A stretch of DNA of 53,880 bases, from NCBI GenBank assembly GCA_004524535.1, contig SDNY01000006.1:1-53880 (forward strand), in the 5' to 3' direction. The DNA comes from Promethearchaeota archaeon (lineage in GTDB: Archaea > Asgardarchaeota > Lokiarchaeia > Sigyniarchaeales > SOKP01). Made by a program: the position numbers and the translations under genes. Below are positions 1-53,880 of the stretch, piece by piece; position 1 is the first letter of the stretch, and each line of letters opens with the position of its first letter. The notes beneath the pieces were generated by a model. It was not told the origin of the DNA. It ran no database searches and saw only the letters and a list, made by a program, of their open reading frames with translations.

Positions 1-125
1 ATTAATTATTCAATAAAAATTAAGTCCATTAAATGTCACTTTGATTAAAAATATATTTAAATTTTTATTAAAACTAATTTGTAGTAATTAATTAATAGAA
101 TATGAAAAAAAGGTGTATAAATTAA

Positions 126-1394
126 ATGGTAAATTATAAAGTAGCCGATGAGAATTTAGCAGAAAAAGGTAAAGAAGCGATATATATTGCTGAAAATAAA
201 ATGCCTGTCATTGCAAAAATTATTCGTGAAAGATTTATGAAAGAAAAACCTCTTGAAGGGATAAAAATTGCAGGTTGTTTACATATTACAAAAGAGACCG
301 CAAATTTAGCAAGAACATTAAAAGCAGGTGGTGCTGAAGTATATTTATGTGGGAGCAATCCTCTCTCTACACAAGATGATGTTGCTGCAGCCTTAATTAA
401 GGAGGATATTAATGTTTTTGCATGGCATGGAAATACTGACGAAGAATTCTATTGGTGTATTAGAGAATGTTTAAAAGCAAATCCTAATATTTTAATTGAC
501 GACGGTGCTGACATGATAGTTACTGCTCATAAAGAATTTCCTGAACTTATTTCATCTGGGACTATTATTGCTTGTCAAGAAGAAACTACCACTGGTGTAA
601 AAAGGTTCAGAGCAATGGATAAGCAAGGTGTATTAAAAGTACCATTATATCCAGTAAACGATGCGCGTTGTAAAAATCAATTTGATAATGAATTAGGCAC
701 CGGACAAGGTATTGTATCTGCTATTTATGGTATGCACGTTCTTTTTGCTGGAAGAACAGTCGTGATTGCAGGTTATGGACATTGTTCTTCAGGAATGGCA
801 CTTAGAGCGAGAGGATTAGGATCAAATGTTATTGTTACAGAAGTAGATCCTATAAAAGCACTCCAAGCAAGGTTTGCTGGATATCAAGTAATGCCTATTG
901 CCAAAGCTCTTCCAGATGCAGATATAGTCCTTACTGCTACAGGTTGTAAACATGTCATAGCGCCAAATAAAGAAATGTTTGATTTACTCAAGGATGGTGT
1001 AATTCTTGGGAATCTAGGACATTTTGATATTGAAATACCTACCAAAGAATTATATGAATATGCTAAGGAAATTAAACCTATTCGTAGCAACGTTGAGGAA
1101 TTAATCTTTCCTGATGGAAAGAAAGTATATTTATTAGCAAAAGGAAGATTAGCAAATTTAGTTCTATCCGAAGGTCATCCGAGCGAAGTTATGGATATGT
1201 CTTTCTCACTTCAATCTTTAATGTCCGAGTATATCGTTAAGAATAAGCATTCTTTAAAACCAGGAATTATTGAAGTTCCTGAAGAAATTGATGATAAAAT
1301 TGGTTTCCTTAAATTAAAATCAATGGGCATCGAGATTGACACACTAACAGAAGAACAATACAATTATATTCATGGTTTTGAAGAAGGAACTTAA
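126..1394 (+). CDS. ahcY: S-adenosyl-L-homocysteine hydrolase (adenosylhomocysteinase)
   Basis: 422 aa; family motifs GCLHIT, SNPLSTQD, DDGAD, EETTTGV, KxxFDN, GYG NAD-binding loop, GHPSEVMDMSF. Confidence 0.97.
   Translation: MVNYKVADENLAEKGKEAIYIAENKMPVIAKIIRERFMKEKPLEGIKIAGCLHITKETANLARTLKAGGAEVYLCGSNPLSTQDDVAAALIKEDINVFAWHGNTDEEFYWCIRECLKANPNILIDDGADMIVTAHKEFPELISSGTIIACQEETTTGVKRFRAMDKQGVLKVPLYPVNDARCKNQFDNELGTGQGIVSAIYGMHVLFAGRTVVIAGYGHCSSGMALRARGLGSNVIVTEVDPIKALQARFAGYQVMPIAKALPDADIVLTATGCKHVIAPNKEMFDLLKDGVILGNLGHFDIEIPTKELYEYAKEIKPIRSNVEELIFPDGKKVYLLAKGRLANLVLSEGHPSEVMDMSFSLQSLMSEYIVKNKHSLKPGIIEVPEEIDDKIGFLKLKSMGIEIDTLTEEQYNYIHGFEEGT
1308..1394 (+). repeat. Direct repeat copy 1 (87 bp): last 28 codons plus stop of ahcY
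   Basis: Matches 2278..2364 with 11 mismatches counted by eye; the only amino-acid change is K to Q. Confidence 0.93.
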
Positions 1395-1404
1395 TCTATA
1401 TCCT

Positions 1405-1722
1405 TTATAACTTTTTATATTTTTTTAATATTTTTTCAATTTCTAATTCTGCTTCTGACATCTTATATTTTAAAGAGATGTTTCTTTTATGTAATTCGTC
1501 GTGAAATTCCCAAATGGATATTCCTGCAATTTCTGAAGCTTTTCCTAAAGATATTTTATCTTCGAGATATTGCTTTAGCGCATATTCTATTTTTTCTTGT
1601 GCAATACTTTTCCACAATAACTTTCTAATATAAGAGGACTGGTCTTCATTATTTAATTCCTTTAATTTATCAATTTCTTCTTTCAAATCATCTGGCAGAA
1701 TGATAGATATTTTATCCCCCAT
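1405..1722 (-). CDS. UPF0175-family antitoxin-like protein (RHH-like N-terminus plus HTH)
   Basis: ISIILPDDL..IDKL..QSSYIRKLL followed by ISLGKASEIAGISIWEF. ATG at 1722 is preceded by GGTGA and overlaps the end of the PIN gene. Confidence 0.85.
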   Translation of the reverse strand: MGDKISIILPDDLKEEIDKLKELNNEDQSSYIRKLLWKSIAQEKIEYALKQYLEDKISLGKASEIAGISIWEFHDELHKRNISLKYKMSEAELEIEKILKKYKKL

Positions 1723-2209
1723 ATTTCTCACCTTTTTCTATATATTCTTGAATTACGTCTGCAGAAATCCAACTATTTTCTGCATATTGTTTAATATTTG
1801 ATTTATATTCTGAAAAATCTATAATCTCTGAAATTAATAACTCGAAAATAGTGGCAATTGTTGTTTGATGTTCAATCTGAAGGATTTGAGCCAAATTCCG
1901 AGCTTTCTTATCATCAATTAATAGTAATTCGTTCTGTTGTTTAGCTAACTCAATTGCTTCCAATTCTCCTATACCTAAGGGTGGGTAGAATGACTCATCG
2001 AATGACTCTAAATTAGTTACAATTATTTTTTCTTCTTTTATAAAACTCTCAATGGTAAAAGCTTCAGAATAATTTTTTAATTTTCCTTTTACTACGACTT
2101 CATCGAAAACAGCTTTAGGGATAGTTACGTTTTTAATTAATCTAAATAAATATTGTATCTTTCCCAATCTTATTAGATGTATCAATGGACTTGAATTAGA
2201 TATGACCAT
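1712..2209 (-). CDS. PIN-domain toxin-like protein (DUF3368 type)
   Basis: VISNSSPLI, IPKAVFDE, LGIGELEAI and LLIDDKKAR are PIN acidic motifs. Confidence 0.88.
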   Translation of the reverse strand: MVISNSSPLIHLIRLGKIQYLFRLIKNVTIPKAVFDEVVVKGKLKNYSEAFTIESFIKEEKIIVTNLESFDESFYPPLGIGELEAIELAKQQNELLLIDDKKARNLAQILQIEHQTTIATIFELLISEIIDFSEYKSNIKQYAENSWISADVIQEYIEKGEKYGG

Positions 2210-2277
2210 ATGACATTATATGATTTTGTCATATATAAATATTACCAAATCTGTTATTATCATATCATAAAAGTATT

Positions 2278-2364
2278 CTAAAGCTTCAATCCATGGGCAT
2301 TGAGATTGATACACTGACAGAAGAACAATACAATTACATTCATGGTTTCGAAGAAGGAACTTAA
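2278..2364 (+). pseudogene. Direct repeat copy 2: orphan ahcY 3' end (LKLQSMGIEIDTLTEEQYNYIHGFEEGT*)
   Basis: Near-synonymous copy of the ahcY C-terminus with no 5' part, followed by a T-tract. Confidence 0.9.
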
Positions 2365-2366
2365 GA

Positions 2367-2378
2367 TTTTTTTTTTTT
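2367..2378 (+). terminator. Poly-T archaeal terminator-like tract
   Basis: 12 T starting two nt after the stop codon of the orphan ahcY end. Confidence 0.5.
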
Positions 2379-2498
2379 AGTTTTTTATCTCTAAACTGCT
2401 ATTGATGAGTCAATGCTTTCATTTTGATTTAATTAAAAAAAAAATTTATTAACATCCAAAATTTAGAGAATGCATCTAAAGTCAATTGGTACATTACT

Positions 2499-3116
2499 AT
2501 GAGTAAAACAATAAAAAAGCTACCCCTATATCTTATATCTGTTATATTAACCAATATTTTTTATTATTCACTTTTAATTCCGGCTGCTTTTTTATATCCT
2601 GGATATTCGCCTTTTATAAACTCGGTTTCTTCCTTAGGACATACCACGAAAAATCCCAATGGTTGGTTTCTATTTCCCATATCCCTATTTTTAATGAGCA
2701 TCGCATTAATTCCATTTATATTTGGCACAAAAAAATGGTATGAATCTCAGCCATCTGTAAAAAAATCAATAATAGCTATACAGATAATTGGATTATTCAA
2801 TAGTCTCTCGATGATAATGATTGGAATTTATCCAACTAATGTGGCTCCTGTGGAACATGAGTTTTGGAGCCTAATGAATTTCATATGTATTGAATTGGTA
2901 ATACTAATCGCCATTGTCGGTTTAAGAAATCACCCTTCTTATTGGAAGCGGATTTCAATAATTGCTATTATTGCTTTTGTATTGTGTATAGCATATATAT
3001 TCTTATTACGTATCATTCACTACCCTTATGCGACAATTTTTGAGTGGTTAACGTTCATATTAATCTTAGGATTTCTTTTAATACTAAGTATAAACATGTA
3101 TAAAGAAGAACTATAA
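2499..3116 (+). CDS. DUF998-like multi-pass membrane protein
   Basis: YPGYSPFINSVSSLG motif, about 6 hydrophobic segments, H after GIYP, terminal FEW. Confidence 0.7.
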   Translation: MSKTIKKLPLYLISVILTNIFYYSLLIPAAFLYPGYSPFINSVSSLGHTTKNPNGWFLFPISLFLMSIALIPFIFGTKKWYESQPSVKKSIIAIQIIGLFNSLSMIMIGIYPTNVAPVEHEFWSLMNFICIELVILIAIVGLRNHPSYWKRISIIAIIAFVLCIAYIFLLRIIHYPYATIFEWLTFILILGFLLILSINMYKEEL

Positions 3117-3338
3117 AAAAATCCTATAGTTAAGAATTAGATTCCTGAGACGATTTTAATCCTAATGCTTTAGTATTTTTCAAAAAAATCGAATTTTAGA
3201 TGAGGATGAGAATAAATCTATAGAGTTAATTTAAATATAATCTAAACAATATATCTTTTATAAAGAAATATAATTAAATCATAAAGAATATCTATGAGAT
3301 AATTATTTATTGAATTCTATAAATTTTGTGATTAATAA

Positions 3339-4289
3339 ATGAGTTTAAGTGAAGGAGCTAAAGTAATTGTAGAAACATGCATGGGAATAAAACCAAATGA
3401 AAATGTGTTAATCATTACAATGAAACGATTCTCTAAGAAAGCGAAACTTTTAGCTGAACAAGCAGAATTATTAGGAGCAAATACAAATATTTTAACCGTT
3501 GATAATGAAGTCTTGCTAAGTGAACCTCCCGAGGCGATAGCTAAAAAGATGCGTGAGTCAGATGTGGTTTTAGCAACACTTAATCTTACTACAATACAAT
3601 ATTTTTTACAAACAAATGCGAGAAATGCAGCAATTCAAAAAGGTGCAAGAGTTGCGGCTGTTCCTTATATAAGGACTGATATCACCAAAGAAGATGTTTA
3701 TAAAATTACTGAATTAACTGAAAAACTTGGAGAGATTTTAACAAATGGTTCCGAAGCAAGGATCTCAACTAATGCAGGAACTAATCTTGTAATGTCAATC
3801 AAAGATCGCGTTTCAGCTCTTTTAAGAGTTAGACACGTAGTTCCTGGCGCATTTGGGGCTGTTCCAGATTATGCTGAAGCTTGTATAGCACCTATAGAAG
3901 ATAAAACGGAAGGTATAGCTATAATAGATGTATTTTTTGAAAAAGTTGGGAAAATTAGCAATCCAGTAAAAATCACAATTGAAAATGGGAGAGCAGTGAA
4001 AATCGAAGGAAAAGAAGAAGCAGAAAAAATTAGAAATATTATAAAAAATGCAGATGAGAATGGAAATGTTATTGCTGAATTAGGAATTGGAACAAATCAT
4101 ATATTAAAACAATTTACAGGGACTATCGGTGATAAAATGAGAATAGGTACTGCTCATATTGCTATTGGCAAAAGTCTAAACATTGGAGGTGAAGTATATA
4201 GCAATATTCATCATGATGGTGTTATGAATAATGTAACAATTGAAATTGATAGGCAAGAAATACTTAAAGATGGACACTTTACTCTTTAG
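3339..4289 (+). CDS. M29-like (AmpS/thermophilic metalloprotease-type) aminopeptidase
   Basis: GTNL, AELGIGTN, HIAIG and HHDG motifs; some metal ligands look divergent. Confidence 0.8.
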   Translation: MSLSEGAKVIVETCMGIKPNENVLIITMKRFSKKAKLLAEQAELLGANTNILTVDNEVLLSEPPEAIAKKMRESDVVLATLNLTTIQYFLQTNARNAAIQKGARVAAVPYIRTDITKEDVYKITELTEKLGEILTNGSEARISTNAGTNLVMSIKDRVSALLRVRHVVPGAFGAVPDYAEACIAPIEDKTEGIAIIDVFFEKVGKISNPVKITIENGRAVKIEGKEEAEKIRNIIKNADENGNVIAELGIGTNHILKQFTGTIGDKMRIGTAHIAIGKSLNIGGEVYSNIHHDGVMNNVTIEIDRQEILKDGHFTL

Positions 4290-4396
4290 TGAATAAAAGG
4301 ATTAGATTTATATCTTATGAATAAAAGTAACATAATTGAACTTAAATCTGGAAAGATTCAAGTTTTTTCTTATTTTTCTAATAAAAACTAAAATAT

Positions 4397-5443
4397 TCAA
4401 GGTTTAGGGTATAACATTTCTTTTGCACCCGCATCTCCATAAATTTCACGTGCAAGATTTCTTAGCCCATCTAATCCAATTGGTTCTTCCTTAAGCCTAA
4501 TGGATTGCCAAATTTTTATATTATTAAACTCATTTATTATATCTTCTACATAATTAAGTTGCATAGAACGCATACTATTACAAAAGTCACATTTTTTTGC
4601 TTTAGGAGTTATCATGTTAATATGGACTGCATCAAGACTAATATATTTTTTAGTCAAATCTCTCGCTCTTTTAATCTCTTCGAATGATGGTTTCTCCGCA
4701 ATAGTTACTAGTCTAAGTGATCCTACGTCGTGGATTAAATTTGATATACGTTCTCCTCTCTGTTCCAGATCATTTAACATTTTTACTATTTCATCTCCGA
4801 TACTTACTCTCTTTCCCTCCTGTTCGAAAGGATGAAGAGAATTTTTTATTGAATTATAAAAGTTTAAAGAATACTTTAAGACTCCTTTAAGAGAATTTTT
4901 TATTGAATTATAAAAGTTTAAAGAATACTTTAAAACTACTTTAACTTGATCTTCTGGAATATCGAAAAGAGCTACCATATTTGCTGTTGGGGGAAAATCT
5001 GCAACAATGACATCAAATTGTACACCCTGAGCATTTATATCCTCCGCATCTAAGATTTTTTGGAAAAACATAGCATTTTTAAGGGCTAATGGGATTGAAT
5101 CTGCTGTAAAAGTAGTATCTATAAAATTTTTTATTTGTGGAATTAAACCTACGATGGGCATTTTTTTTAACAAACTTCGCAATTTTTTTGCGAAAAGATC
5201 AGTATATTCTTTTGCATAAACATCTGGATCCGGTTCAATAGCCCAAAGATTTTTTGTCAATGGAGTTAATTTATCACCAATATCGCATGCAAATAGATCG
5301 CTAAGATTATGTGCCATATCGAAAGAGATGAGAAGAAATCTTTTATCTGGAAGGAGATCAGATAAAGCAACAGCAGTTGCTGCACTAATACTGCTTTTTC
5401 CAACGCCCCCTTTACCACCCAATACAAGTATTCTTTCAATCAT
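4397..5443 (-). CDS. ArsA/GET3-family ATPase
   Basis: Deviant Walker A GGKGGVGKS, DMAHNLSD, DFPPT, C-terminal CxxC (CDFC), EPIGLDGL. Start placed at ATG 5443 (MIERILV). Confidence 0.88.
   Translation of the reverse strand: MIERILVLGGKGGVGKSSISAATAVALSDLLPDKRFLLISFDMAHNLSDLFACDIGDKLTPLTKNLWAIEPDPDVYAKEYTDLFAKKLRSLLKKMPIVGLIPQIKNFIDTTFTADSIPLALKNAMFFQKILDAEDINAQGVQFDVIVADFPPTANMVALFDIPEDQVKVVLKYSLNFYNSIKNSLKGVLKYSLNFYNSIKNSLHPFEQEGKRVSIGDEIVKMLNDLEQRGERISNLIHDVGSLRLVTIAEKPSFEEIKRARDLTKKYISLDAVHINMITPKAKKCDFCNSMRSMQLNYVEDIINEFNNIKIWQSIRLKEEPIGLDGLRNLAREIYGDAGAKEMLYPKP
4835..4933. repeat. Perfect 45-bp tandem duplication (period 54 bp, in frame) inside the ArsA/GET3 gene
   Basis: aagagaattttttattgaattataaaagtttaaagaatactttaa at 4835 and 4889; gives VLKYSLNFYNSIKNSL twice. 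Confidence 0.92.
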
Positions 5444-5483
5444 CCACCAATCATCCACCTAATACAAGTATTCTTTCAATCAT
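5421..5483. repeat. 23-bp direct repeat (period 40 bp) duplicating the ArsA/GET3 start
   Basis: aatacaagtattctttcaatcat at 5421 and 5461; the upstream copy forms mini-ORF MIERILVLGG* (5483..5451, minus strand). Confidence 0.9.
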
Positions 5484-5817
5484 TTAATAAAATAAACTTT
5501 TTTTTTTTAAAAAGAAAGATTATGAATTAAAAATAAGAATTCAATAAAAATCATTAAGATTTAAATTTGAATTTATCGCCAATATTTATTTGTAAAAAAT
5601 TTTATTAGATGCCAAATTAAATTATACTTGATCATTAATAATTTGATTAATAATTAACATTTAAAAATAACAATAAATCATTAAACAAATAAATTAAAAT
5701 TATCAATCATATCAAAAAATCAGAATTTTTACTCATAAAAGTAAAATATAATTAATTAACTTATCAAAAAACAAGAATTATTAACCACATAAATAAATTA
5801 CAGTTATCACTTAAATT

Positions 5818-5920
5818 CAGACGTAATAGCCATGCTTATAATAGCAAATTATAAGGTGGCGTTTGTATTCGAAATTATAAGTTAAGATTATAATTCGAAA
5901 TTATAAGTTGAGATTTTAAT
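5818..5920. promoter_or_regulatory. Hairpin plus 26-bp-periodic AAATTATAAG motif upstream of dnaG
   Basis: Inverted repeat GCCAT-G-CTTATAAT/ATTATAAG-GTGGC; AAATTATAAG at 5846, 5872 and 5898. Confidence 0.45.
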
Positions 5921-5975
5921 TCTGATTTTTTTTAATCAAAATATAAGAAATGTAACTAAAAAAAATCATATAGGA

Positions 5976-7148
5976 GTGATTAAGATTACAAATAGTCAGA
6001 CTGATTTTACCACTAAATATATAATCGATGCAAATTTTACAATCAAGGGCGTAGTTGAGAAATCAGATATCGTTGGAGCGGTTTTTGGCCAGACAGAAGG
6101 ACTCCTCTTAGACCTTGATTTAAGAGATCTTCAAAAATCAGGTCGAATAGGAAGGATAGAAGTAGAAAATGAATCTAAGGAAGGAATTTCCGAGGGCGTC
6201 ATCAAAATCCCTTCCAGTCTTACCCGTAAAGAAACAGCGCTACTTGCTGCGACCATAGAAACTGTATCTCGCGTAGGACCTTGTGAAGCTGAAATAAAAT
6301 TAATTGAAATTAAAGATGTCCGGGAAACAAAACGTAAGCAAATCATAGAAAGAGCAGCCGAACTATTAAAAGAATGGGATTCAAAATCTATGGAACCTTC
6401 TGAAATAGAAGAAAAAATAGATAAAGACATTAAACTTGGAGAAATAACCTCTTGGGGACCGGAAAAACTACCAGCTGGACCTGAAATTAATGATAGTTCC
6501 GAAATTATAATCGTAGAAGGGAGAGCTGATGTTTTAAATTTGCTAAGAATTGACGTTAAAAATACGGTTGCTGTTCAAGGAACAGAAATACCCAAATCAA
6601 TCATTGACTTAACAAAGAGTAAATCAACTGTAACAGCATTTTTAGATGGTGATAGAGGAGGTACAATTATCTTAAACGAGCTATTACAAATAGCTAAAAT
6701 AGATTATGTTGCAAGAGCCCCAGATGGATATGAGGTTGAGGAGCTAACGAGAAAGCAAATGATAAAAGCGCTACAAAATAAAAGGCCTATAAATAAATTA
6801 AATAAAAAAGATATGCCTAAGGATGAAAGCAAAGAAAATGCACTTAGTAATATCTTGAAAAAACTTAAAGTAAAGAACGAGGATTTAATAATTGAAGAGA
6901 TTAATAATATTAAACCTGGACAGAGCATAGGATTTAATAAAAAATTGGATAAACTTTTTGAGATGTCTGTCGGAGAAATCTTTAAAAAAATACGCGATTA
7001 TAAGGATATAACATACATAATTATTGATGGAGTGTTAACAAAACGTTTGCTTTCAATTTGCGTTAATTTAAAAATAAAATTTATAGCATGTAAAACTAAG
7101 GAAAATAAATTAAGAGTTCCAAAAAATATCTCAATTTATTTTTTTTAA
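5976..7148 (+). CDS. dnaG: Archaeal DnaG (TOPRIM, exosome-associated primase-like protein)
   Basis: GVVEKSDIVGAVFGQTEGLL, LQKSGRIGRI, IIVEGRADV, FLDGDRGG; GGAG before GTG start. Confidence 0.96.
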   Translation: MIKITNSQTDFTTKYIIDANFTIKGVVEKSDIVGAVFGQTEGLLLDLDLRDLQKSGRIGRIEVENESKEGISEGVIKIPSSLTRKETALLAATIETVSRVGPCEAEIKLIEIKDVRETKRKQIIERAAELLKEWDSKSMEPSEIEEKIDKDIKLGEITSWGPEKLPAGPEINDSSEIIIVEGRADVLNLLRIDVKNTVAVQGTEIPKSIIDLTKSKSTVTAFLDGDRGGTIILNELLQIAKIDYVARAPDGYEVEELTRKQMIKALQNKRPINKLNKKDMPKDESKENALSNILKKLKVKNEDLIIEEINNIKPGQSIGFNKKLDKLFEMSVGEIFKKIRDYKDITYIIIDGVLTKRLLSICVNLKIKFIACKTKENKLRVPKNISIYFF

Positions 7149-7235
7149 ATTAAACTTTTATATAATTTTTTAAAATAGAAAAAGATTACTTGCCGATTGG
7201 GAGAGCTACAGAAAAGATTAACTGAATAACGTAGG

Positions 7236-7463
7236 TTATTTTTCTTCATTTATTCCGTTTGTTTCGTCAATTAAAGCCTTTAATAATAAATACGCGGTTT
7301 CTCCTTTCTCGGTAAGCTCAATTGATTTATTCTTTACCTTAATCAAACCATGTTCAATCATTTGTGGTTTTACCCGATAATAAGCATTATGGTAGGATTC
7401 CTTTATTAATTCTGTAAAGAGTTCCTTTTCTTTCTTGATTTCAGGGTTATCATGAAGAATCAT
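7236..7463 (-). CDS. Small winged-helix protein (possibly a fragment)
   Basis: MIEHGLI...IELTEKG wing motif, 75 aa. Confidence 0.55.
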   Translation of the reverse strand: MILHDNPEIKKEKELFTELIKESYHNAYYRVKPQMIEHGLIKVKNKSIELTEKGETAYLLLKALIDETNGINEEK

Positions 7464-7479
7464 TTAACGTTCCCCTTCC

Positions 7480-10400
7480 GTGATCTATCCACAAAATGGG
7501 TCCTATGTATATCATATCTATGAGAATGAGGGGCTTTATCTTATTACTGCTACTATTTTTGATGGTATCATGACTACTAAAACGATGGTCCTTATTGAAG
7601 TCCTTAATAAAATACCTGAAGTATCCATCCAAAAGATGCTCAACGCCAGCCAAGATGAGGAGGTTGAGTTAGGAGATAAATTTTCATATACAGATTCTGG
7701 TTCTGATGTGGAATCATTACGGTTTTATTGGGAATTTGGCGATGGGATGTTCTCACCCTATCTCAATGTCAGTCATAAATGGTGTCAGAACGGTCTAATG
7801 CCTCTGACCTTGCATGTCATTGATGATAATGGGGCCGATGGTGCATTTACCCGCATTATAAACATCACGAATTTTGATCCCGTCATTGAAGGGCCCTTTG
7901 GATTCCAAGGAGCAGAAGGTCGAGCCATAACCCTAGAGATGGCTGTATTTGACAACTTTGGAGATGAGGTTAATTTAGACTATATGTGGGATATTGCTGG
8001 TCAGCTCATCAATGAGCCGCGCCCGACTTTATTCCTTGATGATGGGAATTATACTGCATACTTAAGTGTGAGTGATGAGAATGGCGCAGAGAGTTGCGCA
8101 AATATTACTATAATTGTCGAAGATCTTCCTCCTACTGTAACAACTACCTCTAAAATTATTTATGGCAAACCAGGTGAGATTAGTTTAAAAGCTTATGCAA
8201 TTGATTCTTATATCGATACCGATGAGATGATTTTTAATTGGAATATTAATAATGAGACCTATCATCAGCATGTTGGGGGCTTTTGGTCCGAATTAATTTA
8301 TTCATATGACAGCAACTCAATTATTACTGGGCAAGTGGAAGTTGTAGATGATGCGGGAAAAGTAGGCCACACTCTTTTTAGATTGGAAATTTATATCGAT
8401 TCTGATGGGGATGGGTTATCCGATGAGTATGAAATACAACAAGACTATTCTCCTGATTCTGACGATACTGATGGAGATTTTATAACCGATTGGTATGAAA
8501 TCTATGTCACTAATACAGATCCAGCTAATCCTGATACGGATGGCGATGGACTTCCTGATGGGTATGGATTGGTCGAAGGTCAATATTGTGGTGAATTATT
8601 ACTTGGTACTGACCCGCTAAATAGCGATACTGACAATGATAATTTAACTGATGGAGTTGAGTTCTTTGGCTGGACTATATCGACTATATGGTATGACTCT
8701 GAGACAGGAGAGCAAATTACTAAAACCTATTGGACAAATTCAGATCCTTTGTTAATTGATACGGACAAAGATTTGCTTTTTGATGATGAGGAATACGATC
8801 GCGGTACAGATCCTCGAGTAAGAGATACAGATAATGATGGAAGAGATGATTATAAGGATTATTTTCCAAATAGATATGATGGAGATGGTGATGGGCTTTC
8901 GGATAAAAAGGAAGCAAAAATGGGAACCGATCCCGGAAATCCAGATACGGATGATGATGGGCTTTCTGATGGCGAAGAATATTATCCAGGTGAAGATGGT
9001 TATATAACAGATCCAAATGATGAGGATTGCGATAATGATGGATTACTTGATGGTGAGGAATTATACACTGCAACAACAAAAATTAATAGCAGGAAAAAAA
9101 TCAGCATCGGTACTAATGAATATTCGCTTGATCTTAACGAAGGAATTCGAATGTATGCGGCTTCAGTTACTATGTCTGTTTCCGTAGGTGAGTTAAGTGA
9201 GGAATTAGCAGATCTTACTGTAGAGCTTATAGTACAGGGAATATCAATATTTGAAAAGGATTATGAAAATCAACGTTATTTAGCTGATATAACTGATGTA
9301 AAAGACTTGGTGGACAATCAAGTTGGACGATATGGTGGTAAATGGGTGCTTTATATTACTAGTAATACTGAGTGTGTTCTTGAGGAGTTTACTGTCGATG
9401 TTGTAAAATATCTTAATCCATTGAATCCTGATTTCGATGGCGATGGGATTTCTGATGGCGAAGAATATTATCCTGGTGACGATGGATGGATTACCGATCC
9501 AACCAAATATGATACTGACGGCGATTCAATCAGCGATTATGTTGAAATTGATAACGGCTGGAATCCTAATTCAGTAGACACCGACGGAGATGGGTTAGAA
9601 GATTGGCGAGATATTGATCCCCTAGGTAATGTTATAGTAGAAATAGAAGTGGACAAAGGATTGTATGATGTACCATTTCCTTACACAGCCGATCCAAGAT
9701 TGCAAGTGACCTTAGAAGTTCATACTGATACAGAACATAAATACGAATTAGCCACTCCAGATGAAAAGGCAGATGATGATGAGAAGAGATTTACCATGCC
9801 CTGGTTAGAATGGAGATGGGCTTGGCATTGTATTCCTTATTATAGCTGCCACTGGAGCTGGAGTAAGATGCGAGTGAGATGTAAACGGAAATACTTCTGT
9901 TTTAGGTTTTTGGAGCCTTATTGGACGACAATAACTATTGATAAGGTATATACAGGAGCCCATTTCGGACAGAAATATTACGTTGATGTAAATGAAGAAA
10001 AAAATAACATTCTCATTAAAGCGCAACTTTGGTTAGAAGTTTTAGGAGGGTGGACTCCCGTATCGTTCGGTGTTTATAACTATGAAGTCATGGATGGAAA
10101 TACACCAAATGAAGTATATGATGAGAAGTTATATAATATATTCGGTGGAAATAATTATGTAAAATTAGACATTCGAACAGAAAGAGTAGAACGCATCAAC
10201 ACTATTGCGATTCGTGAGTTTGATGACGAATTTAATGCAGGGACTCATTATTCACAACCCGAAAAGATGGCTGTCGTGATGTTAAATGTAAATGGTAATG
10301 ATCCATTTAGCGATTTCAATCCTGGTTTCAATGCGATTCTTATTCCTACCCGCATTTTTGTTAACACTCAACTTCATGCTTTCATTGAAAGATGCGTTGA

Positions 10401-12261
10401 TGAGAATGGAATTATCGTTATCGAGGAATGGGAGAAAATTAATGATCCTAATTCAGTATATTTTGCAATTAAGAATGCCGAAGTAAGCGGGGTTGATCGA
10501 GTAACTCTTAAAGAAGAAATTAGTCCGAATGTAGAATGTGTTATCAAAAAAGCTGTAAGTATAGACCAAGCGGAAAAAATCTTAGAACAGTTAATTTTAA
10601 CAGGTGCAGATGAGTCCGAAGGTGAAGTTTACACATATAGTCGTTCATCTCGTCCAGAGGAGTTAGGTCTTGCCCCAGATGTCTTAGCTCTTATCCCCCT
10701 ACTTGCAGCCCAATATGTTAATGATGAAGTTGGTGAGTGGCCGAGAACACCGTGGGATAACTTTATCCAATTGGTTCAAGCTGTAGTGGAGTTTATCATT
10801 GATGTATTTATAGCAATCGCGACATTTTTCGTTGAACTTGGTAATGCTATTATCGAAATCGGAATGTGCATTGCCGAAGCAATTCTAGATACAGCCATAG
10901 CATTTATTGAAATGCTATTGAAAGCTTTGGCTATGGTTCATATCTATCTTTTACTCGCATTGATTACATTTGTATTTTCAATTACATTTCCCATAATAGC
11001 TTTGAGTCTAATTAGTGTAAATAAAGATTTAGGAGGCACTGGAACATCCGATTTATTTTCTATTGATCTCAATTTCCAAGATAATGAAATTGAGTTTTTA
11101 CTTGAGTTTAAATGGCGATATGATGAGGACTTAGATTTGGATGTACCTTACATAGAAGCTTCTACTCAATTCAATGGAGAATTAGAAAATATCTTAGAGC
11201 TAGATATTATCGATTCTACGGTCCTTTCTGAAAGTTATGAATTTGGTTCAGGGGAATTTGAATCATCTATTTTATCATCTCTGAATTTAGCTTCGATTAC
11301 TAAGGAGCAAGGGAAATATCCTGAATTTCAAGTGAAAGGATCTCAACAAGCGAAAACTTTAACGAGTCTAGAATTAATGCAGATACTTGCAAACGCTCCA
11401 GATATCGTAAATCAAATAAGTGTACCATTGCAAAACACAGAAGACGAAAATTATGATTATGATAATTTATACTTTTTCGTAACAGAAGTAGTTTGGTTCC
11501 TTATTGGTTGTGTTATTTATATCTATTTAAGAATTGATTATAACTTAAAGAAGGATAAGGATTATGATTTTGATCCGCCAACCGATTATTCTGGAAATAC
11601 TTTAATTCTTGTTCATGGTTTTAATGATAAAGCTATTGCTATGGAGGAGATTTACGATGATGAGGATTATCAGGAATATTATCAGAATATAATTAATATT
11701 GAATATTATGATAATCCTGGTGATATGGGAGAAAATTTTTATATACGTACACCAATTCAAGATATTGCAGAAGCTATAGCCGAGTATATAATTGATAATG
11801 ATGAATATATATGCGATAATGTGGATTTTGTATGTCATTCTATGGGCGGTATTATTATTAGATATATGATAAAGCATTATATTGTAGATATTATTGAAGA
11901 ATATGGGGAACTAAGTAGGGAATTTTCAATCAATAATATCTGCATGTTAGGAACACCAAATCATGGTACCTGGATAGGATGGATAACGATTGGAGTGTAT
12001 CAAGGTATACAAATGAAACCAGACAGCCAATTTTTAGAAAATCTTAATGATTTTGATGAGACACCGTATTCAGAGTTGTATGACATAAAATACTATACAT
12101 ATAGAGGAGATGAAGGATACGGTCATGACGGTCTTGTTTACGCTGATTCTGTTATATTATACGAGGATGATGCTACGAATAGAGGTCCATATGATTTAGG
12201 TCATGTTGCATTACTTAAAAATAATGAGCTAAGAAGTATTATATTTGATGATCTTACTTAA
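7480..12261 (+). CDS. Giant acidic surface/secreted protein: PKD domains, Ca-binding DxDxDG repeats, hydrophobic helices, C-terminal alpha/beta hydrolase; probably 5'-truncated
   Basis: YWEFGDG (PKD); many DTDGDGLxDGxE repeats; long hydrophobic stretch near 10760-11020; lipase motifs LVHGF, CHSMGG, GTPNHG, DGLV, GH. No signal peptide. Confidence 0.8.
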   Translation: MIYPQNGSYVYHIYENEGLYLITATIFDGIMTTKTMVLIEVLNKIPEVSIQKMLNASQDEEVELGDKFSYTDSGSDVESLRFYWEFGDGMFSPYLNVSHKWCQNGLMPLTLHVIDDNGADGAFTRIINITNFDPVIEGPFGFQGAEGRAITLEMAVFDNFGDEVNLDYMWDIAGQLINEPRPTLFLDDGNYTAYLSVSDENGAESCANITIIVEDLPPTVTTTSKIIYGKPGEISLKAYAIDSYIDTDEMIFNWNINNETYHQHVGGFWSELIYSYDSNSIITGQVEVVDDAGKVGHTLFRLEIYIDSDGDGLSDEYEIQQDYSPDSDDTDGDFITDWYEIYVTNTDPANPDTDGDGLPDGYGLVEGQYCGELLLGTDPLNSDTDNDNLTDGVEFFGWTISTIWYDSETGEQITKTYWTNSDPLLIDTDKDLLFDDEEYDRGTDPRVRDTDNDGRDDYKDYFPNRYDGDGDGLSDKKEAKMGTDPGNPDTDDDGLSDGEEYYPGEDGYITDPNDEDCDNDGLLDGEELYTATTKINSRKKISIGTNEYSLDLNEGIRMYAASVTMSVSVGELSEELADLTVELIVQGISIFEKDYENQRYLADITDVKDLVDNQVGRYGGKWVLYITSNTECVLEEFTVDVVKYLNPLNPDFDGDGISDGEEYYPGDDGWITDPTKYDTDGDSISDYVEIDNGWNPNSVDTDGDGLEDWRDIDPLGNVIVEIEVDKGLYDVPFPYTADPRLQVTLEVHTDTEHKYELATPDEKADDDEKRFTMPWLEWRWAWHCIPYYSCHWSWSKMRVRCKRKYFCFRFLEPYWTTITIDKVYTGAHFGQKYYVDVNEEKNNILIKAQLWLEVLGGWTPVSFGVYNYEVMDGNTPNEVYDEKLYNIFGGNNYVKLDIRTERVERINTIAIREFDDEFNAGTHYSQPEKMAVVMLNVNGNDPFSDFNPGFNAILIPTRIFVNTQLHAFIERCVDENGIIVIEEWEKINDPNSVYFAIKNAEVSGVDRVTLKEEISPNVECVIKKAVSIDQAEKILEQLILTGADESEGEVYTYSRSSRPEELGLAPDVLALIPLLAAQYVNDEVGEWPRTPWDNFIQLVQAVVEFIIDVFIAIATFFVELGNAIIEIGMCIAEAILDTAIAFIEMLLKALAMVHIYLLLALITFVFSITFPIIALSLISVNKDLGGTGTSDLFSIDLNFQDNEIEFLLEFKWRYDEDLDLDVPYIEASTQFNGELENILELDIIDSTVLSESYEFGSGEFESSILSSLNLASITKEQGKYPEFQVKGSQQAKTLTSLELMQILANAPDIVNQISVPLQNTEDENYDYDNLYFFVTEVVWFLIGCVIYIYLRIDYNLKKDKDYDFDPPTDYSGNTLILVHGFNDKAIAMEEIYDDEDYQEYYQNIINIEYYDNPGDMGENFYIRTPIQDIAEAIAEYIIDNDEYICDNVDFVCHSMGGIIIRYMIKHYIVDIIEEYGELSREFSINNICMLGTPNHGTWIGWITIGVYQGIQMKPDSQFLENLNDFDETPYSELYDIKYYTYRGDEGYGHDGLVYADSVILYEDDATNRGPYDLGHVALLKNNELRSIIFDDLT

Positions 12262-12789
12262 CACCTTGGTTGAAATCAATTATTTAAAATTTTTTTTTCT
12301 TTTTTTCATTATGTTTTATAATAATAAGCTATAAAGATTAAATTAATAAAATTCATATTTTAATATAAGGATTTAGAGTCAAATATTAATACAAACAGTC
12401 ACAGTTTAAATAGATTTAAATATCTACTTCCTTAGAAACTTTTTATGATTTATTTTTATTATAAAATTTTAAAAGAAGTTAATCTTTAAATCTTATTAAG
12501 TTTAAAACTCTAATATTAAAAAATTAATTCTGATATTTTGTCATCTCCAAAAATTCAAAAAACAAATAAACAAACCAAAAACAAGCCACTAATAGGCTCT
12601 ACAAGATAACAAGGATTCTTTAGTTGAAGTGTGCTCCAAATAGTAAATAATAGAATGAAAAGATATTCATTAAGGTGAGAATTCTATCGGATATAAAAAA
12701 AAAATAAAGAATATTAAAAAATATACCATTAGATGCTGTTTTTAAAAAATAGTATTATTGAAAAATCAAAAAATTATAAGTAAATTAAA

Positions 12790-13347
12790 ATGCTTGAAAT
12801 AGAAAAACCTGAATCTTTTATAAAAAATATTAAAATAATTAATTTATTTTTAGGATTTATTTTAATTCAAGCTGGATTATATTATGAAATTGGACTTATC
12901 ATACGAATTTTTATAGTTCAAGGATATTTCCGAGATCCAATTATATGGGGTCTATTTGGAATACTTCTCATATCATCGGGGATAATAGGATTACTAAGTG
13001 GATTTTTTCTTTTAAAATCAAAATTTATAGGATTAAAACTAAGTATGCTTACCTTTATTATACTAAGTGGAACTTTTACATATATGGCTACTTTTACTAT
13101 TATATATACTTTTTTACATCAAATAACCGGATTATATCATTTTGCTCAAAGTGTTAGGGTTTTATTTTATACTGGAATTGTTGTATTTTCGATAATTCTC
13201 CTCTTATCAATTTATAAAAATAAAGAACTCCTTAAAGAATGTTTCTTAATAAAGACTTGTTATAATTGTCGAGCTGCATTGAAGCCTCCTTATAAATTCT
13301 GTACGAATTGTGGTTTTGAACAGAGAAGCAAAGAAAGAAAAATTTAA
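12790..13347 (+). CDS. Four-TM membrane protein with C-terminal zinc ribbon
   Basis: Four hydrophobic segments then CYNC..FCTNCG. Confidence 0.75.
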   Translation: MLEIEKPESFIKNIKIINLFLGFILIQAGLYYEIGLIIRIFIVQGYFRDPIIWGLFGILLISSGIIGLLSGFFLLKSKFIGLKLSMLTFIILSGTFTYMATFTIIYTFLHQITGLYHFAQSVRVLFYTGIVVFSIILLLSIYKNKELLKECFLIKTCYNCRAALKPPYKFCTNCGFEQRSKERKI

Positions 13348-13395
13348 TGATTTTTAAAATATATAAAAAAAGAGAAAATTAATTTAATATTTTTT

Positions 13396-16365
13396 TTAAG
13401 AGTTATTTGAATTTTGGATATTGGTGCCAATTTTATTTAGTTTTTTAATGCGTTTTTTCTTTCTCTTTCGCAATAAAATTATCGTTGCTCCAGCTGCTGC
13501 TCCTGAAATTGTTGCTCCTATAACTATTATAAAGAAAACATTATCATCCGTACCACCATCGTCATCGTCATCATCATCATCATCATCAGGGACTATAAGT
13601 AATTGCACCTTGATTGCAAGGCAATTGCTGCTACTATTACCAGAAGGATTATACGCAACAATCATGAAGTAGTGAGTTCCATCTTTATAGCCTGAGCAAT
13701 GATAGTTTAAGGTTGTTATGTTGCTCTTTAGACATTTTACTCCTGCTAAGTTTCCTATATCGCCAAATATAAATGCTTGAGTTGAGTAGTAGAGTGAATA
13801 GTTGGTAATCTCAATATTAAAATAACTATATTCTAAGGCTATGTTCCAATTCAATTTAAAGTTTCCATCATTGTCCGAGGGACTCCCTGCATTAGATGTT
13901 AATGTTAATGGTTTCGGTGCTAGGGAGACATTAATCTCTATCTGTAGTGGATATGTATAATTACCATTTCGATTGAATGAGACTAATCTAATGTACCATT
14001 TGCCATTTTGAGTAAGATATAATAAATATGTATATTCCTTATTAATATAAGAGATATTTATTCCATCAACTAGATTGATGTTAAAGACTGGCTTAGTGAA
14101 ATCTATTGGTTCTCGAGCAATGTATAATTTATAATAAGAACAATCTAAGGATTTATTCCACCAGGAGCGAACAATGCCATGAATTTCAGGATCTGTTGCA
14201 TTATTATAAAATTCAAACGGTCCAGGTGGTGCGTTAATCACCTCCACATAAATGATGTTTGAAGACCTATTTCCATTGACATTAAACGCTACAATACCAA
14301 AATAATAATCTCCATCATTAAGGTTTGAAATATGATAAATTAAATCTTTTACACCTGCAGCAATTCTAATCGAATTATTGAACTCAGTTATAGGGGCAGT
14401 ATGTTGATAGACAGAATAACTTTCAGCGTATAATGATTTGGTCCAATTCAAAGTAAAGCAACCATCTTTATCAGGAGTTAATGCATCTGATTCTAATGTG
14501 AAAGCTCCAGGAGGATATCTTTTTACATCAATTTGAATACAATTCGAGCTAGAATTTCCATTGATATTAAATGCAACTACTTTATAATAGTAAGTACCAT
14601 TTGCTAGATCAGAAAAGATATATGAGTAATTAGTAAGACCCTCATCTATTTTTATAGTATCATCAACTTCAATTATAAATGTATCATTCTGATAAAGTGA
14701 ATAATTCTGAGCATTTTGGGAGACTGTCCAATTAATAGTAAAAGAATTATTTATATTTGGAGAACCTGCATTGGTTGATAATACAAATGCTCCAGGAGGT
14801 GCCCTCTTTACTTCAACTTGAATACAATTTGAGCTTTCATTACCCCAACGATTAAAAGAAACTACTTTATAATAATACGTGCCATTTTGTTTATTATGAA
14901 AGTTATACTTTAAAGCTTTCAATCCTTCAAATTTGTTATCCAAACTATCATTCACCTCAGAAATATAGCTATTATGTTCATAGAGAGTATAATTCTCTGC
15001 TCCATCTGAATTATCCCAGTATACAGTATATGAGCCATTTAGGCTCGGACTCGTGCCATCAAGATATAAATTAAATTCTCCTGGGGTTTGAACAATTTTT
15101 ATTGTTAAAAAATAATCATATAATCCTGTAAACCGATATCCCCCTAAAATGATATTTTCCTCAGAATCTAGTGCTATATCATAAGCATATTCATCTTCAT
15201 TATCATAATCATAGGATTTATTCCAATAATTGTATCCTGTATTATTAAATTTCAGTAATATGATGTTTTCATTAGGAAATGGTAGATCGGTAGTATAATA
15301 TCCTGATAAATAAATGTCGTCAAAGGAATCAACAGCCACACCAGTATATTCTACTTTTATACCATTAGTATCGTATGTATAATTCCATTTATAGTGTCCA
15401 GTACTATTGAATTTGACAAGACATAATTCGGGAGGAGGACCTGCATCATTAAGGCGTCCAGAAACAAATACATTAAGATTAGAATCGATATCAATACTAT
15501 AAGCGTAATCCCACCACCCCCCACCCCATGTTGCATTCCATATTTGATTTCCAAGAGAATCTAGCTTTATTATAATAAAATCATCATCCGCATATGTTTC
15601 TGTATAACCACAAACATATATATCATCAGCATCATCTATGCAAATCCCATAACCGCCTTCATGATCATCGCTGGAGCCGATTGTATAATTCCATAGATAG
15701 TTCCCTGAGGCATCAAATTTAACAACAGTTAAATTTTTCCCAGATTCCCAAGCAAACAAGGGTGCTATCTCTCCAGCAACATATATATTATTGTTTGAAT
15801 CTAAAGCAATACCATATCCAATATCATGCATATCGGTTTTCCAAAGCACATCCCATTGATATATTCCTTCAGAATTGAACTTTACAATTAATAACTCATT
15901 ATTCCATGAGGTCGAATTAAAAAAAGTCCCTGTTACATATAAATTACCACTACCATCAATTGCTATATCTACACCAGAAACCTCTCCATCTAACCTATAC
16001 CATGTAGTATTCCATTGATATTCACCATTCGAATTATATTTTACGATAGCTATTGGGAACTGATTGTTGTTTGGATCGAAAGCTCCTCCCATTATATAAA
16101 CATTGTCTGATGCATCTATCACAATATCGTGTCCATAATTTGATGATTGACTTAAGGCCCATTCTTGATGCCAGTCTTCTTTAATTGAGCATTTAGGTAT
16201 CTCTATTACGGGAAGATCTTCATATCCTTCAGGATTTTTGATATTACTCTTTTTTGAATAAGCAGTATTGACATTGATATTAGAAAAATTTTGGATAAAT
16301 CCAGCTAAGAACATCATAAAGAAAAAAAATCCTAAAAGTATAATGCATTTATTTTTAGATTTCAT
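13396..16365 (-). CDS. Surface glycoprotein: SBBP-type beta-propeller, FN3-like repeats, poly-Asp linker, C-terminal TM anchor
   Basis: N-terminal signal/TM; repeats IAIDxxxNxYVxG..IVKF; repeated PPGxFxL..W..Y.LY..GxYYYKVVAFNxxG..SSNCI; D10 tract, TM, RKRKKKR. Confidence 0.85.
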   Translation of the reverse strand: MKSKNKCIILLGFFFFMMFLAGFIQNFSNINVNTAYSKKSNIKNPEGYEDLPVIEIPKCSIKEDWHQEWALSQSSNYGHDIVIDASDNVYIMGGAFDPNNNQFPIAIVKYNSNGEYQWNTTWYRLDGEVSGVDIAIDGSGNLYVTGTFFNSTSWNNELLIVKFNSEGIYQWDVLWKTDMHDIGYGIALDSNNNIYVAGEIAPLFAWESGKNLTVVKFDASGNYLWNYTIGSSDDHEGGYGICIDDADDIYVCGYTETYADDDFIIIKLDSLGNQIWNATWGGGWWDYAYSIDIDSNLNVFVSGRLNDAGPPPELCLVKFNSTGHYKWNYTYDTNGIKVEYTGVAVDSFDDIYLSGYYTTDLPFPNENIILLKFNNTGYNYWNKSYDYDNEDEYAYDIALDSEENIILGGYRFTGLYDYFLTIKIVQTPGEFNLYLDGTSPSLNGSYTVYWDNSDGAENYTLYEHNSYISEVNDSLDNKFEGLKALKYNFHNKQNGTYYYKVVSFNRWGNESSNCIQVEVKRAPPGAFVLSTNAGSPNINNSFTINWTVSQNAQNYSLYQNDTFIIEVDDTIKIDEGLTNYSYIFSDLANGTYYYKVVAFNINGNSSSNCIQIDVKRYPPGAFTLESDALTPDKDGCFTLNWTKSLYAESYSVYQHTAPITEFNNSIRIAAGVKDLIYHISNLNDGDYYFGIVAFNVNGNRSSNIIYVEVINAPPGPFEFYNNATDPEIHGIVRSWWNKSLDCSYYKLYIAREPIDFTKPVFNINLVDGINISYINKEYTYLLYLTQNGKWYIRLVSFNRNGNYTYPLQIEINVSLAPKPLTLTSNAGSPSDNDGNFKLNWNIALEYSYFNIEITNYSLYYSTQAFIFGDIGNLAGVKCLKSNITTLNYHCSGYKDGTHYFMIVAYNPSGNSSSNCLAIKVQLLIVPDDDDDDDDDDGGTDDNVFFIIVIGATISGAAAGATIILLRKRKKKRIKKLNKIGTNIQNSNNS

Positions 16366-16434
16366 TGGATTTTCATTTTAAAATAATTTATATTGGTTGA
16401 ATTTTATTTTTTTTATTTTAAATAATTTTCTTTT

Positions 16435-18459
16435 TTGTCAAATGAAAAACAAGAAAAATCTCATAGTGCTAATACTCAAAATTATTGGTATGATGATACA
16501 AGAAGTTCATTTGGAATTGATTCAAGCGTGCATCCCAAATTGGATTTTGAAGAAAAATTAGAGGAGTTTAAAGAGGAAGAAATAGAAGTGGAAATAAAAG
16601 AGCCAACTCAATCTTTGGTAAATAGTGGAAAAAAAATGGGAGGTGTTGAAAGGGTTTCAAAAGAAAAAGAACAAGAAATAATAGAATATCTTAGAGAAGA
16701 AATCGAAAAAAAAGATCCGGCTTCATTAACTCAAATTTCAAAATATTTTGGATTCAAAAGCTCAAAAACAGTAACTAGATTAGCAAAACAAATATTTACT
16801 CCAGAAATTTTTGAAGAGAAATGGGGTTCTAAGAGAGGGCAAAAAATAATGTCAGATGAAATTATATATCAGAGATTAATTGAAGAACTTAAAAAACCAA
16901 ATCCAATGTCAACAGAATCTATTGGAAAAGAATTAGGTTTTTCGGATGGAGGGCCAGTAAGACGAGTTGCAAAAGAACGAATACCAAGTGAAAATTATAA
17001 TAAGATCTGGGGTAGAGATATCATAAAAGCTACCGATATTGAGGATTTAATTATTGAACGCTTAGAAAAAGAAATAAAAAGTGAAAATCCTGCTTCTTTA
17101 AGATCAATTGGAATAGAATTCGGTTTTTCTAGTGGGAATCCAGTAAAAGAAGTAGCGATTCGTCATTTTCCTAGAGAAATATATGAAGAAGTTTGGAGTC
17201 GGCAACATCTTTCGGAGGATATGGAAGCAGATATTATAGAGATTCTCAGAGATGAAATAAAAAATGATTCTCCACGACCTTTACAAGAGATAGGTCACGA
17301 TTTTGGTTTTAAATCAGGGGATCCAATCTACAGAATTGCTAAAAAAATTTTCCCAGAAGATATTTATATGAATAAATGGGGAAGACCCTCAACATCACCA
17401 ATTATAATAAAAGAAATTGAGAATTATCTAAAAGAGCAAATTGAAAGAGAAAATCCTATGAGTCTTTCTGAAATTAGTAGAAAATTTAATCTAAAAGATT
17501 ATGGCGTAGTGAGAAGAATTGCTAAGGATCTATTTCCAGAACGAATATATCAAGAGTTATGGGGAATAGAAGAAATTCCTGAAGAAATAAAAATAGCGAT
17601 AAGAAATGATATTTTAAATACAAATTTAAGCATGAATCAGATTGCTCAGAAATTTAATATTTCGGTTGTTCCAATTCGCACGATTTCTTCAAAAATAGAA
17701 CTTGAAGATCAAGATTATAGTCATAGTGAAAGATTTCCACAGATGATCTCCGCTTTTCTTGGAACACAATTCCATCTTATTATTAAAAAAATAGTAACAA
17801 AACACCTTTTAAGATTTTTCATAAAAGCATTTTCAGAGATCTTGGTGAATATTAAAACAGAGGAAAAAATTGATCTTCTGATTCCTAATATTGATAAGGA
17901 AAAGCATTTTATTGAATTAATTAATAGTCAAAATGAATCAATAAAGGTCTTAACAAGATTAAATTTAAATATTGAAAAAATAAAGGAATTTCGAGCTTTT
18001 CTTTTTGACTTTACGATGGATCTCTCAAAAAAAAATATTATTGGAAAGATTATTAAATACCAACACCCTAATATGTTATTTTTTATTGTTGATTACAGAC
18101 GAATGGGCATTTGGCGAACTCGACCATCCCATACTTTTAATATTCCTATTGATAATAGAATAAAATTCCCCCAGACCATTAAAATTATTGATTATATCTT
18201 CTTTGCTGATCTCATTGGATTGAAAGATAGATTGAGACAACTTTTCTTCGATGCTGTTGAGCTTATTGCGGATATTATGATTCTTGAATCTGAAGAAAGA
18301 AATTATAACGACAATTTGAAAAAGTTACAGACCTATCAATTTCTAATAGAACAAGATTTATTTTATAATCAAGAATTTGAAGATTTTTTAAAGTCGCATC
18401 ATCTAAATATTAATAAATTCTTACGAGAGACGGGATCTATAGATAAATTTTTGGGTTAA
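16435..18459 (+). CDS. Protein with five 61-62-aa HTH-like repeats, a sixth degenerate HTH and a putative PD-(D/E)xK-like C-terminal domain
   Basis: Conserved Trp codons at 16822, 17008, 17194, 17377 and 17560; C-terminal GTQFH, KIDLL, FDFT, KYQ. TTG start uncertain. Confidence 0.6.
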   Translation: MSNEKQEKSHSANTQNYWYDDTRSSFGIDSSVHPKLDFEEKLEEFKEEEIEVEIKEPTQSLVNSGKKMGGVERVSKEKEQEIIEYLREEIEKKDPASLTQISKYFGFKSSKTVTRLAKQIFTPEIFEEKWGSKRGQKIMSDEIIYQRLIEELKKPNPMSTESIGKELGFSDGGPVRRVAKERIPSENYNKIWGRDIIKATDIEDLIIERLEKEIKSENPASLRSIGIEFGFSSGNPVKEVAIRHFPREIYEEVWSRQHLSEDMEADIIEILRDEIKNDSPRPLQEIGHDFGFKSGDPIYRIAKKIFPEDIYMNKWGRPSTSPIIIKEIENYLKEQIERENPMSLSEISRKFNLKDYGVVRRIAKDLFPERIYQELWGIEEIPEEIKIAIRNDILNTNLSMNQIAQKFNISVVPIRTISSKIELEDQDYSHSERFPQMISAFLGTQFHLIIKKIVTKHLLRFFIKAFSEILVNIKTEEKIDLLIPNIDKEKHFIELINSQNESIKVLTRLNLNIEKIKEFRAFLFDFTMDLSKKNIIGKIIKYQHPNMLFFIVDYRRMGIWRTRPSHTFNIPIDNRIKFPQTIKIIDYIFFADLIGLKDRLRQLFFDAVELIADIMILESEERNYNDNLKKLQTYQFLIEQDLFYNQEFEDFLKSHHLNINKFLRETGSIDKFLG

Positions 18460-18552
18460 AAATTTAACTATTTAAAAATCGACTTAAATAATAGTAAATA
18501 CTCTCTTCTATTAAATCTATTACGTAACTGATAATTAAAATATGTGGGGATT

Positions 18553-18826
18553 CTATTTACCAATAGGGAGCGCAACCGAGAAGATAAGTTGGATTACTTT
18601 CGCCAATTCAAATGATTTTTTAAATTGTATACGATAACACTCCCAACACTACAATACCAATTCCACATATTTTAAATATCAACCAATATTCTTTTCTTGA
18701 AGGTTTATTCGCTGTCTTAATAATTCTCTTTGCATTTTTTAGGAATTGGGTAAGTCTTTCATACCTTCCTGGCTTCTGTTTAGATTGATACTTAGAGTAT
18801 TTATCATATTTGGGGTAACTTGACAT
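18553..18826 (-). CDS. secE: Protein translocase SecE/Sec61-gamma, spliced: join(18629..18826,18553..18597), 80 aa
   Basis: RIIKTANKPSRKEYWLIFKICGIGIVVLGVLSY is the Sec61-gamma signature and the gene lies downstream of ftsY. Removing 18598..18628 continues in frame as VIQLIFSVALPIGK*. Confidence 0.92.
18598..18628 (-). other. 31-nt bulge-helix-bulge intron in the secE mRNA
   Basis: Outer helix GUUA/UAAU, central helix UCGU/GCGA, 3-nt bulges AU^A and AA^G, inner stem CAAUUUAAA/UUUGAAUUG. Confidence 0.88.
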
Positions 18827-18890
18827 TCTATTCTATCCAATTAATTATTTTTAAAAAATTTATCTCTTAATTAAATATAGTAGGAAAAAT

Positions 18891-19790
18891 TCAATCTAAA
18901 TCGAGTATATTTGAGATAATTAAATCGCGATTAAATACTTCTAAATCGTTATAATCTTGTCCCACACCCATGAATATAATTGGTTTTCTTGTCTCAAAAG
19001 AGATTGACAAAGCAGCTCCACCTTTAGCGTCAGCATCTAATTTTGTTAATATATTAGCATCAATACCCACGTGCTTTTTAAATTCTTTTGCTTGAAAAAG
19101 AGCGTCATTCCCAGCAAGGCTATCGCCCACAAATATGATTAAATCTGGTTGTGCCACTCGAACGATTTTTTCAAGCTCAATCATTAAGTTCTTATCACTA
19201 ACCTGCCTCCCTGCAGTATCTATAAGAACAACATCAATCCCCTTTGCTTTAGCGTGCTCAATGGTGTCGAAAGCAACAGAAGCCGGATCCGATTTATAAT
19301 CGTGTTTAATTACTCTAATATCCACATTATTCATATGATATGAAAGCTGCTCAATAGCTCCAGCTCTAAAAGTATCAGCTGCCGCCGCCACAGAGGATAT
19401 ATTTTGCTTTTTTAAATAATGGGCGATTTTTGCCATTGTAGTTGTCTTTCCCGTTCCGTTAACTCCTAAAAAAACAATCACAAAAGGAAGATTTTTTTCG
19501 ATTTTTTTTTTAATTTCTTTTAATATATCTATCTCTTCGTCAGGAGTTAGAATCTCTGTAATAATATCTTTTAAAGTTTCAAATAGCATTTTCTTTGTAG
19601 AAGAAAATCTTCCAATTTGTTCATCTTTAAATGATTCCACAATTCTGTCGCAAATCTCATCTGCGGTATCAATTGCAACATCATTACTCAAAAGAAGTAG
19701 CTTTAAATCGGTAATTGAATTAGATATTTTTTTTTCGCTTAAAGTTTTTTTGATAAAAGAAGAGAAACCTTTTTTTAATTTATCAAGCAT
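18891..19790 (-). CDS. ftsY: SRP receptor FtsY
   Basis: GVNGTGKTTT, DTFRAGAIEQL, DTAGR, TKLDADAKGG, GVGQ. Confidence 0.97.
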   Translation of the reverse strand: MLDKLKKGFSSFIKKTLSEKKISNSITDLKLLLLSNDVAIDTADEICDRIVESFKDEQIGRFSSTKKMLFETLKDIITEILTPDEEIDILKEIKKKIEKNLPFVIVFLGVNGTGKTTTMAKIAHYLKKQNISSVAAAADTFRAGAIEQLSYHMNNVDIRVIKHDYKSDPASVAFDTIEHAKAKGIDVVLIDTAGRQVSDKNLMIELEKIVRVAQPDLIIFVGDSLAGNDALFQAKEFKKHVGIDANILTKLDADAKGGAALSISFETRKPIIFMGVGQDYNDLEVFNRDLIISNILDLD

Positions 19791-19842
19791 TAATTATATC
19801 ACATGAAATGAATTATATTTGAATTTACCTTGATTAAATTAA

Positions 19843-20262
19843 TTATCGTTGCTGAAAACCGCTTCTCTGAAAAGCCATTGACATATTTTGAAGGTTTAAA
19901 TCCAAATTTTGTATCTGGGTTCTTAAAAATTGCAATTGTTCATTGTGCTGTCCAATAATCTTATCAACAAATTCTATTGAATTATCTAAATCTTTTTCAA
20001 TCACAACGTCTTGTGAAATATAAAGTTGAATTTTTTTAGGATTCTTGATTGTAGCATAAATATTAATTAATCCGCCTATTGGGATTAAAATCTCTTCGCC
20101 TTCTTTAACAGTCTTTAAATTTTCTATGGTCTCTTTAGTATTCCGAAAATTATTAAGAGATACATTTACAAACTCTAGTTGATTAGCGAACATATCCCTT
20201 TGATCTTTTAAATACTTAAATTGATATAATAAAGCTTGTTTATTTTCTTGAGGATTTTCCAT
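19843..20262 (-). CDS. pfdA: Prefoldin alpha subunit
   Basis: Coiled coil, EILIPIGG hairpins, coiled coil; conserved position between rplX and ftsY. Confidence 0.9.
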   Translation of the reverse strand: MENPQENKQALLYQFKYLKDQRDMFANQLEFVNVSLNNFRNTKETIENLKTVKEGEEILIPIGGLINIYATIKNPKKIQLYISQDVVIEKDLDNSIEFVDKIIGQHNEQLQFLRTQIQNLDLNLQNMSMAFQRSGFQQR

Positions 20263-20293
20263 ATTTTTTCACTCAGATTGAGTTAATTATAAT

Positions 20294-20524
20294 CTATTGA
20301 GATAATTCACGTATAAGATGATCTTGACTTTCTTCTGCTGTAATTTCCTTTATTTCTTCAATTTTAATTTGTCGCCTATAAATACCTATAGATGTTATTT
20401 GTGATAATGCTTTTTCGAGAGCATCTTTTTCTTTAAGCGCACGGATTTCCTTTCTAAAAAGGTATTTTTTTTGTTTTCTAGTGTAAGTACCGATTATTTG
20501 ATATATTTTTATCTCAGATGACAT
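20294..20524 (-). CDS. rpl18a: 50S ribosomal protein L18Ae/LX (eL20)
   Basis: KIYQIIG..FRKEIRAL..R.QIKIEEIKEI; synteny. Confidence 0.88.
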   Translation of the reverse strand: MSSEIKIYQIIGTYTRKQKKYLFRKEIRALKEKDALEKALSQITSIGIYRRQIKIEEIKEITAEESQDHLIRELSQ

Positions 20525-20596
20525 AATTATTTGGTAAAATCATTTAAAAATTATTAAATTTTGCTTTTTTTTAGATTTAAGAGAAAATTACGTCTT

Positions 20597-21280
20597 TTAG
20601 AGCTTTAGAACGGATGTAAGCCTCATTAATTCTGGTCCAGTTGAATCCATGCCAAAAATCCCACTTTTATCATTAACTATCGCACCCGCACTAAGATATG
20701 GAATACCTCGATTGATGGTGCTTACATCAGTTTCCACTTTTAAGATTGATGAGATCTTCTCAATTTCATCGTCATTAGCAAGAGGATGGACTAAACAGCC
20801 GTTATTATTTGCTATGGATATTGAACCTGGAAGAGAAGAGCCTGCAAATTCAAATACTTCAGTTTCAATATTTAAAATATCTTCTATTTGTTTTCTATAA
20901 TCTTTTAAAAATGAGCTAATAATTGCACCCTTATCGTTGCAAAGTATTAGGTTTCCAAATGCATTATCTAAGGAATTGAGAATTCCGATTTGAGTTAACT
21001 CTCCAATATTTGATTTCAGCACGTTAAATTCATCTTCCTTTATGATATTTGGTACTATAATTCCGTATTTGTTTGATGCAGTGTATATTCCTAATAGATT
21101 AGAATTGTTTATAGTTAAAGGAAATAACGGTTCGTTAAAAACTGATTTGAACTTTTTAAGTATTGGTTTTAATAGAAGATGAGGATATAAAACATATGAA
21201 TTATTTGCTGCTAAATAAACGCCTATTAAATTATTTCCAAAAACTTGAGCTTTAAGAATAGACAACGATTTAATTTCCAC
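20597..21280 (-). CDS. eif6: Translation initiation factor 6 (aIF6)
   Basis: Pentein repeats GNLILCNDKGA, GCLVHP, TINRG, TGPEL. The true start may be the downstream TTG (MSILK). Confidence 0.94.
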   Translation of the reverse strand: MEIKSLSILKAQVFGNNLIGVYLAANNSYVLYPHLLLKPILKKFKSVFNEPLFPLTINNSNLLGIYTASNKYGIIVPNIIKEDEFNVLKSNIGELTQIGILNSLDNAFGNLILCNDKGAIISSFLKDYRKQIEDILNIETEVFEFAGSSLPGSISIANNNGCLVHPLANDDEIEKISSILKVETDVSTINRGIPYLSAGAIVNDKSGIFGMDSTGPELMRLTSVLKL

Positions 21281-21315
21281 CGAAACTATATTTTAAAAGT
21301 AGTAAAGTTATAATC

Positions 21316-21774
21316 TCAGGCGAGATATACAACAACTAATCCATCAATATTCTTTGTTGCTCTTACTTTCAATTTTCGAGGGGGTTTTTGAGCTCCCCGT
21401 TCCCAAATCTTCTCGTTTACTTCTTGTGAAATTATTAAAGATTCCGGTTTAAAATGGCGATCTAAATATTCCCGTAAGTATCTGATCGATTTCTTTGCCC
21501 ATTTCTTTCTAGGACCTCTTCGAGCTTTCACGATTGGTATATTATATAGTCGTTCGTCAATAATCTCTTCTTTGGGGGCTTCAACTTCTTCTAACTCTTC
21601 TTCAATTTCTTCCTCAAATATTTCATCAATTTCTTGCTCTTCAGAAATCTCTTCTATTTCAAATTCTTCAATTTCTTCAATTTCTTCTTCAACTATTTCT
21701 TCTTGAATCTCTTCGGTATCTAACTCTTGTTCTAAATCATCTAAACTAATTTCTTTACTTTTTTTTTTCGCCAT
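21316..21774 (-). CDS. rpl31e: 50S ribosomal protein L31e with long acidic N-terminal extension
   Basis: ERLYNIP...VNEKIWERGAQKPPRKLKV core; about 70 Glu-rich residues at the N-terminus. Confidence 0.92.
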   Translation of the reverse strand: MAKKKSKEISLDDLEQELDTEEIQEEIVEEEIEEIEEFEIEEISEEQEIDEIFEEEIEEELEEVEAPKEEIIDERLYNIPIVKARRGPRKKWAKKSIRYLREYLDRHFKPESLIISQEVNEKIWERGAQKPPRKLKVRATKNIDGLVVVYLA

Positions 21775-21818
21775 TTTTTTTCAATTTTTTCTGTTTATTA
21801 ATGAAATTAATTGTTTTT

Positions 21819-21980
21819 CTAATCCTTTTTGAGCTTTTGGTTTCTCCATTCCCGCCTGGTGTAGGGGCTTGTTCTTGTTTTTCCCCCTGTCTTCATTGTA
21901 ACCCAACTTGGAATGGATTTACTCTGATTCAGCTTTTTAGCTCTTCTTAATTTAGAGGGTAAATCTTTATTTCTTGCCAT
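21819..21980 (-). CDS. rpl39e: 50S ribosomal protein L39e (53 aa; absent from the ORF track)
   Basis: Translated by hand: MARNKDLPSKLRRAKKLNQSKSIPSWVTMKTGGKTRTSPYTRREWRNQKLKKD*; lies between PDCD5 and rpl31e. Confidence 0.93.
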   Translation of the reverse strand: MARNKDLPSKLRRAKKLNQSKSIPSWVTMKTGGKTRTSPYTRREWRNQKLKKD

Positions 21981-22000
21981 AATATAATTTTCATCTCTCT

Positions 22001-22345
22001 TTAGATAGTTTGATCAAATTTCTTAATTTTAAAATCTTTTTTCTTACCGGAAAGTTGTTCTAACAACTTTTTAAAAGCTGCATCCGATAATGGACCTCTT
22101 AATCTTCCTGCTTGAGCTAATTGTATTAATTGAAATTCAATTTCCTGGGCAAATTCAGGCTTAACAATTCGAATGTTTTCTAATCGTTGTCTTCCTTCTT
22201 GTGAAAGTATCTTTCTCATAATCTGATATTTACGAGCTTCAAAATCTTGCTTTTGAGCCTCAGCTATTTGTTGCTGAGCGACTTGTTGTTGTATCTCTTG
22301 TAATTTCTTCCTTCTTAATTCTTCTAATTTTTCTTCGTCACTCAA
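22001..22345 (-). CDS. PDCD5-like DNA-binding protein
   Basis: LEELRRKKLQE, ILSQEGRQRLENIRIVKPE, QLIQLAQAGR; synteny. Confidence 0.92.
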   Translation of the reverse strand: MSDEEKLEELRRKKLQEIQQQVAQQQIAEAQKQDFEARKYQIMRKILSQEGRQRLENIRIVKPEFAQEIEFQLIQLAQAGRLRGPLSDAAFKKLLEQLSGKKKDFKIKKFDQTI

Positions 22346-22360
22346 AATAAAACACGCAAA

Positions 22361-22786
22361 TTAGCTTTTTTTTCTTGAAATAGAATATCCTGTTCTTTCT
22401 AATAAGCTTCTTCCTTCGTTAGAAAGAATTCTGCCATTTTTTTCTGTTTTCACAATTAAATTAGCATTTTCTAATTGTTGTAATGCCACTCTTATGATTT
22501 TTCCACTTCCTTTAGCACTATGTTTTAAACCAGAACCCTTTTTATTCCTGCCTCCGTATTTCTTTCTTAATCGATTTACTCCGATTGGTCCAAATTTATT
22601 AATTTTTCTTAATAATGATGCACATCGGACATACCAAAATGTATGATGATTGACTGGTGCTAATTCCTTAAAAAATGCGGTCTTCCAAAATTCCGAACCA
22701 TTTGGAGCATTGATTTCAGGGTATTCTTTTAATTTTTCAGCAACTGCTTGAATAAACGTGGATGGTTCAATGATGTATATCGACAT
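22361..22786 (-). CDS. rps19e: 30S ribosomal protein S19e
   Basis: WYVRCASLLRK, GPIGVNRLRKKYGG, GSGKIIRVALQQLE. Confidence 0.96.
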   Translation of the reverse strand: MSIYIIEPSTFIQAVAEKLKEYPEINAPNGSEFWKTAFFKELAPVNHHTFWYVRCASLLRKINKFGPIGVNRLRKKYGGRNKKGSGLKHSAKGSGKIIRVALQQLENANLIVKTEKNGRILSNEGRSLLERTGYSISRKKS

Positions 22787-22881
22787 ATGCTAATATCTTT
22801 AATTCATATTTCTTATTTATTATTATAATATTTTGTAAAATCAATAGAAAATTAAAAATTTTATTATTTTAAGAACAAGAA

Positions 22882-23154
22882 ATGGGATATACTAGGGAAT
22901 TTAAAAAAGTACTTTTATCAGAACCGCACGCAACTCTAGGAAAGAATGGTATTACTGATGAATTCATAAGTCATATCTCTAAATTGCTGAAGAGATATAA
23001 AATAATTAAAATTAAAGCACTAAAATCTATTGCTATAAAATCAAATATAAAAGAAATTGCTCATAACATTTCTAAAAACACAGAATCCTATTTATTAGAT
23101 GTGCGTGGATTCACATTTATCATTTCTAAAAATCCAATTGAAAAAAACCAATAG
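22882..23154 (+). CDS. YhbY/CRM-domain RNA-binding protein
   Basis: LGKNGITDEFI..L..YKIIKIK..VRGFT. Confidence 0.85.
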   Translation: MGYTREFKKVLLSEPHATLGKNGITDEFISHISKLLKRYKIIKIKALKSIAIKSNIKEIAHNISKNTESYLLDVRGFTFIISKNPIEKNQ

Positions 23155-23178
23155 AATTTAATTTTAACTACATATCAA

Positions 23179-23502
23179 ATGTCCAATTCTAAATATTTAA
23201 TTAAACAGATCGCAAGAAATAGAATAAATTTCTTATTTCAAAGAGCTCACGAAATATTTCATGAAAATAAGAGTTTAAGTAATAGATATGTATATTTAGC
23301 TCGCCGTTACGCTCAGCGAGCCAGAATTAAAATTCCATTTGAATGGAAAAAACGCATATGTAATGAATGTAAATCATTTTTATATCCAGGGTTAAATTGC
23401 AGGATAAGAATGCAATCTCGAAAAGGAAAGGGCTCACATGTTTCTTTAACCTGTTTTGAGTGTAATAAGACAACGCGATATTTTATTAAAACCAAGAATT
23501 AA
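23179..23502 (+). CDS. rnp4: RNase P protein component 4 (Rpp21)
   Basis: IARNRINFL, RYVYLARR, KRICNECKSFLYPG, TCFECN zinc ribbon. Confidence 0.93.
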   Translation: MSNSKYLIKQIARNRINFLFQRAHEIFHENKSLSNRYVYLARRYAQRARIKIPFEWKKRICNECKSFLYPGLNCRIRMQSRKGKGSHVSLTCFECNKTTRYFIKTKN

Positions 23503-23545
23503 TTGAATCATATATCTTTTTAATAAGAAAAATCATAACTTAATC

Positions 23546-24220
23546 ATGCCATTGATCATTGTTTTAGTAGAATGTGGACTCGAATTAATTCCTAAGCAAA
23601 TTCGCAATCAACCTTCTGTAAAAAGAAATTTAAAAGTTAAAAAATATTATTCACTGCTTTTAGATAACGCCTTACATCATTCCGCTATGAAAAACCTTAA
23701 AAATCACGATAAAAGAGGGCGTCCTGATATTACCCATATTTGTTTGCTTAATGCACTGGGGTCTCCTTTAAATAAGAGTGGAAATTTAAAGATATACGTT
23801 CATACAATTCATAATAGAATCTTTGATATAAATCCAGAGATTAGAATAGCAAGAAATTATAATCGGTTTAAAGGATTAATTGGAAAAACATTATTAGAGG
23901 GAGATATAATTATTAAAGATAAAAAATTAATCTCTCAAGTAGATGGAAATTTAAATGACCTAATAAAATCCATTGAAAATTCAGAAATACTATTATTTTC
24001 AAGTAGGGGATCATTAATTAAAAGCCATCAAAACTTATTTCTAAAAAACTCGTCTAAAAACTATATTGCAATTATTGGAGGCTTTCAAAAAGGTAGTTTT
24101 TCAAAAGAGATCTTATCATTATCAGATAATTTAATATCTATTTCAAAGCATCAATTAGATGCATGGGTGGTTATAAATAGAATAATTACTTACTATGAAA
24201 TTTCGCATAGTTTAATTTAA
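23546..24220 (+). CDS. nep1: 16S rRNA pseudouridine N1-methyltransferase Nep1 (Emg1)
   Basis: LLDNALHH, RGRPDITHICLL, SPLNKSG, RNYNRFKGL, IGGFQKG. Confidence 0.93.
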   Translation: MPLIIVLVECGLELIPKQIRNQPSVKRNLKVKKYYSLLLDNALHHSAMKNLKNHDKRGRPDITHICLLNALGSPLNKSGNLKIYVHTIHNRIFDINPEIRIARNYNRFKGLIGKTLLEGDIIIKDKKLISQVDGNLNDLIKSIENSEILLFSSRGSLIKSHQNLFLKNSSKNYIAIIGGFQKGSFSKEILSLSDNLISISKHQLDAWVVINRIITYYEISHSLI

Positions 24221-24255
24221 ATAAAAAATTATACGTTATTAATATAAATAATTCT

Positions 24256-24327
24256 GCGCTCTTAGTATAGTGGTAAGAATCTCGGGTTTCCAACCCGAGG
24301 ACCCGGGTTCAATTCCCGGAGGGCGCA
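24256..24327 (+). tRNA. tRNA-Gly(TCC), intronless, CCA not encoded
   Basis: Acceptor GCGCTCT/AGGGCGC, anticodon arm TCGGG-TTTCCAA-CCCGA, T arm CCGGG-TTCAATT-CCCGG. Confidence 0.95.
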
Positions 24328-24496
24328 TTTTTTTATTCATTCTTCTTTCTTTGTAAATATTATAACATATCAAACTTAAATTATATAAAGTAAAAAAATA
24401 AATTGAAGAATTCCCATGATTTAGAGATTAATCTATAAATGTAAAAAATGTCATTTGAGATAATAAAGGAAAATGCTTAACAGAAAAATAATAAAA

Positions 24497-25615
24497 TTAC
24501 TTGCAAAACAGATCATTTGCCATAATTTCAGCTGGTTTAAATATATCTGTGGCTCCATCCCATACTAATAAGATATTATGATAAAGGGTTTCAAATTTAT
24601 CAACAAAATATTTTAATACAACCTTAGGAAAATTTAGTTCTTCTGAAGTATACAATATACCAGATACATTTTTTGCTTGATAGATAATCACATTCTCTCC
24701 TTTCTTTTGTAAGACCGAAATAGCATTTCGTTCCTCACCAGTTTCACTTAGTTCGCGAAGCATTATATTTATGCTGGTAATTGCAGCAGAAATTAAATTT
24801 TCATCCATTAAATCTTTTCTTTCACTGAAAACTTTATAATAAATGCAAATACCCGCACTATTCACTAGAAAAAGAGCCTCTATTTTGTCTTGCCAATCAA
24901 ATTCAGAAAACGGAGGTAAGGTCAAGAAAAAATAAGATAATATTACGACAGAAAATAACTGAAGAATAGAACCAATCATTCGACCTTCAAGACCAAAAAT
25001 CGTTATTGCGACATCTGTAGTAAGCGCAAATCCAAAAACCATTAATAAAAGACCGCTAAAAAAGAAAATTCTATTTTTCTCTAACTTTTTCATAAATTTT
25101 ATCAAATATATAACAAAAAAAGATGAAAAACTTAACCAATATATATACGTTACCGCTTGAGTTATCCTAATATCTATGAAAAACAAGATCAAAAAAATTA
25201 TAGCACATATTGAAAAGATCGTTGTAAATACATATCTTTTAAATATAAACACAATATATTTTTCAACGCAGAAAAGAAAAATCGTCGTAAAAAAAATCAT
25301 TGTAAAATACCCTAAATTTAAGAAAAACGCTCTTGCACTTCCACTTCTCCAAATAAGAAAAGGAGATATAATATCATCTTCAACAAAGTAATTCCCTATA
25401 ATATAAAAACACCACATTAGTGAAAAGCCGAAAAATAACGAAAAATATCCGACATCTTGTAAATTTCTCAATGTTTTTTCTTGTTTGAAATATCGCACTA
25501 AAAAAATAAGACTAATTTCAAAACCCGTAATTATGAAAATCCATTCCATTATCAATAATGGTAATCTTATATCTCCACTTATTGGGAATTCTAAAAACAG
25601 CATGTTAATATTCAC
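24497..25615 (-). CDS. 7TM membrane protein with C-terminal longin/roadblock-like domain (paralog 3)
   Basis: Seven hydrophobic segments; C-domain LFLVNSAGICIY..ENLISAAITSI..FVDKFE..WDG...F. Confidence 0.7.
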   Translation of the reverse strand: MNINMLFLEFPISGDIRLPLLIMEWIFIITGFEISLIFLVRYFKQEKTLRNLQDVGYFSLFFGFSLMWCFYIIGNYFVEDDIISPFLIWRSGSARAFFLNLGYFTMIFFTTIFLFCVEKYIVFIFKRYVFTTIFSICAIIFLILFFIDIRITQAVTYIYWLSFSSFFVIYLIKFMKKLEKNRIFFFSGLLLMVFGFALTTDVAITIFGLEGRMIGSILQLFSVVILSYFFLTLPPFSEFDWQDKIEALFLVNSAGICIYYKVFSERKDLMDENLISAAITSINIMLRELSETGEERNAISVLQKKGENVIIYQAKNVSGILYTSEELNFPKVVLKYFVDKFETLYHNILLVWDGATDIFKPAEIMANDLFCK

Positions 25616-25655
25616 CTTTTAGTATTATAGACTTTTTAACATAAAAATAAAAGAA

Positions 25656-26774
25656 TTACTTGCGAAATAGATCATCTGCCATAATTTCAGCTGGTTTAAA
25701 TATATCTGTGACTCCATCCCATTTTATTAAGATATTATGATAAAGAGTTTCAAATTTATCAACAAAATCTTTTAATACAACCTTAGGAAAATTTAGTTCT
25801 TCTGAAGTATACAATATACCAGATACAAGTTGTCCTTGATAGATAATCACATTTTCTCCTTTCTTTTGTAAGACCGAAATACCATGTTGATGCTGACCAG
25901 TTTCACTTAGTTCGTCAAGCATTATATTTATGCTGGTAATTGCGGCAGAAATTAAATTTTCATCCACTAAATCTTTTCTTTCACTGAAAACTTTATAATA
26001 AATGCAAATACCTGCATCATTTACTAGGAAAACAGCTTCTATTTTATCTTGCCAATCAAATTCAGAAAATGGTGGTAAGGTCAAAAAATAATAAGATAGT
26101 ACTACAACAGATAATAATTGAATAATAGCACCAATCATTCGACCCTCAAGACCGAAAACCGATATTAAGGCGTCTGTAGTAAGCCCAAATCCAAATATCA
26201 TTAAGAAAAATCCGCTAAAAAGCAATATCGTGGTTTTTCCTGACTTTTTTATAAATTTTATCAAATATATAGCAAAAAAAAATAAAAAACTACTCCAATA
26301 TATATATGTTACCGTTTGAGTTATCCTAATATCGATGAAAAACAAGATCGAAAACAATATGGCACATATTAAAAAGATCGTTGTAAATACATATTTTTTA
26401 AATAGAAATACAATATATTTTTCAACACATAAAAGATAAATCATCGTAAAAGAAATCATTGAAAAATACCCTAAATTTAAGAAAAATGCTCGTGCACTTC
26501 CACTTCTCCAAATAAGAAAGGGAGATACAATATTGTCTGGAACAAAGTAATCCCCTAAAATAAAAAAAAACCACATTAGTGAAAAGCCGAAAAATAACGA
26601 AAAATATCCGACATCTTGTAAATTTCTCAATGTTTTTTCTTGTTTGAAATATCGCACTAAAAAAATAAGACTAATTTCAAACCCCGTAGTTATGAAAATC
26701 CATTCCATTATCAATAATGGTAATCTTAAATCTCCACTTATTGGGAATTCTAAAAACAGCATGTTAATATTCAC
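25656..26774 (-). CDS. 7TM membrane protein with C-terminal longin/roadblock-like domain (paralog 2)
   Basis: Same length (372 aa) as, and visibly highly similar at DNA level to, 24497..25615. Confidence 0.7.
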   Translation of the reverse strand: MNINMLFLEFPISGDLRLPLLIMEWIFITTGFEISLIFLVRYFKQEKTLRNLQDVGYFSLFFGFSLMWFFFILGDYFVPDNIVSPFLIWRSGSARAFFLNLGYFSMISFTMIYLLCVEKYIVFLFKKYVFTTIFLICAILFSILFFIDIRITQTVTYIYWSSFLFFFAIYLIKFIKKSGKTTILLFSGFFLMIFGFGLTTDALISVFGLEGRMIGAIIQLLSVVVLSYYFLTLPPFSEFDWQDKIEAVFLVNDAGICIYYKVFSERKDLVDENLISAAITSINIMLDELSETGQHQHGISVLQKKGENVIIYQGQLVSGILYTSEELNFPKVVLKDFVDKFETLYHNILIKWDGVTDIFKPAEIMADDLFRK

Positions 26775-26776
26775 AT

Positions 26777-27892
26777 TTAGTATAATAGACCTTTTATTAT
26801 TAAATCAAAACTTCCAAAAAGTTGTTCTTCACTTCCTATAAAACTATCTACTTCACTTAATATTTCTTTATAAAAAGCTTCAAACTGATTTTTAATAGTT
26901 TTTAAAAAAAAACGATTGCTATCTAAATCTTCTTTAACGATTAAGGCGTAAGCTATTTGAAGGGGGGATCTAGTTCCATATTCTAATAAAATAAGTGAAT
27001 CAGCTTGTTTAATTTTATTCATTTTTTCACCTTCCGTTTTCGTTATAGCTGAAAGAATGCTGTCGATTCCAGTAATGCCACCTGAAAATAACCTCTTATA
27101 ATCTTTGTGTTTAGATTTAAGTTCAGAGAAATCATAACTATAAAGACTAGTATGATTTTTTTGGTCGATAATAAGTAGTCTTAATAAATTATCTTTCCAT
27201 TTTAGTTCATAAAAAGCAGGGAACGAATGAACACCTAATAATACAATAATAAGACCTGCCATCAATAAAGAAATCCCCATGAAAATAAGAATATTTAAGG
27301 GATAAAAACCTGCAATTATCTCCATTACAACAAATAAGGATATTATACTTAAATCAGTACCAATAAAAATTAATAATAATCTATTTTTAATAATTCCTTT
27401 AGAAGTGTTAATTAATCTGATTTGAAAAATTAGAAAGTATATTAAAATTGCTGATAGTATTATTGTAACTATTAAAAATGTGAAAAGCTCACTTGAAGGT
27501 AAAAGAATTACAACAATAATCGGAATTAGATTAATGATTATTAGAGATTTCGCGATTTTTGTATTAATTATTTTTGAAAATTCTTTAATACTAATAAAAA
27601 ATAAAAGTGCTATAGTAGAAAGAAACATTGAAACATATCCAAATTTGTAAATGATTTCTGTCCAGATAGGATCCAAAATAAAAAGTCTATTAATAGCTAA
27701 AATAAAATCACTAATAATAAAAAATATAAAAAACACTCCAAATGACAATAATATCATATTTAAAGGGAGTCGTTCGTCTCTGATTTTATAATATCGATAA
27801 AGAAAATATATTACTAATTGAATCCCTAATATTGTGGTAGTTAAATAAAATAAGAGTTCAATCTCTTGAATTTTATTCAATTGGAACAACAT
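26777..27892 (-). CDS. 7TM membrane protein with C-terminal longin/roadblock-like domain (divergent paralog 1)
   Basis: Seven hydrophobic segments, PAFYELKW linker (compare PPFSEFDW), LFSGGITGI..FE..Y. Confidence 0.68.
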   Translation of the reverse strand: MLFQLNKIQEIELLFYLTTTILGIQLVIYFLYRYYKIRDERLPLNMILLSFGVFFIFFIISDFILAINRLFILDPIWTEIIYKFGYVSMFLSTIALLFFISIKEFSKIINTKIAKSLIIINLIPIIVVILLPSSELFTFLIVTIILSAILIYFLIFQIRLINTSKGIIKNRLLLIFIGTDLSIISLFVVMEIIAGFYPLNILIFMGISLLMAGLIIVLLGVHSFPAFYELKWKDNLLRLLIIDQKNHTSLYSYDFSELKSKHKDYKRLFSGGITGIDSILSAITKTEGEKMNKIKQADSLILLEYGTRSPLQIAYALIVKEDLDSNRFFLKTIKNQFEAFYKEILSEVDSFIGSEEQLFGSFDLIIKGLLY

Positions 27893-28235
27893 GGTTAGTT
27901 AAAGCATATTAATTATATCAAAAGTATAGTCAAATATATAAATAGTTTTAGGTTTTACCAATCAAGGTTCATTTTTAAAACAATAAAAGGCGGAAAATTT
28001 TAAATGATATCTTTGAAGAATCCCTTGCAGACACATCATTTAAAGTATTATCACAAATCGTTCAATATCTAGCTGAAAAACAGTTTAGTTTTTAATGAAA
28101 TTCTTTCCTTTCAAAATGTCTTAATAATTGATAATCCTTTATAAAAAAATTTTTATGAAAACATATATTTTGTTTTCTATCTAGTTTGTGATTAAAATTT
28201 AAATTAAATCGCAAATTAAGATTAACATCATCTAT

Positions 28236-28398
28236 GCCAACGTGGCGTAGCCCGGAAAAAACTAGACTCTCCTAGTATTGGGTAGGAACGCACCAGATTC
28301 CTCGGAATTACCGATAAAGGTGAAACTGAAGATCTGGGTATCGAGAAAATTCGAGAGATTCTCTCGATTTCGATAAGGTTCAAATCCCTCCGTTGGCA
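28236..28398 (+). tRNA. tRNA-Phe(GAA) with three non-canonical BHB introns: 28256..28285 (19/20), 28297..28324 (30/31), 28346..28376 (51/52)
   Basis: Spliced product GCCAACG TG GCGT AGCCCGGGA ACGC A CCAGA CTGAAGA TCTGG GTATC GAGGG TTCAAAT CCCTC CGTTGGC A is a complete cloverleaf. Confidence 0.9.
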
Positions 28399-28428
28399 TT
28401 GGTCATTGGAGGTTTTAGTAAACCTCCT

Positions 28429-28632
28429 CTATTTTTTATAGTAATTTGGATGACGAGATTTAACAGTATTCATTTTACCTCTAAGCTGATGACTTTTATA
28501 ATTTAAAAAAGTTTGATATAATTCAATTGTATTAGGAGCTCTTCCATACTTTTTATAAAAATCATCTATATAATCATAGATATCTTGATCATTTTTCTCC
28601 TCTCCTCGATATAAGCAATTTTTTTCCATCAT
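28429..28632 (-). pseudogene. Short HTH-like ORF remnant next to tRNA-Phe
   Basis: IYDYIDDFYKKYGRAPNTIEL resembles a LexA-type N-terminal helix; the same frame upstream contains two TAA stops. Confidence 0.35.
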
Positions 28633-28743
28633 CTCATCAATTTGAGAATTAGATTATATGTAAAAATATTAAAAGAAATCTTCCATTGTTGTTGTTTATA
28701 TGTTTTATTCAATAACAACATTATTATTATCTTAATCTATAAT

Positions 28744-29490
28744 ATGTCAAAGAAAAGAAAGACTCGAGTAAAGCGTGGTCATCCCGTTTCATTACTCATT
28801 GGATTACATGATGATCGCGCAGTATTTTGGAGAATTTTCAGTGAAACTGTAAGAGCAGATATCATAATAAAGCGTGGAAGAAAAAGAAAATATCAAGATA
28901 ACAAACAATTATACCATTTTCATGAGGAGATTGTGGATAAAATAAGATCAGTTATAAAAGAAGGTATAAAAAGTAACTTAATTGTATCCCCTCCGAAAAA
29001 GGAATACTCAAAAGAGTTTTTAAGTCACGTTAAGAAGCATCATTCATGGTTATTAAAAAAGGGGAAAAATACGGTTGTTTTTAATGAAATAGTAGGTTCA
29101 GCAAACACTCAAGAAGAGGTATCTTATCTCGTAAAAAATGCGTATTTCAAAGAAGCGGTTGAAGATGTATCAAACCAAGAAGCGATGTTAATATTAGAAG
29201 ATCTGGATGAATTAATAAACAAACCCAATAAATACTCCAAAATTCTTTATACATTGGCAGAAATTGAAAGAGAAATAGATAAAAAATGGAAAAATTATGA
29301 AAGTAAGCCTAATTATATAATCCTAACAGATGAGTATCTTGAAAATCATAGGAAAAGAAATAGAACTTATCGAATATTACAAATCGCAAAAAATCACGGG
29401 ATTAAAACTAAAATTGTGAATGCTGAATCGGACGCTGGAAAAAAAGTAGAAATGTTTGGTGGGTTAGTTTGCTTTACAAAAAGAGACTAA
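28744..29490 (+). CDS. Pelota/eRF1 domain 2-3-like protein lacking the N-terminal domain
   Basis: C-terminal IVNAESDAGKKVEMFGGLV resembles the pelota/eRF1 domain 3 end; ATG 28744 preferred over the upstream TTG. Confidence 0.6.
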   Translation: MSKKRKTRVKRGHPVSLLIGLHDDRAVFWRIFSETVRADIIIKRGRKRKYQDNKQLYHFHEEIVDKIRSVIKEGIKSNLIVSPPKKEYSKEFLSHVKKHHSWLLKKGKNTVVFNEIVGSANTQEEVSYLVKNAYFKEAVEDVSNQEAMLILEDLDELINKPNKYSKILYTLAEIEREIDKKWKNYESKPNYIILTDEYLENHRKRNRTYRILQIAKNHGIKTKIVNAESDAGKKVEMFGGLVCFTKRD

Positions 29491-29576
29491 TCATGGATCT
29501 TTCTTATTAGTAGACCTTTTTGTAAAGAAGTTGTCCAAACGAGTATTAAGGATAGTTTTAGAATATTTACAATTCT

Positions 29577-30107
29577 TTATGCTTTGAATTGTTGGTTCAT
29601 ATTCTTACTCGTTAGTTCAAAACCGATTTCAATATTCGGGATTTTTTCAGATTCTATTGCGATATTATGTTTTCCTTCGGTTAATTTTCCCAAAAAGGCA
29701 TCATCCAATTTGAACATAACAGTGATCTGATCTCCCATAGCAATAGTTCTCCCTCCCATCTTGCCATCCAGAGCATCATCAAAAGAAAAAGAATCTCCCT
29801 TATGAAGAATGCGTAAACTTTGCTTAATTAATTCGACATTTGGTGATCCTTTAGAAATATCAATCTGATCTCCATTTAGGAATAACTTAACATACTCTGA
29901 GGGGTCAATCTCATCGACATTGATATCCCCTAAATCTGCTTTTGCGGGGATCTCAAATGGAGCAAACAAATTAAGGGCAACAATTTTTATCATATCAGCT
30001 TTTCCGTCTCCGGTTGTGTCTACTGTGAAGACGCTTTTTTTCGGTGGAAATAATTTCTTTATCATGGCTGTTGGAACCTTGAGGTTTTTTAAATCTTCTA
30101 ATTTCAT
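29577..30107 (-). CDS. Hypothetical protein
   Basis: 176-aa ORF with normal composition; one DTTGDG motif. Confidence 0.7.
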   Translation of the reverse strand: MKLEDLKNLKVPTAMIKKLFPPKKSVFTVDTTGDGKADMIKIVALNLFAPFEIPAKADLGDINVDEIDPSEYVKLFLNGDQIDISKGSPNVELIKQSLRILHKGDSFSFDDALDGKMGGRTIAMGDQITVMFKLDDAFLGKLTEGKHNIAIESEKIPNIEIGFELTSKNMNQQFKA

Positions 30108-30210
30108 TACTAATCAACCTACAAATTTTTTTCGCATCTAATATTTAATATTTTTTTAAGATTATTTTATTAAAAAATCGGGATTAAATTTTAATTTATG
30201 GTATAGTAAT

Positions 30211-31233
30211 TTATTTATCTACTTCTGAGATTTTTACGGGGCGATTCTCTTCATATGATTTTTGAGCGGCCATTGCTACTAAAACATTTTGAAGACCATC
30301 ATCTCCATTAGGATAAGGTATCTGATTATTTTTAAGGCATTCAAAGAAATACTTAAGTTCAGTTGCGTATGACTCCACATATCGTTCCAAGAAAAAGTAT
30401 GGAATCTTGTCGATGTTTGTACAATCGGCAGTGTAGATTCTGACTGTATTGGTGGCTTCGTTATCTGCCAATACACAACCTCTCGAGCCAAAAACTTCAA
30501 CACGTTGGTCATAACCATAGACCGCTTGACGTGTATTGTCAATTATTCCAATCGCTCCATTTCTGAATTTCAAAACTGCTACTGCTGTGTCAATATCTCC
30601 AGCTTTTCCAATTTCAGGGTCAACTAATACCGCTCCGCTTGCATATACTTCTTCCACTTCACTGCCTGCTTGGTATCGTGCCATATCCCAATCATGTATA
30701 GTCATATCTAAGAAAATCCCACCGCTAACTTTTATGTATTCTATTGGAGGGGGAGCCGGATCCCGAGAAGTTATTTTAATAATCTGGGGTGTACCTACTT
30801 GCCCTGAACTAATTGCTTCATGAACTCGCATGAAATTACGGTCAAAGCGTCTATTAAATCCAACCATTAATTTTACGCCCTCATTTTTAACTATTTCAAG
30901 CGTCTTTTTAATCCTATCAATATCTACATCAATAGGCTTTTCACAAAAAATATGCTTTTTTGATTTGGCGGCTTCTTGAATATAATTAGCGTGTGTATCT
31001 GTAGAGGAAGCAATTAATACAACATCAATTTCAGGATCGGAAAAGATTTCATTAGAATCTGTTGTGAGTTTTAATATACCTCTCTCATCAGCCCATTGTT
31101 TCAATTTATCATCTACGTTCACATCCGAAATGATTTTTAAAGAAATATCAGGGACTTTTCGTAATAGATTTTCGATATGTAGTTTGCCGATGCGTCCAGC
31201 ACCAATTACACCAACTACAAATTTTTTAACCAT
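30211..31233 (-). CDS. iolG: Inositol 2-dehydrogenase (Gfo/Idh/MocA family)
   Basis: GAGRIG, CEKP, GFNRRFD, SRDP, DMTIHD, YGYDQRVEVFGS. Confidence 0.9.
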   Translation of the reverse strand: MVKKFVVGVIGAGRIGKLHIENLLRKVPDISLKIISDVNVDDKLKQWADERGILKLTTDSNEIFSDPEIDVVLIASSTDTHANYIQEAAKSKKHIFCEKPIDVDIDRIKKTLEIVKNEGVKLMVGFNRRFDRNFMRVHEAISSGQVGTPQIIKITSRDPAPPPIEYIKVSGGIFLDMTIHDWDMARYQAGSEVEEVYASGAVLVDPEIGKAGDIDTAVAVLKFRNGAIGIIDNTRQAVYGYDQRVEVFGSRGCVLADNEATNTVRIYTADCTNIDKIPYFFLERYVESYATELKYFFECLKNNQIPYPNGDDGLQNVLVAMAAQKSYEENRPVKISEVDK

Positions 31234-31418
31234 AATAAATCTCCTAATTTATTGAAGTCTTTTTAGTTAAATCATTAAATATAAGTTTAAGAAGAGATTT
31301 TTTTGATAATAATTTTTCGTTTGAGCTTCCCAATAGTTTGGTTTTAATTCTAATGGAACTTAATATTAGATTATAAACATCTTTAAAAATTTAAATTAAA
31401 TAAATTTTAAGTGATTTT

Positions 31419-32615
31419 ATGAGTGAAATTAAAGTTTATGGATACAGATGGATTGTTCTACTATTATTCATGTTCGTAAATATAACAACTCAAATACTCT
31501 GGATAGGCTACGCTTCAGTGACTTCTTATGCAACTGCATTTTATGGTGTAGAAGAACTGATGATTTTTCTCCTTTCAGCAATGTTCATGATAGTCTATAT
31601 TCCCGTAACTTTTCTTGCATCATGGGTCATTGATAAATACGATTTTAAAATCGGGGCTGGAGTTGGAGCAATAATAGCAGGGATTTTTGGATTATTACGC
31701 TTTTTTGCTGGGACAAATTTTATGCTTGCTTTAATATTTACAATCGGAATCGCTTTTGGTCAACCCTTCATTTTAAATAGTATAACAAAATTACCTGCAA
31801 ATTGGTTTCCTGCAGACGAGCGGACCAGCGCTGCAGGACTTGCCATGGTTGCGCAGTTTGTTGGCATTGCATTGGGTTTAGTTATTACACCTTTTATCGT
31901 TGAAGGGATTAATTTTCAAACGATGATACTCATCTATGGGATATTAAGCGTAATTTCAGCAGGATTATTTTTGGTATTCGCAAAAAACGAACCTCCCACA
32001 CCACCTTCAACTGATCGGACACGAGAAAAAGTAATGATGGGAGAAGGAATGAAACAGCTGTTCAAAAACAAGTACTTTCTTATACTATTTATTATGTTTT
32101 TCTTAGGACTGGGTATTTTTAACATGATTGCGACTTATGTCGAGGTGATTTTAATTCCAAGAGATTTTGATTCTATTTTCGCAGGATTATTTGGAGGTTT
32201 AATGCTACTTGGTGGAATAGTAGGATGCATAGTAATGTCCACAATATCTGATAAATACCATAAATATAAACCTCTAATAATAATATCAATCATAATCGCT
32301 GCGATTTCATTATTTGGTATAGCATTTTCGCAAGATGGAACTCTATTACTTATTTTTGCGTTTTGCTTTGGATTTGGTTTGCTTTCTGCAGCACCCGTTG
32401 CATTAGAATATGCTGTAGATCTTACACATCCCGTTCCAGAAGCAACCTCGAATGGAGCTCTCATGATGATCGGACAAGTCGGAGGTATTATATTTATCTT
32501 AGGCTTAGAAGGCTTTACGATTGATGGTGATTATTTACCAGCATTACTATTGCAAGCAATTTTACTTGTGATTCTATTAATTATAGCGTTTTTTCTGAAG
32601 GAAAAAAAACCTTAA
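31419..32615 (+). CDS. MFS transporter (FLVCR-like)
   Basis: KVYGYRW start, about 12 TMs, QPF..NWFP..ER. Confidence 0.88.
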   Translation: MSEIKVYGYRWIVLLLFMFVNITTQILWIGYASVTSYATAFYGVEELMIFLLSAMFMIVYIPVTFLASWVIDKYDFKIGAGVGAIIAGIFGLLRFFAGTNFMLALIFTIGIAFGQPFILNSITKLPANWFPADERTSAAGLAMVAQFVGIALGLVITPFIVEGINFQTMILIYGILSVISAGLFLVFAKNEPPTPPSTDRTREKVMMGEGMKQLFKNKYFLILFIMFFLGLGIFNMIATYVEVILIPRDFDSIFAGLFGGLMLLGGIVGCIVMSTISDKYHKYKPLIIISIIIAAISLFGIAFSQDGTLLLIFAFCFGFGLLSAAPVALEYAVDLTHPVPEATSNGALMMIGQVGGIIFILGLEGFTIDGDYLPALLLQAILLVILLIIAFFLKEKKP

Positions 32616-32801
32616 ATAAAAATTTTTTTTTGGATTATTATCTGTTGAGTTTTGAAATAAATTAGAAAAGGTCTTAAAATTCCAATCTATAAATGATTAA
32701 TAAAAATTAAAAAATAACAATCTACATTAACCAGAAAATCTTTAGTTCTTATTTTTTATTAATAATACCTTTTTTTACAGTTAAATAATATCATACTTAA
32801 T

Positions 32802-33143
32802 ATGATTAAGCTTATAATTTCTAAAATATTTCAAGATTATCCTGAGCCGGATTACCCCGAAAATAATCCTTATAATACTATAATGGGATTTGGAAATACG
32901 CTTCTATTCATTATAATTATTATTATCGTATGGTTCATAGTTAGTTCATTATTAGCATATTGGACTTATAAGGATATAAAAAAAAAGCAGCTTACTGGAT
33001 ATAAATACGTTCCGATTGTATTTTTTACTAGTTTTATAGGATTGGTTATTTATTATATTGTAAGATACAATGAAAAGTGTGCTCTTGAATTTGATGAGGA
33101 AGCATGTTTATTAGAGGATGATTCAGAAAACCAAAATCAATAA
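32802..33143 (+). CDS. Small two-TM membrane protein
   Basis: LAYWTYKD..IGLVIYYIVR, PLDc_N-like pattern. Confidence 0.65.
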   Translation: MIKLIISKIFQDYPEPDYPENNPYNTIMGFGNTLLFIIIIIIVWFIVSSLLAYWTYKDIKKKQLTGYKYVPIVFFTSFIGLVIYYIVRYNEKCALEFDEEACLLEDDSENQNQ

Positions 33144-33209
33144 GATATCGGTTTATAAGACTTCTATATTTTTATCTCTTCTTCCAAATTGGTATTCAAA
33201 GATCTATAA

Positions 33210-34025
33210 TTATAAAATCCTTTTTAAATATTCTGATGATTCTTTAGCCACATCTTCAAAAGAAGGCTTCATTATCGATTCAATTGACGCAAATCCTTTA
33301 AATTCAGATTCTTTAAAGATATTTAAGAAGGATTTAAAATCAAAATGGCCTGTACCTGGAGCCCGCCTATTATCATCTGATAAATGCAGATGAGCAACGT
33401 ATGGAATGATATCTTTCATATCTTCCCAAATAAATATCGGATCTTCTTCTAAATAAGTATGAAATGAATCGATTAATAGTTTTAAGTTGTCTGATCCAAT
33501 TTCTTCTAATAGTTCTATTGATTCTGAAATTGTGTTGTAAGAATCTATTTCAAACCTGTTGATCGGCTCAAATAACAATTCCACATTGTTATTTTCTGCG
33601 ATTCTACAACATTCTTTTAGTGAATGTATAATATTCAATTTTTCTTTTTTAGGACTACTTTGAGAACTATAACGCCCTCTAATTAAGCCAATGATTACTT
33701 TTGATTGCACTTCTCGAGCAAAATCAATATATTTTTCAAGCCTTTCAATAGCCTTTATTCTTATGTTTTCTTCTACATGCCCTAGGGAATAACCAAAACG
33801 GAGATAGGTGGCGCCAGTCCCTATTGCGGGAATCTCCATGTCATAAGAATCTTTAATTTCAATTAGTTTATTTGTATCAATCTTTTCTGGTTCTAATAAG
33901 CTTAGTTCAATGCCATTAAAATTTAGGGGTTTTAACAATTCACATAAATTTTTGAATCTTTCATTGATTTTCTCTTGATTGCTCTTGGATTCTTCCAATC
34001 CAGAAACAATACTTAATTTCATCAT
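33210..34025 (-). CDS. Sugar phosphate isomerase/epimerase (xylose-isomerase-like TIM barrel, IolO/DTE-like)
   Basis: GIEL, EPINRFE, DSFH, HLSDDNRRAPGTGH, SIE. Confidence 0.87.
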   Translation of the reverse strand: MMKLSIVSGLEESKSNQEKINERFKNLCELLKPLNFNGIELSLLEPEKIDTNKLIEIKDSYDMEIPAIGTGATYLRFGYSLGHVEENIRIKAIERLEKYIDFAREVQSKVIIGLIRGRYSSQSSPKKEKLNIIHSLKECCRIAENNNVELLFEPINRFEIDSYNTISESIELLEEIGSDNLKLLIDSFHTYLEEDPIFIWEDMKDIIPYVAHLHLSDDNRRAPGTGHFDFKSFLNIFKESEFKGFASIESIMKPSFEDVAKESSEYLKRIL

Positions 34026-34249
34026 TATCTTATTATGTTTGTTTTATTAAAAGCTTTGACTTGGATGTAAAATAATTATGATGAATAAAATACTCGTCTG
34101 GAAGTCATATTTATAAAAGGCAAATATTATATAGAGAATAATGATAAATTTATAAAATTAGAATTTATTGGTAATAAGGATATAGGGAATTAAATAATCA
34201 AAAATTAGCCTACAAATCTTTTATATAGGAAAAAAAAGGAGTTTCTAAT

Positions 34250-37240
34250 ATGAAGAGGAATAATAGAAAATTAATAATTTTTTTAATAATATTCATCTTC
34301 GTAGTCTCTGCTTTCAATATTAATAGTTTTTATAAGAATAACTCATCATCGAATAAGATAAATATTGAAAAATCCCAAGAGATTGAAATAATAAATAAAA
34401 ATATAACTGATCTGGAACATTTAAAATCTGCTGGAGGTGGATCAGAGCAATTACACAATTTTTCCTTTACTGCACGGATACAAGAAACATGGCAAGAGGG
34501 TATTTGGTTCGTTAACAACACTTCCACTAAACCTAACGAAAATACTGATTGGATGATATTACCCAATACAAAAAATTCCACTATTTTGGCATTTGCATGT
34601 TATATTAGTCAACTTTTAAACTCATCTACATATGAAGATTTAGAACCAAGTGATCTTACAACGATGAAATTATCTTTCATGAATGAATCAATGGAAAGAG
34701 TTAACTTAAGTGAATTTGTAATTCATACACCTCCTGAGGACTGGAGGAAATTTAATAGTTCTGGAGGGTCAATTAAAATAAATGAGAGTAATGATGCTGA
34801 ATTTGTTATTTGGAATGATTGGGAAGAAAATACTAATATAAATTATACTGCTTATATGTCTATATATGCTAGCAGGATTCATTACGTTGAAACAAGATTT
34901 ATTCCCACTATTGAAAATACCCAATCAGATATAATAACTTGGGAATTATTATATGATGGTCATAGTCAAGGCTATTATGATGGCTCCATAAGAATAGAGG
35001 ATTTAGAAAAATTTACAATTGGAAAAGTTTTAGGATTTAATGGTTCATATTGGAAACCATTAGATTATACTAAAGATAATACTCATATTTTTTTAAGTGA
35101 GGGTTGTAGAAAGTATAAAATTGAGCTCCAAACTCCAAATTATCTTTCAATAGTTTATAATGATAATTTAACTTATGCGACAAACAGTAATAGACTTCAA
35201 TTATATGCTACAGCTAAGATGGATGGGAATATGACGATTCGATTTATTAATTCTAATGGTACCTTAGTTTACGAGAACACTACTGAAGTTATAAAGGACA
35301 AAACCCTATTTTATGATTACAAAATGAATTTAAATGAATCAGGGGGAATTGGGTACCTTAATATTACACTAATAAATGGATCAAAAATCGAGTTTGGTGT
35401 GAAGATCTGTGAAATCCTATTTCATAAACAATGTATCTTTGAAGGAATGACTTCAAACACAACCGCTTTCTCTCAATTTTTTGTAGCTATGTTATATATA
35501 GATTTTAATCTCTTAATTCACTATTTAATATTAAATTCTACTGGGGAAATGCCTCTCAATATGTGGGAAGCGTTCAGTTTATCAATTATTCCCAATGCTA
35601 CTATAACATATGAATTAGGTGATTTTCAAGGGGAGTTAACATACCAATATCTAGGGGGATTTTATGGTGCACCAAATATAACCCTTTATTGGGATAATTT
35701 AGATTTAAGTGAATATCAAATCGTTCCCGGTGAATATAACCTTACTTATAAAGCAAGCAAACCTGGATACCAACCTTTAGAGTATATAACCCCTTTTATA
35801 ATCGAACCAAAAGCAGTGAATATTACTGTTGTGACTATCGATGATACTGTCGCAATAGAAGAAGAATTTTTAATTGTTTTGGAATTTTCTGAGAATGATA
35901 CAAGGCAACCTTATTTGTGGACACCAGTTACTTTGAATCTTACTTTTACTTATATTAAAACTGGAGAAATTGATGTTCAAGTTCAATGGCCAGATGCTGC
36001 AATTCAAGCTATTACAATTCAAGATGTTATAGGAAATGATACTCTTCCTGGAGACTATAATTTAACTATCACTATTGATTCCGACTATTATTATGGTGAA
36101 ACCTCGTGGATAATGCATATTACTAAAAAAGTACTTGATCTATCAGTTGATTATGATGCAGATATTAGAGCAGGAGAAGATACAAATTTTTCTTGGTCGT
36201 TAGAAAATAATAATTTTCAGGGGAATCGAGTAAATATGTCTCTACAAATCATTTTAGACAATCAACTTTATAGGGAATATAACTTAACTTCAAATTCTAC
36301 AGGATGGAAAATAATGAATTTTGCTAGTGGGACTCACAATATAACTTATCGCATAGTAAGCCCCTTTTATGAAGCTGAAACAACTGTTATTATAAAAACC
36401 GTAAAATCCTCATTACCTATCGCCGATGATGATGATGATGACGATAAAGACAAGGAAGAAAATCTGCTATTGTGGCTCATCATTATAGGTATATTAATCG
36501 CTGTGAGCATTTTAGCAGTATTCCTCTTAATTTCAAGGCATAAGGTTAAGGCGCAAAGAGAATTAGATTCTGAATTAGTTGCCTTAAAAACGAAAACAAC
36601 GGCTTCAGAACAAAAAATTTCGCTTATTGAAGCTCAGATATCCCAAATCGCTTCGATCTACTGGATAATAATCGTCCACTCGGAACAAGGAACGACAATG
36701 GTTGAAATATCAGACTTCAGATTCGGAGAAGTTTTAGATGAAAAATATAAACATTTTATAGGCAAGGGTATGATGAGGGACTCTGCTCTAATTGGTGGAT
36801 TTCTAACAGCAATACGAAATTTTAGCAGAGAAACATCGGGTACATCTTTAGAATATCAACCTGTGTTTAACAGTCAAACAGATTACAGTACAGTTGTAGA
36901 TGATAACGAAATACATAGAAGAATTTTAGAAGGAACAGATTATTTTATGGCATTTGTTTCTTCAAGAGGAACGATTGAAATTTCAGACGTTTTATCCTCA
37001 GTAAACTCAATATTTCAAGAGGAATACGGTGAAATGGTTGAAAAGTTTGATGGAGCGATTAGCCCTTTCAGACCTTTTGAAGAAATGGTCGTAGATTTTT
37101 TACATAATGAGATAAGAGAACTGCAGAAAAAATTAAAAGAAGAAGAATTAATACTTGGACAATTTGAGGGACATCTAAAAGAAGTTCAAGAAAAAATTGG
37201 ATTTAAACCGAAAAAATCAGCTGACCTCGATTATAAATAG
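34250..37240 (+). CDS. Single-pass surface protein with large glycosylated ectodomain and cytoplasmic coiled-coil plus longin-like domain
   Basis: Signal/TM, many NxS/T sites, poly-Asp, TM, then IIVHSEQG..SALIGGFLTAIRNFSRE..FDG..PF. Confidence 0.7.
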   Translation: MKRNNRKLIIFLIIFIFVVSAFNINSFYKNNSSSNKINIEKSQEIEIINKNITDLEHLKSAGGGSEQLHNFSFTARIQETWQEGIWFVNNTSTKPNENTDWMILPNTKNSTILAFACYISQLLNSSTYEDLEPSDLTTMKLSFMNESMERVNLSEFVIHTPPEDWRKFNSSGGSIKINESNDAEFVIWNDWEENTNINYTAYMSIYASRIHYVETRFIPTIENTQSDIITWELLYDGHSQGYYDGSIRIEDLEKFTIGKVLGFNGSYWKPLDYTKDNTHIFLSEGCRKYKIELQTPNYLSIVYNDNLTYATNSNRLQLYATAKMDGNMTIRFINSNGTLVYENTTEVIKDKTLFYDYKMNLNESGGIGYLNITLINGSKIEFGVKICEILFHKQCIFEGMTSNTTAFSQFFVAMLYIDFNLLIHYLILNSTGEMPLNMWEAFSLSIIPNATITYELGDFQGELTYQYLGGFYGAPNITLYWDNLDLSEYQIVPGEYNLTYKASKPGYQPLEYITPFIIEPKAVNITVVTIDDTVAIEEEFLIVLEFSENDTRQPYLWTPVTLNLTFTYIKTGEIDVQVQWPDAAIQAITIQDVIGNDTLPGDYNLTITIDSDYYYGETSWIMHITKKVLDLSVDYDADIRAGEDTNFSWSLENNNFQGNRVNMSLQIILDNQLYREYNLTSNSTGWKIMNFASGTHNITYRIVSPFYEAETTVIIKTVKSSLPIADDDDDDDKDKEENLLLWLIIIGILIAVSILAVFLLISRHKVKAQRELDSELVALKTKTTASEQKISLIEAQISQIASIYWIIIVHSEQGTTMVEISDFRFGEVLDEKYKHFIGKGMMRDSALIGGFLTAIRNFSRETSGTSLEYQPVFNSQTDYSTVVDDNEIHRRILEGTDYFMAFVSSRGTIEISDVLSSVNSIFQEEYGEMVEKFDGAISPFRPFEEMVVDFLHNEIRELQKKLKEEELILGQFEGHLKEVQEKIGFKPKKSADLDYK

Positions 37241-37306
37241 AAATATTTTTTCTTATTTTGAACAATTTTTCAATCTTTTTTTTCTGATTCTTTTTCTAGA
37301 AAATTA

Positions 37307-37663
37307 TTAATCAGTTTTCATACTTTTGTTAATAATATCAAAAACTTGATTAAGATCAATTTGGTCTTCTGTCAAAAGAATAATTACTTTTTCCAAAATT
37401 TTTATTGACAAAACGTAAAAATTATCAGAATGAATTAGATTAAAATCGGGGGCATGAAGACCAATCAGCTGAGTTATTTCTTCTGTCAATTCGTAGAGTT
37501 GAGAAATATCTACAGCAATGGCTGCTTTATTGAATTCATCTTCATTTATATATGATTTTATAACCACTCCATTTTCAGAAATAATTAATGTAAAATATAA
37601 TTTAGATCCTAGTTCCATTACTAATTTGTTCATAATTAGATCGAGATCTAGAGACACAGACAT
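37307..37663 (-). CDS. Roadblock/LC7 (profilin-like fold) protein
   Basis: 118 aa; IISENGVVI followed by a helix and terminal beta strands. Confidence 0.6.
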   Translation of the reverse strand: MSVSLDLDLIMNKLVMELGSKLYFTLIISENGVVIKSYINEDEFNKAAIAVDISQLYELTEEITQLIGLHAPDFNLIHSDNFYVLSIKILEKVIILLTEDQIDLNQVFDIINKSMKTD

Positions 37664-38072
37664 TATTCAATCAAATAACCATTATTATCTATAATTATAA
37701 CTTCCAATTTATAAATAATTTTAGGTTAAAGGGGTATAATTCAAAATTAAGGGTTCAACAACATAACTGTAAACTAAATAAATTTTATATAATGTAATAA
37801 AATTCATTATTATATTTTATCATCATTCGGAATTATTCTACTACACAATAAACGTATTATTTGTTTTAAAATATTTGGAAATTTCTTGCAGAATGTTCAG
37901 AAAAATTGCTCACTAATGGATTAAAAAATTAAGAAAAAATATAGTATAGAATTTCTATTAAAAAATAAGATATTGATGGTTTATAATATAAAAAGAAAAA
38001 TATTTTATTATAAATTTGATTACTTAATTTAATTTAATTTAATGAGAAAAAATAAAAGGGCATATTAAATTT

Positions 38073-38735
38073 ATGATCGATGCGAATAAAGCTGCTCCTC
38101 AGGTAGAATTTAAGGAAGTAAGGATAGTATGTCCTCAATGTAATAAGAGAAATGAATTAACTATTCCTAGTAAAATTATAAATCAAAGTAAACAATTAAC
38201 TACTGTATCAATACCGTCTGGATTAGTATGTGAACACACATTTCAAGCTTTTATAGATAAAAATTTTAAAGTAAGAGGCTATCAAAAAATTGATTACGAA
38301 TTATCAAAAATGGAATTCTTCGAAGGATCTGGTGAAGCATTAGAAGAAAATCATAAAAAAGGAGGGGAACTTAGTACTCTCACCACTTTGCCCATGTTTC
38401 AAGAAATAATTGACCTTTTAAGGAGCATGGTCGATGATAAAGAAATATTAGGAAGCGGTTTATTCACCCTCGAAGGAAATGTCATCTACTCTTCTCTACC
38501 TCATATGACTTTATCTAATACAATTAGAGAGTTTGAATCAAGAGAAAAAAATAAACTATCAAATATAAGAAGAATGCTACTTGAATTAGATGACGAACAA
38601 AAAGTTTGTTCGCAATATATGCACATCTTAGGAGTTAAATTCATTCTAGTTTTATTGTTCAACTCCGATATAAGGTTAGGAATGGGTATAGTGTTAATGT
38701 CCAACCTGGCTAAAAAAATTGAAGAGTTAACTTAA
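38073..38735 (+). CDS. Zinc-ribbon plus roadblock-like domain protein
   Basis: CPQC..CEHTFQAFIDKNFKVRGYQ, then ILGSGLFTLEGNVIYSSLP..RLGM. Confidence 0.65.
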   Translation: MIDANKAAPQVEFKEVRIVCPQCNKRNELTIPSKIINQSKQLTTVSIPSGLVCEHTFQAFIDKNFKVRGYQKIDYELSKMEFFEGSGEALEENHKKGGELSTLTTLPMFQEIIDLLRSMVDDKEILGSGLFTLEGNVIYSSLPHMTLSNTIREFESREKNKLSNIRRMLLELDDEQKVCSQYMHILGVKFILVLLFNSDIRLGMGIVLMSNLAKKIEELT

Positions 38736-38838
38736 ATTAAATATATAGAAAGCCTTAAAAAAAATAAAGAGATTCTCATTCTTTATACTTTATAAAAATT
38801 GCTAAAATTCAGTTAAGTTCTATTTTTTAATTAAAATA

Positions 38839-38942
38839 TGGGCCTGGCAGGATTCGAACCTGCGACTTTGGGTTTGATGGAAAAGCTCATCAAAAATCCC
38901 AGTCCGAAGCCGGGCACCCTATCCAGACTAGATTACAGGCCC
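38839..38942 (-). tRNA. tRNA-Arg(TCG) with a 29-nt BHB intron at 45/46 (38867..38895)
   Basis: Acceptor GGGCCTG/CAGGCCC; CCCGG-CTTCGGA-CTGGG; central helix UGGG/CCCA, bulges AU^U and AA^G. Confidence 0.92.
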
Positions 38943-39109
38943 ATGAGTATTTTTAAATTTCTCAATTTCTCTTCTAAAAAAATTAATAGATAGTAAGGAT
39001 AAAAATGCTTTTAATATTTTTATGCTTGATTTCTAAAAACTTTTTTCTCAAAAAAATTTTTATGTTATCAATTCTTTTGCTTTAGTAATTTTATTACCTT
39101 ACAATAAAA

Positions 39110-39244
39110 GCCCACATAGTGTAGAGTAAAAATTCATATCGAATAAAACACATAATTCGGTCCAGCATTCGGGACTGTCACTCCTGCGACCCGGGATGTC
39201 TATCCTTCTGAATAGACACGGGAATTCAAATCCCGGTGTGGGCG
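39110..39244 (+). tRNA. tRNA-Asp(GTC) with two BHB introns: 39125..39155 (15/16) and 39196..39224 (53/54)
   Basis: Spliced product GCCCACA TA GTGT AGTTCGGTCCA GCAT T CGGGA CTGTCAC TCCTG CGAC CCGGG TTCAAAT CCCGG TGTGGGC G. Confidence 0.92.
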
Positions 39245-39376
39245 CTTTTTTTTCTATTAGGTTTCAGCTATTAGATTTAATCTATTCGATAATCCATCAA
39301 TTCTAATCAGAGTTTTCCTTAGGGGAAGAATCTAAAATGCTCTAAATAATCCTTACGAGACGATCAGAGAAAAAAG

Positions 39377-39787
39377 TTGAAAGAAAAAAAATTAATAAAT
39401 TGGAATTGTCAATTTTTTGAAGGCCGATTCTTCTTTGATCTTCTTCTTAGCACTAGCAAGATTGATCGAAATACTAAAATAGGATATATAAATAAATATG
39501 TTTATTTCGATAAGCTTAACGACATAGCTTCTGAGATTTTGAGTGGTATAGAATTGAAGTGGTGGGGGATATTATATGATAAATATAAAGAAAATGGAGA
39601 ATTAAATGAAGATCAAGTTCGGCTTTTTATAACGCTTTTTGCTAAGATCTATGATATTAACGATATTAATCGTGAGAATCCTTTAAAATGGTATGAACTT
39701 GATCTTGATAAGTTTTATTCAACTAAGGAATATATTATTGAAGTTAATGAACGTTTTACCGAGGCATTATATCTAAATTACTTATAG
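39377..39787 (+). CDS. Hypothetical protein, possibly a 5'-truncated fragment
   Basis: 136 aa, TTG start, in-frame stop 10 codons upstream. Confidence 0.45.
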   Translation: MKEKKLINWNCQFFEGRFFFDLLLSTSKIDRNTKIGYINKYVYFDKLNDIASEILSGIELKWWGILYDKYKENGELNEDQVRLFITLFAKIYDINDINRENPLKWYELDLDKFYSTKEYIIEVNERFTEALYLNYL

Positions 39788-39856
39788 TACAGTTCTGTTT
39801 TTTTAATAAGAATTTAAATAGTTGTCTAATAATTAATATATTAGTGATATTGATAG

Positions 39857-41332
39857 ATGAATAATAAGAGGTATAGCAAGAGGCATAGCAAGAGATATTA
39901 TCATCATTATGAATTGAGAAAGGTTGACGATATCAATAAAATTATAAATATAAAACCGTATTGTAAAGAATTTTTTCTTAGGCTATTAGAACATAACATT
40001 AAGCCTATATCTTGTACTTTAAATAAATATAAGGATATTATCAGTTTGGTCCTTAATTCAACACAATTAAATGAACAACTGTTTAGTAATATATCGCTAC
40101 CGTATATTAAGCAATTAGCAATAAGAGACGGCTCTTTTAATGAGTTAACATTTTTACAAGAATTTAAGGAGTTAACATCACTTGAACTCTCAAGTTGTGA
40201 ACTGACCAAGATACCTAACCTTTCTAATCTAAACTATTTAGGGCGACTCTGTCTTAATAACAATGATATTGAAGATATTAATTGGTTCGGCAATTTAGAG
40301 CGTTTAAAGTCTCTTAGTTTACTTGGAAATAATCTTACCTCACTTGAAGGGTTAGCTAATATTAAAGGCTGTAGAAATTTAAGAAAGTTAGAATTACAGA
40401 AAAATAGGATTAATGATCTCTGCGGGTTCGAATCGCTTACACATTTTCCATATTTAGAAGATGTTATTCTTAAAAACAACAACATTTCCGAGCTTAATGT
40501 GTGGTATAATGTACCGAGGTTAAAATATTTAGACCTTTCTAATAATCAAATCGAGAAGATAACCGCCCTCAAAAACCTCCCTGCTCTCAAAACTATAAAT
40601 CTTAGCAAAAATAATATTACGCATTTAGGCAATTTTGAAAACTTACCATCATTGAAAGATATCTATGTAAAAAAGAATCCTATTAAAAGTTTTTCTCACC
40701 TTGATAACTTACCTAACTTATATAGTATCGAAGATATTGATTGGGATAAAATGACACAAGCGGAATTAGATAATGCGGTTAATTATCTTCATAGAATCGC
40801 ATTAGTTCCAAATTTTTATGAATGTGGAATATATGGTCCTTTCCCCGTTAAAAGATTTCTAATAAACGAATTTTTTGAATTACGTCTCAATAAATACGGC
40901 AAGACAGAGATATATATTAAAGGTAAGCTTTATACAGATTGTTCTTCTCTTTTCCTTACCATTCCTTCGAACCAAACCCATCAACTTGATAACATTGAAT
41001 CTATCGACGAGGCTGCTGAACTTCTAGGTCAAACTCTTGACAAAGCCCCTGTTGAGCTTCATATTGACTCCGAGACGGAGTTCTGGGGGCATTGTTCCAA
41101 TCTTCAAGCATGGTATGAGTATGATTATGACACCCGTTTATTACACCATTCTTTAGCTTTTCATCTTTTACGTGAATTAACAAAAGCAGGGGATCCACTT
41201 GCAAAGCGTGTTTTTAAGGAAGAGATTGCCTCTCGATACGCATCGGGGTATCCTACAGTTGTTGAATATCTTAGAAATGAAGGGTATTTAAATTATTTAA
41301 CTGAAAATGAACTTATATCATTGAATAAATAA
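39857..41332 (+). CDS. Leucine-rich repeat protein (SDS22-like repeats) with helical C-terminal domain
   Basis: About 9 LxxLxLxxNxI repeats; C-terminal EFWGHCSNLQAW..DTRLLH..GDPLAKRVFKEEI. Confidence 0.9.
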   Translation: MNNKRYSKRHSKRYYHHYELRKVDDINKIINIKPYCKEFFLRLLEHNIKPISCTLNKYKDIISLVLNSTQLNEQLFSNISLPYIKQLAIRDGSFNELTFLQEFKELTSLELSSCELTKIPNLSNLNYLGRLCLNNNDIEDINWFGNLERLKSLSLLGNNLTSLEGLANIKGCRNLRKLELQKNRINDLCGFESLTHFPYLEDVILKNNNISELNVWYNVPRLKYLDLSNNQIEKITALKNLPALKTINLSKNNITHLGNFENLPSLKDIYVKKNPIKSFSHLDNLPNLYSIEDIDWDKMTQAELDNAVNYLHRIALVPNFYECGIYGPFPVKRFLINEFFELRLNKYGKTEIYIKGKLYTDCSSLFLTIPSNQTHQLDNIESIDEAAELLGQTLDKAPVELHIDSETEFWGHCSNLQAWYEYDYDTRLLHHSLAFHLLRELTKAGDPLAKRVFKEEIASRYASGYPTVVEYLRNEGYLNYLTENELISLNK

Positions 41333-41579
41333 AGAGTAAGTAAAACTAAACATTTTAATAGATTTTCATTTTTTCATATTGCTTTTTTTTCCAAGTACTA
41401 TGTTTTAATAAATTGTCGAGTAAATGAAATCTAATAAGAGCGATTAAAGAACAATTTTAAAGAGATTTAAGAAATGATTTAGTTATTGTTCTATTCACTG
41501 TTTTAATGCAAAATGAACAAAGATCTTACTTCAAAAAGATTTTTTTGAAAAAAATATAATTTGATATATTTCTTTTAGG

Positions 41580-42818
41580 TTAATTCATTTTTTCTGAATC
41601 TTTTTGAATTTTAATAACGAAAATCGAAGTTATGACAAGGCTTATTAGGAAAACGAACGCAACTACGTAAAATCCTAAATTTAAATTAGCAGCTGCAATA
41701 AATCCGAGTAAAATCGGAGTAATTAAAAAGAATATACCAATTAAACTCTCGTTAATGCTCGAATATTTGGTGGTTTTTTTCTTAACATTAAGCGCAATAA
41801 ATAATTTTAAAGCTGAGCCGTAAAGTATGCCGCAAAAAATCCCGATTATTAAGAAAAATGCTATATAAAGAGCTGCGTTATAATCTACAACAATGCCAAA
41901 AATCAGCATTAGAGGCGTGATAAGCCCTAAGGAGATTAGAGAAAGGCATTTTAACCATTTCATGCTTAAGAAACTTGAAAGCGTAGAGAAAATTGCTTGA
42001 GTGAGAACTAATAAAAATATATATAAATACACGGTATATGTTTCAATTCCTAACATTTCGGATTTAATTGGATACAAAAACCCTATACTTCCCCTTAAAA
42101 TTGAATAACCTGCAATAACTAAAATTGGTACCATAACAGGTATGAAATACTTGGAAAAATCATTTTTATTTTGTGAGTCAGAAACATCAGTTTTTATGTT
42201 ATTTTGATTTATTGAGGAATTTTGTGAGTTTAAATAAAGTGGATCTTTAAGAAAAAACACAGAAATAACGCAGGTAATTATCAATATTAAGGGACAAAGA
42301 TAAAAAACAATTAAAACATCGTCGACAAAAAATACAACAATTGCGCCAAATAAAAGTCCACTTAAAACACCTAAATTCCAAGAAAGGTTATAAACTGCAG
42401 TGTATTTACTATGTTTATCTTCAGAGCTGTCAGATATAGTTGATTGCAAGTTAGTCCAATAGAAACCCATTATAAATCCTTCAGCAAGTCTCGCAATAAT
42501 GAATATTAAAGGTTCTAATGTGAAGTAAAAACTAATTTGTGCTGCTGTCGCACCTAAAGTTGCAATTACAACACTATTTTTCCTTCCAAATCTTTCCGAG
42601 AGTTTGTTTAATAATAAAGGCGAAAAACTGTAAGTTAATGCGATAGCCGCTGCCAAAAAACCGATAATTTCAATACATATTCCTTTACTATAATAATAAA
42701 TTGGAATTGACACGCCTAATACCGATAAATTGATTGGGTATAAAAAAGTTAGGCATAATACCGGCCAAAAATGCCATTTCCGATGATTATCTAAATTATC
42801 CCTTATTTTTTCATTCAT
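41580..42818 (-). CDS. MFS transporter
   Basis: About 12 TMs, motif A-like LSERFGRK. Confidence 0.88.
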   Translation of the reverse strand: MNEKIRDNLDNHRKWHFWPVLCLTFLYPINLSVLGVSIPIYYYSKGICIEIIGFLAAAIALTYSFSPLLLNKLSERFGRKNSVVIATLGATAAQISFYFTLEPLIFIIARLAEGFIMGFYWTNLQSTISDSSEDKHSKYTAVYNLSWNLGVLSGLLFGAIVVFFVDDVLIVFYLCPLILIITCVISVFFLKDPLYLNSQNSSINQNNIKTDVSDSQNKNDFSKYFIPVMVPILVIAGYSILRGSIGFLYPIKSEMLGIETYTVYLYIFLLVLTQAIFSTLSSFLSMKWLKCLSLISLGLITPLMLIFGIVVDYNAALYIAFFLIIGIFCGILYGSALKLFIALNVKKKTTKYSSINESLIGIFFLITPILLGFIAAANLNLGFYVVAFVFLISLVITSIFVIKIQKDSEKMN

Positions 42819-43079
42819 ATAATACTTAGTAAAATTTATTTCTCAAAAACTTAACGATAAAGCTTATTAATTTTAAAGGCTGGCTTATTTTGTTATAATT
42901 TTTATGCAAAAATGAAAAAAAAAACAAAAAACAAAAAACAAATTTTAATACTTAAATATGATAAAATCTTAGAAGAGTTTGAAACCTTTTTATATTTTGA
43001 TGGGTTATTATAAATTACAATTTAATGTATTAAATAATTAACAAATATATCAAATTATAAAATAAGGTTGAAATTTAAA

Positions 43080-43514
43080 ATGGTTGATGAAGCATTATTA
43101 AAAAGTTTAAAAGCAAAATTTGATGGGGGCGCTGATGCAGCGAAGCCTGAAGATATGATAGATGTCTTTAAATTCTTCAAAGCTGTATCCAAGGAAAATG
43201 AAGACCTAGCTGAAGAATTAGAGGATATGGATATAGCTGTACAACAAATCCTAACAGATGTAGATAAGAAGTTCTGGATTAAGGCACAAAACGGTGACAT
43301 AAGTTACGGAGAAGGTGAAATAGACAATCCTAGCTTTACATTCTCATGTACAATGGCAGTTGGTGCTGGAATGCTCTTCGGCGAGGTTGACGCTACCTCA
43401 GCATATATGGCAGGAGATATTACCGTTGAAGGTAATCTTCAAGATGCGATGGCATTTCAAGAAATTATTGAATTAGCCATGGAAGCGTTCGAAGATTTAA
43501 CCGAAGATTTATAG
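43080..43514 (+). CDS. SCP2 sterol/lipid-binding domain protein
   Basis: GEVDATSAYMAGDITVEGN motif; ATG 43080. Confidence 0.85.
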   Translation: MVDEALLKSLKAKFDGGADAAKPEDMIDVFKFFKAVSKENEDLAEELEDMDIAVQQILTDVDKKFWIKAQNGDISYGEGEIDNPSFTFSCTMAVGAGMLFGEVDATSAYMAGDITVEGNLQDAMAFQEIIELAMEAFEDLTEDL

Positions 43515-43710
43515 GTAATAAATTTAAAACCAGAAAATAAACACCTTTTTTTCTTTTCTTATTCTATTTTTGATTTTTTTTTTTTTTAAAAAACCTAGAT
43601 GATTAAGTTCAATTATATTACGACGAGAAATAATTCCAAAATACAGAAGACAAACTTTCTAATGTTATGGAATAATTATTACTTACAAAATCAAATATTT
43701 TGTATTAATA

Positions 43711-44886
43711 ATGAATTCATTTGAACGAGTCAAGGCAGCACAGCACTTCCAAAATCCTGATAAAGTACCCGTGTTTAATCTAGTTAAGGGAGATATTTTA
43801 CCTTTACCAGTTATTCATTCGACGAAGTGGAGACCGGGTTGGGCGGAGAATGAATATGGATTATTTCCACATGTAATCCGAGGATATAAATGGGATAGAC
43901 CTGACTGGGCAAAGAGACCGGAATTTGAGGGTGATACTTGGCGTACAGTTCCCCATGAAGAAGTGGATGAGTGGGGTTGTATATGGAATATGTCTGGAAG
44001 AGAAGATAATATGGGACATCCTGGGCGCCCTGTATTGGCAGATTGGGATCAATTAGAACAATATAAGGCTCAATATAAGTTAGAGGCAAGAGATGAGAGT
44101 AGATTTATTCTTTGCAAACGGTTGCTAGAATCAACTAAAGAAGAGGATAAAAAATACAGACTAGTCATTTATGCGTTTGGACTTTTTGAAAGAGCTTGCA
44201 AGATCAGAGGTTTTAATAATTGTTTAATAGATCATAGAAGAAATCCTGGAAAATTGAAAGAATTATTAGAGTTTATTACAGACTATCATATTCAACTTAT
44301 AGATACTTGCTTTGAGTATAATTTACAACCAAATGGATTTATGATTGCGGAGGATTTAGGTGAACAATCAAGACCTCTAATGAGTCCTAAAATATTTAAA
44401 AAAATTTATGAACCGTTTTACAGACGTATCTTTGATAGAGTTCACGAATATGGTTGCGATTATGTCATTCATAGCTGTGGTAAGATGGACGCTCTTATTC
44501 CTCCTTTAATCGAATGGGGATTAGATGCAATCGAATTTGATTCTCCTCGAATGTGTGGATATAAGGATTTACAAAAGTTTAGGGGAAAAATTATGATATG
44601 GGGCTGTGTAAATATCCAATCAATTTATGTGAATGGAACTCCCGAAGAGGTTGAACGGGAAGTATGGCATATGGTGAGAAATTTAGGCACGAAGCATGGA
44701 GGATTTGGAGCCTATTTTTATTCCGAACCAAAAGTTCTTAAAGCGCCATCAAAAAACATAAGAGCATTCAAAAAGGGGCTCGAAAAATATGGAGTCTATT
44801 CACAGATTCCTGAACACTGGTGGGATTATCCCGTCGAAGAGGAATGGAACGATAATATTGTACCTCCCTTACCTCCTTCAGAATAA
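43711..44886 (+). CDS. Uroporphyrinogen decarboxylase / MtaA-CmuA methyltransferase-like TIM barrel protein
   Basis: MNSFERV, DEWGCIW, EDLG, HSCG, GTPEEV. Confidence 0.85.
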   Translation: MNSFERVKAAQHFQNPDKVPVFNLVKGDILPLPVIHSTKWRPGWAENEYGLFPHVIRGYKWDRPDWAKRPEFEGDTWRTVPHEEVDEWGCIWNMSGREDNMGHPGRPVLADWDQLEQYKAQYKLEARDESRFILCKRLLESTKEEDKKYRLVIYAFGLFERACKIRGFNNCLIDHRRNPGKLKELLEFITDYHIQLIDTCFEYNLQPNGFMIAEDLGEQSRPLMSPKIFKKIYEPFYRRIFDRVHEYGCDYVIHSCGKMDALIPPLIEWGLDAIEFDSPRMCGYKDLQKFRGKIMIWGCVNIQSIYVNGTPEEVEREVWHMVRNLGTKHGGFGAYFYSEPKVLKAPSKNIRAFKKGLEKYGVYSQIPEHWWDYPVEEEWNDNIVPPLPPSE

Positions 44887-44934
44887 ATAATATCAAGAAA
44901 TAATGAAACCACTTAATTCAGAATCTAAAATAAT

Positions 44935-46644
44935 CTAAAAAAATAAACCAGAAACCTGAATCCAGAGTAAAAAGATAATAAATCCAATTACAAAGGCAAT
45001 AATTGCCCATATATATGATGCTTGTTTTCTATAATTCTTATTTTTCTGTCCGGATGCTGATTCGATCATTTTAATCTCAAAATATGGGGAAGGTCCTCTT
45101 CTATACCAACCGATTACTCTTACTCTGTAGCCGATATATTTCTTAATTGTTCTCATTGCAAAAATTAAATTGCCAAATAATGGCAGTAGTGATTGATAGT
45201 CGAGAAACATTAAACCCGTTTCGTCTTGTAATAGCATATCTTCTCCAAAATAATATCCTGGGACTCCTCGACCGACAATTTTACCTTCTAGAATGGCTGG
45301 AATTGTTCTAATTGGCGACGCTTTCACATAAGTTACTAAATTGATAACTTCGTTTGGTTCAAATCCACTTTTATATTTAAAACCAACCTTTACAAGCACT
45401 GCGAATCCAATTAAATAGAAACCGAGAGCCCAAAAGAGGAGAAGATTCGAGATCATACTATCCAACACACCTCCAGAGCTTATATTATATAATCCAGCTA
45501 CATTGAATATCCATACTAATGTCAAAGCTATTAATGCTATAAAAATGAGAATTGGTAGATACATAATTGTTACATCCGTAAGAAATTCAGGGATCATTGA
45601 TTTTCCTGCTTGTTCCTCTTTAATTTTCTTGGCATATGAAAAATCAATTTCAGGCTTTATCCCATATATATCACACTGCTTATTTAAACGCATTATCCTT
45701 TTTGCTGGTAATGGATGTGTGCTAAAGATCTGATAATATTTTGCCCATGGATTGAATAAGTCCCATGCGGCGGCGGCTTGAATTGCATTTTTTGAATATT
45801 TTCCATCTCCTCTTGCGCTTGAAACAGCGAATGCAGTGGCGGCTTGCGGATTAAAGATTCCAAATCCTCTCAAAGCTCTAATTCTCGAAGTTCGATTTTC
45901 CTGAACATTTCTCTCCATTAATAATCCATAAGCAATTGTTACGAGTGCTGTTGATAATAAATTAGGATTTTCTGTTATTTCTCCAGCGTGTTCATCAGCA
46001 TAGTATTCTCTTATTCTACTTATTACCAATGATATTAAATAACTTATGAAGTAAGATAGATATGATAATGCAGCAACAACAGTTAAAGCTGCTCCTATGG
46101 CTACACCTACACCTTCATCATCACCACTATGAAAAAAGCCCCGACTTGCATAATAACACCATCTAGCAATTGTTAATAACAGTAAAGGAATTGCGAAAAC
46201 TAAAGTCATTAAAATAAAATCATTATGTACAACATGACCTAATTCATGAGCGACTACTGCCTTTTGTTCATCGTTATTTAAGTATTCAAGGATGCCCTGG
46301 GTGATTACTATTCTTGCGCTATTTTTTGTCCAGCCAAATGTAAATGCATTAGGATTTTTATCTGGAATAATCCCCATTAATGGAGTTTTAATTCCTCTTA
46401 TTTCTATAACTTTATCAACAGCTTCAGCCAAATGGGGATAATCTCTTCGAAACTCTTCATATGGAATCCAGTTAATATTGTAAATCCAGTTAATTATCAT
46501 GGGGCCTAATAAATATTGTAGTAAAATAATACCAATTGTTAATCCAATCATTAACCAGAGACTCCAATTATACCAAATTCCAATAGCAAAAATTATGGCA
46601 TAAATTAGACCAAATAACGCTACTACGCAAAAAAAAGAACTCAA
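44935..46644 (-). CDS. htpX: HtpX-like M48 zinc metalloprotease with C-terminal extension
   Basis: PNAFTFG, AHELGH, SRIREYYAD, STHP; extra TM and beta-rich C-terminal domain. Start may be a non-canonical ATA at 46656. Confidence 0.88.
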   Translation of the reverse strand: MSSFFCVVALFGLIYAIIFAIGIWYNWSLWLMIGLTIGIILLQYLLGPMIINWIYNINWIPYEEFRRDYPHLAEAVDKVIEIRGIKTPLMGIIPDKNPNAFTFGWTKNSARIVITQGILEYLNNDEQKAVVAHELGHVVHNDFILMTLVFAIPLLLLTIARWCYYASRGFFHSGDDEGVGVAIGAALTVVAALSYLSYFISYLISLVISRIREYYADEHAGEITENPNLLSTALVTIAYGLLMERNVQENRTSRIRALRGFGIFNPQAATAFAVSSARGDGKYSKNAIQAAAAWDLFNPWAKYYQIFSTHPLPAKRIMRLNKQCDIYGIKPEIDFSYAKKIKEEQAGKSMIPEFLTDVTIMYLPILIFIALIALTLVWIFNVAGLYNISSGGVLDSMISNLLLFWALGFYLIGFAVLVKVGFKYKSGFEPNEVINLVTYVKASPIRTIPAILEGKIVGRGVPGYYFGEDMLLQDETGLMFLDYQSLLPLFGNLIFAMRTIKKYIGYRVRVIGWYRRGPSPYFEIKMIESASGQKNKNYRKQASYIWAIIAFVIGFIIFLLWIQVSGLFF

Positions 46645-46901
46645 TCTTAATCCTATAATGATTCACCTTAAATTCTTTTAGAAAAAATCAAAAAATTCCC
46701 ATTAAATAATATAATTTCATTTAAAAATAAATTTAACGGTTTAAAAAAATAAAAAGTTAATGAATATAGATTTAGATATTACTAAATTTTAAATCGTTTT
46801 AGTAGAATTATTTATTTGAATATGCCAAAAATTAATATCATTGAATATTTATATATTATTTAAAAATTAATACTGTTTTTTTAACTGATGGTGTTTTAAG
46901 G

Positions 46902-47534
46902 GTGCATCCGGAAATTGAAAGGCTATACAATGCAACGGATAATCTCGTTAACCAACAGTTTTATGAAGAAGGATCCGATACCATTATTGGTAGAACTCCA
47001 AAAGTTAGTGTTAAGATAAAACAAAGCGGTCAAATAATTAAAAAATTTAAAGATTTATTTAATGAAAATTTAAATTCTTTTTTAGAAGGCAATTATTTGA
47101 ATTTTCTACGTCATTTTAAAAAAATTAAGGGGCTTGATGATGATCAAATTAAAGAGATTTACGATGAATTAAAAAATAAGCTTGAGGTTTTAAAAGAGAA
47201 TGCCGCTGATGAAGAGATAGTAATTTTATATACCATTGTTTTAAGCGGTATTATCTCAAAAATTAGAGACCTTCATTTTAATAGTGCAATCGATGAGGTT
47301 AAAAAACGTGTGAAAGCTAAGTCAAAAGCTATTAGAGATAATGATATCCAAGAAGTATTAAACAATCTATTCATGCGAAATAACGATAATATTTCACTTT
47401 TATACAATCTTTCTTATTTAGATGTGCTTGCTTCTAGCTTTAATTATAAAAAGGTCTCAAGAGTTACCAGAATTCAAAAAGGAAAGTATATTAATCGGAT
47501 TGTAAATTTAATTTTATCTTCAATTAATAGTTAA
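46902..47534 (+). CDS. Hypothetical helical protein
   Basis: 210-aa ORF with GTG start. Confidence 0.7.
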   Translation: MHPEIERLYNATDNLVNQQFYEEGSDTIIGRTPKVSVKIKQSGQIIKKFKDLFNENLNSFLEGNYLNFLRHFKKIKGLDDDQIKEIYDELKNKLEVLKENAADEEIVILYTIVLSGIISKIRDLHFNSAIDEVKKRVKAKSKAIRDNDIQEVLNNLFMRNNDNISLLYNLSYLDVLASSFNYKKVSRVTRIQKGKYINRIVNLILSSINS

Positions 47535-47563
47535 GCGGAATTTTACTTAATTGATTACTTAAT

Positions 47564-48481
47564 TTAAATTAAATACTCGTCTATATTATCAGGCATGATT
47601 AATATTTCGGAAATCATTTTAGAAAACTCAACATGAGGAATGTTATCTTTATTCATTATATTATTTGCGAAGTCAGCATATTTTTTTTGAACGTGAGATT
47701 TTGCTAAATTTCTAAGTTTTGCACTAAAAGAGTAAAGATTTGAATAAGCTACCTTATAGTTCTTGTATTTCAAAGCTTCTTTCGTTTGTTTCAAATAATA
47801 TTGTAACCTTATCCGTCTATCTTTTATTTCATCCTTGACAGCTTTTGCATGTGGTTGAATTTTAATTAACTCTTCAGTAGCATCGAGTTTATTTAAAACC
47901 TCTATTATTTGCTCAAAGATTACTGTTTTTTCAATATAATTTTGAGTACTTGCTAGCTTATTATATAAATCTTCTTTTTTTATTAATAATTCTTCTCGTA
48001 AATTTGCAGAGATTTTACCTCTCTGAGCCCATATGGATTTAAAAACATCACTTTTTTGATCAAGTAGCGTTTCCTCAACTATATTTTTGCTAGTAATAAT
48101 TAAATTATTTACTTGTTCATCGAAAATTTTGAATTGTTCAGAGCTACCTTCCGCTTCACTAAATAACTCTGTATTATTTAAAATGATTTCTACTATTTTC
48201 GGAATTATTTTTGTCGCGGATTTATCCTCTTCCTTATCCACAACCATGACTAATTCTGAATTTATTTCAGCAATATGAGTAATTACAACGTGATAATCAC
48301 CCAGATTAATAGATTTTAAGACCTTTGAACCATCAAAAAACATTTTTGAAATGAATGTTTTTAAAGCGACTAAAAATCCACTAAACATATCTGACATATT
48401 TTCATCCATTTCATGGAAAAAAACTTTATCATATAGAAGAGTACCAGTTTCGCTCTGAAAAATAAAAAAGGCGTTTAACAT
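47564..48481 (-). CDS. Longin-like N-terminal domain plus helical domain protein
   Basis: FFIFQSETGTLLY..DMFSGFLVALKTF..SINLGD pattern. Confidence 0.65.
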   Translation of the reverse strand: MLNAFFIFQSETGTLLYDKVFFHEMDENMSDMFSGFLVALKTFISKMFFDGSKVLKSINLGDYHVVITHIAEINSELVMVVDKEEDKSATKIIPKIVEIILNNTELFSEAEGSSEQFKIFDEQVNNLIITSKNIVEETLLDQKSDVFKSIWAQRGKISANLREELLIKKEDLYNKLASTQNYIEKTVIFEQIIEVLNKLDATEELIKIQPHAKAVKDEIKDRRIRLQYYLKQTKEALKYKNYKVAYSNLYSFSAKLRNLAKSHVQKKYADFANNIMNKDNIPHVEFSKMISEILIMPDNIDEYLI

Positions 48482-48810
48482 ACTTAGATGCTTTTATCTT
48501 TTTTTAATTTAAAATCTTATTTAAATCTATTAAATATAATTATCTTCTATAATATTTAGAAATATTTATAGTAATTTCTTCTTGTTTTTTCCAGTCTACA
48601 AAAATAAATCCTTTCAATCTCAATCTGATCCTCTAATTATTGCTCAAGAGTTATGATATAAATCAATCGTAAAATAATCAAAATAGATAAATATGTTATG
48701 TAATATAATCCTTAGATTCTTTATTAAGTTTTAATTTTTTTTTTTATTGAAGAATAAGGTGGTTAGAGATACTTATAACCGAATTTCACAAATTCTATAA
48801 GCAAAATGGA

Positions 48811-49626
48811 TTGACTTCTGAAGTCATTCAAGTATTTCAAAATATTATATATTCCTATTTTAAACAATACGGTCGTAAATTCCCGTTTAGAGATAAAATT
48901 AAGCCCTATTATGTACTTATTTCAGAGATTATGCTCCAGCAAACTCAAACTAGCACTGTTTCGGAAAAATTCCTAAATTTCATAAAATCATTTCCCGATT
49001 TTGAAGCACTTTCTAAAGCACCAAAACAAAAACTCCTTAATGTTTGGCAAGGTTTAGGCTACAATCGAAGAGCTATTGCTTTAAAAACTATTGCAGAAAA
49101 AGTAGTTAATGAGTATGATGGGAAATTGCCGGATTCTGTTGAAAAGCTTAAGAAATTTCCCCAGATAGGGCACAACACCGCATCCTCTATAGTAGCATTC
49201 GCTTTCAACAAACCAACTTACTTCATTGAAACCAATATCAGACGCGTCTTTATTTACTTCTTCTTTTCCAATAAAAAAAATGTGAATGATAAAGAAATCA
49301 TATCATTTGTAGAGGCAACTGCTGATAATGAAGACCCGCGTAAATGGTATTATGCTTTAATGGATTATGGAGTGATGCTTAAAAAAACTCACCCAGAATT
49401 AAATAAGAGAAGTGCCCACTATCGAAAACAAGCAAAATTTAAGGGCTCTAATCGTGAAATAAGAGGTAAAATATTGAAAATTTTACTTAATAAAGAAAAA
49501 ATTTTAATGACAGAATTGCAGACTCAACTAAAGGTAGAGAATAAAAGAATAATTTCAATATTAAATCAATTAGAAAAAGAAGGATTTATTGAAAATAATA
49601 AAAAGGTAATAAAGATTTCAAAATAA
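48811..49626 (+). CDS. HhH-GPD DNA glycosylase, MutY-like, without Fe-S cluster motif
   Basis: SEIMLQQT, WQGLGYNRRA, FPQIGHNTA, ETNIRRV; no Cys residues. Confidence 0.87.
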   Translation: MTSEVIQVFQNIIYSYFKQYGRKFPFRDKIKPYYVLISEIMLQQTQTSTVSEKFLNFIKSFPDFEALSKAPKQKLLNVWQGLGYNRRAIALKTIAEKVVNEYDGKLPDSVEKLKKFPQIGHNTASSIVAFAFNKPTYFIETNIRRVFIYFFFSNKKNVNDKEIISFVEATADNEDPRKWYYALMDYGVMLKKTHPELNKRSAHYRKQAKFKGSNREIRGKILKILLNKEKILMTELQTQLKVENKRIISILNQLEKEGFIENNKKVIKISK

Positions 49627-49639
49627 TCCTCAGTAATAA

Positions 49640-50923
49640 TTAATTTAATTTTCCTGTTTTTAAATACTTAGAAATTTTAATTGCAAGCCCCTCTTGCTTT
49701 TTCCAGTCACCGAAGGCATAGCCCCTAGAGGTTAGTTTTTTAATTGACTTTTGTATAGACTCATGTATTTTATCAGCAGATTTTTTTGCAAAAGGAGTCT
49801 GAGGTAAAGGTATAAAGGAATGAGTATGAATTCTAGCACCCATTTTTGTTAATTTTTGCATCATCTCTATAGTATATTTTATATCCTCTTCGGTTTCATC
49901 TGGCAATCCGAAGATAAAGTCAACATTAGCTTTAAGCCCTACGTCTATAGTAAGTTCAACTGCATTATGCACATCCTCGACATCATGTCCTCTATGGCAG
50001 AGATCCAAGATTCTCTGGCTTCCCGATTGAGCGCCAATTATTATATTATCATTAAATGCATATTGTTTAATTAATCCTAATGTAGCCACATTCACATGTT
50101 CAGGTCTTACTTCTGAAGGGAATGAACCTAAAAAAATTCTTCCTTTGGAACCAATTATATTCTTTATTTTTCTTAATAATTCTTCCAGCTTTTCTAAGTT
50201 TAAGCTCTTCCCATCTTTAGAGCCATAAGAAAATGCGTTTGGTGTTATAAATCTTATATCTGTAAGATTTTTGTCTTTCATTATTTGAACATATTTGCAA
50301 ATTGACTCAATATTTCTATGCCGTGGAGTTGTTCCTGCAATATATGGTGTTTGACAGAAAAAGCATACATAAGAACAACCTCGGGTTATTTCTATAGCTC
50401 CAAACTTATTATATTTGACAGGAAATGGTGGATATATATCTAAATTAATTGGAGACCTTTTATCAGTATAAGATAACTCGTGATCCTCATTTAAATAGGC
50501 TATACCCTTTATATCCTTGTATTCTTCATTATTCCTAATTTTTTGAAAAAACTCTATTATTGTTTCTTCTCCTTCGCCAATAAAAATTATATCAAATCCC
50601 ATTTTAAGCGTTCCTAAAGGATCTCCAGTAGGATGAGGTCCACCTGCTATATATATTAATTTTTTACCATATTTCTTTATTAAAGTTTTAAGTAATCCAT
50701 TAATATCCCAAAGTTGAGTTGTAAAAAAAGAGATGCCTAAGATTACTTTTTGATATTTACTGATTAAATTTTTTAAATTATTAATAAGATTATCTTTATT
50801 CTTCAAAAAATAAATATCAATATTCTCAATGAATTCCTCTGTCTCTAAAGCCCCAATTAAAGCATTAAAAGAATATTTGTTATTATTATGGTAATATATG
50901 ACAAAAGCAATATTTTTCTGCAA
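49640..50923 (-). CDS. B12-binding domain radical SAM protein
   Basis: AGGPHPTG, GEGE, RGCSYVCFFC (CxxxCxxC), DFIFGLP. Confidence 0.92.
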   Translation of the reverse strand: MQKNIAFVIYYHNNNKYSFNALIGALETEEFIENIDIYFLKNKDNLINNLKNLISKYQKVILGISFFTTQLWDINGLLKTLIKKYGKKLIYIAGGPHPTGDPLGTLKMGFDIIFIGEGEETIIEFFQKIRNNEEYKDIKGIAYLNEDHELSYTDKRSPINLDIYPPFPVKYNKFGAIEITRGCSYVCFFCQTPYIAGTTPRHRNIESICKYVQIMKDKNLTDIRFITPNAFSYGSKDGKSLNLEKLEELLRKIKNIIGSKGRIFLGSFPSEVRPEHVNVATLGLIKQYAFNDNIIIGAQSGSQRILDLCHRGHDVEDVHNAVELTIDVGLKANVDFIFGLPDETEEDIKYTIEMMQKLTKMGARIHTHSFIPLPQTPFAKKSADKIHESIQKSIKKLTSRGYAFGDWKKQEGLAIKISKYLKTGKLN

Positions 50924-51062
50924 TTTATATCTCGATTATTATTTTCATTATTTTAAAAAATATTAAATGATTTTATTATTAAAAATTGGATTATAAAAGA
51001 TTTAAATTTAAATTTAATAAATGAGCATTATTAATAAAAATAAAATAAAGTGAAAAAATTTT

Positions 51063-51512
51063 ATGCTATTAAACGAGATAATTGCCACGACCCCAGGAGA
51101 GGTTGGCATTAGTTGGTTCGATTTTTACTCTATTGGCCATATTTGCTTCGGAATAGGTGCTTTTTTATTAATTTCATTATTCTACACAATACCAAAGGCT
51201 AAAGGTCACACACCAATATTCTCATTGCTGCTTGTTTTTATTCTTTCTATGATAACTTTCGTTGTTTGGGAAGTAATTGAAAATTTTATACTTATTTGGA
51301 TTGGTCTAAAATTTGAAGGACGAGCTGATAGCCTGCAAAATTTGACAATGGATATTCTTTTGGGAGGTCTTGGAGCGCTGGGTGCTTGGATTTTTGCTTA
51401 TATGACCTTTGAGAAAGACAGAAAGATTTGGCCATATTACACGTTTGGGACCATAAGTTTTTGCCTTTGGATAGTGGTGTTTATTATACTCCGTTATTTA
51501 ACTATTACATAG
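51063..51512 (+). CDS. Hypothetical four-TM membrane protein
   Basis: DFYSIGH, WEVIEN, DSLQN..D pattern. Confidence 0.7.
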   Translation: MLLNEIIATTPGEVGISWFDFYSIGHICFGIGAFLLISLFYTIPKAKGHTPIFSLLLVFILSMITFVVWEVIENFILIWIGLKFEGRADSLQNLTMDILLGGLGALGAWIFAYMTFEKDRKIWPYYTFGTISFCLWIVVFIILRYLTIT

Positions 51513-51544
51513 TTTTTTTTATATTTTCCTTTTTTTATTTTAAA

Positions 51545-52279
51545 ATGGTTAATTTAAAAGAATATATAGAATTTGAAAAAGGAACCTTACCTTTAATAAT
51601 ATCAGTTCCTCATGGTGGTACATTAGAATGTAGAAGCATTCCTAAAAGAACTGAAGGTATAATGGGAATTGATAAAGCTACCGACGAACTCTCTCATGAT
51701 TTAATTAATCATATAAAAAATAAGTCCGAAAGATTACCCTCATATATTATTTCAAATGTTAGACGCAGTAAAATAGATTTAAATAGAAGCGAAACCGAAG
51801 CGTATAACTCGAACTCAGATTTAGCTAGCAAAATTTATCAATTATATCATAGGAAAATTAAAGAAATCATCTCAGATAATTTAAAGACTTTCAAATATTC
51901 ACTGCTTATCGATATTCATGGTTTTGAAAAACATAAGCGACCACCAGGATATCGAGATGTAGAGCTTATACTAGGCACGAATAACTTAGAATCCATCTTT
52001 TCAAATCCAGTTCCTATAAAAGATAGAGATAAAAATATTAGGGGAAAAATTATAAAAAAATTTTTAAACTTAGGCATTCTAATAGCACCAGGTCGTCTGA
52101 GAAGGAAGGAGTATGTTTTAACAGGAGGATATATTACTAAACAATATGGGAATTCTAAAATTCCAGGGAGCCAATCTATGCAAATCGAATTTTCTGATAG
52201 AATTAGATTACATGATGTAGATTTAAGGAGAAAAGTACTAAAAGCTCTCTCAGAAGTGCTTTTGGAAGAAATTCTCTAA
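51545..52279 (+). CDS. N-formylglutamate amidohydrolase-like protein
   Basis: IISVPHGG, IDLNR, IDIHGF, GGYIT, QIEF; ATG 51545. Confidence 0.8.
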   Translation: MVNLKEYIEFEKGTLPLIISVPHGGTLECRSIPKRTEGIMGIDKATDELSHDLINHIKNKSERLPSYIISNVRRSKIDLNRSETEAYNSNSDLASKIYQLYHRKIKEIISDNLKTFKYSLLIDIHGFEKHKRPPGYRDVELILGTNNLESIFSNPVPIKDRDKNIRGKIIKKFLNLGILIAPGRLRRKEYVLTGGYITKQYGNSKIPGSQSMQIEFSDRIRLHDVDLRRKVLKALSEVLLEEIL

Positions 52280-52456
52280 GGATTAATATTTAATATTAAA
52301 TTATACTTTAGTTTAACATTTTCTTAAGAACACTTATAAACAACAAATAAAAACTCCCTTTCTTTATTTTTTATTTTTAAGAAAAAAATATATTTTCGTA
52401 TAGATATTAATATATTAAAACGAATAATCAGGTTCGGTAATTAATTTTTTTAAAAG

Positions 52457-52801
52457 ATGAGCGAAGAAGATCATTTTAGTATTGATGATATAGAGAGTTT
52501 TATTGAAGGATTGAGGGAAACTTTTGACTCGCTCAACGAATCCGATTCAAATTATCATGGAATGCAATTGCAGTTAGCGCGAGCAATATCTCTCCTTCGA
52601 AATAAAAAAGTTACAAAAATTGTACAACTTCCTAAAGTTGATTCCGAAATTCCCGAGTCTAAAGAAGATTTAAAGAATTTCTTGTTAAATAAATTAGAAT
52701 TTTTAAAAACCCATTTAGATTCTGAACGTATACCAAGCTCTAGAAAATTTGATCTTGCCATGCAGATTGCGAAATTAAGAGTAAAAATTAATAGTTTATG
52801 A
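52457..52801 (+). CDS. Hypothetical protein with two similar helical halves
   Basis: 114-aa ORF; D(I/L)xxF...LAxxIxxLR pattern occurs twice. Confidence 0.65.
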   Translation: MSEEDHFSIDDIESFIEGLRETFDSLNESDSNYHGMQLQLARAISLLRNKKVTKIVQLPKVDSEIPESKEDLKNFLLNKLEFLKTHLDSERIPSSRKFDLAMQIAKLRVKINSL

Positions 52802-52852
52802 ATCTTTCATAATTTTTGTTGAAGTTTAAAGAAAAAAACGGAATTTCATAAA

Positions 52853-53608
52853 ATGTTGATAGATATACATTGTCATTGTAATCTCTATTTAAATTTGGAT
52901 GAGATAATTAAAGAAGCTAAAGATATTGGCGTTGAAAAGATTATATCTGTAGGAATGTCTGCGTTAGGTTTAGAAAGAATGCTAGAGATATCCAGACAAT
53001 ACGATTCGATATATCCCGCGTTAGGGATTCATCCAGAAGAGGTACAGATGAATAAGAACATTGAAAATCAGTTAGATTCTGTATTGGAATTAATTCGAAA
53101 AAATAAAAATAAGATATGTGCGATAGGGGAAATAGGATTAGATCATTATTTTGTTAAGAAACGAGAATTATACCCTCTACAACAAAAGATTTTTAATTCA
53201 ATGCTTTCACTTGCGCAAGAATTAGAATTACCGGTTAATTTGCACACGAAAGGAGCAGAACAAATAGTTTTTGATACCTTAACATCATTTCGCATTCCAA
53301 ATATTAATATACACTGGTATTCAGGTCCAGAAAATTTATTAAAAAAAGGCATTGATCGGGGATATTATTTCTCAATTACACCTGCTTTTTCCTATTCTCC
53401 AGCAGTTAAGAAAGTTGTGATAATGGTCGATAATGAGCATCTCCTTTTGGAAAGCGATGGTCCGGTAAAATATTCGGGGAAAATAGGAACACCGTCAATG
53501 ATTAGAGATGTTTTAAATTTTATCTCAAAATTTAAAGATGTTTCTCCTGCTATCTTAGAAAGTCAAATATTTGAAAATACCAAGAAAATTTTTCCTAAAA
53601 TTTTTTAA
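52853..53608 (+). CDS. tatD: TatD-family nuclease
   Basis: DIHCH, GIHP, GEIGLD, LH, HWYSG, ESDGP. Confidence 0.93.
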   Translation: MLIDIHCHCNLYLNLDEIIKEAKDIGVEKIISVGMSALGLERMLEISRQYDSIYPALGIHPEEVQMNKNIENQLDSVLELIRKNKNKICAIGEIGLDHYFVKKRELYPLQQKIFNSMLSLAQELELPVNLHTKGAEQIVFDTLTSFRIPNINIHWYSGPENLLKKGIDRGYYFSITPAFSYSPAVKKVVIMVDNEHLLLESDGPVKYSGKIGTPSMIRDVLNFISKFKDVSPAILESQIFENTKKIFPKIF

Positions 53609-53880
53609 AAATTTTTAATTATTGATTTTTTTTTTAAAAAGATTATAAAAATTAAACATTTTTATTGAATAAGATTTAATTATTTAATAAATAGAAATCA
53701 GTTTTTTTTTTTGATTTAATTAAAATTCTAATAGAGTTTATTTTTAGATCTATAAATAAACCTTATTTTTAAAAATTATAAATCTTATTCCGACTAAATT
53801 TCTGATTATCCTATTTTAAATTTTGTCGCAAAAATCGAGTAAGGAGCTAGGTCCTAATAAGAAATCAAATAATATATCAG

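Follow-up and report, generated by a model that had tools for sequence, protein, structure and literature searches.

In the accessible parts of the published reports, splicing of a coding region by the archaeal tRNA machinery has been confirmed for cbf5 only, together with one 5'UTR of Haloferax (PMC7714728, PMC2738675). The cbf5 pre-mRNA of Crenarchaeota carries a BHB-type intron of 16–44 bp within its coding sequence, which depends on a heteromeric EndA (Watanabe 2002; Yoshinari 2006; Yokobori 2009; PMC2738675, PMC7714728), and the HVO_1309 mRNA of Haloferax volcanii contains a BHB intron in its 5'UTR, as demonstrated in vivo and in vitro (PMC7714728). For Asgard tRNA genes, recurrent and recent gains of BHB introns have been described, many of them on terminal branches, and the accessible text of that study reports no general route of arrival (bioRxiv 10.64898/2026.10.13.758758). 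Here, we describe a 31-nt insert in the single secE gene of an Asgard genome, found within the window, that is, the whole 53,880-nt stretch of DNA that we analyzed. Judging from its sequence and geometry, the insert is probably an archaeal BHB (tRNA-type) intron that interrupts the coding sequence and would be removed by splicing.

The secE insert resembles the cbf5 intron in being short, of BHB type, paired with an apparently heteromeric endonuclease and placed such that it breaks the reading frame within a key region of the protein; both are easily miscalled as a frameshift or truncation. The two differ in the gene concerned (secE, not cbf5) and in the host (Asgard, not Crenarchaeota). Moreover, the cbf5 intron is ancient and common to orders, whereas the secE intron occurs in one species-level genome among those searched, adopts a strict hBHBh' motif and lies, together with its 3' exon, on inserted DNA, with the native 3' exon 11.4 kb away; its splicing is a prediction. 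As for HVO_1309, the predicted substrate of the tRNA splicing endonuclease is an mRNA, but the Haloferax intron belongs to a euryarchaeon and occupies an untranslated leader, with no reading frame depending on it. With the Asgard tRNA introns, the insert shares lineage, machinery, a similar size and the canonical BHB, and turnover is visible in the window itself, where the tRNA at 38839-38942 carries private 29- and 30-nt inserts relative to the closest genome, G008. There, however, the substrate is tRNA, and the words 'mRNA' and 'secE' do not occur in the accessible part of that text, whereas the arrival route of the secE intron can be seen. A further parallel is HAC1/XBP1, in which Ire1 excises a short mRNA intron by way of stem-loops and a tRNA ligase (RtcB in animals) joins the exons, creating a new C-terminus. 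The short mRNA intron, the stem-loop-reading endonuclease, the tRNA ligase, the change of frame and the new C-terminus are common to both systems, but Ire1 is not EndA, and HAC1/XBP1 splicing is a regulated stress response with no tie to inserted DNA. RtcB and XBP-1 are named together in the accessible part of PMC8718801. Our literature search, which covered the accessible main texts, returned no prior report of an archaeal secE intron cut by the splicing endonuclease; the present genome could still be among those in the supplements to the tRNA-intron preprint. Among the texts searched, the kind of intron is already known from cbf5, and the novelty lies in which gene and phylum carry it and in how it arrived. 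If true, a second such gene would imply that the tRNA machinery can police coding sequences more widely; the gene in question encodes an essential translocon subunit, and its host belongs to the archaea closest to eukaryotes. It also carries a warning, as gene callers may truncate essential genes in such genomes.

The interrupted gene is made up of the following parts:

18826..18553, minus strand: the whole secE gene, interrupted (open reading frame, translation and family profiles)
18629..18826, minus strand: secE exon 1, codons 1-66, ending in ...LGVLSY (open reading frame, translation and SecE profile matches)
18598..18628, minus strand: predicted BHB intron of 31 nt, read through from exon 1 as T-I-stop (alignment gap)
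18553..18597, minus strand: secE exon 2, 14 codons (VIQLIFSVALPIGK) and a TAG stop, shifted by +1 from the exon-1 frame (translation)

The original prediction had noted that secE stops early and that a hydrophobic tail follows 31 nt later in another frame, and both observations hold. The minus-strand open reading frame 18620..18826 encodes 68 aa with the C-terminus ...LGVLSYTI*, and 18597..18553 translates in the +1 frame to VIQLIFSVALPIGK*. The 68-aa product scores 24.7 bits against Pfam PF00584 (cut-off 22.7) and 44 bits against TIGR00327 (cut-off 36.2). As the latter match reaches from position 4 no further than position 49 of the 61-position profile, the C-terminus of SecE is absent from this product, the truncated helix of which retains about 21 hydrophobic residues. 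Neighboring genes encode a prefoldin and an SRP54-type GTPase, the latter FtsY-like by our reading. In an alignment of 20 relatives, I68, Q69, L70 and I71 are among the nearly invariant columns, and all four are supplied by exon 2. Joining the exons in frame is predicted to yield an 80-aa SecE with the genus-typical tail, identical to that of the closest relative. The expectation that intronless relatives have a contiguous secE was borne out at 112 of 112 loci, all of them lacking the insert. Among the 150 entries listed in a phylum-wide survey, the genome's own secE is the only interrupted one, and no second intron-bearing secE was found among the genomes examined.

The insert and its flanks can be arranged as an hBHBh' motif:

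18593..18638, minus strand: hBHBh' motif overall (sequence, genome scan and constrained fold)
18638-18635 / 18596-18593, minus strand: h, the exon-exon helix, 4 bp, GUUA/UAAU
18634-18631 / 18603-18600, minus strand: H, the central helix, 4 bp, UCGU/GCGA, with one G.U pair
18630-18628 and 18599-18597, minus strand: two 3-nt bulges, AUA and AAG
18627-18619 / 18612-18604, minus strand: h', the intron helix, 9 bp, with a 6-nt loop at 18618-18613

Sequence, genome scan and constrained fold agree with the helices, bulges and 9-bp stem described earlier, and extra exon-exon pairing extends outside h and h'. If each bulge is cut 3' of its second nucleotide, exactly 18598..18628 is removed and the 80-aa frame is left, and a MAFFT alignment with seven same-genus secE genes independently places a 31-nt gap at identical borders (TAT|...|GTA). 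The same cut geometry exactly reproduces the 28-nt canonical tRNA-Pro intron called by ARAGORN on contig C118. Scanning the whole genome on both strands for lengths of 12-200, about 1.38e9 position/length combinations, yielded 147,543 raw BHB motifs, and the secE entry reads a=35246, D=31, h=4, h'=9 with one G.U in H. Motifs with h+h' of at least 13 number 1,197 in these combinations, about 9e-7 each. The 31 nt are unique within their own genome. When the intron was held fixed and the exon flanks were synonymously resampled, a 4-bp H together with an h of at least 4 bp was kept in 50 of 5,000 cases, and the exon flanks that build H and h use rare codons (TCG, 7% of Ser codons; GTG and TTG, 12% each). 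The enzymes are encoded as well: the genome has two EndA genes (PF01974; contigs C100 and C84), both above cut-off and each with N and C domains, and one RtcB gene (PF01139; contig C101). Two EndA genes fit the (alpha-beta)2 type of enzyme, the type reported for Asgard EndA in the accessible part of PMC5829648. The locus and its genome combine the central helix and its bulges, flanking helices, matching insert borders, a predicted in-frame product and the enzymes of a BHB intron.

We propose that exon-1 bases (GUUA, UCGU, AU) and exon-2 bases (G, UAAU) would form base pairs between the exons as well as with intron bases, such that the strict hBHBh' would sit atop a longer stem formed by exon 1 and the new 3'UTR. 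A heteromeric EndA would cut after base 2 of each 3-nt bulge, and RtcB would ligate UAU|GUA. We infer cleavage and ligation, and the need for both, from these features: the spliced mRNA would encode the 80-aa SecE, the unspliced one a 68-aa product that lacks the best-conserved stretch of its membrane helix. Because a tRNA-intron-like insert interrupts secE, splicing is probably required for the full protein. The original claim that an Asgard archaeon splices its secE mRNA is thus backed by geometry, borders, frame, the EndA and RtcB genes and independent DNA, with splicing itself deduced, but it had missed the origin on an inserted segment. Among the points that speak against splicing are that ribosomes trailing the polymerase would be expected to reach the in-frame TAA of the intron before exon 2 is transcribed, and that this is a single case.

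As to the splicing machinery, and in its favor, ARAGORN finds only 9 uninterrupted tRNAs in the 99%-complete genome. A proposed genome scan for BHB motifs at frame breaks gave no excess over frame-shifted decoys (e.g. 39 vs 32, 21, 21, 31). Searching for the signature of the locus, i.e. a BHB, a short last exon and a second downstream copy of the exon, reduced 2,376 cases to secE and 36 others, and these 36 resemble ordinary repeats whose motifs are long and weak. Across the window, the other inserts relative to G008 (at 4858, 38867, 39125 and 46787) contain no strict BHB, and the one at 5420 has a weak match only.

Comparison with G008 places secE at the edge of a large insertion:

7236..18652, no strand assigned: segment of about 11.4 kb with no counterpart in G008, the closest genome (synteny and identity break)
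7186..7235, minus strand: displaced native secE tail, comprising CC-TAC, codons 67-80 and TAA, followed by a G008-like downstream flank
7236..7463, minus strand: winged-helix protein of 75 aa, the stop codon of which abuts the displaced tail (weak wHTH and transcription-regulator matches)
7480..16365, no single strand: cargo, three open reading frames
16435..18459, plus strand: 674-aa protein, HTH repeats at the N-terminus and a conserved domain at the C-terminus, convergent on secE

Window positions 3185-7238 correspond to G008 contig C8 79329-75340, and 18630-24377 to 75346-69586. Within secE, identity to G008 is 96% up to codon 58 and breaks at codon 58/59; codon by codon, exon 1 is native-like over codons 1-58 and recoded over codons 59-66 (18629..18652). 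At its secE edge the segment carries the intron and the synonymously recoded codons 59-80, and it contains five open reading frames besides. Exon 2 encodes exactly the amino acids found at the end of G008 SecE, yet it uses a different codon at 12 of 14 sense positions (13 nt) and a different stop codon. The native tail is found at the far end of the segment, where blastn against G008 gives 97.1% identity over 70 nt (7238..7169) for the displaced tail and, for the flank downstream of it, 97.4% in an alignment of 1466 columns. Measured against G008, the intron and exon 2 are evidently not native and came on the segment, and the insertion is recent, the native remnant still being 97% identical to its counterpart. 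Because of this recency, the intactness of exon 2 is no proof of selection after the event. In our model, the intron was not gained in place but arrived with the recoded codons 59-80 at the edge of a foreign segment that broke native secE at codon 65/66, shifting the native tail by 11.4 kb. An intronless sister with 96% identity as far as codon 58, together with the surviving displaced native exon, documents the arrival of the intron with foreign DNA. This is the kind of route that the Asgard tRNA-intron census left open, in a case caught unusually early.

The cargo frames encode a 1593-aa protein with PKD, TSP3 and lipase-like matches and a 185-aa protein, both on the plus strand, and a 989-aa protein with beta-propeller repeats and Ig-like matches on the minus strand. 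Some integrative elements bring along a substitute for the 3' end of the gene they enter. The secE locus is like such gene-repairing mobile DNA in its native 3' end kept as a remnant, its incoming replacement and its recoded flank, but its segment lacks an integrase and an att repeat beyond an imperfect 7-mer. In domain searches not specific to Tn7, the five segment frames of at least 70 aa show no integrase, transposase, recombinase or defence domain, and a search for att direct repeats at the junctions returned only the imperfect 7-nt pair TATCGTA / TAACCTA. With neither a tyrosine/serine recombinase nor an att-type repeat, an integrase-mediated integrative element is not supported. The idea that the 9-6-9 palindrome is a recombinase core site was rejected, there being no second copy at the other junction. 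The accessible text of an Asgard Tn7 preprint does not mention secE. Searches for a donor gave no match over the exon/intron part when DNA 17900-18660 was compared with 134 family genomes, and no exact match in viral contigs; the nearest of 102 secE tails shares only 73% DNA identity with codons 59-80.

We next consider RNA folding, for which a pair of inverted-repeat arms is relevant:

18663..18681, minus strand: 19-nt inverted-repeat arm in native exon 1, codons ~48-54 (repeat search, 95% complementary)
18529..18547, minus strand: its counterpart within the new 3'UTR, 6 nt past the TAG (repeat search and folding)

The 3'UTR arm is an 18/19 inverted copy of exon 1, with 115 nt separating the arms, and their pairing is predicted to close a 171-nt structured domain around the BHB. 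Such repeats (at least 18/19, spacer 20-200) occur only twice in the 3.66-Mb genome, secE's included. They are not MITE ends, since one arm is conserved native coding sequence that is also present in G008. The 171-nt domain is strongly structured (minimum free energy -42.4 kcal/mol, z -3.81, 0 of 200 shuffles), whereas its intronless counterpart in G008 has a z of +0.89; the 81-nt fold is unremarkable (z -1.30, 20 of 200 shuffles as stable or more). In neither prediction do the energy models favor the BHB: for 81 nt the canonical BHB reaches -9.3 against a minimum of -14.5 kcal/mol, and for 171 nt the forced BHB reaches -36.5 kcal/mol against the minimum. Protein binding could select the BHB over the minimum-energy fold. 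The energy observed for the recoded sequence was reached by 63 of 1,500 codon-usage and 238 of 1,500 uniform resamples, a faint hint that structure may have driven the recoding.

That the BHB is not the fold of minimum energy is one reason to ask whether the insert is an unspliced scar, in a cell that lives with the 68-aa SecE, exon 2 being an undecayed donor relic and the BHB-like fold a by-product of a palindromic end. A recent event, with a remnant 97% identical to G008, would not yet be expected to show decay, a genome-wide class of such introns is missing, and with the hydrophobic residues left in its helix the 68-aa product might still enter the membrane. Such a scar would nevertheless need a coincidence of ~1e-6 to place a strict BHB that cuts at the insert borders and restores the frame. 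The truncation would also delete the nearly invariant IQLI, and it would leave to chance the rare codons that build H and h, which few of the resamples matched. We therefore consider this explanation distinctly unlikely. Competing folds within about 5-6 kcal/mol of the BHB would also suit a second alternative, in which EndA cuts but ligation is inefficient or conditional, so that the element mainly controls SecE dosage or mRNA stability, as a switch or a brake, and both truncated and full-length SecE are made. Regulatory roles have been proposed for the cbf5 intron (PMC2738675) and the 5'UTR intron of HVO_1309 (PMC7714728), according to the accessible parts of these reports; yet the secE intron, being recent and confined to one species, is unlikely to have evolved a regulatory role, and we rate this alternative as quite improbable.

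Translational recoding, in which a +1 frameshift or a ribosome hop would link the frames without RNA splicing, has in its favor that the exon-2 frame is open through the insert (...KKSFELAK-VIQLIF) and that cbf5 introns were once taken for frameshift sites, as stated in the accessible part of PMC2738675. A +1 shift would, however, interrupt the membrane helix midway with 10 residues, some of them charged, in a predicted 90-aa product, and inspection by eye found no frameshift motif. For a hop, the insert lacks matching take-off and landing codons on its flanks; the rules of bypassing are reportedly known from phage T4 gene 60. Recoding is hence very improbable. That the 31 nt or the junction of secE and segment are absent from any cell, an artefact of assembly or binning as might befall a metagenome assembly of 198 contigs (3.66 Mb, 99% complete, 4.4% estimated contamination), is hardly conceivable, as two separately assembled contigs cross the junction and contain the 31 nt, one of 8,119 nt in the Logan assembly of a possible source run (0 differences over 18200-19200) and one of 1,942 nt from the independent study X2 (over 18200-18680, 3 differences, 0 gaps).

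One variant of the X2 contig, listed at 18559, is synonymous in the spliced frame. Contigs of four runs, all DNA, showed no joints and no indels against the locus, and the 24 runs listed for it are DNA or metagenome entries, none RNA, which say nothing on expression. In X5 and X7, no contig covers 18472-18607. Contigs of a G008-like relative in X2, X5 and X7 diverge at 18633 into the intronless sequence, and the three secE loci recovered in a metagenome scan are all intronless.

Returning to splicing as the preferred reading, the anatomy of the segment suggests a bolder version, in which the intron would mark the seam of an insertion that repairs itself. At the edge of the segment, the recoded codons, the 31-nt splice-signal piece, the replacement last exon and the 3'UTR arm that clamps exon 1 would together form a self-repair cassette, by means of which host tRNA-splicing enzymes would erase the damage of insertion in the RNA. 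Taken furthest, the neighboring 674-aa HTH-repeat protein would be a site-specific nuclease that cuts intronless secE, and the recoded, intron-split allele would be immune and spread by repair. In 'collaborative homing', an intron spreads together with a homing endonuclease that is free-standing; if the scheme is true, secE would be an instance with a BHB intron, not a group I intron, and with the 674-aa neighbor as a putative nuclease. It would also reveal a concrete path to intron gain from mobile DNA in the protein-coding genes of those archaea that stand closest to eukaryotes. Taken as a whole, this scheme is speculative and we regard it as unlikely. The 674-aa protein may serve as a lead, as a candidate mobile-element gene. 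Pfam matches to it are HTH and confined to the N-terminus; the C-terminal domain, in this protein or its relatives, has no Pfam match and no PDB sequence match (phmmer/hmmsearch), and PHROGs and PADLOC return nothing for the protein. A homologous-protein search yielded 4 proteins. No relatives were found in viral contigs or in other same-genus genomes. Elsewhere, relatives adjoin rpS4e and a VWA_CoxE gene at their 3' ends; no displaced gene tails were found at these sites, one contig having ended and one extra 1.9 kb being blank. The relatives are patchy and multi-copy, occurring in 29 of 134 family genomes (this one included) with up to 6 matches per genome. Atlas look-alikes of the protein include PD-(D/E)XK nucleases (Mrr_cat, Hjc and CoiA_nuc clusters), all sub-threshold, and the family has invariant H, E, D, K and KYQ columns.

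The 68-aa product of secE scored above the curated thresholds of both Pfam SecE and TIGR00327, the latter match being limited to profile positions 4-49 out of 61. As the original prediction had claimed, the frame stops early and the missing tail lies in another frame, with VIQLIFSVALPIGK* being translated in the +1 frame 31 bases farther along. The IQLI residues are nearly invariant and absent from the truncated SecE. Upstream on the same strand lie a prefoldin gene and an SRP54-type GTPase gene, which we read as FtsY-like. The features of the locus are:

18620..18826, minus strand: secE ORF of 68 aa, ending ...LGVLSYTI*
18597..18553, minus strand: +1 frame encoding VIQLIFSVALPIGK* (exon 2)
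18638-18635 and 18596-18593, minus strand: outer helix h of the bulge-helix-bulge motif (BHB), GUUA/UAAU in the transcript
18634-18631 and 18603-18600, minus strand: central helix H, UCGU/GCGA
Between the H strands, minus strand: inner stem h', CAAUUUAAA/UUUGAAUUG
Flanking H, minus strand: bulges AUA and AAG, 3 nt each, on opposite strands

In a DNA alignment of eight same-genus secE genes, all seven others showed a single 31-nt gap between TAT and GTA, corresponding to 18598..18628. The predicted BHB geometry and cut rule held, as cutting after the second base of each bulge excises exactly these 31 nt. Scanning the whole genome for this geometry on both strands, at lengths of 12-200, returned 147,543 raw matches; 1,197 of them had h+h' of at least 13, as in secE, per ~1.38e9 position/length combinations (~9e-7 each). 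The same geometry recovered a canonical 28-nt tRNA-Pro intron called by ARAGORN on contig C118, with identical start and length. When the exon flanks were redrawn with synonymous codons according to the genome's own usage, holding the intron fixed, a 4-bp H with h of at least 4 bp was kept in 50 of 5,000 redraws. TCG, GTG and TTG are among the rare codons present in the real flanks.

Among relatives, secE was present in 37 of 40 genomes searched. In all 29 loci returned, the protein ran on unbroken through ...SY[VI]IQLIF..., and homologues naturally ending at SYTI, a possibility raised with the original prediction, were not among them. The closest relative (G008, 94% identical) has a SecE ending ...VVSYVIQLIFSVALPIGK*. 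Adding three metagenome loci and 80 from genome contigs gave 112 relatives' loci, some sharing a genome, and each was contiguous across the intron site (105 by pattern, 7 by eye), as expected for intronless relatives; one added set is biased, as one of its two search patterns spans the junction. A profile search across the phylum identified secE in 381 of the 399 genomes (386 matches), and among the 150 matches listed only that of the present genome had internal stops. Four other listed matches showed one stop, which lay outside the gene in the three that were fetched; the fourth was contiguous.

Comparison with G008 revealed 95.9% identity over 1,697 nt, ending at the intron border. Within secE the shift is abrupt: codons 1-58 differ at 6 nt, and across codons 59-81 the differences affect 20 of the 23 codons (21 of 69 nt) and a single amino acid; directly downstream of secE, the two genomes share no similarity. 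A G008-type tail (CC-TAC, codons 67-80, TAA) with its downstream flank was located at 7238..5724 with 97% identity, and by synteny 3185-7238 and 18630-24377 abut in G008. The displaced tail and the synteny thus indicate that ~11.4 kb (7236..18652) inserted into secE and displaced its native tail, the remnant of which begins 5 nt before the position equivalent to the 5' splice site. Codons 59-66, together with the intron and exon 2, come from the incoming DNA. None of 102 secE tails exceeds 73% DNA identity to the replacement tail, although its amino acids are genus-typical; neither 134 family genomes nor viral contigs yielded a donor. The insertion junctions have nothing in common except an imperfect 7-mer. 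The segment encodes proteins of 75 aa (wHTH), 1593 aa (PKD/TSP3/lipase-like), 185 aa, 989 aa (beta-propeller/Ig) and 674 aa (HTH-repeat), among which no integrase or transposase domain was detected.

We consider it likely, on this sequence evidence, that secE carries a BHB intron that arrived with a replacement exon on foreign DNA and is removed by the host splicing endonuclease EndA and the ligase RtcB, restoring an essential protein. The main rival, an unspliced scar leaving a truncated SecE, appears improbable: it requires a coincidence of ~1e-6 and forfeits the IQLI residues. Against this, the event is so recent that nothing can be concluded from exon 2 being intact. Partial or regulatory processing and translational recoding are minor alternatives. 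An artefact is likewise a minor alternative when contigs from four DNA runs are compared over 18200-19200: an 8,119-nt contig from the possible source run showed zero differences, and a 1,942-nt contig from another study (run X2; 18200-18680) had 3 differences and no gap, which places the insert in a second, independent sample. A search for sequencing runs containing the locus turned up no RNA run. The one X2 difference listed, 18559 A>G, is synonymous in the exon-2 frame (GGT>GGC). X2 and two further runs, X5 and X7, additionally contain a G008-like relative whose junction is intronless.

A genome-wide scan, as proposed with the original prediction, showed that the secE case is not one of many. 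With h+h' of at least 12 and at least 60 upstream and 40 downstream codons, 39 frame-restoring motifs compared with 32, 21, 21 and 31 decoys (3' cut moved 1 or 2 nt), which is no excess, and when the genome was searched for the complete signature, secE was the sole convincing case. As excerpted from PMC7714728, cbf5 was as of 2020 the sole reported mRNA intron besides a 5'UTR intron that the study itself described; according to PMC2738675, introns of cbf5 measure 16-44 bp, and pre-mRNA splicing was unconfirmed for other genes. In the accessible text of a 2026 preprint on Asgard tRNA introns (bioRxiv 10.64898/2026.10.13.758758), 'mRNA' and 'secE' are absent, and its abstract calls the introns' manner of arrival unknown. 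Our literature search, which covered sources other than subscription journals and supplements, found introns reported neither for secE nor for any Asgard protein-coding gene.

Folding of 171 nt around the intron (18700..18530) gave -42.4 kcal/mol (z -3.81), matched by 0 of 200 shuffles, vs an ordinary fold for the intronless G008 equivalent (z +0.89). Chief among the contributors is a 19-nt inverted repeat (18/19) pairing native exon 1 (18663-18681) with the new 3'UTR (18529-18547), one of just two of that quality in the genome (66 reach 17/19). In the minimum-energy fold, H gives way to a different pairing; a forced BHB is 5.9 kcal/mol less favourable, with the outer stems unmoved. In 81 nt, the canonical BHB reached -9.3 vs -14.5 for the minimum-energy fold, which is itself unremarkable (z -1.30). 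When the recoded codons were resampled synonymously, 63 of 1,500 draws following codon usage and 238 of 1,500 uniform draws attained the observed energy; RNA structure is only a weak explanation of the recoding. By analogy, the long stem may resemble those processing stems of rRNA precursors on which BHB motifs are presented.

The genome encodes one RtcB and two EndA paralogues:

Contig C100, 31106-31336: EndA, 201 aa, N- and C-terminal domains
Contig C84, 30615-30863: EndA, 201 aa, N- and C-terminal domains

A section of PMC5829648 ascribes to Asgard archaea the (alpha-beta)2 type with the L1 insert. On visual inspection, the catalytic histidine appears to be missing from the C84 copy, which would fit a structural beta subunit. 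In this genome, which is 99% complete, ARAGORN found just 9 tRNA genes free of interruption and made 22 calls with introns allowed, several of them spurious, their 'introns' being kb-long; the majority of tRNA genes must carry interruptions at positions that ARAGORN cannot handle. A minus-strand tRNA gene at 38839-38942 (Rfam, 49.4 bits) has a 29-nt insert at 38867 missing in G008, whose own 30-nt insert at 38920 is missing here. Each genome thus appears to hold a private intron in the same gene, and BHB-size inserts turn over between the two. The 29-nt insert had no match in the strict BHB scan and may have a relaxed form. Directly upstream, in unannotated DNA, a 31-nt insert absent from G008 (39125-39155) had neither an Rfam match at the gathering score nor a strict BHB.

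The 674-aa protein gene ends 70 nt from an inverted-repeat arm. Relatives (at most 36% identity) occur in 29 of 134 family genomes, including this one, with up to 6 matches per genome and none in other same-genus genomes. In the C-terminal domain, H, E, D, K and KYQ columns are invariant, and sequence searches with it gave zero matches; protein-atlas look-alikes of the protein, all below threshold, include PD-(D/E)XK nuclease clusters. Two relatives lie tail-to-tail with conserved genes:

L136, genome G239, contig C97, 958-3777: 61 nt from ribosomal protein S4e
L137, genome G018, contig C47: 4 nt from a VWA_CoxE gene

By similarity, L140 also converges on the rpS4e 3' end, and L138 and L141 on that of VWA_CoxE. 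The family seems to settle beside 3' ends of conserved genes; no displaced gene tails were found beside the rpS4e or VWA_CoxE relatives, and the picture of the 674-aa protein is a lead rather than a finding.

Elsewhere in the window, 1394-2288, 28014-29589, 34237-36125 and 39195-41589 also have no counterpart in the syntenic G008 contig, and strain-specific segments are frequent across the 54 kb. Both 24418-25638 and 25640-28014 align to the same G008 stretch (68368-65953), which indicates a tandem duplication of ~1.2 kb at 24418-28014, beside a tRNA-Gly (24256-24327). A 40-nt insert absent from G008 at 5420-5459, holding a tandem CAATCATCCACC repeat and overlapping a weak candidate for a BHB (h 4, h' 4), probably arose by replication slippage.

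Follow-up and report, generated by a model that had tools for sequence, protein, structure and literature searches.

In Crenarchaeota, the cbf5 pre-mRNA carries a BHB intron whose splicing has been demonstrated (Watanabe 2002; Yoshinari 2006; Yokobori 2009, PMC2738675). In the literature searched, cbf5 of Crenarchaeota was the sole archaeal protein gene named as having such an intron. Heavily multi-intron tRNAs have likewise been published for Asgard archaea (PMC11291895; bioRxiv 10.64898/2026.10.13.758758). The tRNA genes described here, from a 53,880-nt stretch of contig SDNY01000006.1 of a Promethearchaeota archaeon (the window), resemble those of Thermoproteales and other Asgard archaea in having multiple introns per gene, in their D-arm, anticodon-stem, variable, and T-arm sites with BHB boundaries (PMC11291895), and in being overlooked by standard tRNA finders (PMC11291895; bioRxiv 10.64898/2026.10.13.758758). 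The available portions of those two sources cover tRNA genes only, whereas here protein genes are affected as well; the terms "mRNA," "secE," and "cbf5" have no occurrences in the available portion of the bioRxiv text. The protein genes resemble cbf5 in carrying a tRNA-type BHB intron, in presumed cleavage by a hetero-oligomeric EndA, and in gain and loss among relatives. They differ in that the host is an Asgard archaeon, that 12 introns (30 to 34 nt) lie in 11 other genes, and that splicing is predicted rather than demonstrated. In this genome cbf5 itself is not interrupted (TruB_N match in one 353-aa open frame, no stops).

We consider it probable (roughly 0.86) that the BHB introns of this genome are removed by EndA together with RtcB, in a pathway shared by tRNAs and the mRNAs of secE and at least 10 further protein genes. 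Cleavage and ligation of these mRNAs are predicted from sequence. The established evidence that this reading best explains comprises the inserts, their BHB geometry, the conserved products restored by their removal, intron-free alleles in congeners, structure-preserving substitutions, and genes for EndA alpha and beta and for RtcB. The features of the window are as follows.

18553..18597, minus strand: secE exon 2, 14 codons plus stop
18598..18628, minus strand: predicted secE BHB intron, 31 nt; central helix H TCGT/GCGA; bulges AT-A and AA-G
18629..18826, minus strand: secE (Sec61-gamma) exon 1, 66 codons, last codon TAT; placed by a 21-homologue alignment
24256..24327, plus strand: tRNA-Gly(UCC), intronless, given as context; ARAGORN / Rfam
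28236..28398, plus strand: tRNA-Phe(GAA) with three introns; mature length 74 nt including the discriminator base
28256..28285, plus strand: tRNA-Phe intron 1, 30 nt, in the D-loop at ~19/20; H GCCC/GGGT
28297..28324, plus strand: tRNA-Phe intron 2, 28 nt, position 30/31; H CACC/GGTG
28346..28376, plus strand: tRNA-Phe intron 3, 31 nt, position 51/52; H ATCG/CGAT; strict hBHBh'
38839..38942, minus strand: tRNA-Arg(UCG) with one intron; Rfam tRNA 49.4 bits, and parser
38867..38895, minus strand: tRNA-Arg intron, 29 nt, position 45/46; H TGGG/CCCA; HBh' type
39110..39244, plus strand: tRNA-Asp(GUC) with two introns; parser
39125..39155, plus strand: tRNA-Asp intron 1, 31 nt, position 15/16; H GTGT/ACAT
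39196..39224, plus strand: tRNA-Asp intron 2, 29 nt, position 53/54; H CCCG/CGGG

The original prediction named seven inserts of ~30 nt, and reading of the sequence, a BHB scanner, and a cloverleaf parser with optional introns located all of them at these coordinates. It was also right that no tRNA insert occupies position 37/38 (6/6; three in tRNA-Phe, one in tRNA-Arg, and two in tRNA-Asp). The design it took to be shared (1 nt, a hairpin, 4 nt complementary to the exon, and 2 nt) is present, but it is the standard BHB motif and not a novelty. Nor is there anything special in the proposal that the intron itself contributes one half of the central helix; every BHB intron is so built, canonical 37/38 introns included, and in the Marck and Grosjean model all BHB introns provide this half (bioRxiv 10.64898/2026.10.13.758758, available portion). 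The first nucleotide is A in six of the seven window introns and the last two are AA in six, as described, although the pattern weakens among tRNA introns genome-wide (A first in 11/15, terminal AA in 7/15).

Judged by their geometry, all seven window inserts are BHB introns. In 7/7, a central 4-bp H helix forms and the 3-nt bulges fall precisely on the exon borders, with one G-U pair inside the helix in three (secE, Phe intron 1, and Asp intron 1), and unconstrained minimum-energy folding recovered the helix-bulge-hairpin in seven of eight introns folded. All seven have 2 or more contiguous pairs in the intron hairpin (h'), and in 3/6 tRNA introns only 2 contiguous pairs lie where it abuts the bulge. 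Because just 3/7 (secE, Phe intron 3, and Asp intron 2, the strict hBHBh' cases) form an exon-exon helix (h) of 2 or more pairs, and the other four have 0 to 1 bp, several window inserts represent "relaxed" HBh' motifs.

Within the secE intron, which has a 9-bp h' and a 4-bp h (GTTA/TAAT), an in-frame TAA stop occurs 2 codons in. Left unspliced, the secE ORF is truncated, as its match to the Pfam SecE profile covers positions 2 to 40 of 55 only. Removing the insert yields an 80-aa SecE whose C terminus agrees with uninterrupted homologues, its final 14 residues being those of several 80-aa homologues (e.g., P0001). No cut sites other than those that the BHB predicts restore both the reading frame and the conserved C terminus. 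The intron is absent from four to five same-genus genomes (G008, G005, G002, G004, and G009). The one RNA run with coverage in the window covers 18400-18548, downstream of secE.

Excision of the six tRNA inserts leaves complete cloverleaves of 74 to 75 nt. Of the four tRNA genes in the window, ARAGORN found one and Rfam at its gathering score found two; tRNA-Asp(GUC) was detected by neither ARAGORN nor Rfam at either threshold and was found by the parser. Unspliced tRNA-Phe reached just 22 bits in Rfam, and its parser score was 56 to 59 once spliced. Its intron 1 is a relaxed BHB, with a 2-bp h' followed by an internal loop and then 4 bp, while h' and h of its intron 3 are both 5 bp. The tRNA-Arg intron, which begins with T, has a 7-bp h' and no h, and tRNA-Asp intron 2 has a 7-bp h' and a 2-bp h. 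Match spans suggest that tRNA-Phe intron 1 is present in G001, G014, G012, G010, and G019. By the same criterion, G001, G007, G009, and G012 appear to have tRNA-Asp intron 1, and G008 and G020 to lack it; one G017 match spans tRNA-Asp intron 2. The narrow length distribution seen in the window extends genome-wide (27 to 31 nt in 17/17 resolved tRNA introns), compared with a median of 22 to 23 nt in the panel of bioRxiv 10.64898/2026.10.13.758758 (available portion). This distribution is a sample, as the parser, which demands a BHB, resolved only 17 genes, well below the complete tRNA set.

The reach of such introns into mRNAs proved wider than originally proposed: beyond secE, there are 11 introns in 10 protein genes. 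Homology and congener comparison across the genome gave 12 BHB introns of 30 to 34 nt in 11 protein genes, namely secE, rpoA' (two), gyrB, cdhA, cdhD, elp3, porG, moxR, and genes for an ABC ATPase, a DeoC-type aldolase, and an SBF transporter. The central helix is complete (4/4 pairs) in 11 of the 12, and rpoA' intron 1 has 3/4 central pairs only and an interrupted hairpin. An in-frame stop lies inside 11/12, and removal at the predicted cuts re-establishes the exact reading frame in 12/12. Pfam coordinates are contiguous over the junctions of rpoA' (34-73 and 74-153), cdhD (7-135 and 138-227), and SBF (2-81 and 85-190). The genome, estimated to be 99.1% complete, holds no second copy of secE, rpoA', gyrB, cdhA, cdhD, elp3, SBF, porG, or moxR. 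As had been claimed, the primary sequences look unrelated, and the introns form no sequence families. The descriptor search proposed with the original prediction failed as a test: hits that would "restore" an ORF were not in excess at 28 to 31 nt over neighboring lengths. Given this result and the ~395,000 hits that the BHB descriptor alone returned across the genome, the motif by itself is weak evidence.

Every protein-gene intron is exactly missing in at least one congener (same-genus genomes). Alleles lacking the exact intron length were found for both rpoA' introns in 5/5 genomes, for cdhD, elp3, and cdhA in 5/5 each, for porG in 4/4, for deoC in 2/4, for gyrB in 2/6 aligned, and for SBF in two, as well as for the ABC ATPase gene in G008 and moxR in G007. 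The proposed lineage-wide intron gain is only partly right: the tRNA, gyrB, and deoC introns are shared across species in a patchy manner, so that in any one case loss is as probable as gain. The gyrB intron, common to five congeners with intact flanks, shows signs of selection on its structure. Seven of its 20 pairs are altered on both sides (compensatory changes), 89.9% of cells are paired versus 33 to 52% when partners are slid, and the observed covariation score was reached by 0/500 shuffles; this test covers the gyrB intron only, with five related sequences from which the structure itself was derived. In the deoC intron, a G-U pair is replaced by A-U and the loop differs.

Genes for the expected enzymes are present. 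A genome profile search with PF01974 (EndA) retrieved two loci (107.9 and 70.7 bits), both 201-aa ORFs, and PF01139 (RtcB) matched an intact open frame of 497 aa at 561 bits. The solved chains closest to EndA alpha are 3p1z_B and 3ajv_B (E 7.6e-37), along with 2cv8_A and 2zyz_B; the alignment spans the extra-loop region and is gap-free against 3p1z_B at query residues ~55 to 70. In its alignment the first paralogue keeps Tyr, His, and Lys, the EndA catalytic triad. Aligned to 1a79_A, the second carries Ser in the His column, in place of the catalytic His of Methanocaldococcus jannaschii EndA. The relaxed-specificity EndA that had been postulated is encoded, in the sense of a two-subunit, broad-specificity type, but it is not new for Asgard archaea, in which an (alpha-beta)2 EndA with an L1 (Crenarchaea-specific) loop was reported previously (PMC5829648). 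The pair of ~200-aa paralogues is alike in the known (alpha-beta)2 enzymes, and we detected no difference from these as described in the available portions of PMC5829648 and PMC2724299. Because the architecture is one already reported for Asgard archaea, no new "relaxed" enzyme is needed.

Removal by an agent other than EndA and RtcB, such as a different nuclease or self-cleavage, is the strongest of four alternatives and itself very unlikely. The enzyme assignment is indirect and some of the motifs are relaxed, yet the geometry is that of an EndA substrate and is common to the tRNA introns of the same genome, which also encodes both EndA subunits and RtcB. Self-cleavage would in addition have to operate within 30 nt, which is below the size of any known ribozyme intron. 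Slightly less probable is that the protein-gene inserts represent small mobile or slippage-derived DNA that inactivates its host gene and always stays in the RNA, leaving pseudogenes or truncated proteins. That 11/12 inserts bring an in-frame stop fits such a scenario; it is difficult to reconcile with their location in single-copy core genes (rpoA', secE, and gyrB) lacking a second copy in a 99%-complete genome, with open and conserved flanks on both sides, with retention of the gyrB insert in five species with compensatory changes, and with exact frame restoration at the predicted cuts in 12/12.

Programmed translational bypassing is known from phage T4 gene 60 and the "byp" elements of a yeast mitochondrion, and the mRNA inserts resemble bypass elements in their size (30 to 34 nt), hairpin, and early stop codon. 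A ribosome that skips the inserts unspliced is a still poorer explanation, as inserts of equal size and BHB build occur in tRNA genes, which are never translated. Moreover, in secE no landing codon at the insert end matches the codon that precedes the insert (TAT), and what is conserved is a 4-bp exon-intron helix flanked by 3-nt bulges, which bypassing does not require. For secE, an assembly or binning artifact might be suspected from an assembly of 198 contigs with 4.4% estimated contamination. This is the most remote of the four, since one contig of the likely source run spans the whole window with 0 differences and contigs from two other studies carry the insert gap-free (run X2 record 3, 3 differences in 281 nt; run X4 record 11, 14 in 231 nt).

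Under the preferred reading, excision by EndA and RtcB, four exon bases directly upstream of the 5' cut would pair in the transcript with four near the 3' end of the intron. A 3-nt bulge would lie on either side of the resulting central helix, which the intron's own hairpin would close; two-subunit EndA would cut once per bulge, and the RNA ligase RtcB would join the exons. One machinery would thereby serve heavily interrupted tRNAs and the mRNAs of secE and at least 10 further protein genes. We put forward only tentatively, as somewhat short of an even chance, the broader idea that this Loki-type Asgard genus uses its tRNA-splicing machinery as a general mRNA-splicing system. Here, core protein genes (RNA polymerase, gyrase, SecE, and the CODH/ACS complex) would keep gaining and losing ~30-nt BHB introns, synonymous exon sites would evolve in concert with the intron so as to form the splice helix, and expression would therefore depend on EndA and RtcB activity. 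If true, the closest archaeal relatives of eukaryotes would possess a protein-enzyme route to split protein genes, and the tight 27- to 34-nt size range and A...AA ends would point to a single, still unknown insertion mechanism.

In eukaryotes, HAC1/XBP1 mRNA undergoes unconventional splicing by IRE1 cutting and RtcB-type ligation. The introns described here would be comparable in that an mRNA is spliced by protein enzymes at stem-loop sites and joined by a tRNA ligase. The nuclease and motif differ, however, and HAC1/XBP1 is a single regulated substrate, whereas we have no evidence of regulation here. The introns are not of the spliceosomal type and do not bear directly on how spliceosomal introns arose. 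They would extend the Asgard "intron-rich tRNA" trait to mRNAs, with at least 12 introns in 11 genes of one genome, and several of the interrupted genes are essential and single copy. RNA polymerase, gyrase, and the Sec translocon would depend on tRNA-splicing enzymes for their expression, and the gain and loss of protein-spliced mRNA introns becomes directly testable within one defined genus. At a practical level, automated gene calling will cut genes of this kind short or break them up; secE was called as 68 aa instead of 80.

In the window, the secE open reading frame (ORF) ends after 68 codons and matches the Pfam SecE family at profile positions 2 to 40 of 55 only. Excision of a 31-nt insert joins codon TAT to GTA and yields an 80-amino-acid (aa) product whose final 14 residues match those of several 80-aa homologues exactly (21 of the 43 retrieved homologues were aligned; source records label them Promethearchaeota, Lokiarchaeota, or Thorarchaeota). 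The conserved 80-aa product results from one boundary alone, and the same boundary is predicted by a bulge-helix-bulge (BHB) fold with central helix TCGT/GCGA, bulges AT/A and AA/G, a 9-bp intron hairpin, and a 4-bp exon-exon helix. The secE insert and the six tRNA inserts of the window are as follows.

Introns in the window (tRNA positions from the cloverleaf parser)
secE: window 18598-18628, minus strand, 31 nt
tRNA-Phe: positions 19/20, 30/31, and 51/52
tRNA-Arg: position 45/46
tRNA-Asp: positions 15/16 and 53/54

The secE insert is genuine genomic sequence, and alleles without it also occur. A single contig from the probable source run spans the whole window with 0 differences, and one contig from a second study and one from a third contain it ungapped, at 3 differences over 281 nt and 14 over 231 nt, respectively. 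Both other-study runs contain further contigs that diverge at 18633 and then read as uninterrupted secE, equal to the sequence of compared genome G008. Among the genomes searched, secE reads through as a single 80-aa frame in G008 (94% DNA identity), G005, G002, and G004, all of the same genus, and in G009, of the same family. A related-locus search in genome contigs returned three secE loci only, all uninterrupted; six further loci, lacking a secE ORF by motif search, were left out of this count. A genome search found no second secE copy in the studied genome, G000 (3.66 Mb in 198 contigs; estimated completeness, 99.1%; contamination, 4.4%). Relative to G008, the intron allele shows synonymous differences at sites that build the central and exon-exon helices. 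Cover from RNA run X21 was limited to window positions 18400-18548.

The original prediction had proposed a descriptor search for further introns. Requiring 4/4 central pairs, a hairpin of at least 3 bp, and a length of 16 to 48 nt, the descriptor matched G000 at 395,277 sites, 31,857 of which "restored" an ORF. As a test, this search fails: the ORF-restoring matches show no excess at 28 to 31 nt, where counts equal scaled control-length counts up to a summed hairpin and exon-exon helix length of 9. At sums of at least 10, there were 16 matches at 28 to 31 nt versus 11.3 expected, and length 30 stood out only with an added filter (first base A, final AA, hairpin of at least 6 bp), giving 12 matches versus 0 to 7 at the other lengths. 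A codon-usage score was also rejected, as it discriminated poorly between true cases (0.04 to 0.42 per codon) and false ones.

Real protein-gene introns emerged from inspection and testing of the best descriptor matches. A first round covered 20 candidates (Pfam on 38 half-proteins), and a second covered 12 of 67 further candidates, chosen by eye (Pfam on 23 half-proteins). Pfam matches continued over the junction in rpoA' (Rpb1 domain 1; profile positions 34-73 and 74-153), cdhD (7-135 and 138-227), and an SBF transporter gene (2-81 and 85-190). In the congener test, same-genus matches were shorter by the exact intron length, and the alignments showed clean gaps at the intron sites.

Protein-gene introns and their absence from compared genomes
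cdhD: 30 nt, absent in 5/5 same-genus genomes
elp3: 31 nt, absent in 5/5 same-genus genomes
cdhA: 30 nt, absent in 5/5 same-genus genomes
ABC ATPase: 34 nt, absent in G008
SBF transporter: 33 nt, absent in 2 same-genus genomes
porG-like POR subunit: 30 nt, absent in 4/4 same-genus genomes
moxR: 31 nt, absent in G007
rpoA', second intron: 31 nt, 110 nt upstream of the first, seen in the alignment

Both rpoA' introns are absent in 5/5 congeners. Taken together, G000 contains 12 introns of 30 to 34 nt in 11 protein genes; 11 start with A, 11 end in AA, 11 have 4/4 central pairs, and 11 contain an in-frame stop. For nine intron-bearing genes, no intact second copy was found in G000; the ABC and DeoC genes have distant paralogues only. 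Eight candidates were shown to be false, and 16 (11/20 of the first round and 5/12 of the second) were neither confirmed nor rejected; 12 is therefore a lower bound. Comparative sequence evidence strongly supports the extension of the BHB intron class to mRNAs, which had been predicted from secE and is wider than was then seen. We infer that these mRNA introns are spliced. The classical intron host, cbf5, is uninterrupted in G000.

Two of these introns are shared with relatives. The intron of the DeoC-type aldolase gene occurs in G000, G005, and G002 but not in G008 or G004; one hairpin pair is G-U in G000 but A-U in G005 and G002, and the loop differs. About 2 kb downstream of this gene, a stretch of 38 aa (G000:C16:5521-5634) shares 79% identity with the aldolase's C-terminal portion and is perhaps a partial duplicate. 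Five genomes, G000, G006, G003, G004, and G001, carry the gyrB intron, which G002 and G005 lack. On the intron side of the central helix, the five carriers have CGCT, CGTT, CGTC, or CGCC, in every case paired with the invariant exon GGCG. Hairpin pairs switch from C-G to U-A among carriers, and an exon-exon pair changes from U-A to G-C via the third base of a Gly codon and the first base of an Arg codon. Both sides have changed in 7/20 pairs, and 89.9% of cells pair, versus 33 to 52% with partners slid; the covariation score was reached by 0/500 shuffles, in a set of five related sequences from which the structure itself was derived. Because the intron is present, automatic annotation will call the congeners' gyrB genes truncated or split (loci L148 in G006, L150 in G003, L151 in G004, and L163 in G001).

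Several candidates were shown to be false. The secY candidate on contig C188 was ruled out, as congeners are equal in length; the C90 candidate comprises two complete genes (DUF2299 and HIT); the S15/S3Ae and PhoU_div/PHO4 candidates were likewise rejected; and in the DUF371 candidate the domain is complete in the downstream part. By eye, the C44 candidate comprises an ABC ATPase and, after it, a permease starting with Met, L4/L23 on C76 is false, and window 31226-31253 overlaps an oxidoreductase start codon. Window 15336-15365 lies off-frame within a 989-aa ORF. In two of the 11 remaining first-round candidates, a U32 peptidase (G000:C85:1508-1533, plus strand) and a sulfatase (G000:C74, strand coordinates 7815-7840, minus strand), the Pfam match starts at the first residue past the BHB candidate (profile positions 157 and 87, respectively), and the upstream frame is without a Pfam match; these may represent broken genes or additional introns whose borders differ.

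Standard tools recovered few of the interrupted tRNA genes. On the window, ARAGORN called tRNA-Gly only, and Rfam at its gathering score called tRNA-Gly and the 104-nt tRNA-Arg; the 163-nt tRNA-Phe scored 22 bits against a 29-bit threshold, and tRNA-Asp was missed by both. The window was checked by direct reading of the sequence, our own BHB scanner, and a cloverleaf parser that skips BHB candidates of 11 to 110 nt. Scanner and parser reproduced exactly the lengths and ends first read for the six tRNA inserts, and 0/6 lie at 37/38, as had been stated; the observation of seven inserts is borne out. The "shared design" proposed for them is real in these inserts, although architecturally nothing new. 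Read along the strand, a textbook BHB consists of one intron base, a hairpin, four exon-complementary bases, and two bases, and in any BHB intron, canonical ones included, the central helix pairs one exon strand with one intron strand. Match spans in compared genomes cover Phe introns 1 to 3 in G014 and G012 and Asp intron 2 in G017; those for Asp intron 1 include it in four genomes but pass over it in G008 and G020. These spans, which are not alignments, suggest old, patchy inheritance of the window tRNA introns across genera.

Across G000, ARAGORN made 20 tRNA calls, many with a wrong anticodon, and Rfam gave 15 above threshold. A tRNA parser that requires a BHB and leaves length free was run twice. 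Allowing introns of 11 to 110 nt, the first pass resolved 14 class I tRNA genes; 10 were interrupted and together contained 15 introns of 28 to 31 nt. The second pass, run with looser stems, a length window of 11 to 60 nt, and tolerance of 3/4 central pairs where the hairpin was strong, resolved 17 genes, 12 interrupted, with 17 introns of 27 (n = 1), 28 (n = 2), 29 (n = 5), 30 (n = 5), and 31 nt (n = 4), a sample from class I tRNA genes with uninterrupted T loops. Three lower-scoring parses of 16 to 59 nt were taken as spurious, and seeding of tRNA genes from GC islands (1,871 islands) was dropped. Two tRNA introns, in Ile and Pro, occupy the canonical position. The narrow length range contrasts with the medians of 22 to 23 nt given for other Asgard families in section 2.1 of a recent preprint (bioRxiv 10.64898/2026.10.13.758758).

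Among 23 introns (15 tRNA and 8 mRNA), no sequence families were found: the best local score, 19, equals the mean best of 100 shuffles, in agreement with the earlier impression of unrelated primary sequences. Nothing indicates copying from one intron site to another. The 23 introns resemble each other in size, in their BHB shape, and in favoring A...AA at the bulges.

G000 encodes two EndA paralogues of 201 aa each and an intact RtcB gene. The C100 paralogue, closest to solved chains 3p1z_B and 3ajv_B (E = 7.6e-37) as well as 2cv8_A and 2zyz_B, keeps Tyr, His, and Lys; the C84 paralogue has Ser in the His column. By sequence, the pair is assigned to the (alpha-beta)2 form with a predicted L1 loop, already described for Asgard archaea (PMC5829648). 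The predicted relaxed-specificity EndA thus holds insofar as a broad, two-subunit type is encoded, but it is known biology (PMC5829648) rather than new. Besides cbf5, for which a BHB intron is reported (PMC2738675), the searched full-text literature, which excludes subscription journals, yielded no protein gene with a BHB intron; the word "mRNA" has 0 occurrences in the main text of the October 2026 Asgard tRNA-intron preprint (bioRxiv 10.64898/2026.10.13.758758).

A BHB candidate of 30 nt whose hairpin has 9 bp (G000:C101:21656-21685, plus strand) lies just upstream of rtcB (C101:22508-23815) and would link a frame of 56 codons to one of 185 codons ending in a winged-helix domain; Pfam is indecisive, and this is possibly an intron beside the ligase gene. 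The tRNA-Gln(UUG) gene (G000:C54:18954-19056, plus strand) has a 30-nt intron at the border of the variable region and T stem and carries C33 in its anticodon loop, a position where U is near-universal; its sister, tRNA-Gln(CUG) on C153, has U33.

The window, contig C186 of G000, has a G+C content of about 30% and carries archaeal housekeeping genes by Pfam (FtsY, prefoldin, L18Ae, eIF6, L31e, S19e, and Nep1). In the 152-aa L31e ORF (21316-21774, minus strand), the Pfam domain covers residues 77-140 only, reflecting either a miscalled start or an N-terminal extension. Three ORFs of 371 to 372 aa each lie head-to-tail at 24497-27892 (minus strand); the sole one tested (24497-25615) has no Pfam family, nor does a 996-aa ORF at 34250-37240 (plus strand). 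The 989-aa ORF (13396-16365, minus strand) is repeat-rich and of secreted type, with a C-terminal acidic run and a transmembrane anchor.
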